A stretch of 64,000 nucleotides of DNA, from positions 27,094,001 through 27,158,000 of the forward strand of contig OZ281496.1 of assembly GCA_965637545.1 (NCBI GenBank). Direction: 5' to 3'. A program made the translations under genes and the position numbers. This document shows positions 1-64,000 of this stretch, one piece after another. The stretch comes from Phallusia mammillata. Lineage: Eukaryota. Position 1 is the first letter of the stretch. Every line of letters begins with the position of its first letter. Below the pieces are notes generated by a model. The model had not been told where the DNA came from and did no database searches. It saw only the letters and a list, made by a program, of their open reading frames with translations.

Positions 1-1200
1 TGAAAAGTGAGTGTCCGCACGTTTAGCTTGATGTGAACCCGGCGTTTCTTAATTAATCATACCGGGTTAGTCCTATACAGTGCAAAAAGAGCAATGCATC
101 CAGGGTTTAAGTTAAGTCACCTGTCATGAGGGCGAATCGCGATGTAAACCCGGCGTTTCTTAATTAATCATACCGGGTTAATTCTATACAGTACAAAAAG
201 AGCAATGCATTCAGGGGTTAAGTTAGGTCACCTGTTATGAGGGCGAATCGCGATTTATTAAAATCGCTTGTGGATTACTGTGGTTAGTTAGGTTATTACA
301 ATAAAGGTGTTTTTACGGAAATTGTGACCTTTAGGCCTATGACCACAACATGGAGTTGCTAAACGCTGGGTGCATGGGTTTTTGGGTTTTTTGGAGTGTA
401 TCTCATATTCGTGCTTACAATGGCCATCGAACGTGATATTTCGCACAAAGGTTGAGCGGAAAGAACAATTTATCTTGACGTTGAAGTTGTCAGTCCTAGT
501 TAGACCGAAAATTTGGCCTCGATCGCGGTTTGTGTAGGCCTACTTGGCACAACTATGTTGGAAACAAAATGTATGTGTTCATGGGGCTTCTCGCGAGAAA
601 GCAAGGTCCTGGACGGAAAACAAACATTTTATCGCGCCCTTTTAACGGCCTTGACGTAGTTAAATTCTCTTTTGTATGAAAATAGTGAACTATTTTTTTC
701 AAAATTCTATACCCGGCAATCGCCAGCAACACATTTAAAAACAGCAATAAACAATTGATGTCTAATCGCCATAATAGCACCCAGTCAACTTAAAGGCATT
801 ATACCGAATTAAGTCACTTACGTTCAACACTTATGTTTTTCTCAACTTGAGGGGTTCGTTACGGGGCCGCAGAAAACTTTCTGAAAGTTTACATTAAATC
901 AAAGTTGTAATAATCGTAATTAGATTTCAGTGCTGAACATTTGTGGTTTTAAAGGCCGGTCTGTGACAACAATTTCAGTTTCAAACCGGTCCACAGTGCA
1001 AAAAAGGTTTCCGACCCCTGCATTACGCTATGTACATGACATCAAAGGTACTTGCAATTTTTCTGACGGTTTATTTTCTTGCGATTACAAAGTACGTAAA
1101 ACAGCGTTTTTTTAAATACAGCACAAAACATAACCGTGTAAGCGCAGTCATAAAAAGATGTATCAGTTTCTTGTCTATAGAAGGTTACAAAAAGAGACAG
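1..1200. repeat. Segmental duplicate of 3533-4770 (upstream region of the LPMO gene)
   Basis: tgaaaagtgagtgtccgcacgtt at 1 recurs at 3533. Collinear similarity continues through tttcttgcgatt(a/g)caaagta (~1075 / ~4398) to about 1200 / 4770. Confidence 0.9.
30..251. repeat. 111-bp tandem duplication (2 copies)
   Basis: gatgt(g/a)aacccggcgtttcttaattaatcataccggg...gagggcgaatcgc occurs at 30-140 and 141-251. The paralogous segment at ~3560 has only one copy. Confidence 0.9.
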
Positions 1201-1307
1201 GTGACGAAGGTTCACGAAAGGGCTGGAAGTCATAGTACTGGATCTTGTTGTTGTGGTAGTCGGAGCTGGGGTATAGTCGTGGTTGTATCTGCGCCGTCGG
1301 TAGCTTC

Positions 1308-3327
1308 TTACTCGTCGCCATCAACGATCATGATGTCAGAACAAGCGTAAAACTCCTCCTGTGGTCCCAGACCAAGTCCACTGACGCCATTTTCATCTGT
1401 TCCCCACGAATTGCCTACATTGTAATAGACATATTCGAACTCTTTAAATCTTTTATATGTCCTGAAAGAGTAAATTGGGCCTATGGCTTATACGGCCCTT
1501 AAGCTATACACCTGGAATTAAATCCTACAGCATATTTTGACGAAATTAGGGTTAGTCGAGACCATAGGTTCTCAATTAGAGTTAGATATACCTTCACGGG
1601 GTACATTTTTGGGGTACAGTCGCAATCTAAACTTTATCTTTGAAATGTGTCATAGGAAAATAGTTTAAAAAATATGCGCTGTAAAGAAAACCTGTTTTGT
1701 CAGGACTCGCATTGTTAAATAATCGCTATTTGATATTTACCTGTATGATACTTCCACTGCAACACGCACTGTTTCTCGCATACCACATCATCAGGTAGTT
1801 TAAGTTTTAGGTCGTGAAAACCGACCGGTTCCGGCGTAGAAGACAAATACCACTTTGTATCACCGTCCTCAAACCGCAACAAAAAGCTGAAAACATGTGA
1901 TCTTAAGTCACAACAATTCAGGAGGGGGTAAAGCTTTGTCTTTGTCTAGTTTCTCAAGCACGTTTTGAGTTTTGTTCATGCATGAGGGTTTTGGGGCACC
2001 GCTTTTTTTCTTGTTCATAGAGCTCAGAATAAAACAAAAAAACTTGATGAATGCAGTTTTTGTAATGCAATCTATTTATGGGAGACTAAACAATGGCTGT
2101 TGATTGACCTTTAGCCCAGTTACCTGTTGAGACAATCTTGGGTGACAGGAGTTTTGAAATCGTCCCAAGGACACAGTCTGAATTCGAAATATCCCTTGTG
2201 CTCAGCGGTTATCTGCACCTTAACGTCGATCAACTGTCCACGGTTGTAGATTCTAAAAATACAATTTGGAATATGAATTTTGATATGTTAACGGACTTGA
2301 ATTTCCCAATTGTCTATGGTAGTTAAAACTGTTAGCGTGGTTAAATTAGCTGCCAAACCAGTTTCCAAGCAACCAGACAAAAATCTCATGGCATTCTTAG
2401 TTAATGTGATGGTTTAAATTAGTTCCTTTTCTTTGGTTTAATTGGTAAAAGGGTCCAGTTCAATTGCTGATTGATATAAGAGCGTGACATCTTATTGCAT
2501 TAAAACTAAAGGTATGAAATTAACATGGAACAATTTTAGTCCAAAGGAACAACAATGCAACTAAAGTAGGCTATCCAGTGTTGGTATTCAGTCGTTTCGC
2601 ACCGGTTCTATAAAACCGTCTCACGAAATTTTGTGAGATCAGCGAACCGGTTAACATTACTCGTTACTGTCAATGAAACGGCTGAAAAATGTGATAGAAC
2701 AGGCTGACAAAAAATTTAATTACCACTACTGAGGCTTTCCTATTATAAAATGCAGCAAAGCACATAAAACTTATGAACTCATTTTTGCTTGCCTTGTTAT
2801 AACGCCTTTTGCGTATTTGCCACCAGCTTCATTTGGTCTGTCTAGATCCGCGTAATTATCCCCACACACTCCACATTTTCCACCATTGGCTTGCTGAACC
2901 TACAATATAACTTTATAAGCAAGGACGGTTGGTGACATTGTGCATCTCAACGAAATAACACAAACATAAAAAATGTTTTGATTGGACGCAGTATAGACCT
3001 ACGCTATATTCGAAGAGTCTTTGCGCTATGCAAAAAGACCCAAACTGCAACGAATAAGGAATACTCTTACTGCAAATCCACCACAGTAAAGTTCATTGTC
3101 ACTGTAGTTTGGCTCTATGACTGCGGCGAACGGAATTATCATCGGATCTTTGTCCTTCAGTCGCCACAAGCTTGATCTTCCTGCTGGCTCCAGCAGCCTT
3201 CCATGTGCGTTAACCCCGGCAAAAAGAGCTAAAGAATAAGAAAATGTTACGACCTAGTGTAAATACCATTGTTCTGTCGCATACACTTACCCACTGCAAT
3301 GCAAAATGAAAAGAAAGCCTTTGCCAT
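1308..3327 (-). CDS. AA15-family lytic polysaccharide monooxygenase (chitin-binding type-4 domain), secreted, 227 aa, 6 exons
   Basis: Exons 3327-3291, 3228-3071, 2899-2793, 2252-2124, 1886-1741 and 1414-1308 sum to 684 nt in frame. Translation: MAKAFFSFCIAVALFAGVNA|HGRLLEPAGRSSLWR...NYSDNELYCGGF...GKCGVCGD...NEAGGKYAKG...ITAEHKGYFEFRLCP...LKLPDDVVCEKQCVLQWKYHTGNSWG...GPQEEFYACSDI. His1 follows the signal peptide and a second His lies in TAEH (histidine brace). Confidence 0.93.
2576..2731. mobile_element. hAT-type MITE (family also at 24448 and 55788), in an LPMO intron
   Basis: CAG...CTG termini with an 8-bp TSD aggctatc/aggctttc. The internal sequence is the reverse complement of the 24448-24626 element. 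Confidence 0.8.
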
Positions 3328-3532
3328 GTCTTTTCTTCCTGGATAATCACAAAGTGAAGGCACTATTACCTCCCTCGACTAATTTATACCAGCAAATTAT
3401 CCCGAGTTGACTTTGTTATGGTAAGATTACGTGTTCAGAGTGTGCAATACATAATTTTCTTGGGAATGTCGTTGACAAGAAAGATGGAAAGAACTTCCTT
3501 CTTTAAGTGATCAAACGCCGCATTCACAGTTT

Positions 3533-4770
3533 TGAAAAGTGAGTGTCCGCACGTTCAGCTTTATCTGAATCCGGCGTTTCTTAATCATACAGGGTTAATC
3601 CTGTGCAGTGCAAAAAGAATAATGCATTTAGGGGTTAAGTTAGGCCACCTGTCATGAGGGCGAATCACGATTTAATTTCAATCACTTGTGGATTACTGTG
3701 ATTAGTTAAGCTATAGCCTATACAAAGTAAGCTGTTTTAAACGGAAGTTGTGACCTTAAGGTCGATGACAAGAGCATGGTGTTGTTAGAATCTCTGGGTG
3801 CATGTTTTTTTGGAAAGTATCTAATATTCGTGCTTGCAGTGACCCTATCGAACGTGATATTTCGCACAAAGGATAAGCGGAAAGGACAATTTGTCTTAAC
3901 GATCAAGGTGTCGGTCTAAATTAAACTGGTTTGGCCTCTATCGCGCTTTTCATACAGGGCGCATCGGCACTTGGATAAAACTCTGTTGCAAAACAGAATG
4001 TATGATGATTTCTTGGCGCTTCTCACGAGAAAGCAGGGCTCGGGAGAGGAAAAACATGTGTCAGTTTTCTGACTTCTTTTGAACATTGTAGTTATACCTT
4101 GATGTTATTTTTTGTATCAAGAGAGAATTAAAATGCTATACTCGGCAATCAGCAGCAACATGTTTAAGCTTAATTAAACAACAAAAAAGTAATGCTTACC
4201 TGCTTTCATACAACAGGCCAGTTAAAGGCGTTATACCGATAACTGCGTAATTGTCCATTGATTTTCAAGAGTCCCTTGAACTGTTGTGGACATTGGCGCG
4301 GAGCACCGACTGCACCCCTCTCGCGGGGCCAGCGTAAAAAGGAACCGAGAAAAAATAAAAGTCATTAAGCATTACGTTTTTTGCTTACTGTTTATTTTTC
4401 TTGCGATTGCAAAGTATGTAACACAGCGTTTTTTTTAAATACAGTACAAAAATTTCAGGCAATTGTCCTGACAAACAAAACAAAAACGTAAAGATGACAT
4501 AACGTCGTGAAGTTCAACTCAATTTGACAAACTAATGTTTTTTTACACTAATGATATTATACAAAGTTTACAGGCAATCAAGGCGCTCTTGTTCAGCAAA
4601 CATGCTTTAAAACTGCTATTGTTTTGGATGTATTTCGTACCCGTTGCATAGGTAAAATTTTACCGCAATGCCAAGTATTTGGTTATTTAGAAAAATGGTT
4701 ATAACCTTATGTAAGAGGCAGTCATAAAATGGGGTGTAAGTTTCTTGTACAAGGGAATCTTCGAAAGGAG
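3533..4770. repeat. Segmental duplicate of 1-1200
   Basis: Collinear similarity with 1-1200. It lies between the LPMO start codon and the YME1L1 3' end. Confidence 0.9.
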
Positions 4771-4983
4771 AGAAAAAAGAAGAAGGCAAGTTTGTCTCTC
4801 GTGTCTCTCAAAAGCATATGCCACAATTGGGCTGACGGCTACTTCTTTCACAAAGTGGTGAAAACGTAAAAAAACTGCTTGAAATACGCCCCTCGTTTAT
4901 TTTCTAAGTTACAATTACCCCATGACAAACAGTGTTGACGCCCCGCGTTCAGGCAAAAACAAAAAAACAACCACTTTAGGGCG

Positions 4984-10354
<5,371 letters not shown>

Positions 10355-10589
10355 AGATTAATGCTAAAACCTACTTAGTCAGTTAAAATAGTTGACTGTT
10401 TTTTTATTTCAATACTTCATTAATAAAAAGATTTATTCATAATGTGCAGCTGAATAAAACCAAAATTTTCTGTTATACATAAACATTAGCAGTACACAAT
10501 ATCAGAAACAAATTTCAGAAAAAGCACAAAACAATGAAAACATGTGTGCCACAATTAACACAATAAACTGATTACTCAATACTCAACCA

Positions 10590-10660
10590 AGTCATTCAGT
10601 TCAGTCAGTCAGCTTTACCGTAATCACGTGACCATGACGTAACATTTTCGAAATTAAAAA
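10590..10660 (-). promoter_or_regulatory. Probable YME1L1 promoter / non-coding first exon region with CACGTG and TGACGT motifs
   Basis: cacgtg at 10625-10630 and tgacgt at ~10635, about 270 bp upstream of the ATG. A splice acceptor just before the ATG implies an upstream non-coding exon or a trans-splice site. Confidence 0.3.
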
Positions 10661-11894
10661 TCGCACGTAAAAATGGGCACTTTCAAAACGGGTTTGTTTA
10701 TTCCACCGTTTCTTTTTCTTAAACAAACACTTCGATTTCCCAAACATCAACAAATTAGTTGGATAAATTGACAGTCTGCAAATGTGGTACTAATTGCAAT
10801 ACGCCAAGGCTGGGCTGCAGCAAAGCTTATGGTGAACGTTCGAGGAACGAATTTGCATCAATCCTAGCATTTAACTTACTGAGCTGGCCGTCACAAATTA
10901 ATGAACACTTACCCTAAATTATTTTTGATGACAAGTATCAACATAAACGTGTTCTTTCCAAGGTCGCAATCACAACACGCAAGCCTAATTGTGACCCCTT
11001 TTGTGTTAGACTAGGGTTGCCATATATTATGATACACAATCCCTGACAAAATTTATCTCGGTTCATTAGCCCAGTTTTTCTCAAACATTTTCGTTATTTT
11101 TTCTAAACGGTCCTTTTGCCATTATTTCGAGGGCTCACGGTCCGCAAGCCTGAATGTGTATTTCAGAAAAACAAAAGCTGATTGCAGGATTTTAGCTAGT
11201 TATGCAAAATTGCGCATAACCATAATCCAAATCTGACATCACAGACAAGACAAAAGCATTGTATTTGTGCGCGAACAATGGCATTTTTGTTTGGTTGTCA
11301 TGCATAAAGTTTAGCAATGGAGACGGTCGATCCTTACTTTCATTTTGATTTAAACTGATTCAGTTGCACAAACTGACGCCAAATATAAATATAGAATTAC
11401 TTCCACCTTTTCCCGGTCCCCGCAAAATACCCTGCCTAAAGGACAGCGGACCCCAGTTTAGGAACCGCTGCGTTTACCATTTTTGCGATCAAAACACTTC
11501 TATCCCGGCATAAATTTGGAATATTCGGAAGTCACACTGACGGCGACACGAGAAAACGTTAGATACGGTGCTCTGATCCTTGTCAATTAACTTTCTGTGT
11601 AGGCTTCCGTTTAGTTAAGTTTATTAGGCTAAGCTCACTACTCTATCCTTGAAACAATAAGCACATATGTCAGGGGTCTCCAACCTTTACCACTCTTAAA
11701 ACCATTCGGACCAATTTTACACAGAAAAAAAAACTAACAACGGGATCCACGAAGACCTTTTTAAATTTGAAAAAAAATTACTACTAGGAATGCATAACAT
11801 ATTGCGAAAATCGTGTTGCAATTTCAAGCAAGGAATCCCGTCTCACCCGCTTCGATCATATATACAGCCAGCCATATACGACCATACCCTATGC

Positions 11895-12355
11895 CAGGGC
11901 TTCTCAAACTGTGGGTCGCGACCCCAATTGGGGTCGCGTAATGTAATTTTGGGGTCGCGAAACATTATGGGTGATTATGTCAGTCACAATAAATGGTATA
12001 CGTGCGTACATTTATTGTTTAAACATCATTCCCGTGTATTCAAACTGCTCTAAGCACATTTTGTAGAACTTAAAAGAGTATTACCAGCCTAGTAACCATA
12101 TGCGGCAGACTTTTTATGCCTATTGTGTGCAAACAATGCGAAAAAGCAGATACCACAAGCGTCACAATAGAGATTATGACGTCATAAAATTTAAGACTGT
12201 GTATCAAGTTAGATATTAATTTAGACTTTTTAGGCGCCATTAAATGGTATATATTTAAAATATAAGTATTTCTTTGCATCATACCCATCAAGGGGTCGCG
12301 TAGAAATTTCTGTTCTAAAATGGGGTCGCAAAGCAAGAAAGTTTGAGTAGCCCTG
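11895..12355. mobile_element. hAT-type MITE
   Basis: TIRs cagggcttctcaaact / agtttgagtagccctg. Perfect 8-bp TSD ccctatgc at 11887-11894 and 12356-12363. Confidence 0.92.
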
Positions 12356-12363
12356 CCCTATGC

Positions 12364-12650
12364 TACATCAACAGAAAATTACTATGCATCTTTGCCACCC
12401 TTCTAAGAAGCTGTTGGTAATCCTTAAACAGGCTGAAAGTATTTTCCGTCAAACAAATTTCGAAATGACAGCAGAAAATGAAAAGTTTAAAATTCTGCTT
12501 CCCATGCTACAAAGTTTGGAAACTCCCAACTTCCATGCTGATGTTGTGCCCAAAATTGTGAAAAAGTATGTGAAGCTTCGACTTCATATTCATGGCAAAG
12601 CAGTTACCAAAAAAGCCTTACAAAAAAGCAGTTTGCAGGAAAAAGTGCTG
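12364..12650 (+). pseudogene. Possible P-element/THAP9-like transposase C-terminal remnant
   Basis: ORF segment HPSKKLLVILKQAESIFR...IVKKYVKLRLHIHGK resembles the C-terminal region of P-element-like transposases. This is motif recall only; no search was run. Confidence 0.3.
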
Positions 12651-13245
12651 CCAGGTTTCTTCAATGAAGTAAACACATTGTTCAGTTTTTTTACTGCTTG
12701 TTTATTGTTACTCTCTTACTCTCTCACAACGCAGTAATACTCTCATATGTTAACAATATTTACTCACTTGGGAAGTTTGAAGTACAAACTGAGTCTATTT
12801 TAGGCTCGTGAACAACAGCTAAAGCCTTAAAAACCTGTTTCTTCGCACCCATTGCAACACGAGGCTCATGCTTTTACAAATAGCGGCCAAATTTGCCAGT
12901 TGGGGTACGCGTTATTTCTATGACTCTGGAAATGCTCAACGTCATTTCTAGCACACAACAGCTGTCAATGACCACATATCACCACAAACATTTATTCTTA
13001 CTTGTTTTGAAGGTCGAAAAAGCTTTGTATAAACATGCTGTCGTTTGTTTTTCGGGAAATGAAACACAGTACACTGTTTCGATCATAGGTGTAATGACGA
13101 ATATTACGGCCCAAATAGACGTAAAAAGCGACGATTCAAACGTTTCGGCAAATGCTCATGCCATCATCAGTGATATTAATAATGCTTTTTAATGTTTCGT
13201 TTCTCATGTTCACTGTACGTTGTCAGTGCTAACATCTTTCACTGC

Positions 13246-15422
13246 TTAACGGTGGTTGTGCAAAACATGGACGCAAGGGTCTTTACAGAAATGTAGTGCC
13301 AATTCGCTCCACCATGCGTCAGAAAAGGTTTGAAAATTTTCGTCAAACTTGAATATATGATTTGGGTCGTCAGTAATGTCAAGGAATAGCTGGTCATCGA
13401 ACACAACACCATCCCGCTCAAATGCATACACGTACAGCTGTAAAAAATATAAATATGCTATGCTTAGGTATAATTAAAGTTTACATTTAGGCTTGATTTT
13501 ACGTGATATCCCATTTTTTGTGCTACTTTCGCCGCGGCCGTTGCGTCATCGGATGGATTGCTGTCTGTCACGATAAGTATGACTTTTGGAACCCTCTCGT
13601 CTCTCATACCCTTTTCCATGTCTAGAAGGTTGTCCAAAGCGTATTGTATTGCTGCTCCCGTATTGATAAGTGAATCTATCATTAAACACATGGATGATTG
13701 TTGTTGACGCAATGTATTGTTTCATGTTTTAAACTTACCAACTTTGGAAGTTTGCATTCGTTCTTGAAAGATACTCATCATTAGGGTTTTATTGTGTTCG
13801 TACTCGTTAAAGTTAATAACTGACGAGTTGTAAGGTTCAGCTCCATACGATACTCCAGCGAGAAGCGTTGATTCCTCGCCAATATCAATCAATCTAAACT
13901 AACCAGTCGTTACTTGCGTTTGTCGGGTGACTACTTAATACCTGTGGCCTTTACAGGCTCTATAGACTAGGTTAGTGGTTCTCAACTCGTTTTCGGCCAT
14001 GGACCACCGCGCAAGTAAAACTAATATCGTGGACCATTTTATTTTTGAGCAAGATTGAAGTACACATACAAAACTACTATTTGGGCTTGAAACATAATTC
14101 TTTAAAACCGATTTTCCAGAAGTGTGATACAATTATTAACAGCTAACATTTCAATACTCTTTCAATATGTAATATGCAATAATCTCTAGTTTATCGACAA
14201 ACTTAGCGGACGTCCTGTGGACCATCCAAAAAGTCATCATGGACCACTAGTGGTCTATGGACCACCAGTTGAGAACCACTGGTCTAGGTTCAAAGAGTTA
14301 AACGTCTTTCTTACTCTGTGATTGCAAGAAGCACGCGCATAACGATTGAAGCGCTGCTATCTTTGTAGTGGTACAAAACCGCCCAGTCGTGCAACAGATA
14401 TGGTGGACAAGGGCCTAAAATATTGAAAATAGTTTATTTGTTACTGAAAGAAGTTTTACCTATTACATGCGAAGCAAAATGTAGTCCTAGAACTTTTGTG
14501 AGCATTTTGGATTCCATAATGAAATATTTAAATTGTTTCTAACTTCTTTCTGAATAAAGAATAATCAAACCTAATTTTTGTGTGTACATCTCATAAACCT
14601 TACGAGCACAGCATGGTGGATCATATTCCCAGGTGCCGTCAGCTCCACAACCGTTCTGATCTAGTCCTACTGGCCACAGTTCGTAAGTTGGCTCAGTGCA
14701 TTGGTATCTGCAAAGTGAGTTTTCGCAGTGAATGTTTCCATGCGGTAATCTGTTTGGTTGCAGTCGACAGTCATTGAATCCACCTTTTGTACAACAAATA
14801 AAGCCAAGTTCGTTTCCTACTGGAACTGTATTTAGGTTAAAATTTAGTTTAAAAACACCAAGCAGACATTTGTTAGCTTCTATAGTGCTTCTCAGTAAAC
14901 CAACCCGACAAAATTGGGAAAGACACATCAGAGAAGCAAGTGTCAATTCTTGCGTTACACAAATCTCCATCACAGCAACAAGTACAAAATGAGTTGAGTT
15001 GATCTCCATTGCATTGAGTAGATTTGCCTGAAGGCCTATTGTTCTGGAAAAGAAGCATGTAGAAATATAGTTGGGTGTTTTGTTGACTATTTTTCTTTCC
15101 CACCTGTTTTTGGTTGTTTCTGCAGGCCAAGGCCTTCTTGCATCCTTTGCTAACGTACATTTTGTCATTGTGTCGTCTTATTACTGTTTCACAGATGTCC
15201 TAATATATATATATATATATATATGTTTACACATAATGCATTTGACTTGATAAAACTAACACATTAACTTGCCTGAGATCCCTGGCATTGCTGCTCTCCG
15301 TTAAGATTGCATGTTATGAAGCCCAAAGCACTATTACATGTAACACACTTTAGTGACAAAACGGGGGTAAACACAAAAGACAAAATAGCAAAGACGAGCG
15401 ACAGCAAAACTAAATCCTTCAT
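13246..15422 (-). CDS. Array unit 1: secreted Ly6/uPAR - sushi(CCP) - vWA protein, 8 exons, intact
   Basis: MKDLVLLSLVFAILSFVFTPVLS-LKCVTC...; ICETVIRRHNDKMYVSKGCKKALAC; QCNGDQLNSFCTCCCDGDLCN; CRLQPNRLPHGNIHC...WEYDPPCCAR; PCPPYLLHDWAVLYHYK; NTGAAIQYALDNLL...RVPKVILIVTDSNPSDD; VYAFERDG...HFCKDPCVHVLHNHR*. All splice phases are consistent; intron 1 has a GC donor. Confidence 0.88.
13973..14281. mobile_element. hAT-type MITE in a unit 1 intron
   Basis: TIRs tagtggttctcaact / agttgagaaccactg, TSD gactaggt/gtctaggt. It is absent from the homologous sequence at ~19990. Confidence 0.85.
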
Positions 15423-16283
15423 ACTAGCTGACTGTGCTTTCTCATAGTGTTTAGGCTACATAGCACTTTCAAAATCGGCAAAAATGTTTTACACAAAATA
15501 CAGTTGTTGTATGCCCTGGGGTGATTAATACCTGCAGCAAATATGTGTAGTAAATTTCAGATTTTTATGCTCTAAGAACTTCTCTTGCCCCCACTTATTC
15601 TGGCGATTTTTTGGCACTTAGTCTGACGAAGTCTAGTTAAGAGTGTAGTGTTACAACATAAAACATGTCCAACATGTGTTTTTAACCACATCCGGCTAAT
15701 TGCACATGTAACTTGCGTTAAAATATTCTATTATGTGATTCTACGATTCTATTAAATTACCTATGTGCGAGCAAATAGCTTTCTGTGAAATGGGTTTGGC
15801 AGACAGAGTCCAGACCGGTAAAAAATAATTGGTTATCAATTTACATGTCTATGTGAAATCCCAGTATTCTATGATAAGCGCTGCTTTAATTTTTCGTAGG
15901 ACGTGAATAAAGTGGGCGTGTATGTTGTGTAAGTTTGGCCCATGTGATGTGCAGAAACAAATACGCAATGCGTTGCAACTGCTCGGTGTTTCTGTTTATT
16001 TGGGTAACAAAAGACTCTTTCTAGTTTTACGACACTGTTTTGTTGAATTGCAGATACCGAAGTCTAGTCCTTGAAATATAAAATTTCCGCGCTGGTTTGT
16101 TTTGTTTCTTTGTTGTATTTGTTAAAATGTTCATTAGTATATAAAATTCAAATGGAGACAGTGTTAGGTAAATCTGTTTGAGCAAAACTTCTTGTTACAC
16201 AACTAAGACATATAGACTAAGCAATGTGCAATTAGAAACGTGAACCAACACACTCATTGAACAGAAGTCCAGGTATTTCATAT

Positions 16284-19200
16284 TTATGAATGATCGTGTA
16301 ACACGTGTACACACGGGTCTTCGCAAAAGTGGTCAACCAGGTCTTGCCACCAGAAGTCGGGAAACGTTTCAATATTCATGCCGAACTTGAATATATGTTT
16401 TGGGTCGCCGGTAATGTCAAGCAACTGCTCGTCGTCCAAAGTCACTCCGTCCCTTTCGAATGCGTACACGTACATCTACGAGTTATAGTAGAACTAATGA
16501 ATGCAGATCTAGGTTGTCAACGATATATGTTCTGGTATTTACCATCTTTAGTTACTGATTCAAATAGAGTATGTGGGAAAAGCCTGTATACTGGGCGATT
16601 ATAGTCGGACTATGGCATTCTGTAGGCACTGGCCGTAGACCTACATTGATAAAACAATTTATTGAGATGTTTTTCGTTTCTGAAGTAAAAAAAAATGTAG
16701 AGTTTTACAATACTGCTCACGCGTCCTGCTGTAGAACTTTTGCGTAGTTTTTTTTGTGAATTCAAAATGTTTGATGCTGCTTGTAAATGGTAAAATGTTG
16801 TGAGTTAAGGTTGGCGTTAGCCTGTTAACTCACGAGATATCCCAAGTCTCGGGCCCTTTTTGCCGCTGTCTTAACGTCATCGTCTGAGTTGCTGTCGGTT
16901 GTAATGAATATGGCTTTTGGCACTCGTTCGTCCCTCATCCCTTTATCACTCTGCAACAGGTTTTCAATCGCGTACTGAATTGCTGCACCGGTATTGACAG
17001 GAACTCCTAAACAAGGATTGTTCAACAGAAGGACACTTGATCAATTTTCGTTTTGTAATTTTTATAGTTTTAGGCTGAAATCAGGGCAGACTAAAAGCAC
17101 AAGCCCGAAATCTTGTCCAAACTCGATAAAAAATATTTTGCGTCGAAAATTAGTTTGTTGCAAGGTCCGAATCAAGCCTATTTTACTTAAACTTACCACC
17201 ACAAGCCCAAAGCCTGGCTCTACTTATAACTCATGTCGTATTATGCAATGCTGCGCAATTGATTTGTATCACCGAGTGTTAATTTCAATTGAATCTCTGT
17301 CGGAATATGAGTTTTAAACCGTAAGTATTTGTGGAAAGACACAACATAAGTTTTATAGCGTATGTTGCCACACAAACAGGATAGTAAGACTCTACGATAA
17401 CCACCACGTTCATGTACGGATCAGACAATTGGAAATTCTAACCGTTTTCAGTAGGAGTCCTTTTTTCTTGAAAGATTTGCAACATTAGCGTTTTATTGTA
17501 CTCGTAGTCGTTGAAGTTGATGACTGACGATTCGTAAGGCTCTGCACCGTACGACACTCCAGCGAACAATGTAGATTCTGCACTTATGTCAATTATTCTG
17601 AAACAATACGTCATTCTTCATTAAAAATATATCAGTTTTAAAATGTATTATGTAATGCGGTTGAAAGAATTTGAACCTCAGATCAATGTTGTAAGCGGAC
17701 CCAAACTCGACCTGAACCCGAAAGTACAAGTTAGAAATTCGGCCTAAACCCTTCTCGTATTAGGTCCAAAAGTGAAATTAAAATTACCCAGCAATAGAGA
17801 CACAAATTTAAGTTAGGTCCCAATAAAGTCGGTTTGGTTTAAAATAAAATATAACTTACAACTCATGCAGGGCATTCTGCAGTTTACAGAAGAAAAAAAA
17901 TCTATTTGTCGTTATTTGTGCTGCAGTTATCAAATATTAGGTGTACCTGGAAATAGCTTTTGTGTTTAGAAGCTGTACTGACCCGGTAATTGCGGCGAGT
18001 GTTTCCCAACTCTTGACAGAATACTCAGGTTTCGAATGTGACAAAACTATTGAATCGAATAGGGAGTGCGGTGGACAGGGTCCTGTTAATTCAAACAGAT
18101 TATGGAGCAATGATGGGTTTATAACTCTCTTTATTATGAACTAAAAAAGGCTAGTTCGTTAGTAACTACAAATTGAAACTTCCGAGGTTTACCTTTAATG
18201 CAAGGTTTCTGCAGTAATTATTTAAACGCTTAAAATTCTAGCGTCGTTAGGTCAAAAAGAGTTTTTTTTTGTATTGTCAATCGTAAGACAGTTTTGTCTA
18301 TGTATCGGTCTGTAATCCTAGATTATTTACTTTCTTATTCAAATATAATTTATATCTGATCTTTCGGCCAAATTGTTGAGATTTAATTTCATACATATTT
18401 CTTACTGACTGCAGTAAAATATTGCAATATCCGGAGAGCAGTGATCTTCAGATTAAGATCTGCCGAGGTTGAACATCACCTTTATTTAATTTATTTAACA
18501 ATTCTTACGTGCACAACAAGGTGTGTCGAATTGCCAGTTGCCGTCAGCTCCACACACGTTCTGATCTCTTCCTACTGGCCACAACTCATAAGTTTCATCA
18601 GTGCATTGATATTTGCAAACTCCGTTCTCACAGTTGATGATTCCATGTGGAATTTTTCTAGGTGGCGTTGCGCAGTCGTTGAAACCAACTAAAATGTGCA
18701 ATATATGGCTTGGTATTTTGCATAAAACTTACAACAACTTTTTACTAGTTTTAAGATGTGTATGAAGTACTGACGTTGTGGTGATACAGATATGTGTACT
18801 AAGTTTAAACAGGTGTCAGTTCCGACGTTGCACAAATCTCCTTCACAGCAACAAGTACAAAATGAGTTGACTTGGTCTCCATTGCATTGAGTAGATTTGC
18901 CTGAAGGCCTGTTGTTCTGTCAATATATTTATAAACAATTATTTTTACAGAGTTTTTTGCGCCCTTCAGGAAGGCAACAGACGTTTTCTCTTACTTGCAT
19001 TTGGTTGTTACTGCAAGCCATGGTGTCCTTGCAACCTTTTCTAACATACGACTTGTTCTTATACCTTCTTACCACCGCTTCGCAGGAGTTCTGCAAAACT
19101 TTGCCTTTTTAAAAACAGGTTACTAATATTTCCATTCTACTTAACCTGGTTGATATGACATTGTTGTTCTCCTTGGAGGTTGCATTCCTCATTACTTAAG

Positions 19201-19289
19201 GCACGATCACAGGTTATACATTTCAGCCCAGAAGCCACTTGGTGACAACAAGCGAAGGCAACAAGCCAACCCAATGCAACAGTTACCAT
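16284..19289 (-). CDS. Array unit 2: secreted Ly6 - CCP - vWA protein, intact
   Basis: MVTVALGWLVAFACCHQVASG-LKCITC; SCEAVVRRYKNKSYVRKGCKDTMAC; CTCCCEGDLCN; CATPPRKIPHG...WQFDTPCCAR; LFDSIVLSHSK; NTGAAIQYAIENLL; HFCEDPCVHVLHDHS*. Confidence 0.86.
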
Positions 19290-19624
19290 TCTTAAACTTT
19301 TTTTACCCTAGACTGTGATAGACACAGTTCAACGATATAATAGTCAATTTTTGCTCTAGCTAACGGGTCAGTCTTTACTTGCATGCCCCTAGGCGAGAAT
19401 ACGAGAGCCTCTGCGGCACTGGAAACGGAGTTATTCACACAATTTACTAACAATGGAAATTAGTCTAATGGTCCGGCACGCCTGACCCATGTTCAACAAA
19501 AAAACTTGGTCTAGATTCGTCCCCGGGAGAGTTTGAACCCCTAAAAATGCAAGAACATTTTCGTCAGTACAGTCTAAGTTACTGACACAAATACACAATG
19601 TGCTGGTCACAAAAGTCGTGTCTG

Positions 19625-20210
19625 AAATCAGAACCTAAAATTAGTCGTTTGCAGGTCAATTTGTTGTTTTCTGTGATCGTTTAACCGACAAAGTTCATTT
19701 TTTTGCAGCTACTGTTTAGTATTCTAGTTTTATTTCTTTGTGCATGAACAAGAACCACAGACATCGTATCCAAGAACGTCATTTTTTGTTAACGATTTTG
19801 CAGCATTTAGTAAAATAAATCATAAAAATACTTTTTTAAGATAAACACTCTTTTGCCACATCTTCAAGTTAACTTGTTAGAGTTGTAAGTGTACTTGCAG
19901 TTTATTTAAACAATGAGTTTTGTTGCACCAGTTGTTTACTTGTTTTGTCGGGTAACTACTTAACACATGTGTACTTTAGAGGCGCTAGAGAGCTTAGGTT
20001 CAAAGAGTTAAACGTCTTTCTTACTTTGTGATTGCAGGGAGCGCGCGCATAACAGTCGAAGCGCTGCTAGCCTTGTAATGGTACAAAACCGCCCCGTCGT
20101 GCAACAGGTACGGAGGACAAGGCATTAAAATAATGAAAATAGTTTACTTGTTCCCGAAAGGAGTTTTACCTATTTCGTGCTAAGCAAAATGTAGGCCTAG
20201 AACAGGGGTC
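19625..20210 (-). pseudogene. Relic of a deleted array unit (unit-4-like 3' flank fused to a unit-1-like vWA exon 5)
   Basis: 19625-19930 matches the unit 4 downstream flank (24795-25080). 19930-20210 matches the unit 1 intron/exon at 13910-14490. The exon acceptor is mutated (ttttaatgcc vs ttttaggccc). Confidence 0.75.
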
Positions 20211-20753
20211 GGCAACCTTTTAGGCGAAGTGTGCCAATTTACTTGTTATTTCCATGTGTTTATGTCATCGCGTGCCAACGTTTTTCTAAATAATAGTTGT
20301 TCATGCCAGCAGATATCAACAATGCCATGCTTTTCGTAGGAAGCATAAAAACCTTAGCAAATTTATTTTCAACTAACGTGGACTTAAATAAAGTGGGCGT
20401 GCATGTTGTGTAAGTTTGGCCCATGTGATGTGCAGAAACAAATACGCAATGCGTTGGTTGCAACTGCTTGGTGTTTCCGTTTATTTGGGCAACAAAAGAC
20501 TCTTTCTAGTTTTGCGACACTGTTTTGTTGAATTGCAGATACCGAAGTCTAGTCCTTGAAATATAAAATTTCCACGCTGGTTTGTTTTGTTTCTTTGTTG
20601 TATTTGTTAAAATGTTCATTAGTACATAAAATTCAAATGAAGACAGTGTTATGTAAAGCTGTTTGAGCAAATTTGTTGTTACACAACTAAGCAATGTGCA
20701 ACTAAAAACGCGAACCAACACACTCATTGAACAGAAGTCCAGGTATTTCATAT

Positions 20754-23700
20754 TTATGAATGGTCGTGTAACACGTGCACACACGGATCTTCGCAAAAGT
20801 GGTCAACCAGGTCTTGCCACCAAAAGTCAGGAAACGTTTCAATATCCATGCCGAACTTGAATATATGCTTTGGGTCGCCGGTAATGTCAAGCAACTGCTT
20901 GTCGTCCAAAGTCACACCGTCCCTCTCAAAAGCATACACGTACATCTGCGAGTCATAACAGAAATCGTGGATGCAGAACTAGCTTGGTAGATGCTATGGT
21001 CAGTTGCTTACGGCTTTCCTTACTTAGTCAAATATAGTTTGAACGATAAACCTAACTGGGCGGTTATTGTCGGACTATGGCATTTTGTATGCACTTGTAA
21101 ATGTTTTGGATCTAAAAGTAGTTTAATCTTGTTTTGTTGGCCTGTAAAAACGTAAACTTTTACATTATTGCTCAGGTAGACGTACGCGTCCTGCTGAAAG
21201 ATTTTTGTTTAGGGTCTATTATTTAAAATAAAATTATTGCTGCTGGTAATTTGTAAAACATTGTGCGCCATAAGTTGATGTTGTCATTTGCTTGTTGACT
21301 TACCAAATATCCCAAGTCTCGGGCCCTTTTTGCTGCTGTCTTAACGTCGTCGTCAGAGTTGCTGTCAGTTGTGATGAAAATGGCTTTTGGTACTCGTTCG
21401 TCCCTCATTCCTTTATCACTCTGCAGCAGGTTTTCAATCGCGTACTGAATTGCTGCACCGGTGTTAACAGGAACTCCTAAACAATCAAGGATTGTTTAAC
21501 AAAAAGGCCATACGAACGATTTCGTTTCGTAATTTTTATAGTTTTAGGCTGAAATCAGGGCAGACTAAAAGTACCAGCCCGAAACCTATTCAAACCCGAT
21601 AAAAATATTTTGCGTCGAAAATTATTTTGTTGTCAGGCCCAAATCAATACTATTTTACTTAAACTTACCCCCAACCCCGCCAGTAAAACCTTGCTCTACT
21701 TATACACCGTGTTATACAATGTTGTGAAATTGCTTTGTATCACCGAGTGTTAATTTCAACTACACCTATTTCGTGGAAAAACACAACACAACACAACCCG
21801 GTAATAAGTTTTATAGCATATAGTCTTATTAAGGATAATAAGACTTTACGATAATGCCACGACGTTCATATGCAAATCAGACAATTGAAAATTCTAACCG
21901 TTTTCAGTAGGAGTTCTTTTTTCTAGAAAGAGTTGCAACATTTGCGTTTTATTGTACTCGTAGTCGTTGAAGTTAAAGACTGACGACTCGTAAGGCTCTG
22001 CGCCGTATGACGCACCAGCGAACAATGTAGATTCTGCACTTATGTCCAGTAATCTAAAACAATACATCATTCTTCACTAAAAATAAATCAGTTTAAAATA
22101 CATTGTGAAATACAACTTGAAGCCTTGACTTAAAGTTGTACGGGGGCCCGAAACCGAAAGTACACAGCCTCGAAATCCGGGCTAAACTAATTTTTCACAT
22201 TGTTGTAAAATGAACTTTACGTAACAAAAACAGGAGACTATTTGATGCAAAAAAATAAAGTCTAGTTTGAACTGAAATCCACCTACAGTAGCAGTTTTCC
22301 GGTTATTACTGTTCTCTACATCAATACAATTCAAAACCCAGTGTATAAACACTAGGCCAAACAGAATCAACCGTTGTACACAATAGTTTTACGGAATATA
22401 TATTTCACCAAAAAGTTTTGGCACCTTCAGTTCACTGTTTGATGTAGTTTTGTTTTGCAATTGAAAACAATTTAAGCGTACTTGAAACTATGTGTTTAGA
22501 AGCTGTACCGACCCGATAATTGCGGAGAGTGTTTCCAATCTCCTGTCAGAAAACTCAGGTTTCGAATGAGACAAAACTATTGAGTCGAAAAGGAAGTATG
22601 GTGGACAGGGACCTGTTAAACCAAACAGATTATGAAGCAATGATGGGTTTACAAATCTCTTTATCGTAAACCAAATAAAATGGCTTGTTATGTATAAATT
22701 ACAAACTGAAACTTCTTGGATTTAACGTTAATTCAATTTTTCTGCTGTGGTTATTTGAATACTTAGGTTACTGTTTGTATCTAACGTCGTGTTTTTACAC
22801 TGACGCGCGGTTGTTATATCACGTCAAAAAGTAAGCTTTTTCGTATTGTAATTAGTCCACAGCAGTATCTATTATTTAGACGGTAATTTGGTAACTGCAG
22901 TAAAATATTGTAATTTTGGGAGAGCACTGATCGTCAGATAAAGATCTCTCAAATTCAACTTATCTTATAGCTCTTACGTGTACAGCAAGGTGTGTCATAT
23001 TGCCAGTTGCCATCAGCTTTACATCTGTTCTGATCTCTTCCTACTGGCCACAGGCCATAAGTTTCATCAGTACATTGATATTTGCAAACTCCATTTTCAC
23101 AGTTGATAGTTCCATGTGGAAAGTTAGTTGGTGGCGTTGGGCAGTCGTTGAAGCCTACTACAATGTGCAAGTATACGGCTTGGTATTTAGCGAAAGTCAT
23201 ACAACTAAATTTTATTAGTTTTAATATGTACATGAAGCACTGACTCTTTGGCGATGAAGAGACGTGTACTAAGTTTAAACAGGTGTCAGTTTTTTGACTA
23301 ATGTTACATACTTTAATACGTCGGTTTTTCTTGACAGAAATGTTGCAATTTGCAACCAAGTACTGCAGGGCAATACAGATTTGATCGGGGAGCAGTATTT
23401 CAATACTACACCAACCTATCGGTGATGTGGGGACAGATAAAGCGGGAGAACAGTTGTCAAGTCCAGTGTTGCACAAATCTCCTTCACAGCAACAAGTACA
23501 AAGCGAGTTGACTTGGTCTCCATTGCATTGAGTAGATTTGCCTGAAGGTCTGTTGTTCTGTCAACAAACAAATAGTTTTGACAGAGTTTTTTGGCACCTT
23601 TCAGGAAAGCAACAGACGTGTTCCCTTACTTGCATTTGGTTGTTACTGCAAGCCATGGTGTCCTTGCAACCTTTCCTAATATACGACTTGTTCTTGTACC

Positions 23701-23922
23701 TTCTTACCACCGTTTCGCAGAAGTTCTGCAAAACATTGCGTTTTAAAAACCAGATCACCTTTATACATTCTACTGTACCTGGTTAATATGACATTGTTGT
23801 TTTCCTTGAAGATTGCATTCCTCATTACTTAAGGCACGATCACAAGTTATACATTCCAGCCCAGAAGCCACTTGGTGATAACAAGCAAAGGCAAAAAGCC
23901 AAAACAATGCAACAGTTACCAT
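20754..23922 (-). CDS. Array unit 3: secreted Ly6 - CCP - vWA protein, recent duplicate of unit 2, intact
   Basis: MVTVALFWLFAFACYHQVASG-LECITC; CTCCCEGDLCNTGLDNC; CPTPPTNFPHG...WQYDTPCCTR; LFDSIVLSHSK; HFCEDPCVHVLHDHS*. Introns and 3' flank align with unit 2 (15895-16280 vs 20378-20750). Confidence 0.87.
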
Positions 23923-24447
23923 TCTTAAACTTGTTTTCATGTAAACTCTGATAGACACAAAATAATAATCACTTTTTGCCCTATCTATAACTGGCCAGTC
24001 TTTTCGTGTGTACTGACCCTTAGGGTAAACAATTCCGAGCACACCGTATATCTGATTCCTTGAATAAACAAACAAATTAAACATATACGACGCCGAACAC
24101 TACACTTAAGTTACCGAGTCTAAATTTCGATAGAGCGCTCTTTCAAATGGATTGATTTAGGGTAAAAAACGCTTGACTTATATAGGGTGCTGGTCACGAT
24201 ATTAACATGCAAGCGTAGATTTTATGAACGTCGGTACAGTAATAGCCTTAAGACAGTTTTTGACCGGTTCAGTGATTGGTCAAACTGGTTTCGGCAACAC
24301 GTAAAGGGACGACATTAAAATAGCCTTAAGACATTTGAAAAATTGTATTTTTTGGAAGAACGCGTTGCACACATCGCTTTACCCGTATTTCAATAGGTTG
24401 AGGGGCCGCGAGGTTCTACCTCAATCTGTTTTTATATTTGTCCTTTC

Positions 24448-24626
24448 CAGTAGTGGGATTCAATTTTGTTTGAGCCGGTTCTATCACAAAAGTAATATTT
24501 TTCAGCCGGTTCTGTTACAAAAAGTCCGTTGACAGTAACCAGTAATGCTAACCGGTTCGCTGATCTCATTAAATTTTGCGAGACGGTTCTATAGAACCGG
24601 TGCGAACCGGCTAAAGCCCGCCACTG
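24448..24626. mobile_element. hAT-type MITE
   Basis: cagtagtggg...cccgccactg termini with a perfect 8-bp TSD gtcctttc. Same family as the elements at 2576 and 55788. Confidence 0.9.
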
Positions 24627-25081
24627 GTCCTTTCCATTTCTGTACATGTGGTCAGCATCAAGACTATAAATGACCTGGTGCACAGGTTCTCTTGTTTTTT
24701 TCAATATGTTCCAGACTAGTTTTGGTGACTTAATTTTTTTGTCATCTTCTTCGATTTATCAAAGTGCTTTCGCGATGTTGCTTAATAATGGAGGTCCTAA
24801 AATTAGGTGTTTGCAAGTCAATTTGTTGTTTTCTGTGATCGTTTAGCTGTCAAAGTTCATTTTTTTGCAGCTACTGTTTAGTATACTAGTTTTATTTCAA
24901 AATGCATCAACACAAACCACAACATCTAAGAACGTTATTTTGTTGTTTACGCTTTTGCAGCATTTAATAAAATCAATCACAAAAAAACTTCGTTAGATTT
25001 CACACAACTTCAAGTAAACCTATTGCAGTTGTAAGGGCACACATAGTTTAAACATTGAGTTTTATTCGGTGCCAAAAGTTT

Positions 25082-28076
25082 TCAAATTTTATGATCGTGT
25101 AATACATGATCGCATGGGTCTGCACAGAAATGCTTTGTCATATCGTCCTTCCAGTTATCAGGAAATGAGTCGAAGTCGTCTCCAATTCTAAAAATGTGAT
25201 CTTCCTCGCCTGTGATGTCAAGCAACTGTTGTTCATCGAACACAATTCCTTCCCGCTCAAACGCGTACACGTAGATCTTTAAATTTAGTAAAATTGTTTT
25301 TTTTGTGAAAACATGTCAATCTTATTGGTTTTTGTAGATTTGTGTTTTATTTTACAACCGGTTGACCTTCTTTGAGGTAACGAGACTCACAATATTGAAT
25401 CAGTATTTGAGCTATATACCAGTTATTTTTGCTATGTTTGTACAAGGTTAAACTCGGCATTATTTATGTGAAGGGAGAGTTCAAAAAGATTTAAAAACCT
25501 GGAGTTGAACACATATATAGCACCACAATATTTCAATTCGTTTCGTTTTTCTCATGGAAAGAATAGTTCTACAACTAAAATAGCTATAAAGGAAAAAAAA
25601 ACCTACAATATATCCAAGTTTTCTTGCGTTTTCAGCGACCGTCTTGACGTCATCATCTGAGTTGCTGTCAGTGGTAATAAATATGGCCTTTGGTACTCGT
25701 TCGTCCCTCATTCCTCTATCAGACTGGAACAGGTTGTCTAATGCGTATTGGATCGCTACGCCTATGTTCACGGGAGTACCTAAAAGAATGCATTTACGTG
25801 AACAAGTTACATATTATGGTGGTGTTTATGGTGCTTGATTAGGTTTTAACTTGTTGTTTGTGGTAATGGTAATCAAGTCTTTTCCCCTCGTAAACCAAAG
25901 AGCCCCAGTTTGAATTGGAACTCACAACCTTATTAACATGGAGTAGTTGCGTTCAATGCTCCGACGGAGGTACATTTCTCGACAACTTTATGATCAGCAC
26001 CTTTACCATCCCTACGTAAAGACGTCTCTGTTATTCCGCAATGTTTTACTCATCATTATTGTTTTAAACCTTGCTACACGGTTTGTTTGCAAACTCTTTA
26101 AGGTTCAGAACGACACAAAAGTTTACATAACATACCTTCTTCAGAAGGGCGAATTCTCGCAGCAAACAATGAGTCCATTAGGGTTTTGTTGTTTCCGTAT
26201 TCGTTAAAGTATACCACTGATGAAGGGTGAGGTTGAGGACCAAACGAAACACCTGCTACCTTTGTTGAATCCGAGTCGAAATCTGTCTGACTAAAAATAT
26301 AATAACTTTTTGCAAGTATAATTGTTTTTACAATTGGGCAAATAGAGAAATATATTCACAATGGGCAGTTTTGCAAAACTTTTTGTGTAAATATGCTAAT
26401 TGTTAAAAAGATTGATTTTTCTATGATTTTTCTGCTAGACTTTTTTTGACGCAACTTACTTTGCCAACACCCCGAGACTTCGCCAAACATGTGCAGCATT
26501 GCTGGTCTTGAAATGATACAGGCCCACTGCATCATACAAGACGTAGGGCGGACAGGGTCCTGAAACCAACAACGTAAAACTTTTTTCTTGTCATGTTAAA
26601 ACAGAACTAAACGATACCTAATACTTACGACAAAATCTGTTTTTTTTAAAGTAGTTTTTAAACTAGGGGTTTTAGCGGGTTTTAAACTAGTTTGCTCTAT
26701 GAAAGTAGTTGTAGCCACACGATCGCAGTTTATTGATGTTTTAAAATGACCTTTACATATATTTCGCTTAATATTATCCTCATTCCTTGATGTTAACATT
26801 ATCCCCGTCATTCAAAAAGAATAATAGTTCTATTCAAACAAGAAGCTGTACATTGGCTTTACGGATTAGCGAAATAGATGTTTTGGACAGCGTCGTCTTT
26901 CTAAAAAAATCTCTGTACGGCAGCAATTGTGATGTATGTCTTACAAATGTTTACTTTATGTCCTAATATTTACGTGCACAACAAGGTGTATCGTATTGCC
27001 AGTTGCCGTCGGCTCCACACACATTCTGATCTCTTCCTACTGGCCACAACCCATAAGTTTCATCAGTGCATTGATATTTGCAAACTCCGTTTTCGCAGTT
27101 GATGTTTCCGTGTGGAAAACTCCGTGGTGGCAATGGGCAGTCATTGGAACCGACTGGGGTGTAAACACAGATATTTCTTATACCGTTGGGTTATTGTTGC
27201 CCGGCTACTTAACTGACAAACCACAGTTCGAAGGCCAACTATGTTTTATTATAAATATGCTTAGGTCTTTTAAAACATATTATAGAACCAAACCGTTTGT
27301 CGTACTACTTGACCTAACAGATGTGTTAAAGTTGCTTCGATTTGACCGAACTGTTTGTCAGATCAGTGGTATTATTGAAAAACAATATTTGCAATTTAAA
27401 GCAATCTAAGTTTTGTTTTGCAATTTACATCGGCCTATGACTTTCTTTTCCTGCATACTATACAAATATTTATAACTAACCTTTGGTGTGTTCAACAGGC
27501 CAAACTTACAAACTGAGCAACAACCAGCAATTTTTTGTAGCTGCATTATAATTATATTCAATTATAATTGATGTACTGGCCTTGTGGTGACGCAGGAACA
27601 TAATTAGGCGTCAAGCACGTGTCAGATCCAGCGTTACACAAATCGCCTTGGCAGCAACAAGTACAAAACGAGTTGTCCTGGTCTCCATTACATTGAGTTG
27701 AAATTCCTGATGGTCTGTTGTTCTGCAGTTAACATGTTTCTTTAGGCGAAGCGATAAACTTGTTTTTATCATTACCTGCAGTTGGTTGTTCATGCAAGCT
27801 TGTGTATTCTTGCAGCTCTTGCTCACGCTTATCTTGTCCTTGTATCTTCTCACCACAACTTCACAGGAGTTCTTTGAACACATGTTTACTTGTTTTTAAA
27901 GAAGGTTGAATTAGAACTTGACCTCACAAGCTTACTTGATTTATTTGACATTGTTGTTCTCCGTTAAGGTCACATTCTTCTATGCTCGAAGCACTTTGGC
28001 AAGTTAAACACTTTAAAGCTGCCACGATAGGTAAAAGGCCGCCAAAAACAATCACCAGTGCATTCACAACCCTCAT
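25082..28076 (-). CDS. Array unit 4: secreted Ly6 - CCP - vWA protein, intact (needs a GC donor at intron 3)
   Basis: MRVVNALVIVFGGLLPIVAA-LKCLTC; SCEVVVRRYKDKISVSKSCKNTQAC; CTCCCQGDLCN; CPLPPRSFPHG; LYDAVGLYHFK; NIGVAIQYALDNLF; HFCADPCDHVLHDHKI*. Confidence 0.86.
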
Positions 28077-28545
28077 CTCTCAAGTTTTCTGTTTTAATGC
28101 GTAAATTTTAAAAGCGTTGAAGCTACCGAAGTCGGTCCTGTCGAAATATCCCTTAATAACTTGACCTGTGGTTGTGACACAGATATTTTCAACTTTGTAC
28201 GTGACTTGCGCAGTCTGTTACTTAAAACCATGTTCACTCTCATGCCCTAAAGGTATCGATTGGATTGTTATGCAACTGGCTGTTCGATGACATAGTGCTT
28301 GTTTGACTAGAAGAAACGCCCATGTTTATTGTCAGGGTCGTTTAAAGATGCAATAAAACAAGGTGTTTTATTACCAGTAAAAACAAGTTAATCTTTAAAA
28401 GGTCGAAAATGCTAATTGAATACGTGACTAACTTAGGTGTTTTTTGTTTTTTGATCAACAGTCTGTGCAGATATTAGATCAAACCAAGTTGACATATGAT
28501 CTGTCTACCTCAGTAATAAACTCAATGAAGTTGTCATGTTTAATT

Positions 28546-28953
28546 TAGACCTACTATATTTCCAGCCCCCAAAAGGAGGACACATTGTTGAAAAGAACAT
28601 GAACATGAAAAAATACTTTAAGGTTCCCCAAAAATAAAAGCCTTTGAAATTAGACGGTGTTAAATTATAGTTCGGATAAAGTTTAACGTTTATCACATCA
28701 CTACACTAAAACAACCTTGTTTTTTTAAATGTAAAATCCACCTGTAATCTTTAAAATATAAGCTGAAGATGAATATTTGTCTGTTTGTTTTGTTTTCAAA
28801 GACATAATTGTCACTTATGTATTTGGTAAATCCCGTCCATTCTTCTGTTAAATGCTTTAAAAAGGAGGACATTTGGGTACTTTTTCTTGTCCTCAAAGGA
28901 CAACTTGGTTTTTGTTAAAAAGGAGGACAAAAAGAGGGCGTATGGTAGGCCTA
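28546..28953. mobile_element. Possible non-autonomous DNA transposon
   Basis: Imperfect inverted termini tagacctactata / tatggtaggccta and repeated subterminal aaaggaggaca motifs. A TSD was not established. Confidence 0.35.
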
Positions 28954-29551
28954 GTTTAAGTGTAAATGGACGAAAGAGTGTCAGAGCCTATACCTTTTTT
29001 CAGCATTTTGTCTTCATGACACGTTCGCATTTCCTAAAAAGCGAGTTTTTAGCAGCAACTATAGCTGTCAGAAAAAGGTTGTGGGTACATCTATTTTAAT
29101 CATCGTTGTTTTGTAGGTAAAACTGGCAATTGTTTGCCGTGTTTGAACATGGACACACCCTGTAAAGCTGAAAATGATAGCTGGAAGTAATAAAATACCG
29201 TTGGATGATTACTGCATTGCTGTTTATGCTCCTAATCTGAGAACAGCACTTTTTTAAGGTTCTTACTTGGCGATGGTCTTGGCGCCTCTAGACGCTTACA
29301 CAAACGAAACATTTTTTTTTCGTTTGAAGTGTAATTTTCAATAAAGTTTTTACACATAATTAAATGCCTGGATAACAGTTGTATCGATTTTTGAGCAGTT
29401 AAGCTCTTTATAACAGAAAATACATTGATCTTATCAAAATTACAAACGAAACACCATTCCAAAGCACGGATTTGGGTTAACGCAAAGACAACCAAACACA
29501 AAATCAAACCGGCACCCATTACAACGCGCTAAAATACTCATAAACAACACA

Positions 29552-32240
29552 CTAACGGTTGTTTTCATGTGAGATATGGGTGCATGGGTCCTGACAAAAA
29601 TGTTTAGACAAATCCTTTATTGTTTTCTTCACCGAAACAGTTGAACCCTCGACGAACCTAAATATATGTTTGGCATTTCCAGTGATGTCAAGCAGTTGCT
29701 GTTCGTCAAAAGTATAGCCTTCTCTCTCGAATGCATACACGTAAATCTGTATACAAAATGTGATTCACTTTCACCAAATTAAGCTTGATAATTAAGAAAA
29801 GCAGTTTCGCATTACAGAAAAAAGCAACAATATCATTAAACAAAACATTACCTCATTTCGACAACTAGTTTCTTAATTTTGCGCGTTCTCTTTCACCAAT
29901 GTATGTTTTTTAAGTTGGCATAGTATTGTGTCAGGTCACGCTTAGCGTGCTACCGGTACTATGTAATCCAGTACTACCTGATTCATAGTCGCGTCGTCGA
30001 CTAAACCGGCTCACCACATCAGTACACTTCTGTAGTGTGAAGGGTGGCTAGCAAATAGCAACCCGTTTAGGACCAAAAAAAGACCTAATGAAGGGCGGAT
30101 GAACTTAAAAATGCCAAGCGTCAGCTAGATAAAGATGGTGTCTCGGAAAAAAACACCCCCAGAAGGAATGTGGGGCCTCCACTGCAGATATATATATGCC
30201 CTTATAGTAATCAGCCATGAAGTACAAAAACGAAAGAAGACACGTAAAGAAGAAGATCTCCTGGCTAAAACCAACGCTAAAAATTTAGCACGGCACCCTG
30301 ATTGATTGATAGTACTGTCAGCCTTCGCACCCCAAAGTAACTATTAAATCCACTTGGTAAAACTTACAATGTATCCTAAGCTACGAGCATAGACTGCTGG
30401 GGTTCGTACGTCGTCGTCTGAATTGCTGTCAGTAATGACGGTTATTTCTTTGGGAATTCGTTCGTCTCTCATTCCGACTTCAGTTCTTAACATGCTGTCA
30501 ACCGCAAACTGGATGGCAGCGCCTGTGTTGGTTGGCGAATCTGAAAATTTAGCACACATTTTTACCTTTGAGCAAAACTTTAAATTTCGGCTGTGGACAC
30601 AATGTCACAAAAACTCCCCTGTAGAGTCCAACGGTGACAAACTTAGAATTGACGCAAGTAATAAACACTCAAACTCAACCCCGTTTAAATATTTAAACAC
30701 AAAACACGAATTTACTCGATTAATCAAACAGCCAGACTCAACTTTATCTAATGAACCAACAACTCGGCGACTTGAATGGACACTGTGTATTTTTTGATGA
30801 AATGTCCAATCATTTATTAATATACTGCTTAAAGAAAAGACTTTTCGAATATTGCATATTTTTATTGTTTATTGATATGGTTAATTAAATTGCGATATTG
30901 CCTTTATGGTGACATGAGTACAACACTGGTTTAACACATTGACCTTTACACATATTGCTGATTTGCATGACATTTTTACGACTAGTTATGTCAGTACACT
31001 TACCATCTGGTACAGGTCCAAGTCTTTCTCCGAAAAGTTTTCCAAACAGTGTTGCGTTAGCGTCATATTCATTAAAATTGATAACAGAAGAATAGACCGG
31101 TCCAACACCGTACGTAAATCCAGCCCCCATTGTTGAATCCGCGCCGATATTAATTATTCTGAATTAACAAAACATTCATGTCACGATTGCAAAAGAAAAC
31201 CATGTACGCTATGGTTTGAGAAAGAATAAACGTCTGGCGATTATATAAATTGATAACTTCTTACCACTACAAGTTTAACAGTTGCTGCTGTTGCAAATAC
31301 TACACAAAATATCAAACAAATTGCAAATGGCAAAGTATTGTGTTACTTGCGAAATTAATCTCGAAAAGACTTTCACACCAAACTCTTATAAACTTATAAA
31401 AAGTTGAGTGCTTTTGCGATTTTAACTAATTTCACACTTGCTATTCACTCATTTGATCTTCAAGGATCTGTTTTCAAGCAGCATTTTTTCTAGGTATTTT
31501 TGTGTCAAGAGTCAATTAAATTCACATGGCCATATTTCGAACTGATTCACTTACTTCAGGATTTCGGCAAAGGTTTGGAAAACAAACGCCATGCTTCCTC
31601 TTTTGAAATGATACAAACCAACGGAATCAGACAATAGATAAGGCGGACATGGGCCTGCAACACACAAAATACAAAAACACTTTACAAGAAATTGACTAAA
31701 GGTTAGAGTACAACTGTTTTGTGCCAATACTTAACTAATGCATTAGTTAAGTATCGGCGGATGTTTTTACCAGTTTAATTAAATAAATAGCGTTGATCAG
31801 TCCATTGCAAATTATATGGATAAAGAAATCATCTATTTTCCTTCAATACAGAATTTTGAGGAAGTGACATTGAACAACTGACAGCTAACAACAAATAGCC
31901 AATAACTTGGATAAGCTCTTTTCGTACTGAATATTCCAAAAAAATATATATATACAACTATTTCCAGTTTATCACCAAATGAAATTCTTCCTGTGGACCA
32001 CCCAAAAAGTCATCATAGACCAGTAGTGGCCCATGGATCACCAGTTGAGAATCACTGACTTACGTGCACAACAAGGTGTATCATATTGCCAGTTGCCGTC
32101 GGCTCCACACACATTTTGATCTCTTCCTACTGGCCACAATTCGTAGTTTGGTGAAGTGCATTGATATCTGCAAACTCTGTTCTTGCAGTTGATACTTCCA
32201 TGTGGAAAGTTAGTTGGTGGCGGTGGACAGTTAAACCTGA
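29552..32240 (-). CDS. Array unit 5: headless copy (CCP - vWA exons only, open and in phase; no signal peptide or Ly6 exons)
   Basis: Five exons: RFNCPPPPTNFPHG...DTPCCAR; LSDSVGLYHFK; MGAGFTYG; DSPTNTGAAIQFAVDSML; HFCQDPCTHISHENNR*. No exon 1-3 homology between 32240 and the unit 6 stop at 33421. Confidence 0.75.
31870..32057. mobile_element. Diverged copy/end of the 13973-type MITE abutting the unit 5 CCP splice donor
   Basis: cctgtggaccacccaaaaagtcatcat...cagttgagaatcactg matches the 14215-14281 end. The left end is not resolved. Confidence 0.6.
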
Positions 32241-32394
32241 CTGCTCAAAATAGGTTTTCTGATTAGATACAAACTCTATTTTGCATTGATAAATGCGAAC
32301 AGCAACTTTATTAAAAGCTAAGATGAACATAAATTCATAACTGGGATCAACCCTGAAGCGTCGATGCAGACCAGCGATCACGGCACACTCATAT

Positions 32395-32493
32395 ATAAAT
32401 CACAGTACGCCAGGCCCATTAAAGGCGTCACACCGAATCAGCCGGGCTGATTCGGTGTGACGCCTTTAATGGGCCTGGCGTACTGTGATTTAT
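32395..32493. repeat. Perfect inverted repeat: 49-bp arms, 1-nt spacer
   Basis: ataaatcacagtacgccaggcccattaaaggcgtcacaccgaatcagcc-g-ggctgattcggtgtgacgcctttaatgggcctggcgtactgtgatttat. Confidence 0.95.
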
Positions 32494-33420
32494 TAAAAGC
32501 TGATGAATGCTGATTTACCATGGTCTAGTTGCCTGACATTATTTCTTTTATCGAAGCTACTTTTGCGTACATTTCTAGTGTTGTTCACTTGGTTAAGTGT
32601 TTATTATTGACAGTATGTTAGTAAAATACGTGTTTTACCAACCTGATGTTGATCTAACTCCCGCTACGTACAAAAAAGCGGAGCAACATAGCAAAACGCT
32701 AGTAAAGCACTGCATACCTAACATATGATTCGTTGTGAATGAAAGAACCTGCAAAATGTAACGCGCACTGAATTTGGTCATTGAATTTGGTTCTTGTTAT
32801 TTCTAACCGCGATATCTTGCCTTGTGAGAATATGTGTTTGAACGATAGCAGTGACCGCAAGTTTGACCTTGGCAAGTTCAGAGAAACTGGCCTTGAAAAT
32901 AAATTTAAACAGCAGTTTTGATAATATTCTACTTTTTTGCCACCCGGTTTGTTACTACAAATTTACAAAAACACATTTTTTAAAGTGTCACACGGCTTCT
33001 ATGTGAAATTCAGATTGTTTTATATTTAGAATGATTTGAAAGCAGATACCCTGAGATCTTTCAGATTTTGTGATTTACACATAAACGCTCATTTCATTTC
33101 TCTATTACTTTTTCGATTCAAAATTTAAACAGTTTAATGAAGAAGTATAATAATCAAAACGAAGTTTTTGCACTAAAGTGTTGCAGGTGTTCGAGTTTTT
33201 TATGCATATAAACAACAAAACGTAAAGATAACACAAGTCGCAAGTCGAGTGCAAAGTAGAACAAAAGGACATTGCAAGACGTTACGAATCCGAAAAAACT
33301 ATGTTTGTTATCATGTTAAACTCTTTTTAAGTACTAGCGGTGTCAGTTATTTCACACACATACTGGTTTAAGTGCGCTAAAAGATTTAGTTGTGTGTATT
33401 TTGTAATCAGTTTTATCAGT

Positions 33421-36400
33421 CTAACGATCGTGGTCATGTAAAACATGGACACACGGGTCCTGACAGAAGTGGCCAGCTAAATCTTTCAAGGTTTCCTCCA
33501 CCGAAATCGGTGAACCTTCGACAAACCTAAATATATGTTTCTTATCCCCTGTAATGTCAAATAGTTGCTGTTCGTCAAACACATATCCGTCGCTCCCGAA
33601 CGCATACACGTACATCTGTAAAAACATTAAGATACATGGTTCACCAAACAGATTTCATCAAAATTGAACATGAACAATTTATGCTGTGTAACATTTTTAC
33701 ATAAGGCAACTGCACGTTAATACGAAGTATTATGACGAGTTTGTTATGATGTTTCAAAAGCATCCACGTTTTTCCTTTCATGTTATAACCATGGCCAATG
33801 CTTACTCGGCTATTTAGGAACACATTTCCATCATGTGCAATTTATTTACCAAAACCTTTTGAAAGTATGTTGTTTGACTCTGTCCGAATAAGGAACTGAC
33901 TATGTCAATATAAAGCGAACATTTTGATCTGTCCATCCAAAAAGGCATTATGTGGTGCGCACTACGCAGCGATAGAAAAAGTCGCCAGGTGGTACGCGCT
34001 TAGTTTGAGAACCACTGTTCAATATCAACAAGTTAACGGACTTGGTAAAACGTACAAGGTATCCTAAGCTACGAGCGTGGGCTGCTGGGGTTCGTACGTC
34101 GTCGTCTGAATTGCTGTCAGTGATTACGGTTATTTCTTTTGGCACTCGTTCGTCTCTCATTCCGACCTCCGTTCTTAACATGTTGTCTACCGCAAACTGG
34201 ATAGCAGCGCCTGTGTTGGTTGGCGAATCTGTGGGATAAGGTGAATAATTAACAATCTGAAACCTCAAACACCGCGTTATTACATGTCAGTCACTGCTCT
34301 AGAGAGTTTAAGTGTATAGCAACATTTAATTCCTGTAAGTGTATGTGGATTAAGCCAAAAATAGTTTTTCAGCAAAATTAAACTCTTAATTTGCAAATTC
34401 ACATGCTTTACATTGTAATTATGTGAACGCGGCCAAAAAGTATCAAAACATATGTTGCATACACATCTAACTCTTCCAGACATATCTTTTGGTGGAAAAT
34501 TCAATCAAAGACATGGTTCGCAGCAAACATGTAGAGAAGTTAAAACTAAAATCATAGTTTCGTTTTCTTTTCGCACACCACCCTAATCATCAAATTTTAG
34601 ATTGTCTTTGCTTCTCTGCCGAAGGTCGACCTGATCAGAATTATCAGCTAATCAAGCTTGATTTGCACTCGCTGGATGGAAAAACTTTACACACTGCATG
34701 TTTATCAACTATTTACTTTACTGTGTTTGTTTTTGGCACTCATTTTTACATCCGTTTACAGAGACTGATGATGCCACTTAGGCGAAATATGCATTCCTTT
34801 ACATTACATGGAGCGACTGATTCTGTTTTAACCAAGGGTTTCATTGTCTATTGGTTTTACTGTTTTATAGTTAAAAAGGGCAAACTGTGATTATCCGTTT
34901 GAGGCCATGCTGTTGGTGGTTTTGTTCTATTACTGCCGTTTTGATCTATTGTTAGTTTGGACTTTTATGACTAACATATAAAAGAGATAAGTTTGACTTA
35001 CCATCTGCCACAGGTAGAAATTTTTCTCCGAAAAGTTTGCCAAACAAAGTTGCGTTGCCGTTGTAATCATCAAAATTAACGACGGACTGAAGGTTGGGCT
35101 GAGCGCCGTACGTAAACCCTGCGCCCATGGTAGTATCTTCGCTTATAGTAATGCTGAAATTGAAAACCAAAAACACATGCTTTTTGGTCCATACGATGTA
35201 GGTGTCAAAAATGTTGTGGGCTTAATACATTTTATTATTTCAACCCTGGCCTTACAAAATCTGTAAAAAGTGACGCCCAAGGCTCCAGGCAAAGTAGGAG
35301 GGAATACTGTTAAACACACACACGTTTTGGTGAATTATCTTTTGCATACACTTGCAGTTTACCGTGTTTATTTTAAAAAACAATTTTTGATAAAATGACA
35401 ATCTTTGTATCCATGTTTTTGTCTGCTTGTTTGTTTGTAAGAAACAACTTAAAACTGAGTTTGAATCGAACCAAACCACTTACTTTGAGACATCTACAAA
35501 TGTTCGGTAGACAGATTCCATGTTTCTGGCTTTGAAATGATACAAGCCCACGGAGTCGAATAACATGAAAGGTGGGCAGGGACCTAAAAATTAAACATCT
35601 AACTAAGATTCAATGGAAGCTACGTGTATATCACTGAAAGCAGGTTACTGAGTTAGAATCCATACTGTTTCATATAAATCGTTCTTATCGACCATTTCGT
35701 TCTTATCACAGACGCAACATGATTTGTATTTGCTCACGTGCACAGCAAGGTGCTTTACTATTCCAGTTGCCGTCGGCTTTACACACAATCTCATCCTTTC
35801 CTGCTGGCCACAACTCGTAACTTGGGTCAGTACATTGATATCTGCAAACTCCGTTTTCGCAATTGACTCTTCCATGCGGCAAGCTGGTCGACGGTGATGG
35901 GCAATTGTTGTAAACTCTTTCTGCTCAGGAAGAGTAACGTTTAGTCATATTGTACTTACTATAGCATCAGTAAATCATACAGCATTGTAATTCAATCTAT
36001 CTGATACCTACTGCAACCTTGTACGCCACAACCCAAAACTAATTTATCTTAATTATTGTCAACCAGAAACAAGCGTTTAAATACACAGCATAGAAGGAAA
36101 AACTTTTTTTGCCAACTATCCTGTTCTAACGTATTGCATTATGTGACCCAGTTCAACACGTACTCAATTTTAAAAAAAACTCTCGCAAGTGGTCTGCAAT
36201 GTTTAGAACGAGAGGTCCTGGTTTATTTCATTACGTTTTCTGGCAGTTTGTTTTGTGACCGAACTAATTTCTTTTCTAAGTTAGGGAAACGCATCTCTAA
36301 AGGAGATAAGTTATCAACGTAATACCAACCCGGTGCTGATCTAGGGACAGGTCTTGACTTGGGTAAAGGTCTGGGGTTAGGAACAGGTCTTGGTCTCGGC

Positions 36401-37157
36401 ACAGGCCCATTTAACAGACAAGTGTTCGATCCAGCATTACACAGATTTCCTTGGCAGCAACACGTACAAACTGAATTGGCCTGATCTGTATTACACTGTG
36501 TTGAAGTTCCAGAAGGTGCTCTGTTCTGTGTTTTTCAAAACAAAAACGTCGTGTTCTTTAGAGAGAGTATATATAGCAATATACCGTATTTTTGTCAATT
36601 ATTTTTGTCAAGGCTTTAAACACTTTTAATGACGAAAATGGCAAAATAAATTGTCCCATGGTGACAGATTATACAAATTTTTATTATTCAAAACATTTTG
36701 GAAATGAACAGAATACCTGGTTCTGGTTGTTTCTGCAAGCATGCGAGTCCTTGCAACCTTTGCTAACTTGTAGTCTTCTGTTGTGTCTTCTTATCACTGT
36801 TTCACAGGATTTCTGCAAAAACAATAAAGTTTTTTGAAACTATGACATAAAAGTTTAAGGACTTAAACATTGATGTTAAATATGCGTTATACTGAATAAG
36901 ACGATACTTTAAATTAAAGTTACGATATTTGAGGTTTAAAAATTGATTAAATATCTTTTTAAGAAACTCGAAATACAGGTCTAATAGGATTTCACAACAA
37001 ACATTACTTGGTTTGGTTGGCAAGTCTGTTCCCCTCTGCGATCACACGCCCTTGTACTAGCTGCTGACTGACATGTTATACATCGTAGTCCAGTTGCATA
37101 AGAAAAAGCACAAACAAAAACACAGCAGCAAATCAAAAACCTTATGAAGCAATGCAT
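33421..37157 (-). CDS. Array unit 6: secreted Ly6 - Pro/Arg linker - CCP - vWA protein, intact
   Basis: MHCFIRFLICCCVFVCAFSYATG-LRCITC; SCETVIRRHNRRLQVSKGCKDSHAC; CTCCCQGNLCN...PVPRPRPVPNPRPLPKSRPVPRSAP; CPSPSTSLPHG; LFDSVGLYHFK; HFCQDPCVHVLHDHDR*. Confidence 0.88.
36334..36405 (-). repeat. 4 x 18-bp coding minisatellite (Pro/Arg-rich linker of unit 6)
   Basis: Coding strand: CCTGTGCCGAGACCAAGA / CCTGTTCCTAACCCCAGA / CCTTTACCCAAGTCAAGA / CCTGTCCCTAGATCAGCA. Confidence 0.85.
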
Positions 37158-38007
37158 TCTTAGTATGATACCTTCCACACAGAACAGTTCTGTAAAATAA
37201 CACTCGTAACTTATTTGATTTGGTCGTGTACCCAACTGACCGTCTTATCTTGCGACGTATGTCTGATATTGTCGATTGATAACCCTGACATCATAACAAC
37301 ATTTTGACCTGTTGCGAACCCTAAGGAGCAGCTATTTCAAACATAAGCTAAAACAGTACATTTGCAGTAACGTTGTCAATATTCCTGTGTGGTTGGTCGC
37401 ACATTTAAAACTGTGTTTGGCGTCCGGCTATTCTAAACTAATAAAATTTTAAATACTGCTTTGACCAATAGCATTTATAACAGTGCATATGTTTATCCTG
37501 AAATTATATTTTTTTTGTCAACATCTTGTTTCAATTAACGATTAAAGTCAGAAACAGTGCAACACATTTGAAACGGGACTTTTAGTCAGACCTATGTAAT
37601 ATAATATTCTTTTCGCCAATTTGACACCAGACACCCTTAGGGCTTTTAGTTTTAAGACATGCTCGCAAGGATCTTTGCCAAAATGTGAGTTTATGTCGTT
37701 CACTCAATATATCTGTGTGTATGATAGATTACTCTACTTTTGACTCACACAAACTGCTTATTCAAATAGATTTGAAAACAGCTCACGACACAATTGTCTT
37801 CTCTACAATATTACAGTCTATCTGCACAACAATATAAACAGCTCTTGCAAACAAGATTAATAATTGTGCATGTGCTTTTATTTCTTTTCTTGTAATCAAC
37901 TGAGCCACAAAATACTCCATTATACAAATTTTTTGGTACACAATATTCATACAAAAATTTTTGGTACAAAATTTCGTGCCGCTGATGTGCTACCAGACTG
38001 AAGCATT

Positions 38008-41000
38008 TTACTGGTTATGATCGTGCAAAACGTGAACACATGGGTCGTCACAGAAGTGAGAATTTAAGTCTTTCCACCAGTCTTCTGGAAAAGCATCAAA
38101 ATCGCTTCCAAATTTGAAGATGTGATCTTTATTTCCAGTGATGTCAAGCAATTGTTGGTCATCAAGCACAACTCCTTCCCTTTCAAATGCGTAGACGTAT
38201 ATCTGTGCAAGTAAATGTTTTAGTTTATTAGAAAGAAAATACCGTATTTCGCTGGAACTGTAAGTCTATGTAGAGTTGTAATGCATTTATTGTTGTTTTT
38301 TAACACGAAACAGGGCACCAACATTTTCTTTTCTCTTTTTTGACATTTAAGAGGGTAATACCTTACATAGTAGACGCTCAGTGTGTTGACGATCCTAAGT
38401 GTTAGTATAACAATATTTAAACGCGCATCTTTTCAATGATAAATTGACAAAATAATATAGCTCACAATGTATCCAAGATCCCGAGCGTTTTGTCCGGCAG
38501 TTTTGACGTCATCATCCGAGTTGCTGTCGATGACAATGGAAATAGCTTTTGGTACCCGGGAGTCTCTTGCACCATTTTCGGATTTAAACATGTTATCCAC
38601 GGCGTATTGGATCGCTGCTCCAGTGTTAACAGGTGTTCCTGTGATAGGCAGGAATTCTTATGCATATGGTGGTTAAAAGATTGTATTCTTTAACGCTGAT
38701 GTTATGAACCCATTTGAACTCACAGTTTTTTCCTGGTAGCTTATTTCTATGAATATTTTTTATCCGACACCGTTTGTGAAACCTCACGGTCTTTAACGCT
38801 ATGACCGTTTAGAAGAGACTTTAAACGGTTCTACACCCCAAATACTTGGCTTACACGTGTATTGACTTGGCACTTATATGAGTGATATAACATTACTTCG
38901 ATTGAGTAGCAAAAAAACACACACCCAGTAATACTTTTCTCTAGTTGTTCAATAGTCAAACTTTAAATTTACATGAGTTGAGACAAAAATTTATGAGACA
39001 ATTTTCTCTATTGGTGTTTAAACATGAGGTGAGGTCATTACACCGATACACCTACCTTCAATCGAGGGCCGTAGTCTTTGTCCGAAAAGTGTGTTCATTA
39101 TAGTCTCATTGTATTGATATTCGTTGAAATTAGTGATTGATGACAAATGAACAGAAGAATCATATGATAAGCCCGCGGCCATTGTGGAATCGGCACCAAT
39201 GACAATGTATCTGAAAACACGAAACGAATGGTTATGATTTTATTGTTTATTACTTTTTTGATAATTTGACAGAGAATTGTTGCGTATTGTTTAATGTAAG
39301 TAAAAGATAAACAACAGGAGTAATTTAAAAGCAAACTTACTGTGACAGTTCTCCTAGAACACGAAACATATTTTCTACGTTGTCCGGTTTAAAGTGATAC
39401 AATGTCACGAAGTCATACAAGTAGTAAGGTGGGCAAGGTCCTAAAACATAAAAAAACATCGTTGAATGGGTTTACTCTAATTTCTTTTCTTTTTCGGGCA
39501 CGAAGTACTTACGTGCACAGCAAGGTGTGTCAAATTGCCAGTTTCCGTCAGCTCCACACACATTCTGATCTCGTCCTACTGGCCACAGGCCATAAGTTTC
39601 ATCAGTGCATTGATATTTGCAAACTCCGTTTTCGCAGTTGATGTTTCCATGTGGAAAACTCTTTGGTGGCGCTGGGCAGTTGTCATGTCCGACTAAAAAA
39701 CAAGTCATTTACATATTCTGTATGTATACAGAATCGAATAATCTCAATTGACAGCTTAAACTTGAATTTGGTTTGGTTATGTAGTAGGTTGGCGATTTTA
39801 ATAGACACTTTTTGCCCACAATCTTAGTATGACTGGCCAGTTGTAGGCTTTATACGGAATTTTTGCCCTCAACGAATTATTTTTGTCCCGACCATGCTTA
39901 AATGGTTTGCAGACACTAGTTTTGCGAAAAAATTATATTTTACTTGCAGAAACTTTGCATCAGTTGTTGTTTAGCCCAGTTTATATTAGTTTATATTACG
40001 GGTCGAGTGCGCGTTAAGCTTTCGCTAAACACAAAAGAGGCCAGATTCAAACCCAAAAACCTACGCCGTATTTGCTTTGTGAATTGATTTGTTGCGTTTT
40101 AGTCATACATTCCGGAAACTTGACGTGGACTGTCTGCCAAATTTGTTTCTTCTTAACATTAGTGCCCCATTTTCGAGAGTAAAATTTTAGCCCGCTTTCA
40201 CTTTTAACCCAAATGGTTTATTTGTAAGTTGCTTGTCATGATCTGTTGTATAAACGAACCTAGTGATGTGGGGACGGTTACAGCGGAAGAACAGTTTTCA
40301 AGTCCAGCGTTGCAAGAATCTCCATCACAGCAACAAGTACAAAATGAGTTGACTTGGTCTCCATTGCATTGAGTAGACTTGCCTGAAGGTCTGTTGTTCT
40401 GCAAAAAAACAAATATTTTTGTAACGACAAACAGAAAATGTATTCCTAACGTATGTTTAACACCTACGAACCGCATAACCGCAAAAAAAGTTATTTCACT
40501 ATAGTATAAGGCAAGCCTATACATCATACGAAATTGTTACATTACATAGATGACACTGTGCATCCTGTTAGAACCTCTTTAGCAGAAGAAATGCCAAAAT
40601 AGCATTTCCATGCTAATAACGTACGAATGCAGGGATGACAGGGCGATGATGGTTGATAATGCGTAATTACACATAGCTGCTTCCCCAAAAGTACCCGGGA
40701 AAATGAATTGCTTTGAGCTAAACTGTCGGATGTGTGTCATTAATTTGTTAGACAGCATTCGTTTGCTTATTAAATCCCCTGTTTAGTTTAAGTTGTGTTG
40801 AAAAATTCAAGACACTTGCGGGCTTATCTTATAACCTACGAACACTTTATTTTTCTACTTTTTGTTAACATATGTCTTTAAGTCTTTTTCAAGGATCTCT
40901 CAAATACAACTGGGTGCGTTAATTACTTTGCAATAACAGGTTCTGGTATCACCAGTATCTTCATATATTTACCTGCAGTTGGTTGTTTTTGCAAGCTTGC

Positions 41001-41500
41001 TGATTTTTGCAGCCTTTGCTTACATGCATTTGGTTGTTGTATCGTCTTATCACCGTCTCACATGAGTTCTGAAAGGTTAAGTAAGTAACAAAATTCGCAT
41101 TTCAAAGGCTAAGAACGTGTTAATTAGGCCAAAACAACTCAAATGTAAGCCAAGATAAAGCTTGTTTCCCACTTTTTTTTTTAATAAAAACAGCGATAAT
41201 TTCTGCTTGAAAATTGACATTACTTATTATATATTCCCTTCCATTGACGCATAGAAATTTTAAGCAGTCATGACAAAAACAAACACAACTGCTGTTTCGC
41301 GCTTGGAACCAAAACCATCTTGAATTCCTTCTGTAAGTGTTGGTGTACTTAAAATCACTTACTTGATTGTCCAAACATTGTTGTTCTCCTTCCAAATCAC
41401 ATTGTTCAACGCTTGAGGCACCTTTGCATGTAATGCATTTTAGGGCTGAAACGCTTGCAATGGCACAAGCAAAAAGTATAGTAACAACCAATAACTTCAT
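38008..41500 (-). CDS. Array unit 7: secreted Ly6 - CCP - vWA protein, intact
   Basis: MKLLVVTILFACAIASVSA-LKCITC; SCETVIRRYNNQMHVSKGCKNQQAC; CTCCCDGDSCN; CPAPPKSFPHG; LYDFVTLYHFK; NTGAAIQYAVDNMF; HFCDDPCVHVLHDHNQ* (stop 38008). Confidence 0.88.
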
Positions 41501-41955
41501 GGTTTTGTCATAGAGCTATCACCGATACAGCAGAGATGGATTTGTTTATAAACCCCATTTTGTGACCTTTCTTTGCAAAACCTGCCTCTTGGGCACGATA
41601 AACATTAAGATTAACACGTGTGTCATAAACAACACCTGTAAAACCCGCTTCGAAACACTTAAGGCTTGGCGTATGTCATAAACATAAACGTGGACTTTAA
41701 AGCGCTTATTGTTGTTGTTATTGTTATGGTACATTTGCTACCCCTACGTTTCAGTTATAAAGCGCTGCATAACAGCCGTATTATAAAGCTGAACTGCTGA
41801 AAAACATACCTCGTCAAAACATTCTGATTTTATTTAGCGCAGGCGGGGTGCAATAATAAAACACATCACACTGACACGTTTTTTTACAGTAGAATGAAAA
41901 TAGTGGACAATAGCAACGTTTGATTTAACTGTAAGAGCCATGTGTTTGAAAATGC

Positions 41956-42849
41956 TCAGTTTTTGGGGCCTTCGCTCCCACCGAACGGCGAAGTAACAAT
42001 TGTTTTCCATGTTTCGTAGGTCAGCAAAACGGCCATGAGGTTCGCCGTAACATCAAGTCCGTAAATTGACAGTGGAATCTTTCTGCTTGATTGGGGAAGG
42101 TACTTGTTCACAATAGCCGCAGCAGCGTCCGTCAAAACGCAGATGAGAGTTGTAATTGTTGTGCGTTTTACGATAGACAGGCTAGCTCTGCTTCCATGTC
42201 TTTGCTTAGCGCAATGGAACGGATATAAGAGCAGGAAAAGCATTAACGCTTGACCGATGGCATTAACCGATGTAGCGACAAGGGCAGGCCAAGCGATGTA
42301 GTCGCCCTTGTAACGGCAGCCGCACGCGGTGTGTTCATATGTGTTAAGCACGTTGAAGATTATCCCAGAAAGATGTTGACCCACGACCATCATTATAATA
42401 CTGCTATAACTCAATACTTTAATCAATGTATTTTTAAGGTGCTGAAGTAGCGGGCTCTGATACAACGTCGCTTGTTTGGTCCATAGAAAAAAGTACACCA
42501 GAGAGTTTGAAGTTACCAGTAGTTCTATCGAAATTTTTACCACAACGTTGCACATGGTGGTTTCGCCAGGTAAGAAACCTACGTTGACGACCACTAGAAT
42601 ACTGATAAGAAACGCTAGGACCGATACTGCTGCTACAGAGGCCAGTCGGTAAAGCACATAGCCGCCGTTACTCTTCGAAAACTTTTGGTGTTTTAAGCCG
42701 TAGAACAGGAAAGAAATGAATACCCACGTTGAAAGCATAATACACATGCTGCTTATTACTATCGCACCGATCCATTTTGGCTTTTCGTAGCGTTCCATAT
42801 GTCGTATTTTTAAAGGACTTCTAGCCATCGTGTTGTTTGCAGAGTTCAT
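41956..42849 (-). CDS. Intronless orphan 7TM (GPCR-like) protein A, 297 aa
   Basis: True ATG at 42849 (MNSANNT; the ORF-track start is a GTG). Seven hydrophobic segments, N-terminal N-glycosylation sequon, Cys at the top of TM3 and in ECL2. TM3 end is VYFFLWTKQATLY (no DRY). Confidence 0.8.
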   Translation of the reverse strand: MNSANNTMARSPLKIRHMERYEKPKWIGAIVISSMCIMLSTWVFISFLFYGLKHQKFSKSNGGYVLYRLASVAAVSVLAFLISILVVVNVGFLPGETTMCNVVVKISIELLVTSNSLVYFFLWTKQATLYQSPLLQHLKNTLIKVLSYSSIIMMVVGQHLSGIIFNVLNTYEHTACGCRYKGDYIAWPALVATSVNAIGQALMLFLLLYPFHCAKQRHGSRASLSIVKRTTITTLICVLTDAAAAIVNKYLPQSSRKIPLSIYGLDVTANLMAVLLTYETWKTIVTSPFGGSEGPKN

Positions 42850-44247
42850 TGTTCTTTTTAAACAATACACAACGGTTAATTTCTGTTACAGCCCCAGAGA
42901 AATTGAAACAATAAATACAATTTAAACCTAAAGTAAGTTAAAACTTGTCTGATTTAAATTTGAAAGAGAAATGTTTCTGCAACTTTATTATCAAATTGAT
43001 AAAGTTACGACGCTTTCTCTCCTAATTTGGGAGCAACAAACTTGCTGGTGTTACTGATCATGTATTATATTTCTTGTGATAAGAACTTACGAAAATTCTA
43101 AATCTTCCAGTGACTTGTGCTTCCTTAATGGAAAATACTGTTCTAAGTTGTGTTACAAATAGGATCATATGCACTGCTAAAAAACAACTCTTTTAAATGT
43201 GTTGTATCGTTAAAGAACGACATTTTAGAGAATTATATCATCAAATTGTCAATTTCCATACACTTTGGATTCTTATTCCTTCTTGCTTGACAAATATATA
43301 TATATTATCTGCAAGCACTATGAGACTTTATAGAAGCAATCCTTTGTACAAGGCATTACACTGCGTACTGCTTATGCCATAACAACCCTAAGCCATAAAT
43401 ACACTTGGCTTTTGCTGTAATTTGTTACAAATCAGCGGACATTTTGACTTCCCAGGACGCGTTCTGGAAAATACCTTTTCATCACACACCGTGTTTTTAT
43501 GACACACGCTAGGCCATGCGAACACAGTGATGAAATTGTTTAGAAGTGCTGACTCTGATCATGAAGCACTTGGTACTTGGAAATAACGGCTTAGACTTTG
43601 AAACACCAACTGCTTTGCGCGAAACTGTCGGAACTTGATCATTTAACTAGCAAGCAATAACCGCAGTACAAAAACCCCAACTATAGTCATTACTCTTATA
43701 CGCATCCTAAAGCAGTAGTAGGAAATTTTGTTTATCCCCGTTTAGACTTCGTTTATGAAGAGTTTTTCTCACGCCTTTGAGTTGTTTTTCTTTCATACGC
43801 GCCCTAAATTCTTGCATTTTAGACACGTATGCAAATATTTCTTTAAAATATCAAACTGTATGTTATTAGCCGTTTTGTCAAATTGCTTGTTAAGTATTTT
43901 AAATGATTTTTCTAGCTCTTTGTTTTTGAACGCGATTACAGATTTGAAATTTTAGCGTTTTGAAATTTACTGGGTATAAACACCATGCCAAAGCCAATGA
44001 CCTTCTATCAGCGTTTTCTCCTTCGTTTTCTCGATAATTCTGAAAACAAAGTTGGCTATTTGTGAGCAAAAACGCTGTCCCACAAACAAAATTTGAATAG
44101 ATTATAGGCAGCCAAGCATAGCCGCTCTTGGGTAGTCTCTCAAACGTTTCAGTGCTTTTTGTAGAGCCATGACCAATGTGCAAGTTTAATGTTGACCAAT
44201 TTTTTTACACAATATTGTATTTGGTGCGACGATGAAAGAAACGAGTT

Positions 44248-47151
44248 TTAAAGTTCATGGTCGTGCAAAGCATGGGCACATGGATCTTGGCAGAAATGTT
44301 CTTGTAGGTCCTTCCACCATGTGTCCGGAAAACTGTCAAAATTCTTTCCAAACTTGAATATATGTTTCGGGTCGCCGGTGATTTCCAAAAATCGATCATC
44401 ATCAAAGACTACTCCTTCCCGCTCAAACGCGTACACATATATCTGTGTGTATGAAAGAGTTAGTTTTGAATACCTTGTTTGCATGATTGCTATGGGTAGA
44501 GCATGTGGCACGCTTGCCAAGGTTGGCATTTGAGGTGATTTTTCATGGCATGTTTATATTAAAGTGCTAATTCAAAGTGTTACATTGCTTGTTATCATTG
44601 GTCAATCATTTAATCTTAAAATCTAGCTGACACGCACATATATCTGCTTTCTGTTCACCACTGATATTAGTTGGCACAAACCATAAAAATGTTGCCACGC
44701 GAAGTCATTACAACATAAAAATAACAAGTAAATTGACAAGCGTCGCGTAAAAGGTTGCCGACCCCTGCATGGTGTAAAATTTTGCATGGTGAAGAAAAGT
44801 GTGTGCGCTTGGAGTTTAACAACTCATGATTTTAGCCGCAGCTTTTGCTACCCCGTTATATGACTGGGAACAGCAATATTACTTACAACGCGAAAACGAC
44901 CGTTTTGGTTTTGATAAAGTGAGTTTGCTGAATAGTTGTTTATAATTTATCGCAAATGGGAAATCAAACATTGGTTACAAGAGTTTAATGAAACTATTAT
45001 GTGAACTTACGATGTAACCAAGGTTGCGAGCGTTTTCCGAAGCAGTTTGGACATCATCGTCTGGGTTGCTGTCAGTAAAGATTGAAATTGTTTTCGGCAC
45101 TCGATGGTTTCTCATTCCGAGTTCGGGTCTGAACATATTGTCTATTGCGTACTGGATCGCAGCGCCCGTGTTGACAAGTGTTCCTGAAACAAAACACGCA
45201 AGTCACTTAAAAACGGTTTGCTATTGCTATTCTAGTCTTTATTATGTGCTTGTTTATTGCTTTGCGTACTGCAGCAGCTGTGTGTTATGTTGCAACATTT
45301 TTAGCATGGCTAAAGCTGCTGCCAAACCAAGCAAACACAGTGGTTAACGACACACCAGCTATTATCTCAGAAAATCGAAAGAATATTGTTCTATTTCTTA
45401 AACCCACATCAGGACTGTCTACAAAATTTGTATTGTCCAAGTTTTCTGTATGTGGCGAAATGAACCATTTTGTTCATATATCAGGAAAGCAAATCAGAAA
45501 AGAGTGACATACATCAGCAAAGGGTGACAATTATACTTACAAAAGCGCCGAAGAGTCAACCCTAAAACAACATGACTTACCATCCTGAAAGGTTTGCAAC
45601 CGTTCTCCAAACAGTATGCCGTAGGAATTTATATTATACCCATCCTTAAAGTGAATCACTGATGACTCAACAGGCTCATAGCCGAAAGACAATCCTGCCA
45701 AAATGGTGGATTCTGGACCAACATGGACCGATCTGTATAACACGTTAAACAACAATTAAAGGTTGCAAAAAGTTTGAGCTAAGTGCGTAACGCATTTTAT
45801 TCATTTTTTTAAAACAAAGCATTCTGTTGCCAGAATGTGGCAAAACTTACCCCATAATTTCAGTTAAAGTCCGAATAGCGTTTTCAATGCTACCAGGTTT
45901 GAAGTGATACAAACTGAGAGAATCGTATAGGACGTATGGTGGACAAGGACCTGTAAAGCACACATGGTGTATTTTCCAAGTGAATATTCATTACTAAAAA
46001 TTAACACTTTGCTTACGTGCGCAGCAAGGTGTGTCATATTGCCAGTGGCCGTCAGCTCCACACACATTCTGATCTCTTCCTGCTGGCCATAACTCGTAAA
46101 TTGGTGAAGTGCATTGATATCTGCAAACTCCATTTTCGCAGTAGATTTTTCCGTGTGGAAAACTCTGTGGTGGTGCTGGGCAGTTGTTATGTCCGACTAA
46201 GAAACAAAGTAATTGTTGGTAACGAACGCTGCTCTACTCAGACCAGCGGTTTCCCAAACCTTTACTAGATGGAGTTTCATTGTTAATATAGAAGCCGTTT
46301 GAATTTTACAAATTAAATTATATGGATGGTGCTTGTGGGAAATAAGGGGAAAGCACAGTAAAACAAATTAACCTTGTAGAGATGTGGGGACAGATATAGG
46401 AAAAATGCAGTTGTCAAGTCCAGTGTTGCACGAATCCCCTTCACAGACACAAGTACAGAACGAGTTGACTTCATCTCCATTGCATTTAGTAGATTTGCCT
46501 GAAGGCCTGTCGTTCTGCAACAAACCAATTACATTATTGAAAAGAACAATAGGACGGAGCTATGCTGGAGTGTGTTTCTTTCGACGTATAAAAGTAACGC
46601 ACTAGATTGTAGCAGCATTACAATAACCACTTACAAACAATTTGCTTCACATTTTGTTGACACATGTCTTCAAGTCTATTTCAATGATTTCCTAAGTACA
46701 ATCTTTTTTACTTTGCATCAATACGTCCATTTTCCATCTAATAATTCATTCTAGCACAAATATCTTTAGATATTTACCGGCATTGGGTAGTTTCTGTGAG
46801 GTTTCGGATTTTTGCAGCCTTTGCTTATACGCAACTGGTTATTGTATCTTCGTATCACTGTTTCACATAAGTTCTGCGAAATCAAAGGGCCGTAAACAAA
46901 TATTGCCACTGAAAAACGGTAGTTAACATTTACATAAATTTTATGTGCTGTTTAAATTATCAAAATAGTTTATGATGATTTACATTACGTATTGCACAAT
47001 TGAAATCACTTACTTGATTTTCCATACATCGTTGTTTTCCTTCTAAGTCACATGTCTCAAAGCTCATAGCATTTTTGCATGTGATGCATTTCAGAGCTGT
47101 AACGCTTGCAATAGCGTAAGCAACAAATATACTTACAATCCAGAACTTCAT
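44248..47151 (-). CDS. Array unit 8: secreted Ly6 - CCP - vWA protein, intact, lacks one Ly6 disulfide
   Basis: MKFWIVSIFVAYAIASVTA-LKCITC; LCETVIRRYNNQLRISKGCKNPKPHRNY; CTCVCEGDSCN; CPAPPQSFPHG; LYDSLSLYHFK; HFCQDPCAHALHDHEL*. Confidence 0.87.
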
Positions 47152-48220
47152 AGTAGATTTTTTACGCAGTCTTTTGATTCTGTCAACTCAACTGTCTAGG
47201 ATGTGTATATATATTTCTGAGTTGTTTTCACAAGACCTGCCTCTTGGGCACAGCGCACAAATATTTACACGTTTGTAATCAACGACAGTGGTAAACAGCT
47301 TCTAAACCATTGTTTGTTGCGGTGTGTATCCTAAACATAAAACCTGGACTTACTCAAATCTCTTACTTCGCCCTGGTTCAGTCGAAAATACGTCTGTCAA
47401 GTATTTGCATGTATTTTGTAATTTATTAAATTTCGAACGCACCCTGTTCTAATTAAGATGTGCTACACCATACATGTTCAATTCATACATAGTTAACACA
47501 TTTCCTACATACAGTTTGTTACAACCAGGTTGCAGTTGTAATCGTTATAACCACGTTTGACTGCGTTAAAATTTTTGTTGTCGTTTAAATTACGATATTT
47601 TCTCTCCACGAAATTTATCCAAATTTTTGCTGCAAGTATTAAAAACAATTTGTTTATTTACCCTACTGTCATCAATGTGCGAAATAACGTTCAAACTTCA
47701 CATATCATACGCTAGTAGAACAGTGGTGATGTTACACTACGCAGATGAAAAAAAGTTTACAAGGTGAAAATCTGACAGAAAGTTACAACGCATATTAAAT
47801 TTGTAGCTATTGGGGGGACTATCCAAACAACCGGCATATTTCCACAAATTAATAATGACTTAAACCCGCACTGCTTTTTTACCTTATGAACGTGCATGTA
47901 TATGTCAATCCGTTCTTTTGCCCTTTCGACCAGGTCTATCGACCCTACACAGTGTCACGATAAACACAAAACACTATCCTTTTAAACGGTTGCCTCAACG
48001 TTTTCTGCTCGTTCAACAGTATGGAAAATGGTTCATTGCGTAAAAAGCAACATTGTATTGTATGTTACATGGTTCCATTTTTTTTATCTTACAGATTTAT
48101 TTTAGTGTTTGCGAAACGAATCAAGTACTCAAGCGAAATGACAAGCAAGGTCCTTTCGTTGTAGATTTTCAAATTAAACACCATCTATTTTTCTTTGGTA
48201 AGCATGTTTCAACTCAGGAC

Positions 48221-49150
48221 CTATGCTTGTGCATGAGTCAATCGTCTGAGACCAATTGAATTTCTTTGATCACTCCTCTTATTAAAAGGCGAAATAAGTA
48301 TCGACCGCCATGTCTCATATGTTAGCAGAACAGCAGTGAGATTGGCCGTAGCACTTAGTCCAAATATTGATAATGGAATATGTCCTCCTATGTCTTGAAA
48401 GATACCGTTCAAAACACAAGCGACAGCGTCTGTTACAACGCAAATCAATGTTGCAACTGTTGTGCGTTTTACCATGCCCATACTGGTTTCAGTTTCACGT
48501 CTTTGCGTCGAGCAATATAACGGATACATAAGAAGAAAAAGCATCAATCCTTGTCCTATGGTGTAAAGGGATGATCCAAAAAGGACAGGCCATATATGGT
48601 AATGGTCCACAGAATTACAACCGAATTCAGTCACTGCAAATTTGTTAACCAAATTAAAAGCTATGGCGGAAGCGTGTGTCCCGAAAACCACAAGAACAAT
48701 GCTGATGTAACCTACAATTTTAATCCATCTATGCTGAAGGTGTTCAAGCGTCGGAATTTGATATACAGTTGCTTGCCTTTTCCATAGGAACAGATAAACC
48801 AGAGAGTTTGATGTGGTCAATATTTCCACCGAAAGCTTTGTGTGGATATTGCAAAACTCACTTTCGCTTGTGGTAAACTCTACAAGAAACATAAAGGGAA
48901 TGCAAAGGACAAAAGCGAGGACTGATGCTCCAGCCGCAGTTGCCATTGAGTACAAAACAAATCCATCGTTTCTTCGTGAGAATTTACGGTGTTTAAACCC
49001 ATAGCAAAGCGCAGATGCAAATACCCACATTGAAAGTGGAATACACACACTACTTATCACAACTGCTGCAATCCATGGCGCTTGTTGATGGCGAATGTCT
49101 GAATGAAATTTAATCATACCTTCGTGCGTTGTGTTGTTTACTATCTTCAT
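48221..49150 (-). CDS. Intronless orphan 7TM (GPCR-like) protein B, 309 aa, paralog of protein A
   Basis: ATG at 49150. Shares motifs with protein A: WI.A.VISS.C, TSNSLVY.FLW..QAT.Y, IGQ.LMLFLL.YP, VKRTT..TLICV.TDA, IPLSI.GL..TANL.AVLLTYETW. Confidence 0.83.
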   Translation of the reverse strand: MKIVNNTTHEGMIKFHSDIRHQQAPWIAAVVISSVCIPLSMWVFASALCYGFKHRKFSRRNDGFVLYSMATAAGASVLAFVLCIPFMFLVEFTTSESEFCNIHTKLSVEILTTSNSLVYLFLWKRQATVYQIPTLEHLQHRWIKIVGYISIVLVVFGTHASAIAFNLVNKFAVTEFGCNSVDHYHIWPVLFGSSLYTIGQGLMLFLLMYPLYCSTQRRETETSMGMVKRTTVATLICVVTDAVACVLNGIFQDIGGHIPLSIFGLSATANLTAVLLTYETWRSILISPFNKRSDQRNSIGLRRLTHAQA

Positions 49151-50241
49151 TGTGCTAGTATTCTAATTTGTCCTGTTATAATCTTTCACGTTAATAGCGT
49201 TGTCTGTACTTTGCATGCAAAAAGGCAAAACGTCTATCAAAATACAAAATAAATAACTTTTCAGGTTTAATGACTTTAATGACTCGTAACGAAACAATTC
49301 CGCAAGTCTTTTTGTAATGTAACTCTGCCTGGCTGTTTAGAGTAAGTTTTGGGATATTTACAAAAATGTGCTTATTTTCCACCAGACAACTTATTTAATG
49401 CAGCATATCTGTTGTTGCTTAGTACTGTATCATTTCTTCACAAAAACATTGTCTCACTTGGTTTACTTCTTGTACAAAACTTTCAAATAGCAAAGTAGGC
49501 TACACGCCTTTTACTTTAAAAGGACTTTCCGTCTAAGCCATTCACGTTGGACTGATATATACTACGTGCTGTTCATTTAAAAAAAAATATGGTTTGCCCT
49601 TTACCTTCCGCCTCATTTCTGCCTGCTATTGTCAATCAAACAGACATTGATTTAAGCTTCCTTGCGATCCATGCTCCGTAATCTGCGCTTTTGCTCTTTT
49701 GCTTGGGCTTAAGGGTTTTACCTAAGTGACAGAATCAAATGCAATCGTTTTGACACGATTTCCATCTTGCTGATAAATAGTGCCTACAGGACAAGGCCAC
49801 CTAACCATCCTGAAGTTCCGCGCAACAGACAATTTAAACTACAAATATACTGTGTATGCCATCTTATAACAAATAATTTTTCATTACAGGAACTGACAGG
49901 ATATACTCGCGTTCAACTAATTTAAACCAAATCTTTGCCCCATATTGTCGTTTTTGTAAAATCCCAATGACTTCCCGTCGTTTCTTTGACTGTTCTTATA
50001 AAATATCCGTATGCTGTGAGTTTAGCTATTCTTTTGACACTTAATAGCATGTGTGTTGATATAGTCGCACAACCATAGAAAACGTGTACTCCACTTTTAA
50101 CACCAAACTTACATTTTAAAAATTAAACAAGTTTGCGACGCAAATATTGCAAAGTTGAAATTCAACCACAAATAAAACAGCGCCTTTTCTGAAAAAAGTT
50201 AGCCCTGCTGCCGGCTGTTTAGTTTTCATTTTTATCAAGAT

Positions 50242-53200
50242 TTAGAGGAGATTGTCATCGTGTAAAACATGAACGCAAGGATCAGAGCAAAAATGATCCA
50301 CCATGTCTTGCATCCAGGGTGCCGTAAAGTCCTCCGTGAATTCACCAATCTTAAAGATGTGTTTTGGATCGCCAGTGATGTCCAACAGCTGCTGATCATC
50401 ATACACAACTCCTTCCCGTACATATGCATACACGTAGACCTTAATGAAATGTTAGTGTTAAAATAAGGTAGGTTTATTTCGCTTGGAGAAAAACGACATA
50501 GCGTCACAATTGTACTCAAAACTATCACCAAGCGAAAATATCTGCGTTACGTTGAAACAATATTGAGTGCAAAATAGTTAGGTTTGGTTTGTGTGCTTGG
50601 TTGGCCGACTGGTGTAAAAACGAAAGACGGCATACAGTAATTTTTATAAGTGTCCCCTTGTGTTAAAGGTTTTAGTAAATGAGATGCTTTGGGTTCATTT
50701 GTTGCGAAATTGGAGAATGGAGGATCAATATGGGCGCCTGCAGAAAATTTGACAAAAAAAGAAACAAAGAATCTAGGGCAAATTTATGAATCATGCATAC
50801 TTACGGGGAAGGATTACGATTTTAAGTAATTATTTACATGGTTATAAATTGTATACAGTAGTATTGCGTTGCATAAAACCTAAAAAACATTCTGCCTAGG
50901 AAAAAATTGCGACGTACCATGGTACGCATTCAGTCTGTCGAAAATGCAACAAAACGACAAACCTTTTGAAAACGACACCAGAAACGTTAATAAGACAGGC
51001 ACAGTTAAACTCGCTTGGTTAGTCATATACGGACTTTTTCTACACCACTTTTTAAAGCGTGATACTTTTACTTTCATCAGGTTTTGACAACATTGGTAAT
51101 TTGGAAGTACATTTAAATTTCAAGGGGGAATTGCTCCTTTATACTGTATCGACAATTGACAGTAACTTACTAAATATCCCAAACTTCTTGCGTTCTCAGC
51201 TGCAGTCTTGACGTCATCATCTGAATTGCTGTCAATCACAATAGAAATCGATTTCGGCACGCGGTTGTCTCTCATACCAAGCTCGGACTTAAGTATGTTG
51301 TCCACTGCGAACTGGATTGCAGCGCCTGTGTTGACTGGACCTGCGAAGAAATCAATCAGTCGTTTAAATATTTACTGGTGCATGTGTTACATTTTTATTT
51401 TGGCATCGTTGTTTGAAGTCATAAATACAATTCTATGTTACGTCGCTGTAGCGAATTATTGAAAAGACTTGGCCCCACAAGGCTTTGAAACAGACAGTTA
51501 GAGTTTGAATTGGATGTAAATTGGGGTTGTTTTGGGTGTGTTATATCTATATCTGAATAACATCCACGTTTAAGACCACAAAATTATATTTGGTTCCTTA
51601 AATGGGACTGAAAGGCACAGCACAGCTTACAACCTTGTCCAACGTTTAATGCGCTACAAAACAAGTAGGGAATCATTGCTTTATTTTGTGGAGTTAAGTT
51701 TTTTACCTTGATCGGCAGCTTGCAGACGTTTTCTTGCCAGTTGAGAATACAAAGTTCCGTTATATTCGTAGTCGTTGAAATTAATAACTGAAGCCACATG
51801 AGGTTCGGATCCGTACGACAAAGCCGCAGCCAGTGATGAATCTGGTCCGACGTGGATGGATCTAATTCAAAATCGTTGGTTTACGTTAAAACTTATACTC
51901 CTATACATATTTTGCAACAAAATATTTATTTATTTTTAATATATTTATTGCATGAGCGGCTTTCGAAGCTTACTTCATAAGTTCCGATAGAACGCTGAAC
52001 ATTTCCTCGAAAATTCCAGATTTAAGGTGGTAAAGACTAACATCATCGTAAAGAGCGTATGGTGGGCAAGGTCCTTCAAAAATAAATATATTGGTAATAT
52101 TTAATTGAAACGTCTATCGCCAGAACTGTCAGGCAATCGCGTACTAACTTACTATTTAATTGGTGCGCATATTTATTTATTTATTTTTGAGCAAAAAAAT
52201 CGAGCCAGTATATTTGTGTAGAACGTCAGATGTCATCGTCGACAATAGCACTTCGAAACGTAGTTATGTTCTACACAAATATACTGGTTCTGATTTTTTG
52301 CTCAGATTATTCAAAGCCGTGAACAGTGTACCTACTTTTTTTTGTTCGGTAAAAGCATTGTGCTGTTTGCGTGGTTATTTGACTTCTCAAAGCCATTTTT
52401 CGTGCATACTGTACAGTGTACACTAAGGCACAACCGCGATTGTGGCTATAAATGTTTCTATTTCTTTACACTAAAAACTATAAATGCGACGTACTTGCAC
52501 AACAAGGTGTATCGTATTGCCAGTTGCCGTCGGCTCCACACACGTTCTGATCTCTTCCTACAGGCCACAGCTCATAAGTTTCATCAGTGCATTGATATTT
52601 GCAAACTCCGTTTTCGCAGTTGATGTTTCCATGTGGAAATCTCGTGGGTGGTGCTTGGCAATTGTCATGTCCGACTGAAAAACAAAGAAATGTTGTTTGT
52701 GACTCATGTTATGCTGTAATCTGTCGGTAACGTATATATATCTTGATAGAAATGTTGCAATTTGCTGCCAAATACTGCGGATCCATACTACGGGAAGCAG
52801 TATTTTAATACTACACCAACCTATCGGTGAAGTGGGGACAGATACTGTAGAAGGGCAGTTGTCAATTTCAGCGTTGCAAGAATCTCCATCACAACAACAA
52901 GTACAAAACGAGTTGACTTGATCTACATTACATTGAGTAGATTTGCCTGAAGGTCTGTTGTTCTGTCACAAAACAATAACAAGTGTAAGAAAAATACTTA
53001 TTAACGTACATGAAGTGTTTTCTAAATCATTTACCTGCTGTTGGTTATTGTTGCAGGACATGGCTTGCTTGCAACCTTTGGTTACGTAAATCTTGTCCAT
53101 GTATCTTCTTACTACTGTTTCACATGCATTCTGTTAAAATACGGAACAGGTCAAACTGTTACAATGAAAAGCATAGAATAGCCCTTACATTGTTTCATGT

Positions 53201-53657
53201 CACTCCAGTTATCAAATAACCGCTTCATAAATTTTGCTAGTTAATAAAATATAGATTTTCTTTAAAGTACAAACAAACCTAACTACACTTGGAGCGCAAA
53301 CAAACCCAATTAAAGGGAAACCCTGGCACGAAGTTTGAGAAAGCTATAGTAAAACGGACACTAGTACAATTTACTGCAAATTAAATGTAAGGTTTGGGCA
53401 AAAACTTTACAAATAGTTGCGTGTTATAAAAGTCTGAAGTAGCTGTTTTAAACTGAATGCAGATAAAAAGCAAGATTTTATCATGCAAAGTTTATTATAT
53501 AACTTACCTGGTTAACTTGGCATTGTTGTTCGTCGTTTTGGTCGCATTCTTCAAAGCTGGACGCTCCATGGCAAGTAATGCATTTCAGCGGTGACACCGA
53601 GCCACCAAAACATAACAAAACAGCAAGAGAGAGCAACACAACAGCCAAGAACTTCAT
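50242..53657 (-). CDS. Array unit 9: secreted Ly6 - CCP - vWA protein, intact
   Basis: MKFLAVVLLSLAVLLCFGGSVSP-LKCITC; ACETVVRRYMDKIYVTKGCKQAMSC; CTCCCDGDSCN; CQAPPTRFPHG; LYDDVSLYHLK; NTGAAIQFAVDNIL; HFCSDPCVHVLHDDNLL*. Confidence 0.88.
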
Positions 53658-55787
53658 GGTATTTGCTGCAAGCTGTTTTAAAATGTAAGCACTTGACACT
53701 GCTGCCGTTCCTGTTTTATAGTGTTGCGTTGTTGGTATTTATTGTTAGGTGGTCATGGCCACGTCGTTAAAATGCTTGTAAAGTGTCCTGCAGTCGTAAT
53801 TGTTTAAATAGCCAGGTCATACAACACCGGATTAAAGTCGTCTTAAACCCTACAGGAACTTCACCTATGACACTTCTACAAAAACATGCTGGGCTGTTTA
53901 AAGGACATAAAAACGAAAAAATGTTTAAATCTTTGCTGATTTTTCCTTACATGTCGTCGTAGTAAATGCTTTTTAACCAAATGTTTCCAATACGTTTCGA
54001 GAATGGTATTTGACAAAAAAGGTACAAGAATATTGCATGTCACTTTTCAAATTACAACATTTACTTCAAACGTTTTTGCTAAATGCAAGCAACAAATGTG
54101 GGGGCGTGTGGAACTTAGGTTTTTATTTGCTCAGCTGTTGTAATGTATAAGTTTATGGCACTTCATCACCTAACATGCGCTGTACATGGCTTCAAATGTC
54201 ATTTAACACTTGTTATGCATCTACAATGCAACCTGCCCCTAGTTCCACTTTACAAGTATTGTAAAGAGTACCGGGAAACACTGACGACCTGATAATTGTC
54301 AGATAATTGATGCTTCTATTGCCGACGTGCTATCAATCTTACTCTGTATTGTTCCGTTTTGACATCACCTTAGCAATTGACACGTCGTGGTAATGTCAAA
54401 TTTTACAAGGTGGAAACAGTTGTAGTTTCTCTGTAATGCGCCTGAACCTCGCCATCGTGCAGTATGGGTAATCTGAGTTGGTATTTTTTTCTTCTTTTTG
54501 TACACTATGCGAAAACATTTTTGTGTCCCACTATATTTTGAAATTGCATTTAACTGAACAAACGACAAAAAACTCTATACCGAATAGAATATAATGATCT
54601 TAGGAATGAATTTTTGTTTGTAATATCCTTACGAATGACTTAATGTTCTATGAGTTACCGTATTCAAAAATACCACAGCATCAAAACCCGTGACTAACCG
54701 AACGCATGTGGATCATAGTAACCAAAACCTACACAATAACCTCACCGAACAAAAATATACAGGAATACTACGTGCGAAAACTCACTAGTCGAAAACAATA
54801 ATCTCAATTTTTTTATTACCAGAGCCGACTTTAAAACATCAAGGAAAAAAACGATGCGATAGAAAAACATCTTTGATATCAGTAACAACGATGGTTCAGA
54901 TATAACGAATTTTTAAATGTATTTTACATAAACGTTAGAATCCAGCTCCCAACATGAAAGGTTGAAATTGTCTTCTTTGAATGCTAATGTTACACTCCAA
55001 TTTATTTCTTGTCATGTTCGTGCAAGACGTGAACGCATGGGTTTTGGCAGTAGTGGCTTTGTAGATCTTCAAGCCATTTAGAAGGAAACTCGTCAAAGTC
55101 TTGATCGAAACACACTTGCCGGCTAGAGAATTATTTCAAAAACTTCACGAGTTGGTTGAATGTATCAAAAATTAAAGAAGTATGCCGATTTTGAATTTAT
55201 AATCATAACAATATTATTTGTACAAACAAGCATTTGCCTAACACTGCACCAGACACCAAGCGACGAAGTCCATTTTCAGTTCCGCTTTCTGTGTACTTTT
55301 GTTTCTATCTAGTTCCTATAATAATGAATGCCTTGCATTTGGCTGTGCTAGCCCATAAGTGCAAGAGGGGACACAGTAATAGAAAGAAAGTCAGTGTTTG
55401 TTTAACGCATCAAGCTCGAATGTTTGATCCATCGAACAATGTCTGTCGTATTTACGTATCTGATGTTGTTTCCGTAATCTCTGCTGTTTTACTGTTTTTG
55501 AGCTAACAGAATGGTGCACATGGTCCGTGTTTTTTTTACATGGTATGTGATTTAGGTTATAGGCAGCACAATTGTACTGTGTATAATTTAACCATAGGCT
55601 TATTAGGCTTTATGATATCACAATCCACTCAGATAGGCTATATGATATCAAATCCCTTATATAACATTTTCTATCGGCACTCAAAGTGCTAGCTACTATT
55701 GTTACTGTGTTGATAGAGATCAAGTCACAAAAGTTTTTCGAAAGAAATAACCTACACATTTTAAAGTTATCATTTGTCCGTTATAAC

Positions 55788-55917
55788 CAATGTGGGGATT
55801 CAATTTTTTTCTCAGCCGGTTCTATCACAAAATTCACTGTTTTCAACCGGTTCTGTTACAAAATGTCCATTGAGGGTAACCAGTAATCTATAATCTATGA
55901 ACCGACTCCCACTACTG
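55788..55917. mobile_element. hAT-type MITE (2576/24448 family)
   Basis: Perfect TSD gttataac. The internal gccggttctatcacaaaa...ccggttctgttacaaaa is shared with the 24448 element. Confidence 0.85.
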
Positions 55918-56346
55918 GTTATAACCAAAAAGGTGGCTCCCCAAAAAATGTTTCTTGATTCAAAGTGACGTATGGTGCGAAAAGACTTAAAGTGAAGATA
56001 AATCACATTTGCTTTTGTTTGGCGAAGGAGTGCATCTGATGATGCGCGCATGTAGTAGAATTTCTTCTGTATTTGCGGCCGTGCAGTCTGATAACACCTC
56101 TGATTTTGATTGTAATGTAGCCTACATGGCAGGAAAACAGATCAAATACTGAAAAACAGCCTACAGATTTTATTTTAAGTAAAAGCATTTTTTAGATGAC
56201 ACTGTAGGAATCAGTGTAGGTGGGACGTAAACAGCAACTGATCTAGTGGTAATCACAACTGTCCAAAGTCATAAATAAGGAACTTACAGCGACTTTAGAC
56301 TCGACCAAAACGACTAAAGTATTATGTCTACGGTAGAGGTGTAGAC

Positions 56347-56732
56347 CTGTGCTCTTCAACATTTTTTGGTTTGTTGTTGTGACGAAAAAGATAAACTGAG
56401 GGAAAAAGCGATATAAAACCTACACATGCATATCATCGTGTCAATTGGGCAGCCGCATTTTTTATCTAAAAACTTTTGGCGTAAATTAGCGTCAATCTGT
56501 ACTCTGTGCAAAACGTCTTTTGATGTAGATTTTGAATTTAAAAAAATGCAGATGTTCGTTTATACATTAGTTGAAACGTACATCTTATTTTCTAACATCC
56601 TAAAAGTCGAGCAATAATGGGTTCATCAAAAGTTTGTGATGCACGTTGTATAGCCTACCATTTCGTTCTGTGCACCCATGCATACTTTGGTGCACCCTAG
56701 GTTGCACCGTGCACACCGATTGAAGAGAACTG
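56347..56732. mobile_element. hAT-type MITE
   Basis: TIRs ctgtgctcttcaa / ttgaagagaactg with a perfect TSD gtgtagac. Confidence 0.85.
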
Positions 56733-57007
56733 GTGTAGACTACACGAGCCTGAGTTTGGGAGTGTCTACACTCTAGAGCCGAAGTTTGCCAGTTTGCCGG
56801 AGGCTTTACGTTTTATTAGATCAGCAGGAGCTACGGCAGGACTTCATTTTGCTTTCACTATTGTTTTGTTAAAAATAAAGATTTAGTTATATGGATAGTT
56901 GTGTTTTGCGGAGATACTAGTTTGATGACAATAACATTCGGGTGCTTTCCGTGGTGAATCGCGAATTTTTTCAGGAGCCGGATTGGATTCGGAGTCAGGC
57001 TCTACAT

Positions 57008-57790
57008 CAGGGGCGTGCAACTGTTTATCGCAGTGGGCCACAACTTACAGTTAAAATAAAGCTGGGGGCCAAACAATAAAGCAACACATACATTTTTAAA
57101 CAGCTTATATAATAGCAAAGCGCACACAATCAAGTTACTCTTTGAGTACTTTTCAATAAATGGAATATCTAACCCAGTGGTTCCCAACCTTTTGTACGCT
57201 GTGGCCCCCCTTAACAAATGTAAATGGCAAACTCGTGTAGGAATTCGATACTAATTTCGGCTTTAAACAGGTTGAATAGAGTAAACAAGAATCCATAATC
57301 ATGAAAAACCTCAATATAGACAAATAGTATGTAAAATAGTCGATTAAATTAGAAATAAAGTTAAAGTTATCAAAAAACAAAACGGCTTTTAGTAGGTGTT
57401 TCTGGTGAATCCACACCCGTGGCCCCCCTGGGGGCCAATGGGCCCTGGTTGGGAACCACTGTGCTAACCTTTTCGTAGAATAAATGTCAATATGTTTACT
57501 GCACCTACGTATAAATCATGTTACTGAATTATTGCTACAAAGGCAGTTCTGTCATAATGCACACTATGATGCAACAACGGGAATATGTCGTCACAGTAGA
57601 TAAAACCTTATCAAGGCGTGACGTTGTACAAAGTCGAAAATACCAGTGTTGATGTACATATAGCAACATTCCATGCCCTAACAGTAAAAAGTATTCATAA
57701 TTGATGGAGTACTTTGAAGTCTGCGCGGGCCACGAAAGTAGGTGCCGCGGGCCGGACACTGGCCCGCGGGCCGTATGTTGCACGCCTCTG
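57008..57790. mobile_element. hAT-type MITE carrying a nested MITE
   Basis: TIRs caggggcgtgcaac / gttgcacgcctctg with a perfect TSD ctctacat. Confidence 0.9.
57175..57461. mobile_element. Nested hAT-type MITE
   Basis: TIRs cagtggttcccaacc / ggttgggaaccactg with TSD atctaacc/tgctaacc. Confidence 0.8.
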
Positions 57791-58348
57791 CTCTACATTG
57801 TAGCCTACACCTCTGGTCTCCGACTCTCCGGTGCGTTGGACCATAGAATACCAAAATATAGTAACAGTCACGTGATCGTTAAGTTGGTTAGAAACTGTCT
57901 GTCACTGACATGTGCTAATTCTCGAAACTTCACGTCGGAATTTAGGTGGCGTTACGGACCGAAACTGGGAAACTGGAGTCCAGTTCAGTAGATTGCAGCG
58001 CGACTTCCCGCCACGCGACTATTCTGGCATAAACGTACTTTTTGTGACGTGATAAATCAAAATTTTAATTGTGGGGGTTTCGTTCCGTTCTTTAATCTGC
58101 ATGAAAATGATAGTTGTTGTGGCTTGTTTGTTGCCCATCAAATTTAAGGAAGTTAACTCCGAGTTGTGCTTTAATTGGCAGTTGGCAGAAAATACAGAAA
58201 TAATGTGTGTTGTGTATTTTAAGTGCTGGGTAAAAGATATATTGTCACTGTCAGGTCAGTCAATCTAGTGTTTTTTTATTAATAGTAACCAACTATTTTG
58301 ATTTACTTTGTCAGTAGAGAAGTTTGCTCTTGTCATGTAAACTTCAAC

Positions 58349-61300
58349 ATGTGTGTATCCCAATCCAAGTTGCGTGTTAAGAATATGCATATAGCTGGAC
58401 AGACCCTTCCAGTATATGTTAAAAATAACTTGAAGGTTCTCAAACTATTCAACAAAAACATACAAGTTTCTGGAAGTTCATTAAGCAAGCCAACAAGGAA
58501 AATTTCAAACAGCAACAACACCCAGTCCCTGTGGTCTTCAGAAAATGAGGGCCTTAACAGAAAGATTGACCTTCAAAATCTTCTTACAGTTGCTCATCAA
58601 CATTACAATGCCTCACAAGTTTTACTCGTGATGTACTTTTCATTGTCAACTTTGAGAACTTTGTCTCAAATTGTAATCTTGTACAGTCAAGTATTTTTGC
58701 CATTCCAATGCTACCTTTATTTGTTGTTGAACATTTTTCTCTGTAAGAGAAGCCAGAAGAAATGTGAAGAAAATTCTGTTGCAATTTTAAACACACAGTT
58801 GGATAAACTTTGCTTGTCAGAAATTTCTTTGTCTGTTTGTTGTGTTACAAAAGAACAATTAAACCTAATTTCAAAGAAAATATTGTCCACACTGGACAGT
58901 TTTTGTGACCATGAAAATGTTTTGCAAATACAAATGGCATCAAGCCTATCAAGGTATGTGAAGAATACTTACGATGTGGAATTTGGTTCCGTTAAAAAAA
59001 GTCAAAAAAAATTAAACACAATATGTTTATTGTTAAACCATAATGTCTGTCCTGATGACAGAATCAAAAGAACAAGTGCCAAATGTTTTGAGCTGGAAAT
59101 GGAAATGCCAAAAGATACCAAACAGCAATATCTAATATTACTGACTATTAGCCATAGGTGTGAAGAATTTGAATGTTCTTGTTTTGAGACGACCCTTGTG
59201 GAGAGAAATATTTTTGTATTGAGACAATTGCTACATGAAATAGAAAAAACTGCAGGATGGTGGGATGATTTGAATTTTCCAAATAAACGAACTAAAACTT
59301 CAAATAAAAGTAAAATACACTTTGATCCTGAAAGCAATGTAAGAGTTACAAGTGGTAAATCACAGGATAACAACACTTCAGATAAACTCTTGAGTCCACC
59401 AAATGAAGGTAGGTCCCTCATATGGTAACTGATACTTAAGATGGTCAAACAGTTTGTTGAATTTAAAAGTCTATATTGCACATTAAGGTATAAAACCAAA
59501 TTAGAAGATGTAAAATGTAATATTCTTACACAATATATATGTGGTAAGGATTGAAGAAACTCTAATAATGATTAAAGAAGTGAATAAATAAAAACTATTA
59601 ATGTCATTTACTTTTTATAGATGTCCGAAGAGAAATATTTCGCATGTCAACTTTTGCGAGGCTGCCACAGACGATTCGCATCAACGCACAACAATACGCA
59701 AAAGCTGGGTTTTACTATTTAGGTGTTTCTGACAAGGTTCAATGTTTCGCATGTGATAATATAATGGAAAACTTAACACCTCAAATGGACCCTTTTTTGC
59801 TTCGAATGCACAGGTTAGATTGGTGTTTTTTTTTTACTTTTTCACCATGACCCCTATGAAAAAACCAAAAAAATTTGGGGACCCACCATTGATTGTAGTG
59901 TGAAAAATCACATCATTTAAACCAACTTTGTGGTTGTTTTGGGGTGCACCATTTAAGAAACATTACTCTGGGCACAAAGTTTCTAATGCCTCCCAGTTGA
60001 AAAAGCTCTATGTTTGTAAGGACATTGGATATTTGACTTTTGGTTTCGAAGTCTGATAAAAAATCTCTCCATCCCTACACTGTAAAGAGTTTGTCTCCTT
60101 GTGAAACTTCCAATTAAAAAACCTCCATGTAAATTGGTTTTGGGCAATGTTTACCTGACCTGATTTGAATATTGGACAAGATTTGCTACAAGTTGTATGC
60201 CTTAACCAAACATTGTGCAATTGGTGGTAACGAATTTACATGCAGCTTTTCAGTGTTTTATGTATCATTTAAACTAAATACAACCCCTATGCAAATGAAA
60301 GCCAAATAGGCTCAATTCTTTGGATCTGCCTGAAAAACAGATTACCAATTTTGTAGTATTCGGATGCAATACCTTTTGCAAAAAGCCAAGAAATGTAAAC
60401 AAATACATATATACCTGAACAGTATTGACATGGTGTACTTTTCAGTTTCCTTACTAATGGGTTAGAATTTGACAGTGTTAGGTACTCTTTTCACAGAATA
60501 GCATACAATAAATATATAACAATGCAACTAAATTGTTTAAGGCATCTGTCCACATTACGTTTTAGTAATAGTAAAATATTTGCAGATCAACATGTAAGTT
60601 CACAAGAAAAGAAGACAGTTGTGGAAACATCCCACTCCATCCTGAAGCTGATTCAGTAAGTTTCTACACACACACATATATATACATTTTTAATATAATT
60701 ATTTTGATTTTTGATTCCCTTTTTACAACTTATATTTATTTTATAGTTTAGACGTCAACCCAGTGCTGGTGACATTTTAATGAACAGGAATCAAGCCAGT
60801 GCTCCACCTACACTTTTATCGAATGAAAACCTTAGTCGACCAGCTGTGTAAGTGACGCATTGGACTAATGCATAATTTAGTGAAGGTTCTTACGATTATT
60901 CTTGTCCTATGGATTTTGTGTCATCTAGTCAGCATACGCTGTGATATCAAGCTTTAACATGCAGTATTTAGTACCACCCACCAGTAAGAGGTGCCAGCAA
61001 GTTTTATATTTTTTTCAGTGCTCCACCTTCTGCAATTCAAACTGCAACTGTGGTCAATACATCCAATGCCCCAGCCCCTATTCCACCACCTGTACATAGC
61101 GTCCCACTCATGCGACACATGGCAAATATAATCGATCCGGATCATGAAAGATTTCTTCGTCAGCTTGACCTCTGTCAGGAGGTTGAAAGAGTTCGGTCCT
61201 TTACTGCAGCTTGGCCGAGGGACACTTTACCATCACCTCGAAGGATGGCAAGTGCAGGCTGGTTTTATTTAGGCAACCTTGACCGCACACAATGCTTTAG

Positions 61301-62265
61301 TTGTGGTGGCGTGTTGCGCAACTGGACACTCATGGACAACCCTGCAGTTGAACATCTTTCTCATTTTCCCAGTTGTGCAATGGCTCAAGGATGTGAACCC
61401 CGGAATGTACCAGAAGTTTCTGAGGTTAGGAAAAATTTAATTTTGCTGGTTTTGGAGGATCTGTATTTGCTCCAGTACAAAAGTAGACATGAGTGAGGAC
61501 ATTTTATTGACTCATTGTTCTGACCTAATCACTTCTTACAAGCAAAGGAAACCAGATTTTGCCAATAAAACATGAGTAATAGTAAGAAAATGTTGTTTCA
61601 GCCACCTTTACCACCAGTAAGCACCAGAGCATTAACAGCGGAGGAAAGAATCGGCCTTCAAGAAATGTTTCCGTGTGAATTCCCATCAACACCGCACATG
61701 GCACAAATTGACAACAGACTCGCAACATTTGTAAATTGGTTATATACACGAGCAACCCCACGAATGATCGCAGAGGCGGGCTTTTTTTCTCTAGGTTTGT
61801 CATGCAATATTTAAACTTAAATGCTACTAAGATAGGTATTAAAACTTTCTCCTTATTTACAAATTTACAATACTTTTTGGTAAACTACAGGTGTGCGTGA
61901 CCGCGTTAAGTGCTTTTACTGTAACGGCGGTTTGCAAAATTGGAGAAGAAATGATGACGCATGGGAACAACATGCGAAATGGTACCCGACATGCGAGTAT
62001 GTCCTGCAAAATAAAGGAGTAGAGTATGTACATTCTGTAGTGGCCCGATACCCAGATATTGATAGGCCAGTTCCTAGATCACAAGGTCTTGATGTTGCTC
62101 CAAGGTATGTATATATTGTGTTTTGCTGTTCAAAGATGTTTCTATTATCATTTTTCGGACTTAGAGCTACGGTAAATCCTCCTGTTCAAACACAAGAGGT
62201 TAGACAGCCAAGCAGAAGTGTTTTAGAAGAAGCTATGGATTCTGAAGTTGCCTCGGCCATTGTTG
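58349..62265 (+). CDS. Inhibitor of apoptosis (IAP/BIRC family) protein, 3 BIR domains, long N-terminal exon; 3' end beyond the window
   Basis: Exons 58349-59408, 59621-~59813 (BIR1: RMSTF...AGFYY...VQCFAC), 60586-60656, ~60748-60847, ~61019-61423 (BIR2: RVRSF...AGWFY...TQCFSC...EHLSHFPSC), ~61602-61795 and 61891-~62104 (BIR3: RLATF...AGFF...VKCFYC...QHAKWYPTC), ~62166-62265. UBA/RING exons were not seen. Confidence 0.9.
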
Positions 62266-64000
62266 GTAAGGTTTTATGCTCTTATGTGGTTAAGCAACAT
62301 TTTATTGCATAAGTTTGGTTTTTTAAATTAACGATTTTTAGGAATGCATGGAAGAAAGTTGTAAAACATTAAACAATGTTTTTGAAACTAAAGTGTTATT
62401 GTGTGAAGGTGGTAGTTAAAAGTCACTTTATTCATTAAGAAAAAAAGATGGTCATTATCACAACATACTACCTGTAATAATAGGGGAGTTTCCCATTGGG
62501 AAATTTCTGTGAGGTCAAGTAAGAAAAAAAAAAGTTTGAGGAATTGTTACTTCGTTTAGGATGATTGATTATGATCACAGTAAATTCGTAGAAAAGAGTT
62601 GTTTTTGTCGTCGGTATTGCGCCTTTATAAAAACAAGAAAGGGGTACTCGTGACGTGATTTTAGTTTCATTGAGAGGGTATACTGAAACCCGATCTGCGT
62701 AAAGTACTTTGAACTGCACCTCATTTGTCATGCTCTGTGGGGCAACACGTTTCGGAAAACAAATCTGATTTTTTTCGATTGTTTGTCCTGACACAAAAGT
62801 AAAGGTCACAAACCCTTTGCGACTTCCCTTACACCGCTTACAGCTAAGGTTTTTGGCATAGCAAAGTTCTATACATGTAGTTTCACTTGCTTTTAACGAA
62901 ACCACGCATGGTCTGATGCATCATGAGATAAAAATTTCACATAGTTGCGAAAGTTGCGCTTTGATCGATGATCTGTGAAGTATGTTTGAAATCTTTAAAA
63001 AATTACCAGTCAAGAATTGTTTGGCGTGGTGACTCATGACCAAAAAAGTTCGAAACACGTGGGTGTTGTGGGTGAACCACGTTATTCTTTTTTCTATGCC
63101 TTTTCTTAAAATTGGGCGTAAAATTACATGTAAAGGTTACGTACATAAATACATAATTCTTACCTTGACGCACGAAACATCACTTTTATGGTTTTAAACA
63201 CACACCCTGAATTGGCCAAAAATTTTAGCAACAGTTCTGAGGAATTCTTACAGCCAACACACTCAATTGACATGGTATCAAAGTTGTTTACCCCAGGGTA
63301 TTTCCCCGGGTGTCCCTTCTGTCGCAATCTTGATTTTAAGAGGTCCAACAAAGCGGTCGTATGGGTGATTTACAACTGAATTGTATTTGCTTTGCCAACA
63401 AAGACTTTTAGTTAAGGTCATTGAAAAGAATTTGGCAATGTATGCTTTTTTTGTATTGCACCACAGACGGAAACGTTCCCCCTTTTTCACACGAACACGC
63501 GAAGTGGCAATTGTATTTTGATTTTCTATACGAGAAGTTGATAGAATTATTTTAACACTTGAATGCCGAAAATGCTTTAGCTTTCACACTCCATTGTTCA
63601 GACCAGGAATTTCAATTTGCTTTTGCCGTCTATTGTTATTGGATTTCCAGGAACCAATAACCGTCATAACATTCCGGTTTCGCTTTAAATATAAAACCTC
63701 GTAGTATAAATTCCGCTTTCGTTTTGCCATACAAGGAAACCACATGGAACCAACTCAATAATGCTATCTGGAAAACAGTTCTTTGAATTATCGCCATATG
63801 TTCAAACCATATTGTTATTTGACGTCCTTATAATGCCCGATCGTTAAACCTTGCGGATAAATCTAGAGTAGTGGTTTTTAACCTTGTCCTTGCTGCACCC
63901 CTTTCAAATCCCCCCCCCCCCCCCCCCCCTGAGTTGCGTTATTTTACCAGGCTTAAGGCATGTTATCAATATTTAACACCCCTTTGGGGTAGTGGCTGGA

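What the first reader, a model, noticed from the sequence alone, without database searches (positions are those of the whole stretch)
13246..53657. Tandem array of nine genes encoding secreted Ly6/three-finger - sushi - vWA proteins
Seen: nine same-strand paralogs with identical exon/phase structure, eight of them apparently intact, each with a signal peptide and no TM or GPI tail. Known: Ly6/uPAR, CCP and vWA domains are all ligand-recognition modules (complement regulation, adhesion). I do not recognise a characterised protein family with this exact three-domain soluble architecture. Inference: a birth-and-death family of diversified secreted recognition or matrix proteins (tunic, adhesive, gamete or immune/allorecognition role).
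Basis: partly seen in the sequence, partly recalled or inferred. Interest (0 to 1): 0.9.

Follow-up and report, generated by a model that had tools for sequence, protein, structure and literature searches.

The report
Tandem secreted LU-sushi-vWA gene family
A sea-squirt genome carries nine side-by-side copies of a gene for a secreted protein built from a three-finger (Ly6-like), a sushi and a von Willebrand A domain; the genes are real, at least two are transcribed, and relatives were found only in sea squirts, but nobody has studied the family and its role is still a guess.

Summary
Nine same-strand (minus) paralogs lie exactly at 13246-53657. Eight have eight exons with splice phases 0/0/1/1/2/1/0. 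All nine have open reading frames, signal-peptide-like N-termini and no TM or GPI-like tail. RNA contigs confirm six of seven introns of unit 6 and one junction of unit 9.

The domain calls hold:
- vWA: Pfam hit on the window's exon 7; a homolog model matches collagen VI/vWF-A3.
- CCP: Pfam and a PDB profile search on exon 4.
- LU: a family profile hits LYPD1; a pLDDT 90.6 model matches Lynx2/LYPD6/uPAR.

The vWA lacks the DxSxS metal site. Unit 5 is not headless. An in-frame deletion removed only the LU domain and kept promoter-like sequence, ATG, signal peptide and splice donor.

Relatives were found only in ascidians (Ciona, Phallusia, Clavelina). They carry automatic names such as "matrilin-like", and I found no study of them. 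The two Ciona genes checked have no paralog within 10 kb, so this array looks like a lineage-specific expansion. Pairwise dN/dS is 0.1-0.35 and most duplicates are old, which points to specialised paralogs rather than an arms-race or allorecognition locus.

Best guess: metal-independent matrix- or ligand-binding secreted proteins. Unchecked scan notes report further arrays of this family elsewhere in the genome.

The parts
13246..15422 (-). Unit 1, 394 aa. Exons 15422-15273, 15199-15104, 15043-14905, 14783-14604, 14414-14315, 13893-13739, 13675-13503, 13437-13246.
   Evidence: Hand-built model with an open frame. Intron 1 has a GC donor (CAG|GCAAGT). Pfam VWA hits exon 7 at E 6.9e-10. RNA run X1 holds 5% of the sampled words of this region.
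16284..19289 (-). Unit 2, 393 aa, 8 exons.
   Evidence: Phase-constrained model. It is 87% identical to unit 3, the youngest pair (dS 0.2-0.4).
20754..23940 (-). Unit 3, 399 aa, 8 exons.
   Evidence: An extra copy of an exon-3 tail lies in its intron 3 at 23246-23314.
25082..28076 (-). Unit 4, 393 aa, 8 exons.
   Evidence: The intron 3 donor is GC (AAG|GCCAGT), and no in-phase GT alternative exists. Splicing here is unverified.
29552..32715 (-). Unit 5, 290 aa, 6 exons: signal peptide, CCP and vWA, without the LU domain. New first exon 32715-32643, then 32240-32064, 31654-31555, 31158-31004, 30540-30368, 29746-29552.
   Evidence: The first exon has an ATG and a hydrophobic peptide, ends in phase 1 and uses a G|GTTGGT donor. 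32869-32670 aligns with the unit 6 upstream region, 5'UTR and exon 1 start. 32656-32636 aligns with the unit 6 exon 3 end. dN/dS against unit 6 is 0.23-0.27. No coverage of its own in the four RNA runs.
33421..37157 (-). Unit 6, 414 aa, with a Pro-rich LU-CCP linker. Exons 37157-37008, 36812-36717, 36525-36330, 35920-35738, 35583-35484, 35153-35002, 34228-34056, 33615-33421.
   Evidence: Spliced RNA contigs in X1 and X5 confirm six of seven introns. The model was revised accordingly.
38008..41500 (-). Unit 7, 391 aa, 8 exons.
44248..47151 (-). Unit 8, 391 aa, 8 exons. It lacks two cysteines, the 'AC' Cys of exon 2 and the middle Cys of 'CCC' in exon 3.
   Evidence: The exon 2 tail changed by about 10 point substitutions in 30 nt, with no frameshift. 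By alignment to LYPD1 the two lost Cys would be partners of one canonical LU disulfide (inference).
50242..53657 (-). Unit 9, 396 aa, 8 exons.
   Evidence: An X5 RNA contig (word depth 4331) has a loose end matching 52045-52073 exactly, plus the last base of exon 4. This confirms the exon 4/5 junction.
20027..20122 (-). Stray exon 5 copy, 84% aa identity to unit 1 exon 5, between units 2 and 3.
37653..37697 (-). Relic of an exon 8 C-terminal motif, between units 6 and 7.
55008..55109 (-). Relic of the 3' half of an exon 8, beyond unit 9. Remnant of a tenth unit.
   Evidence: E 1e-11.
41959..42849 (-). Neighbour, not a family member: single-exon orphan 7TM gene A, between units 8 and 7.
   Evidence: Seven hydrophobic segments, 49% identical to gene B. 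No Pfam family. The ESM Atlas places it with chordate orphan 7TM clusters.
48224..49150 (-). Neighbour: single-exon orphan 7TM gene B, between units 9 and 8.

Best explanation
This is an array of functional genes from a family found so far only in ascidians. Each protein is a secreted, disulfide-rich chain of about 390 aa. It starts with a signal peptide, followed by one Ly6/uPAR-type three-finger (LU) domain closest to LYPD1/Lynx2 and LYPD6. A short Pro/Ser/Thr linker leads to one sushi/CCP module. The chain ends with a vWA domain of the collagen VI N-domain / vWF-A3 type and a conserved tail, HFCxDPCxHxLHxH.

Shown: the genes, their splicing, transcription of units 6 and 9, the three folds, loss of the DxSxS metal site, purifying selection on all copies, and origin by local tandem duplication with gain and loss of copies.

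Inferred: the proteins act outside the cell as metal-independent binding or bridging modules. The vWA would hold the protein on an extracellular matrix or partner protein. The LU domain, and the variable former-MIDAS face of the vWA, would give each paralog its own partner. The paralogs would then be specialised by sequence and by expression, rather than being a hypervariable recognition system. Unit 5 would be a natural LU-less variant and unit 8 a variant with one LU disulfide removed.
For: Genes and splicing:
- Nine collinear exon sets with open frames under one phase pattern.
- Spliced RNA contigs for unit 6 and unit 9.
- Intron positions are shared with the Ciona homologs.

Domains:
- vWA: Pfam VWA on window exon 7 at E 6.9e-10, and on all homologs. 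The model of the Phallusia homolog matches collagen VI alpha-3 N2 at TM 0.82 and vWF A3. The family profile hits collagen VI, mussel PTMP1 and vWF A3.
- CCP: Pfam Sushi is above cut-off in three homologs. It also matches 4 of the 9 window exon 4 peptides (best E 9.7e-5), and the exon 4 profile hits MASP-2 CCP at E 3.4e-4.
- LU: the family profile hits LYPD1 at E 4e-4 over the full domain with cysteines aligned. The AF2 model (pLDDT 90.6) matches Lynx2, LYPD6B, LYPD6, uPAR and erabutoxin. All LU cysteines are conserved in the window units that keep the domain, except the two missing in unit 8.

Secretion: hydrophobic N-termini, no TM segment, hydrophilic C-termini.

MIDAS: 'DxSxS' is replaced by H-x-K-x-x in the window units. 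The His is invariant in the full-length ascidian homologs, and only the divergent metagenome homolog P0025 keeps DSSSS.

Selection: dN/dS is 0.09-0.37 in LU, CCP and vWA (one CCP pair at 0.52), including units 5 and 8. No window is clearly above 1 outside the linker.

Expansion: the nine units form one clade (99/99), sister to the Phallusia protein, and subclades follow physical order. The two Ciona genes checked have no paralog within 10 kb on either side. Relic exons are present.

Different abundance: contig word depth is about 4331 for unit 9 against about 4 for unit 6 in the same run. The tool warns that depth is a poor measure of expression.
Against: - No functional, localisation or binding data exist for any member.
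- The tissues of the RNA runs are hidden, so a matrix role is inferred only from domain types.
- The full three-domain fold was predicted for homologs 39-44% identical to the window proteins, not for the window proteins themselves. Spliced sequences could not be handed to the fold tool. The full-length model is only moderate (pLDDT 70.7).
- Only two of the nine units have direct RNA support.
- Unit 4 depends on a weak GC donor.
- Site-wise positive selection was not tested with a codon model, and no population data were used.
- The low synonymous divergence of exons 3-4 shows that some exchange or constraint complicates the dating of duplicates.
Confidence: 0.6

Rival explanations
1. These are soluble immune or complement-type recognition factors. 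The CCP-vWA pair would work like the N-terminal half of factor B/C2 by binding C3-like thioester proteins. The LU domain would work like CD59 by blocking pore formation.
For: Foldseek aligns 280-300 residues of the homolog model (CCP plus vWA) with factor B and C2. The ESM Atlas ranks a 'Complement C2 (fragment)' cluster second. The exon 4 profile hits MASP/C1s CCP modules best. CD59 is an LU protein (general knowledge).
Against: Factor B binds C3b through a Mg2+-loaded MIDAS. That motif is lost here. There is no serine protease domain and only one CCP. The rmsd of the factor B/C2 alignments is about 13 A, so the domain arrangement is not shared. The LU domain is closest to LYPD1/LYPD6, and CD59 is not among the 50 listed matches. 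Purifying selection shows no arms-race signal.
Confidence: 0.1
2. This is a self/non-self or gamete recognition locus. The paralogs and alleles would be diversified labels for allorecognition or sperm-egg specificity.
For: It is a tandem multigene array of secreted binding domains with gain and loss of copies. LU proteins such as Bouncer mediate species-specific fertilisation (title and abstract of 10.1101/354688, seen). 5 of 8 allelic differences in unit 6 change the amino acid.
Against: Paralog dN/dS is 0.09-0.37 with saturated dS, so the copies are old and conserved. Unit 6 alleles differ at only 8 coding positions in the roughly 900 nt covered by the listed RNA contigs. From general knowledge, that is not high for an ascidian. 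Orthologous genes in Ciona have no nearby paralogs.
Confidence: 0.07
3. These are matrix-tethered Lynx/LYPD-like modulators. The LU domain would regulate a membrane receptor (nicotinic receptor, Wnt co-receptor or the neighbouring orphan 7TM proteins). CCP-vWA would replace the usual GPI anchor by fixing the protein to matrix.
For: The nearest solved LU domains are LYPD1/Lynx2 and LYPD6, both receptor modulators. There is no GPI signal. Two orphan 7TM genes lie directly downstream of units 9 and 8 on the same strand. LU-7TM fusion proteins are reported in echinoderms, molluscs and arthropods (PMC13719153).
Against: Only two of the nine units have a 7TM neighbour, and there are no 7TM relics elsewhere in the array. 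Similarity to LYPD1 is at fold and profile level only (26% identity). There are no co-expression or binding data.
Confidence: 0.12
4. The array is mostly decaying duplicates. Only one or two copies would be functional and the rest young pseudogenes that have not yet acquired stops.
For: Only units 6 and 9 have direct RNA support. Unit 4 has a GC donor, unit 8 lost a disulfide, unit 5 lost a domain, and relic exons exist.
Against: dS is saturated for most pairs. Even so, all nine ORFs are open, the cysteines are conserved and dN/dS is well below 1. Unit 8 lost both partners of one disulfide rather than one, which suggests continued selection.
Confidence: 0.06

Closest known systems
Uncharacterised ascidian homologs: Ciona intestinalis XP_009862474 'matrilin-2' / LOC100175501 and 'matrilin-3-like'; C. 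savignyi H2ZPS8 and H2YH32; Phallusia mammillata 'MUP-4-like'; Clavelina lepadiformis unnamed proteins
   Same: They share the signal peptide, LU, CCP, vWA and C-terminal HFCxDPCxH architecture. Length is 386-396 aa for most (range 386-452), cysteines are conserved and intron positions are shared. Identity to the window units is 27-44%.
   Different: The two Ciona intestinalis genes checked have no paralog within 10 kb on either side, whereas the window holds nine in tandem. Their names are automatic and wrong in detail: they have no EGF or coiled coil as matrilins do, and no TM as MUP-4 does. I found no experimental study of them.
LYPD1/Lynx2, LYPD6/6B and other Ly6/uPAR three-finger proteins
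   Same: They share the three-finger fold (TM 0.64-0.72 by target), the LxCxxC start and the CCxxxxCN end, and all canonical cysteines align.
   Different: The known members are small single-domain proteins, usually GPI-anchored or free. Here the LU domain has two or more extra cysteines (a CCC triplet and a Cys after CN). It is fused to CCP-vWA and has no GPI signal.
Collagen VI alpha-3 N-domains, vWF A3, matrilin A domains, mussel byssus PTMP1
   Same: These are the best sequence and structure matches of the vWA. Cysteines near both ends of the domain recall the terminal disulfide clamp of the vWF A domains (general knowledge).
   Different: There is a single vWA with no collagenous, EGF or coiled-coil parts. 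The MIDAS Asp is replaced by an invariant His, and the Ser positions are lost in the window units.
Complement factor B / C2 (CCP-vWA-serine protease)
   Same: A CCP module sits directly N-terminal to a vWA, and Foldseek aligns both together.
   Different: There is one CCP instead of three, no protease domain and no MIDAS. An LU domain is added.

Membership tests
Ly6/uPAR (LU, three-finger) superfamily | Cysteine framework: N-terminal LxCxxC, 8-10 framework Cys, C-terminal CCxxxxCN | tested here: met
   Present in all eight LU-bearing units, except that unit 8 lacks one pair. The family profile aligns end to end with LYPD1 at E 4e-4. Single-sequence Pfam hits are below threshold.
Ly6/uPAR (LU, three-finger) superfamily | Three-finger beta fold | tested here: met
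   The AF2 model of the homolog LU domain has pLDDT 90.6. The top Foldseek PDB matches are all three-finger proteins: Lynx2, LYPD6/6B, uPAR and snake toxins. This was tested on Phallusia/Ciona homologs, not on a window protein.
Sushi / CCP / SCR module | About 60 aa, four framework Cys, conserved Trp and Pro/Gly, usually one phase 1-1 exon | tested here: met
   Exon 4 is a single phase 1-1 exon of 177-183 nt. The C..C..C..W..C pattern is invariant. Pfam Sushi is above cut-off in three homologs and matches 4 of 9 window exons at E<0.1, best 9.7e-5. The exon 4 profile hits MASP-2 CCP at E 3.4e-4. It carries an extra Cys pair.
[quoted passage not shown] | Alpha/beta Rossmann-like vWA fold | tested here: met
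   Pfam VWA scores 39.8 bits on window exon 7 alone and 45-67 bits on the four full-length homologs. Foldseek gives TM 0.82 to collagen VI alpha-3 N2.
[quoted passage not shown] | MIDAS metal site DxSxS...T...D (defines the metal-dependent subclass, not the fold) | tested here: not met
   The DxSxS position reads H-x-K-x-x in the window units and H-x-S/T-x-x in Ciona. The later T and D positions are kept.
Matrilins (the automatic name of the Ciona homologs) | vWA domain(s) plus EGF repeats plus a C-terminal coiled coil | tested here: not met
   No Pfam hit for EGF or the matrilin coiled coil. The proteins end right after the vWA.
Complement factor B / C2 | Three CCPs, a MIDAS-bearing vWA and a trypsin-like protease domain | tested here: not met
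   One CCP, no MIDAS and no protease domain.
GPI-anchored Ly6 proteins | C-terminal hydrophobic GPI-attachment signal | tested here: not met
   The mean hydropathy of the last 20 residues is -1.3 to +0.2, and the proteins end in a polar His-rich motif. Only a hydropathy calculation was used, not a dedicated predictor.

The most novel reading that the evidence does not exclude
The LU-CCP-vWA proteins are matrix-anchored, Lynx/LYPD-like ligands that evolved together with the orphan 7TM receptors encoded next to units 8 and 9. This would be a split, two-gene version of the LU-GPCR fusion receptors seen in echinoderms, molluscs and arthropods. The expanded array would encode a combinatorial extracellular signalling code specific to ascidians.
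Probability: 0.07. Interest if true: 0.8.

Novelty: new variant of a known kind. Interest (0 to 1): 0.45.

Why it matters
All three domains are well known. Their combination in one secreted chain is not described in the literature I could search. A 2026 survey of invertebrate LU architectures did not include tunicates (PMC13719153). The family appears restricted to ascidians and is strongly expanded in this species: nine genes here, with further arrays reported by unchecked notes of this scan.

The array offers natural variants for dissecting function: an LU-less copy, a copy missing one disulfide, and a copy with a long proline-rich linker. One member gave an RNA contig of very high word depth in one run, which makes it a tractable candidate for a major secreted product such as tunic, adhesive or blood-plasma protein.

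It also corrects misleading automatic names ("matrilin", "MUP-4-like", "P-selectin-like").

Tried and rejected
- **Spliced window proteins could not be tested directly.** They have no reference form, so Pfam, fold and database searches were run on single exons and on public homologs.
- **Database reach was limited.** The exon 8 profile search of 1.84 billion representatives gave only 18 hits. Most were exon-sized ORFs from raw-read assemblies, and no annotated protein of this species turned up.
- **Single-sequence Pfam on the LU regions** gave only sub-threshold hits to the Ly6 clan. The LU call therefore rests on the profile search and the fold.
- **The search for exons 1-3 upstream of unit 5** found nothing. 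That led to the fused signal-peptide exon instead.
- **The idea that unit 5 is an alternative cassette spliced to unit 6 exons 1-3** found no support. The listed RNA contigs show no such joint, and unit 5 has its own start. Absence from contigs is weak evidence.
- **My first automated unit 6 model was wrong** at the exon 3/4 boundary. RNA corrected it.
- **Literature searches** for the architecture, for Ciona 'matrilin' and for the accession numbers found no study that I could tie to the family. Ciona KH.L132.4 'matrilin-2' is expressed in larval tail-tip epidermis (PMC8495957), but I could not link it to XP_009862474.
- **A frameshift explanation for the odd exon 2 tail of unit 8** was rejected. 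The DNA alignment shows only substitutions.
- **A mismatch count** was mis-registered and is not used.
Full report
**1. The observation**

The window has about 37% G+C and no N runs. Using the exon-sized ORFs of the first copy as queries, tblastn finds nine collinear sets of hits. All lie on the minus strand between 13246 and 53657. I built unit 1 by hand from the sequence: eight exons and 394 aa, with a GC-AG first intron whose donor is CAG|GCAAGT.

I then modelled the other units under the same splice-phase pattern (0,0,1,1,2,1,0), requiring AG acceptors, GT/GC donors and open frames. Eight units gave complete ORFs.

Paralogs are 49-87% identical in protein. Every unit has a hydrophobic N-terminal core. 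None has a TM-grade segment later or a hydrophobic C-terminus.

**2. Transcription**

Public RNA runs of the same organism (names coded) hold 5-11% of the sampled words of the regions tested. I laid four runs on 31200-37199.

- Contigs from X1 and X5 join 37008/36812, 36717/36525, 36330/35920, 35738/35583, 35484/35153 and 34056/33615. All have GT..AG ends on the minus strand. That is six of the seven introns of unit 6.
- The 36330/35920 joint corrected my model. Unit 6 has a 30-residue proline-rich linker and is 414 aa.
- Introns and spacers had zero depth, apart from repeat-like elements around 31800-32600.
- An X5 contig of word depth 4331 overlapped the conserved end of unit 5 exon 4. Its loose end matches unit 9 exon 5 (52045-52073) exactly, plus the unit 9-specific last base of exon 4. 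It is therefore spliced unit 9 mRNA.
- Unit 6 contigs have a depth of about 4. The tool warns that depth is a poor measure of expression, so I take only that unit 9 is transcribed and probably much more abundant.

Units 1-5, 7 and 8 have no direct junction evidence.

**3. Domains**

*On window sequence.* Exon 7 alone hits Pfam VWA at 39.8 bits, E 6.9e-10. Exon 4 is a single phase 1-1 exon with the C..C..C..W..C pattern invariant across the nine copies. Four of the nine exon 4 peptides hit Pfam Sushi (best E 9.7e-5), and their profile hits MASP-2 CCP modules at E 3.4e-4. Exon 3 gives a weak hit to UPAR_LY6_2 (E 0.008).

*On public homologs.* Spliced proteins could not be passed to the tools, so I looked for public homologs. 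A profile of the nine exon 8 peptides, searched against 1.84 billion representatives, gave 18 hits. Four were full-length proteins of 386-446 aa. These and further hits are ascidian proteins:
- Ciona intestinalis 'matrilin-2' / LOC100175501 and 'matrilin-3-like'.
- C. savignyi H2ZPS8 and H2YH32.
- Phallusia mammillata 'MUP-4-like'.
- Clavelina lepadiformis unnamed proteins.
- One metagenome protein.

They align with the window proteins over their whole length at 27-44% identity, with all cysteines conserved. Pfam finds VWA in all of them and Sushi above cut-off in three.

*Folds.*
- An AF2 model of the Phallusia protein (pLDDT 70.7) matches collagen VI alpha-3 N2/N5 and vWF A3 at TM up to 0.82. 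Its CCP plus vWA also aligns with factor B/C2.
- The N-terminal domain profile hits LYPD1 end to end at E 4e-4, and LYPD6 next.
- The N-terminal domain's own AF2 model (pLDDT 90.6) has only three-finger proteins among its top matches: Lynx2, LYPD6B, LYPD6, uPAR and erabutoxin.

The LU-CCP-vWA reading is therefore correct.

**4. Notable features**

- **No MIDAS.** Where collagen VI and the divergent homolog P0025 have DxSxS, the full-length ascidian homologs have an invariant His, and the window units read H-x-K-x-x. Metal-dependent binding of the integrin or factor B type is unlikely.
- **Terminal cysteines.** Two Cys precede the vWA (CCARPCPP) and two follow it (HFCxDPC). This suggests a clamp of the termini as in the vWF A domains (inference).
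- **His-rich tail.** The tail HxLHxH is conserved across ascidians. Its role is unknown.
- **Unit 8.** It lacks two cysteines, one in exon 2 and one in exon 3. By alignment to LYPD1, these would be the two partners of one canonical LU disulfide. The exon 2 change is a cluster of substitutions, not a frameshift.
- **Unit 5 is not headless.**
  - At 32715-32643 there is an ATG and a hydrophobic peptide (MQCFTSVLLCCSAFLYVAG...). The 73-nt exon ends in phase 1 at a G|GTTGGT donor, the same donor as exon 3 of units 1, 3, 6 and 9.
  - The region 32869-32670 aligns with the unit 6 upstream region, 5'UTR and start of exon 1. The region 32656-32636 aligns with the end of unit 6 exon 3.
  - An in-frame deletion thus removed just the LU domain and left a 290-aa ORF of signal peptide, CCP and vWA. 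Its dN/dS against unit 6 is 0.23-0.27.
  - The listed RNA joints do not link unit 6 exon 3 to unit 5 exon 4. Unit 5 had no coverage of its own. This weakly argues against the 'alternative cassette' idea of note s1-351811.

**5. Evolution**

- In a maximum-likelihood tree the nine units form one clade (99/99), sister to the Phallusia protein. The subclades (1-4), (5,6) and (7-9) follow physical order, as expected for local tandem duplication.
- The two Ciona genes checked are on different chromosomes and have no paralog within 10 kb. They share the intron positions.
- Four relic exon copies show loss as well as gain.
- Nei-Gojobori dN/dS is 0.09-0.37 in all three domains for all pairs where dS can be estimated, apart from one CCP pair at 0.52. 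dS is saturated for most pairs in the vWA. Only units 2/3 (dS 0.2-0.4) and 5/6 (about 0.75) are younger.
- Sliding windows show pN/pS near or above 1 only in the inter-domain linker, plus one small-count window.
- Exons 3-4 have clearly lower synonymous difference (0.44-0.50) than exons 1 and 5-8 (0.75-0.84). This points to gene conversion or nucleotide-level constraint there.
- The most variable protein parts are the signal peptide and exons 5-6. Exons 5-6 encode the first half of the vWA, including the former MIDAS loop.
- Unit 6 RNA alleles differ from the reference at 8 coding positions, 5 of them non-synonymous.

None of this looks like an arms-race or allorecognition locus, although site models and population data are lacking.

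**6. Context**

- Two single-exon orphan 7TM genes, 49% identical to each other, lie between units 9/8 and 8/7 on the same strand. They have no Pfam family, and the ESM Atlas places them with chordate orphan 7TM clusters of GPCR-like fold. This confirms the existence of the genes in note s1-351726. Only two units have such a neighbour.
- Notes s1-349170 and s1-361547 report further LU-CCP-vWA arrays in this genome. I could not check them.
- AFDB cluster and ESM Atlas searches found the architecture only in ascidian entries (C. savignyi; a chordate 'P-selectin-like' cluster). Other hits were generic vWA proteins.

**7. Literature**

Searches for the architecture, for Ciona 'matrilin' and for the accession numbers found no study that I could tie to this family. 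A 2026 survey of invertebrate LU architectures lists LU combined with Kunitz, C1q, fibrinogen, Ig, MAM and 7TM domains, and its figure legend also names VWA and VWC domains. It did not analyse tunicates (PMC13719153). Ciona KH.L132.4 'matrilin-2' is expressed in tail-tip and trunk epidermis of larvae (PMC8495957), but I could not link it to this family.

**8. Verdict**

This is a real gene family with at least two transcribed members, and its relatives were found only in ascidians. It has a domain combination that I did not find described in the literature, and it is locally expanded to nine intact ORFs.

The most likely role is extracellular, metal-independent matrix or partner binding, with paralogs specialised in sequence and expression. 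The matrix-tethered LU-modulator idea is the most interesting alternative. The family is new as an architecture and a family, but it is built from familiar parts and has no functional data, so interest is moderate.

Noticed in passing
window 32395-32493: A 99-nt near-perfect palindrome (48-bp stem, 3-nt loop), single copy in the window. Short RNA contigs over it reach word depths of about 50-600 in all four RNA runs and have many different loose ends. It may be a dispersed hairpin element or a small-RNA source.
   Followed up: partly
window 13940-14300 and 31943-32057: A MITE-like element with inverted ends (…GGTTCTCAACTGGTGGTCC… / …GTTGAGAACCACT…) sits in intron 5 of unit 1. A 79%-identical partial copy lies in intron 4 of unit 5. 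RNA contigs with unrelated loose ends overlap the second copy.
   Followed up: partly
window 41959-42849 and 48224-49150 (minus strand): Two single-exon orphan 7TM genes, 49% identical, interleaved with units 7-9. They have no Pfam family, and the ESM Atlas places them with chordate orphan 7TM clusters of GPCR-like fold.
   Followed up: partly
exons 3 and 4 of all units: The synonymous difference among paralogs is much lower in exons 3-4 (0.44-0.50) than in the other exons (0.75-0.84). This suggests exon-limited gene conversion or constraint at the nucleotide level.
   Followed up: partly
window 27581 (unit 4 intron 3 donor) and 15272 (unit 1 intron 1 donor): Two GC donors. The unit 1 donor has the strong CAG|GCAAGT context. 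The unit 4 donor is the weaker AAG|GCCAGT, where unit 2 has GTCAGT at the corresponding site. Read-through in unit 4 would give an LU-only secreted protein ending 7 codons later.
   Followed up: no
window 23246-23314: A second copy of an exon 3 tail, similar to the exon 3 end of unit 2, lies inside intron 3 of unit 3. It could serve as an alternative exon end.
   Followed up: no
window 1-13000: Earlier notes of the scan place an array of AA15 LPMO genes directly beside this array. I did not examine it. The neighbourhood of cellulose/chitin-active enzymes and secreted vWA proteins may be coincidental.
   Followed up: no

What the first reader, a model, noticed from the sequence alone, without database searches (positions are those of the whole stretch)
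14300..52075. vWA MIDAS DxSxS replaced by an invariant H-x-K in all nine paralogs
Seen: six residues after the beta-1 Asp, exactly where the MIDAS Asp lies, every copy has His, with Lys two residues later. The variants are HYK (unit 1), HSK (2, 3), HFK (4-8) and HLK (9). The downstream MIDAS Asp (TDS/IDS) is kept in all nine copies, and the MIDAS Thr (NTG) in all but unit 4 (NIG). Known: DxSxS+T+D binds Mg/Mn in integrin I and factor B vWA domains. Inference: invariance amid high divergence argues for a re-purposed site rather than decay, either a His/Asp transition-metal site or a Lys acting as a built-in cation.
Basis: partly seen in the sequence, partly recalled or inferred. Interest (0 to 1): 0.7.

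Follow-up and report, generated by a model that had tools for sequence, protein, structure and literature searches.

The report
Metal-site-less vWA domains with fixed His/Lys
Nine tandem sea-squirt genes for small secreted proteins carry an adhesion-type (vWA) domain whose usual magnesium-binding site has been rebuilt: a histidine that is an old hallmark of this sea-squirt gene family, plus a lysine that only this gene cluster has, both kept by selection, and most likely making the site work without a metal.

Summary
The sequence facts hold. All nine minus-strand genes (three-finger + sushi-like + vWA; unit 7 is spliced and abundant in RNA-like contigs) read D-x5-H-x-K in their fifth exon. A tenth, decayed lone exon at 20024-20143 also reads HYK. 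A structure model of a Ciona relative and its superpositions on integrin I domains put the His on the MIDAS Asp and the next-but-one residue on the first MIDAS Ser.

Two corrections:
- The Thr of NTG is not the MIDAS Thr. That position lies two residues earlier and is Val or Ile in seven units, Thr only in units 5 and 6. Only the beta4 Asp of the five canonical ligands is kept in all nine.
- H-x-K is not conserved in relatives. In 14 family members from Ciona, Phallusia and one other run, His is present in 11, Ser/Thr sits at the Lys position in 11, and Lys in none.

His is therefore an old family hallmark and Lys a change fixed in this array's founder. Synonymous sites between paralog lineages are saturated, so both residues are under purifying selection.

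Best reading: a metal-free remodelled MIDAS with Lys pairing the retained Asp. This is inferred, not shown. A His/Asp metal site is unlikely.

The scan had already noted the His hallmark in another cluster of this genome.

The parts
13249..53657 (-). Tandem array of nine genes (units 1-9). Each has 8 exons: signal peptide + three-finger (Ly6-like) domain (E1-E3), sushi-like domain (E4), vWA domain (E5-E8). Unit 5 lacks E1-E3.
   Evidence: Exon families by all-vs-all blastp; splice sites; RNA-like contigs for unit 7.
14315..14414 (-). Unit 1 exon 5 (beta1 + former MIDAS loop + alpha1): ..LLHDWAVLYHYKDS..; His 14368-14370, Lys 14362-14364.
17983..18082 (-). Unit 2 exon 5: ..DSIVLSHSKPE..; His 18036-18038, Lys 18030-18032.
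22513..22612 (-). Unit 3 exon 5: ..DSIVLSHSKPE..; His 22566-22568, Lys 22560-22562.
   Evidence: donor placed by hand at GTCGGT
26460..26559 (-). Unit 4 exon 5: ..DAVGLYHFKTS..; His 26513-26515, Lys 26507-26509 (AAG).
31555..31654 (-). Unit 5 exon 5: ..DSVGLYHFKRG..; His 31608-31610, Lys 31602-31604.
35484..35583 (-). Unit 6 exon 5: ..DSVGLYHFKAR..; His 35537-35539, Lys 35531-35533.
39341..39440 (-). Unit 7 exon 5: ..DFVTLYHFKPD..; His 39394-39396, Lys 39388-39390. Exon borders seen in RNA-like contigs.
45851..45950 (-). Unit 8 exon 5: ..DSLSLYHFKPG..; His 45904-45906, Lys 45898-45900.
51974..52073 (-). Unit 9 exon 5: ..DDVSLYHLKSG..; His 52027-52029, Lys 52021-52023.
20024..20143 (-). Relic lone copy of exon 5 (..DGAVLYHYKAS..) between units 2 and 3. 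Acceptor AG lost. Part of a segmental duplicate of the unit 1 exon 5 region.
   Evidence: 87.6% identity over 209 nt to the unit 1 region
13503..13675 (-). Unit 1 exon 7: L-I-NTG (Ile at the true MIDAS-Thr position) and V-TDS (retained beta4 Asp).
16834..17006 (-). Unit 2 exon 7: P-V-NTG, T-TDS.
21304..21476 (-). Unit 3 exon 7: P-V-NTG, T-TDS.
25607..25779 (-). Unit 4 exon 7: P-V-NIG, T-TDS.
30368..30540 (-). Unit 5 exon 7: P-T-NTG (Thr present at the true MIDAS-Thr position), I-TDS.
34056..34228 (-). Unit 6 exon 7: P-T-NTG, I-TDS.
38466..38638 (-). Unit 7 exon 7: P-V-NTG, V-IDS. Pfam VWA 40.4 bits on this exon alone.
45011..45183 (-). Unit 8 exon 7: L-V-NTG, F-TDS.
51171..51340 (-). Unit 9 exon 7: P-V-NTG, V-IDS.

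Best explanation
Each unit encodes a secreted three-finger + sushi-like + vWA protein of a family seen so far only in ascidians. Its vWA domain belongs to the collagen VI/matrilin branch and has a remodelled, most likely metal-free MIDAS.

The five canonical ligand positions now read:
- Position 1 (Asp): His, an old family hallmark.
- Position 2 (Ser): Lys, a change fixed once in the founder of this array.
- Position 3 (Ser): variable.
- Thr position: Val or Ile in seven units.
- beta4 Asp: kept everywhere.

Both His and Lys have been held by purifying selection in seven old paralog lineages.

Inferred mechanism: the Lys ammonium group occupies or neutralises the pocket beside the retained Asp, and the His adds a hydrogen bond. 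The top face of the domain is thus kept folded and charge-balanced without Mg2+ or Mn2+. Any ligand binding on that face would be metal independent, as in collagen VI N-domains and VWF A3.

Shown: positions, conservation pattern, selection, fold. Inferred: the Lys-Asp contact and the absence of metal.
For: - Fold and branch: Pfam VWA on exon 7. The best solved relatives by sequence are collagen VI alpha3 N-domains. The AF2 model of Ciona relative P0081:184-391 has pLDDT 90.3. VIA-align gives Z 22-23 to collagen VI N2/N5, integrin alpha1/alpha2 I domains and PTMP1.
- Position: beta1 of the model is D10-H16. Alignment starts are 1ido 8<->132, 1aox 6<->141 and 1zon 7<->128, which put His on D140, D151 and D137 and the +2 residue on S142, S153 and S139. 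The MAFFT register with 70 canonical domains agrees.
- Rarity: among 595 non-family vWA domains from the best hits, position 1 is D in 568 and H in 2. Position 2 is S/T in 579 and K in 0.
- Family pattern: 14 relatives have His 11, Asn 2, Tyr 1 at position 1, and S/T 11, A, G, H at position 2, with Lys 0.
- Selection: dS is above 2.4 or undefined between seven lineages, with dN 0.27-0.44. Synonymous codon variants occur at both residues.
- Derived state: Lys is one of only three array-specific fixed differences in the domain.
- Single origin: the array is one side of a branch in an exon-7 tree (73/61; eight units 93/88).
- Precedent: most collagen VI VWA domains lack a conserved MIDAS, and VWF A3 binds ligand elsewhere (PMC3919171).
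Against: - No H-x-K protein was folded, because the spliced protein has no reference and was left out.
- The tools return no coordinates, so the Lys-Asp distance is not measured.
- The AF2 model used an alignment in which MAFFT had already put His under Asp, so model and alignment are not fully independent.
- Profile methods (hhalign, Pfam) do not reach beta1, and they imply a 3-4 residue shorter alpha1.
- A retained Asp plus His could still hold a transition metal.
- Relatives with His-x-Ser plus Asp have no Lys, so Lys is not needed for the fold.
Confidence: 0.5

Rival explanations
1. Tethered-cation ligand site. The Lys ammonium group stands in for Mg2+ and directly binds an acidic residue of the ligand. 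The domain would then recognise integrin-type ligands (Glu/Asp) without a metal. His and Asp would position the Lys.
For: - Lys sits exactly at a metal-ligand position on the ligand-binding face.
- It is invariant under saturated dS.
- The residues just after it and the N-terminal half of the domain are highly variable (exon 6 has 4 of 51 invariant columns), as expected around a diversifying binding surface.
Against: - No ligand is known and no geometry is available.
- The same data fit a purely internal salt bridge.
- Relatives do without Lys.
Confidence: 0.18
2. Re-purposed transition-metal site. His and the beta4 Asp, with water or with Thr in units 5 and 6, bind Zn, Cu, Ni, Fe or V instead of Mg or Mn.
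For: - His is conserved across ascidian genera (11 of 14 relatives, plus 9 of 9 units) and the Asp is kept in all nine units.
- A canonical MIDAS in a structural neighbour, PTMP1, can hold zinc (title of entry 4cn9).
Against: - Only two plausible ligands remain.
- The Thr position is Val or Ile in seven units, and the fifth position is variable.
- A cationic Lys in the pocket should disfavour a metal cation.
- In other members the Asp is Asn (P0153; L004, L006, L007; another cluster of this genome per note s1-395771), so the His/Asp pair is not a conserved unit.
Confidence: 0.12
3. Dead site with fold-only constraint. The MIDAS simply decayed. His and Lys are kept only because they pack well at the end of beta1, and the function lies elsewhere, for example on another face, as in VWF A3.
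For: - The invariant residues cluster on beta1 (L, D, L, H, K), a core element that is conserved in any vWA.
- Some family members replace His by Asn or Tyr.
- The C-terminal half of the domain is the best conserved part (35% and 29% invariant columns in exons 7 and 8).
Against: - A surface-loop Lys at the start of the beta1-alpha1 loop is not a typical core residue, yet it survived in all seven saturated lineages.
- His at this position is rare in other vWA domains (2 of 595) but dominant in this family.
Confidence: 0.2

Closest known systems
Collagen VI alpha3 N-terminal vWA domains (N5: 4igi/4ihk; N2: 6snk)
   Same: - Best sequence hits of the exon 7 profile.
- Best structural matches of the relative's model (Z 22.5-23.2).
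- Same 'GxR..VPK..TD..S.DDV' core.
- Like most collagen VI vWA domains, no conserved MIDAS (PMC3919171).
   Different: - A single vWA domain behind a three-finger and a sushi-like domain, with no collagen helix.
- A specific, selected His (and here Lys) at the former metal site rather than assorted replacements.
- A Cys-rich C-terminal tail, HFCxDPCxHxxH.
Integrin alpha I domains (alphaM, alpha2, alphaL, alpha1)
   Same: - Same fold (Z 20-22).
- beta1 Asp, beta1 end and beta4 Asp superpose in register.
- The 'AIQYA' helix alpha3 motif resembles alpha2.
   Different: - Integrins keep all five MIDAS residues (PMC4237329).
- Here D->H and S->K. The second Ser is variable and T->V/I in seven of nine units.
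- Only the beta4 Asp is kept throughout.
VWF A3 (and A1) domains
   Same: Structural neighbours (Z about 21.5) that work without a MIDAS metal. A3 binds collagen through another site (PMC3919171).
   Different: VWF A domains are not known to carry a His/Lys pair at these positions (from memory, not tested). The domain context also differs.
Uncharacterised ascidian three-finger-sushi-vWA proteins (Ciona intestinalis XP_078484189.1, XP_002125201.1, XP_009862474.1; C. savignyi H2ZPS8, H2YTD1, H2YH32; three Phallusia mammillata proteins)
   Same: - Same architecture and length (about 385-396 aa).
- Same 'CCARPCPP' junction.
- His at MIDAS position 1 in 7 of 8, Val at the Thr position, same C-terminal tail.
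   Different: - They keep Ser/Thr where the window array has Lys.
- Database names (matrilin-like, MUP-4-like) are automatic.
- No paper was found by accession.

Membership tests
vWA domain (Pfam PF00092) | Profile HMM match above the curated cut-off | tested here: met
   Exon 7 of unit 7 alone scores 40.4 bits against a cut-off of 23.8, on profile positions 75-135. Full-length relatives score 34-67 bits.
vWA domain (Pfam PF00092) | Rossmann-like alpha/beta fold with a central parallel sheet | tested here: met
   AF2 model of relative P0081:184-391, pLDDT 90.3 and pTM 0.89. VIA-align Z 20-23 over 170-185 residues to many solved vWA domains. Tested on a Ciona relative (33-57% identical to the window exons), not on a window protein.
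MIDAS-bearing vWA / integrin I-type domain | D-x-S-x-S at the end of beta1 | tested here: not met
   H-x-K-x-(S, E, E, S, G, R, D, G, G) in units 1-9.
MIDAS-bearing vWA / integrin I-type domain | MIDAS Thr (first Thr after GG, alpha2 T221) | tested here: not met
   Val in six units, Ile in unit 1, Thr only in units 5 and 6. Numbering from PMC4237329.
MIDAS-bearing vWA / integrin I-type domain | Asp at the end of beta4 (TDG) | tested here: met
   TDS or IDS in all nine units. The model has D124 right after strand 117-123.
MIDAS-bearing vWA / integrin I-type domain | Binds Mg2+/Mn2+ | not testable with these tools
   Needs protein biochemistry or a structure.
Collagen VI / matrilin proteins | vWA domains joined to a collagen triple helix (collagen VI), or to EGF repeats and a coiled coil (matrilins) | tested here: not met
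   The 391-aa unit 7 product consists of signal peptide, three-finger, sushi-like and one vWA domain, and ends 8 residues after the last Cys. Only the vWA domain is related.
Ascidian three-finger-sushi-vWA family (unnamed) | Shared architecture, CCARPCPP junction, His at MIDAS position 1, HFCxxPCxHxxH tail | tested here: met
   Alignment of all window exons with eight Ciona and Phallusia proteins. Sushi passes the Pfam cut-off in four relatives. The three-finger match is only weak (Toxin_TOLIP 17.4 bits, below the cut-off, in P0154).

The most novel reading that the evidence does not exclude
The Lys is a tethered substitute for the MIDAS metal. Its ammonium group, positioned by the conserved His and the retained beta4 Asp, would directly clamp a carboxylate of the ligand. 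This array would then have evolved metal-independent, integrin-style acidic-residue recognition from a His-x-Ser ancestor.
Probability: 0.15. Interest if true: 0.6.

Novelty: new variant of a known kind. Interest (0 to 1): 0.38.

Why it matters
vWA domains without a MIDAS are common, but they are usually treated as having simply lost the site. Here the replacement residues are themselves selected. One (His) has been kept across ascidian genera. The other (Lys) has been kept in all nine copies of one old, highly expressed gene array. That gives a defined natural series (D-x-S, H-x-S, H-x-K, and H..N in a sister cluster) for asking how a metal site is converted into a metal-free one. It also gives a handle (H and K mutants) on the unknown function of an unstudied, abundant, secreted sea-squirt protein family.

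Tried and rejected
- Word-index search with a stop-free stretch covering exons 3-4 found nothing. The search with the family alignment plus window exons found no new members. No full-length protein of the window's species is therefore available.
- The exon 5 profile alone finds no vWA in the PDB.
- hhalign of family against canonical domains (probability 99.7) starts only after the MIDAS loop. Pfam VWA covers relatives only from profile positions 20-33. The His = Asp equivalence therefore rests on the multiple alignment, the model's secondary structure and the start points of structural alignments, not on a profile alignment.
- Model coordinates are not exposed, so no distances could be measured.
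- RNA contigs were laid only on 38000-43000. Expression of the other eight units was not tested.
- Neutral inheritance of Lys was rejected because dS is saturated.
- A His-Ser-Asp 'triad' reading for the relatives and a carbamylated-Lys metal centre were considered and dropped for lack of any support.
- In the exon 7 tree one outgroup row (P0152) was cut from the wrong place and should be ignored.
- Paper searches by accession, run id and domain words found no study of the family.


Full report
**What is there**

The window looks eukaryotic: 38% G+C and short ORFs. On the minus strand, between 13249 and 53657, lie nine units made of the same eight conserved exon blocks.

RNA-like contigs from four public runs of the same coded organism lie on unit 7. 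They show seven CT..AC joints, which are GT..AG on the minus strand. After the two '+1' shifts, the eight exons give one open frame of 391 aa with canonical splice sites throughout. Word depth is in the hundreds to thousands, so unit 7 is transcribed and abundant in those samples.

The homologous splice sites are canonical in all nine units for exons 4-7. Unit 5 has no exons 1-3.

The product has these parts:
- A signal peptide.
- A Cys-rich three-finger-like region (exons 1-3, CTCCCxGDxCN).
- A sushi-like domain (exon 4). Pfam Sushi is weak in the window but above the cut-off in four relatives.
- A vWA domain (exons 5-8). Exon 7 alone scores Pfam VWA 40.4 bits.
- A tail, HFCxDPCxHxxH.

**The observation**

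Exon 5 reads PCPPYxLxDxxxLxHxK in every unit: HYK, HSK, HSK, HFK (five units), HLK. Its invariant residues are P, C, P, P, L, D, L, H and K.

A tenth copy at 20024-20143 (HYK) is a lone relic exon. It is 87.6% identical to the unit 1 exon region and has lost its acceptor.

TDS or IDS is present in all nine units. NTG is present in eight and NIG in unit 4.

**Is His at the MIDAS Asp position?**

Sequence profiles do not reach this segment:
- The exon 5 profile finds no vWA in the PDB.
- hhalign of family against canonical domains starts after the loop.
- Pfam covers relatives only from profile positions 20-33.

Three other lines agree with each other.

1. In a MAFFT alignment with 70 canonical collagen-type vWA domains, the family's D and H fall without gaps on the invariant D1 and D7 of DIVFLVDGSxS. 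The K (S/T in relatives) falls on S9.
2. An AF2 model of the Ciona relative P0081:184-391 has pLDDT 90.3 and pTM 0.89. Strand beta1 spans D10-H16, a three-residue loop follows, and alpha1 starts at residue 20. The full-length model agrees.
3. VIA-align superpositions (Z 20-23) start at a constant offset in many entries:
   - alphaM: model 4, 6, 7, 8, 9 on residues 128, 130, 131, 132, 133.
   - alpha2: model 6, 7, 8 on residues 141, 142, 143.
   - alphaL: model 7 on residue 128.
   - This puts H16 on D140, D151 and D137, and residue 18 on S142, S153 and S139. These are the published MIDAS residues (PMC4237329).

Two caveats apply. The model was built from the same alignment, so lines 1 and 2 are not independent. 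The equivalence also assumes no gap within beta1.

**The Thr is mis-assigned**

The MIDAS Thr of alpha2 is T221 in G217-G218-D219-L220-T221, and that of alphaM is T209 after G207-R208. It is the first Thr after the GG.

In the canonical set the motif is GGG-T81-N-T83-G. The family's x-N-T-G aligns x with T81. That residue is Val in six units, Ile in unit 1, and Thr only in units 5 and 6.

The NTG Thr equals T83, the first residue of helix alpha3 in the model.

The fifth MIDAS position (second Ser) is S, E, E, S, G, R, D, G, G in units 1-9. Only the beta4 Asp of the five canonical ligands is kept in all nine units.

**Relatives**

A profile of the nine exon 7 sequences was searched against 1.84 billion representatives. 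Most hits were giant multi-vWA matrix proteins. The search also found proteins of the same architecture:
- Ciona intestinalis and C. savignyi.
- Phallusia mammillata.
- Single-exon fragments from one Logan run, DRR090687. Its contigs carry further fifth exons and have no nucleotide similarity to the window.

Across these 14 sequences:
- Position 1 is His in 11, Asn in 2 and Tyr in 1.
- Position 2 is Ser/Thr in 11, plus one each of Ala, Gly and His. It is never Lys.
- The Thr position is mostly Val.
- The beta4 Asp is Asn in several (P0153, L004, L006, L007).

Among 595 non-family vWA domains from the same hit list, position 1 is Asp in 568 and His in 2. Position 2 is Ser/Thr in 579 and Lys in 0.

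His is thus an old hallmark of this ascidian family, and Lys is peculiar to this array. A note of this scan on another cluster 1.36 Mb away (s1-395771) reached the same view of the His. I found it after my own result.

**Constraint**

The nine vWA domains are 49-63% identical, apart from units 2/3 (91%) and units 5/6 (71%).
- 25% of vWA columns are invariant overall.
- Only 9 of 79 columns are invariant in the variable N-terminal half where H and K lie.
- Nei-Gojobori dS, summed exon by exon, is above 2.4 or undefined between the seven old lineages, with dN 0.27-0.44.
- Both codons show synonymous variants.

An unconstrained codon would not have survived in all lineages, so both residues are under purifying selection.

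Lys is one of only three columns that are invariant in the array yet differ from the outgroup.

An exon-7-only tree puts the nine units on one side of a branch (73/61; eight of them 93/88). DRR090687 H-x-S genes are the nearest outside rows. This fits a single Ser/Thr-to-Lys change in the founder, but support is weak because only 57 columns were used.

**Mechanism**

Canonical Mg/Mn binding is very unlikely with one of five ligands left and a hydrophobic residue at the Thr position.

The closest branch, collagen VI N-domains, mostly lacks a MIDAS, and VWF A3 binds its ligand elsewhere (PMC3919171).

My preferred reading (0.5) is a metal-free pocket in which the Lys ammonium group pairs with the retained Asp and His adds a hydrogen bond. 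This rests on geometry known from integrin MIDAS sites, where the first Ser and the beta4 Asp both touch the metal. It is an inference.

One pattern in the family is suggestive only: Lys occurs together with Asp in this array. Elsewhere in the family the position is Ser or Thr and the Asp is either kept or replaced by Asn.

The rivals are:
- A tethered-cation ligand clamp (0.18).
- A fold-only dead site (0.2).
- A His/Asp transition-metal site (0.12), disfavoured by the neighbouring cation and the loss of the other ligands.

**Limits**

- The spliced protein of a window unit was never sent to a search or folding tool. No H-x-K domain was therefore modelled.
- The organism is coded. Earlier notes call it a sea squirt, which fits the relatives found.
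- No paper on the family was found.

Noticed in passing
window 20024-20143 (-): Lone relic copy of exon 5 (HYK) between units 2 and 3. It is 87.6% identical to the unit 1 exon 5 region over 209 nt and has lost its acceptor AG. It is a trace of a segmental duplication that also produced units 2 and 3 (dS 0.32).
   Followed up: partly
window 55005-55130 (-): Lone partial exon-8-like stretch (..HYCQNPCVHVLHEH..) beyond unit 9. It may be the remnant of a tenth unit.
   Followed up: no
window 41956-42870 (-) and 48221-49150 (-): Two paralogous intronless ORFs (304 and 309 aa) with several hydrophobic segments lie between units 7/8 and 8/9. They have no significant Pfam match, and the first has zero coverage in the four RNA-like runs in which unit 7 is abundant.
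   Followed up: partly
window 29555-32243 (-), unit 5: Unit 5 has exons 4-8 with intact splice sites, but no exons 1-3 (signal peptide and three-finger domain) were found upstream of it.
   Followed up: no
window 46778-46873 and 46374-46514 (-), unit 8: Unit 8 has lost two cysteines of the three-finger region: KGCKNPKPHRN instead of KGCKNxxACxNN, and CTCVCEGD instead of CTCCCxGD.
   Followed up: no
window exons 5-8 of all units: Conservation is strongly uneven within the vWA domain. Exon 6 (beta2-beta3-alpha2) has 4 of 51 invariant columns, against 20 of 57 in exon 7 and 19 of 65 in exon 8. Besides Lys, only Gln in AAIQ[YF]A and Tyr in LGY are fixed in the array yet differ from relatives.
   Followed up: partly
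window 41069-41362 (-): In run X1 one contig reads straight through intron 1 of unit 7 (a retained intron or genomic DNA). The other three runs show the spliced form.
   Followed up: no
L004, L006, L007, L008 (Logan run DRR090687) and P0153: In other family members the beta4 Asp is replaced (TNR, TNT, TNV, YKA). The last canonical MIDAS residue is therefore not universal in the family either.
   Followed up: partly
window 7110-8952 (-) and 61050-62312 (+): Flanking genes: exons resembling an AAA+ FtsH/AFG3-type protease on the minus strand, and BIR (IAP-like) repeats on the plus strand.
   Followed up: no

Follow-up and report, generated by a model that had tools for sequence, protein, structure and literature searches.

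The alternation of two 7TM genes with genes for secreted proteins in a 64,000-nucleotide stretch of the chromosome-scale contig C3 of Phallusia mammillata (hereafter the window) is probably a structural by-product of passive co-duplication where two birth-and-death arrays meet. A tunicate-specific, intronless, GPCR-like 7TM family and a secreted Ly6-like/CCP/vWA family, both evolving fast, are neighbours on C3, and we propose that a single ancient tandem duplication, some 6 kb long, covered a 7TM gene together with the secreted-protein gene (unit) just downstream of it, turning the order 7TM-unit into 7TM (48k)-unit 8-7TM (42k)-unit 7. The copies would then have been retained as working members of their own families and not as a cognate pair, and gene conversion probably homogenised units 7 and 8 afterwards over their 5′ halves, promoter block included. 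We infer from the comparisons given below that the duplication happened once and that the neighbours are not functionally coupled.

The order of transcription is unit 9, 48k, unit 8, 42k and unit 7, all on the minus strand, and the features concerned are the following (coordinates are those of the window).

13252-37145, minus strand: units 1-6, which belong to the secreted family as well, from exon mapping; unit 5 lacks exons 1-3
38008-41500, minus strand: secreted unit 7, exons placed by homology (tblastn exon map), with exon 1 at 41363-41500
41537-41697, minus strand: promoter-proximal block 5′ of unit 7, common only to units 7 and 8
41956-42870, minus strand: 7TM gene 42k (7TM-A of the earlier note), an intact ORF of 304 aa from GTG
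43918-44247, minus strand: 3′ UTR of unit 8 (minimum extent), from an RNA contig spanning 43918-44442
44248-47151, minus strand: coding sequence of secreted unit 8, eight exons, from RNA contig joints
47014-47151, 46778-46873, 46373-46514 and 46015-46196, minus strand: unit 8 exons 1-4
45851-45948, 45580-45732, 45011-45182 and 44248-44442, minus strand: unit 8 exons 5-8
47198-47351, minus strand: promoter-proximal block 5′ of unit 8, common only to units 7 and 8
48221-49150, minus strand: 7TM gene 48k (7TM-B), an intact, intronless ORF of 309 aa
50242-53657, minus strand: secreted unit 9, from the tblastn exon map, with its ATG at 53657
55008-55109, minus strand: relic of the last exon of a further (tenth) unit, lying 5′ of unit 9, from exon mapping

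An earlier note on this DNA had described two intact, intronless and diverged minus-strand 7TM ORFs interleaved with the units, and the ORFs themselves, their mutual identity of 49% (gapless alignment, E 4e-106) and their alignment to the cDNA-derived Phallusia protein P0001 bear this out; its stop positions (38008, 44248 and 50242 for the units, 41956 and 48221 for the 7TM genes) are also correct. The spacing of about 6 kb that it reported is right but loose, homologous points of the two modules being offset by 5651 to 6545 bases. Units 1-6 repeat at 3.0-4.6 kb with no 7TM gene among them, and neither a 7TM gene nor a relic was found beside them; a search of the whole window likewise gave no third 7TM gene upstream of unit 9 and no other 7TM relic. 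Scanning the region for Rfam families and tandem repeats brought up nothing relevant. The 7TM genes and units are tightly linked, the gaps between them on the same strand being 0.46-1.4 kb.

The 48k protein is 58% identical to P0001, and because both 48k and 42k match this cDNA-derived protein from end to end, their coding sequences are intronless. The likely start of 42k is the ATG at 42849, which would give a protein of 297 aa. Between 48k and 42k dN is 0.39 and dS 1.74 (omega 0.22), and dN/dS is about 0.2 in both 7TM genes and in both units 7 and 8, so that purifying selection retains all four, in agreement with the claim that both halves of the module were kept under selection. The exact 48k and 42k sequences are not on record in public assemblies, which is uninformative.

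Each unit is predicted to encode a signal peptide followed by Ly6-like, CCP and vWA domains, as judged from exons searched one by one and concatenated only as alignments for distances and trees. Exon 7 of unit 8 matches Pfam VWA (PF00092) with an E-value of 7.8e-9, which passes the family cut-off, and exon 4 covers model positions 1-56 of 56 of Sushi (PF00084), with a weak E-value (0.28) and the four-cysteine CCP pattern. Exons 1-3, searched singly, gave no Pfam match and carry a cysteine pattern of the Ly6/uPAR type minus two cysteines; the pattern LKCxxC...CCxGDxCN is present in units 2, 4, 7 and 9.

Several observations argue that the two modules derive from one old event. The 7TM gene, promoter block and exons 1-8 are collinear in both, and blastn detects homology in the 7TM ORF (41984-42775 with 48285-49076), the upstream block, exon 1, and exon 2 with its intron. 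The upstream block, which the earlier note had also recognised, is 71% identical between units 7 and 8 by blastn and has a local alignment score of 49, compared with 11.5 ± 1.5 (maximum 16) for shuffled sequences; similarity within intron 1 is again confined to units 7 and 8. The intergenic stretches 5′ of 48k and of 42k show no similarity to each other. Exons 5-8, which form the 3′ halves of the two units, are saturated and have diverged as far as the 7TM pair (dS 1.7), whereas the 5′ halves and promoter block, with a dS of 0.49, are far younger than that pair. The proposal that a module of 7TM gene plus secreted gene was duplicated is thus upheld for a single old event, on the grounds of collinearity, block, intron 1 and divergence, but it does not extend to units 1-6.

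A different history, in which ectopic recombination or transposition carried 48k and 42k independently from a 7TM array into the array of units and the similarity of units 7 and 8 reflects later conversion only, would account for the relationship of the two genes to a 7TM array at C3:25.67 Mb. Each is 55-59% identical to members of that array and so nearer to it than to the other, and in the best 7TM tree they are not sisters, the 25.67 Mb array grouping with 48k after 42k has split off (support 93/82 and 82/87). The contrast in dS between the 5′ halves with the promoter block and the 7TM pair is also as expected of a conversion tract, and a locus on C5, described below, shows that pieces of the region move. 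Separate entry requires, however, that closely related genes were inserted twice, each time in the corresponding place beside a unit and on the same strand; the tests do not reject a 48k-42k clade (AU p 0.14 and 0.085), and the 3′ halves of units 7 and 8 show as much divergence as the 7TM pair. We therefore consider it unlikely. Nor is a clade of units 7 and 8 rejected (AU p 0.24-0.37). In the unit tree, all units of the window group to the exclusion of those at 25.69 Mb (support 100/100); read literally, the two trees would have the families juxtaposed twice. By a rough estimate about 0.2 chance adjacencies are expected on C3, and two independent ones would be mildly surprising. We note that the unit tree is blurred by gene conversion among units.

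The paralogous locus at C3:25.67-25.76 Mb, 1.4 Mb away, consists of a block of six 7TM genes (mutual dS about 0.3) followed by a separate block of about 19 units, so that the 7TM and unit families each expanded alone at this place. Where they meet, at C3:25.686 Mb, the orientation is as in the window and the 7TM stop lies about 0.9 kb from the unit start; non-coding similarity between this junction and the 7TM-unit junctions of the window did not exceed that of shuffled sequences. On C5 there is a copy, about 80% identical, of a segment made up of the 3′ half of 48k, the intergenic DNA and unit 8 exons 7-8; this younger copy is truncated and decayed, with an in-frame stop.

These loci bear on the possibility that each 7TM protein and its adjacent Ly6-CCP-vWA protein form a cognate pair, as receptor and ligand or co-factor, with their linkage and co-duplication maintained by selection. 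Co-duplication of one 7TM gene with one unit, the persistence of all four genes intact at an omega of about 0.2, the adjacency of the same 7TM subclade to the same secreted family in the same orientation at C3:25.686 Mb, and the hint of two separate juxtapositions in the best trees are all compatible with such pairs. The earlier note had suggested that co-divergence be sought in trees, but the genes do not correspond one to one: the ratio of 7TM genes to units is 2:9 in the window and 6:~19 at the sister locus, where the families are not interleaved. The younger copy of the module on C5 has decayed, and 42k yielded no RNA contig in samples where units 7 and 8 are abundant. Copies can also come to lie beside their relatives with no selection involved, through ectopic recombination between paralogues. 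Other members of the 7TM family and other tunicates show no such linkage. In P. mammillata the family has at least 122 matches in the genome, mostly in arrays of its own, and the 7TM-only arrays on C3 (8.5 and 24.3 Mb) and C1 (4.5 Mb) have no secreted units nearby. Around 7TM homologues in Ciona and at 51 tunicate metagenome loci, no unit-like exons occur within 10 kb, a comparison that concerns the wider family only, because the closest Ciona relatives are 26-31% identical and neither these nor the metagenome loci are orthologues of the subclade. On this evidence ligand-receptor pairing gains no support, and we regard selected cognate pairs as quite improbable.

The RNA evidence consists of contigs from four runs, representing a few samples of unnamed tissue, and covers 42k and units 7 and 8. 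Unit 8 and exon 1 of unit 7 are abundantly represented in all four, at depths of hundreds to thousands, and the seven GT-AG introns of unit 8 are seen as contig joints in three to four of them. Unit 7 is spliced as well, and some contigs link its exon 1 to an exon 2 resembling that of unit 8, which might stem from a haplotype carrying one more module of 7TM gene and unit. No contig from any of the four runs lies within 41500-43900, which holds 42k and its flanks, although low-depth intronic contigs inside unit 8 are detectable in the same sets. An operon or read-through transcript joining unit 8, 42k and unit 7 was rejected because of this lack of contigs. It had also been suggested that the genes are co-regulated neighbours, which would share enhancers or a chromatin domain and be co-expressed without direct interaction of their proteins. 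Their common strand and the short gaps, of which the 456 bp separating the stop codon of 42k from the ATG of unit 7 is an example, would suit such an arrangement, but no contig covers 42k in samples rich in units 7 and 8, no read-through of unit 8 past 43918 was seen, and the units themselves differ in level from run to run. Co-regulation seems very unlikely.

Passive co-duplication is the reading that fits best, and the results largely show what the earlier note had named as speaking against its own proposal, namely linkage that arose passively from segmental duplication; one observation does not fit it easily. The subclade of 8-10 7TM members that includes 48k and 42k is confined to the neighbourhood of the secreted family, with occurrences in the window, at C3:25.686 Mb and on C5, and its bordering of that family at two or three loci is our reservation about the passive reading. 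It is conceivable, though we give it little credence, that the subclade (48k, 42k, the six genes at C3:25.67 Mb and the C5 copies) comprises putative receptors or co-receptors for the Ly6-CCP-vWA proteins and that their juxtaposition in cis was repeated or kept; if so, these proteins would be the first ligand class for the orphan 7TM family. Linked recognition pairs are known in ascidians, namely s-Themis/v-Themis in Ciona and fuhc/fester in Botryllus, and the Phallusia locus resembles them in the tight linkage, on one strand, of genes for membrane and secreted proteins. It differs in the protein families concerned and in that pairing is not one to one, and no sign emerged of allele-specific recognition, of expression in gametes or ampullae, or of co-segregating polymorphism. 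A genuine cis-linked ligand-receptor system would offer both a hint at the ligands and a new model for how recognition loci evolve; gene order alone should nevertheless not be taken as pairing where neighbouring, fast-duplicating families have been copied together once. What the locus does provide is a precise map and a gene list (42k, 48k, units 7-9 and the 25.67 Mb locus) for cheap tests of pairing.

To our knowledge the vertebrate smell and taste receptor families are absent from tunicates, and the orphan 7TM family is the main candidate for their replacement, which makes clues to its ligands valuable. A profile search returned 1047 representatives, of which all the named ones come from Phallusia, Ciona or Clavelina and the remainder are environmental contigs. 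Neither single proteins nor alignments of 22 and 57 members gave a credible Pfam match, and comparing profiles with PDB sequences was equally fruitless; on these searches the family appears to be restricted to tunicates and to have no Pfam model. A tunicate-only orphan 7TM family around Ciona KH.C3.516, with many paralogues in tandem and a proposed chemosensory role, has been described (Johnson, Razy-Krajka and Stolfi 2020, EvoDevo 11:15, PMC7397655). Compared by description only, the Phallusia family resembles it in tunicate restriction, paralogue number and tandem arrays, whereas 48k and 42k differ from that description in lying inside an array of secreted-protein genes.

The AlphaFold model of 48k (pLDDT 82.7, pTM 0.80) has seven TM helices (24-53, 64-89, 94-129, 141-168, 187-216, 221-250 and 257-276) and an ECL2 hairpin, and in this fold, including the ECL2 beta-hairpin, it is like class A GPCRs. 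Further class A-like features of the family are an invariant cysteine at the top of TM3 (C100) and a nearly invariant one in ECL2 (C178); where R3.50 would lie, some 25 positions past the TM3 cysteine, there is a basic residue as well. The proteins are unlike class A receptors in having no DRY, NPxxY or CWxP motif; regular-expression searches confirm, as the earlier note had stated, that [DE]R[YFH] at the TM3 end and NPxxY are absent from both 48k and 42k, and with the alignment they show TM3 ending in W-x-[KR]-Q and TM7 carrying N...ETW. Pfam 7tm_1 was matched by 0 of 22 members and by 1 of 57 (E 3.5e-4). The best Foldseek matches are class A and class C receptors (E ~3e-4), and the structure searches together (Foldseek on PDB, VIA wide and ESM Atlas) point to a generic GPCR-like or 7TM fold with no class singled out, receptors of classes A, C, D and T and microbial rhodopsins being tied. 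Judging by this modelled fold, the dynamics of the family and the one Ciona paper, the proteins are most likely surface receptors of a chemoreceptor-like kind.

The vertebrate OR, TAS2R and V1R genes are intronless, encode proteins of about 300 aa with short N-termini, and form tandem arrays with pseudogenes that have expanded in particular lineages. The Phallusia genes share all these properties and differ in having no detectable sequence homology to vertebrate chemoreceptors, TAS2R14 (Z 14.5) being one of many tied structural matches.

The window sequence, which is free of Ns, carries two intact receptor-like genes with seven transmembrane segments (7TM), here called 48k and 42k, surrounded by a minus-strand tandem array of nine multi-exon units (u1-u9) encoding a secreted protein of putative Ly6-CCP-vWA type. 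The transcription order proposed in the earlier note (u9, 48k, u8, 42k, u7) is borne out, and all the stop positions quoted there are correct.

Features of the window and of two related loci in the same genome (G000; C3 and C5 are contigs, and bare coordinates are positions in the window, which is C3:27094001-27158000)
13252-15431, minus strand, tandem unit u1
16287-19301, minus strand, tandem unit u2
20757-23946, minus strand, tandem unit u3
25088-28097, minus strand, tandem unit u4
29555-32232, minus strand, tandem unit u5, lacking exons 1-3
33424-37145, minus strand, tandem unit u6
37653-37697, relic of a last unit exon, between u6 and u7
38008-41500, minus strand, tandem unit u7
41956-42870, minus strand, 7TM gene 42k, ORF of 304 aa counted from a GTG
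44248-47151, minus strand, tandem unit u8
48221-49150, minus strand, 7TM gene 48k, ORF of 309 aa
50242-53657, minus strand, tandem unit u9
55008-55109, relic of a last unit exon, upstream of u9
G000:C3:25,669,995-25,757,968, sister locus (L002-L006, L008, L031, L032)
G000:C5:5738001-5748000 (L033), decayed module copy at L033 positions 2401-4780 and 7255-8697, beside an older 7TM member

The two last-exon relics are the remains of lost units, and a fragment between u2 and u3 (19995-20203, 88% identical to 14285-14493 and including an exon 5-like piece) is a stray partial copy of u1 sequence. Splice joints in RNA contigs (three studies) place seven GT-AG introns in u8 and so define its eight exons; the contigs also extend its 3' UTR to 43918 or beyond. 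A signal peptide is encoded in unit exons 1-3, together with cysteines in a Ly6/uPAR-type arrangement that has CCxGDxCN at its end; two of these cysteines are missing from u8. Domain searches were run exon by exon, the exons being joined solely as alignment columns in scripts; u8 exon 7 hits the Pfam VWA model at E 7.8e-9, and exon 4 has a weak Sushi match (E 0.28) that spans the full length of the model. The CCP exon (46015-46196 and its homologues in all units) has dS of 0.3-0.9 between units and reaches 95% nucleotide identity, whereas the vWA exons are saturated and far less alike; the likeness of the CCP exon suggests either exon-limited gene conversion or strong constraint.

An ATG at 42849 in 42k lines up with the starts of its paralogues and gives a protein of 297 aa, and 48k and 42k align without gaps over 297 residues with 49% identity. 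Pfam has no family that matches 48k, 42k, their 22 paralogues or a wider set of 57 relatives, and searching PDB sequences with the family profile brings up no credible match. The predicted structure of 48k (pLDDT 82.7, pTM 0.80) has seven transmembrane helices and a beta-hairpin in ECL2. Foldseek ranks class A and class C GPCRs highest (E about 3e-4, TM 0.42-0.57), an Atlas structure search gives an unnamed chordate cluster (TM 0.80) followed by 7tm_1 and 7tm_3 clusters, and in a wide VIA search Ste2, microbial rhodopsins and class A, C and T receptors are tied at Z 14-16.5; the predicted fold is thus a generic GPCR-like 7TM bundle to which no class can be assigned. C100 at the top of TM3 is invariant in the family alignment and G177-C178 in ECL2 nearly so, which is consistent with the usual GPCR disulfide. 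In place of the GPCR DRY at the end of TM3 the family has W-x-[KR]-Q, and in place of NPxxY in TM7 it has N...ETW. A profile search of 1.84 billion representatives returned 1047 matches at E up to 0.001, the named ones all being from Phallusia, Ciona or Clavelina. With 48k and 42k, two members are added to a tunicate-specific orphan family already noticed briefly; in description it resembles the one noted around Ciona KH.C3.516 (Johnson et al., 2020, PMC7397655).

The earlier note also proposed that a module of one 7TM gene and one secreted-protein gene had been duplicated, and as a single event this is upheld by collinearity, promoter similarity and divergence. The two modules can be followed at the DNA level from the 7TM ORF (41984-42775 to 48285-49076, 64% identity) through an upstream block (41576-41697 to 47231-47351), exon 1 (41349-41503 to 47000-47154) and exon 2 with its intron (40857-41071 to 46649-46876) into the later exons. 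The promoter-proximal block of u7 and u8 has an alignment score of 49, whereas shuffled sequences average 11.5 and reach at most 16. Of the eight units that retain a 5' end, just two pairs have upstream sequence in common, u7/u8 and the recent u2/u3; the stretches upstream of 48k and 42k share none. Between 48k and 42k dS is 1.74 and dN 0.39 (omega 0.22). For u7 and u8 the values over all exons are 1.06 and 0.22, dS being 0.49 in exons 1-3, 0.34 in exon 4 and saturated in exons 5-8. The unit tree leaves u4, u7, u8 and u9 as a polytomy, and the AU test does not reject grouping u7 with u8 (p 0.24-0.37). In the best 7TM tree 42k falls outside a group of 48k and the six-gene array of the sister locus (support 93/82 and 82/87), but here too the alternative, 48k and 42k as a clade, survives the AU test (p 0.14 and 0.085). 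The trees are therefore compatible with a single duplication of 7TM gene and unit, and are not proof of it. A single event is involved; in the window neither a 7TM gene nor a relic of one lies beside u1-u6 or upstream of u9.

At least 122 matches to the 7TM family were found in the same genome, most of them intronless and intact and some with stops. They cluster mainly in arrays at C3:8.49-8.68 Mb, C3:24.23-24.31 Mb, C3:26.77-26.79 Mb and C1:4.53-4.55 Mb, and no secreted-unit exons occur near these four. Nearest to 48k and 42k, with 53-59% identity, stands a row of six tandem genes at C3:25,669,995-25,685,957, recent copies of one another (dS about 0.3). The clade that these six form with 48k and 42k (support 100/99) includes two further sequences on C5, a broken 7TM gene and a fragment resembling 48k. 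About 0.9 kb past the last of the six, on the same strand, begins an array of about 19 units (C3:25,687,754-25,757,968, plus strand) with the same exon order, the nearest relatives of the secreted family outside the window. The same 7TM subclade and the same secreted family thus adjoin at two places 1.4 Mb apart; at the sister locus they occupy separate blocks and are not interleaved. One unit there, o2, has no match to the CCP exon.

The copy on C5 is about 80% identical to the window module, non-coding DNA included, and reproduces the 3' half of 48k, portions of the intergenic region between 48k and u8, and u8 exons 7-8 with flanking intron and UTR. Exons 1-6 of u8 are deleted, and the 7TM fragment has an in-frame stop and lies in two pieces in different frames, so a younger copy of exactly the 48k and u8 module arose and was not preserved. 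The adjoining 7TM copy is an older member of the clade; its nucleotide identity is 66-68% to 48k and 42k alike, and its reading frame is broken over three frames. The arrangement resembles the outcome of ectopic copying between chromosomes guided by homology. Scattered repeats, 74-85% identical and probably pieces of transposons, link 11066-11474 with L033 positions 5956-6331 and 24432-24546 with 55767-55887, and, in inverted orientation, 2575-2731 with 24448-24627.

Outside Phallusia no relatives above about 35% identity were found. The best Ciona relatives (26-31% identical) have as neighbours a Trypsin-CUB gene, another 7TM paralogue and a Death-domain gene, with no unit-like exon within 10 kb, and none occurs in 51 loci of a tunicate from JGI metagenomes (577 kb) that carry family members; since neither set holds orthologues of the 48k/42k subclade, both comparisons concern only the family at large.

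Four runs, drawn from three studies, were compared as Logan contigs with 41300-47299, and spliced joints show that they contain RNA. Depth is 670-4350 over u8 exons and 40-590 over u7 exon 1, with intronic contigs at low depth (7-45). Co-expression of 42k with its neighbours, which the earlier note had suggested checking, was not seen: while u7 exon 1 and u8 are abundant, none of the runs yields a contig anywhere in 41500-43900, the whole of 42k with both flanks, in data that show presence better than absence and whose sample tissues are given as codes. Within these samples 42k thus appears not to be expressed together with the adjacent units, and it lies outside their transcripts and beyond read-through. 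If the Phallusia protein records P0001 and P0002 are derived from cDNA, as we assume, the subclade is transcribed somewhere: P0001 matches the array member L002, 1.4 Mb from the window, at 319/320 residues, and P0002 matches locus L009. In three runs abundant contigs (joints 41363, 46873) connect u7 exon 1 to a second exon whose similarity to exon 2 of u8 is at least 90%, against about 83% for the reference exon 2 of u7; the source could be other haplotypes with a hybrid unit or a converted allele, which may amount to copy-number variation of the module.

For the interleaving of 48k and 42k with the units the best reading is a passive one, as a by-product of segmental duplication, and its simplest history is a single tandem duplication across a border. 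A 7TM gene would have stood at the edge of the unit array, one old duplication spanning that edge would have produced the order 7TM-unit-7TM-unit, and later gene conversion probably refreshed the promoter and 5' exons of u7 and u8. Both families duplicate constantly on C3. The ligand-receptor or co-regulation reading of the earlier note gains no support and meets several counter-indications. That the 7TM proteins are receptors for the neighbouring secreted proteins seems to us improbable, and what keeps the idea alive is a hint of two separate juxtapositions, since the six-gene array nests with 48k in the best 7TM tree whereas the units at 25.69 Mb fall outside all window units. That 7TM node is weak, however, and concerted evolution within arrays can mimic monophyly of the window units. 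The 32 Mb of C3 hold about 14 clusters of units, totalling about 0.23 Mb, and about 20 of 7TM genes, from which we roughly expect 0.2 chance adjacencies within 5 kb, so that one ancestral adjacency would be unremarkable and two independent ones mildly surprising (about 2%). Under passive linkage, ectopic recombination between paralogues, which tends to place copies beside their relatives, can account for the loci at 25.67 Mb and on C5 without selection for linkage. We note that both families are strongly concentrated on C3, and that a distant 7TM family member there (L020, C3:18,547,752-18,548,621, 27-30% identical) is loosely associated with small secreted-family clusters at 18.52 and 18.58 Mb, 24-31 kb away.
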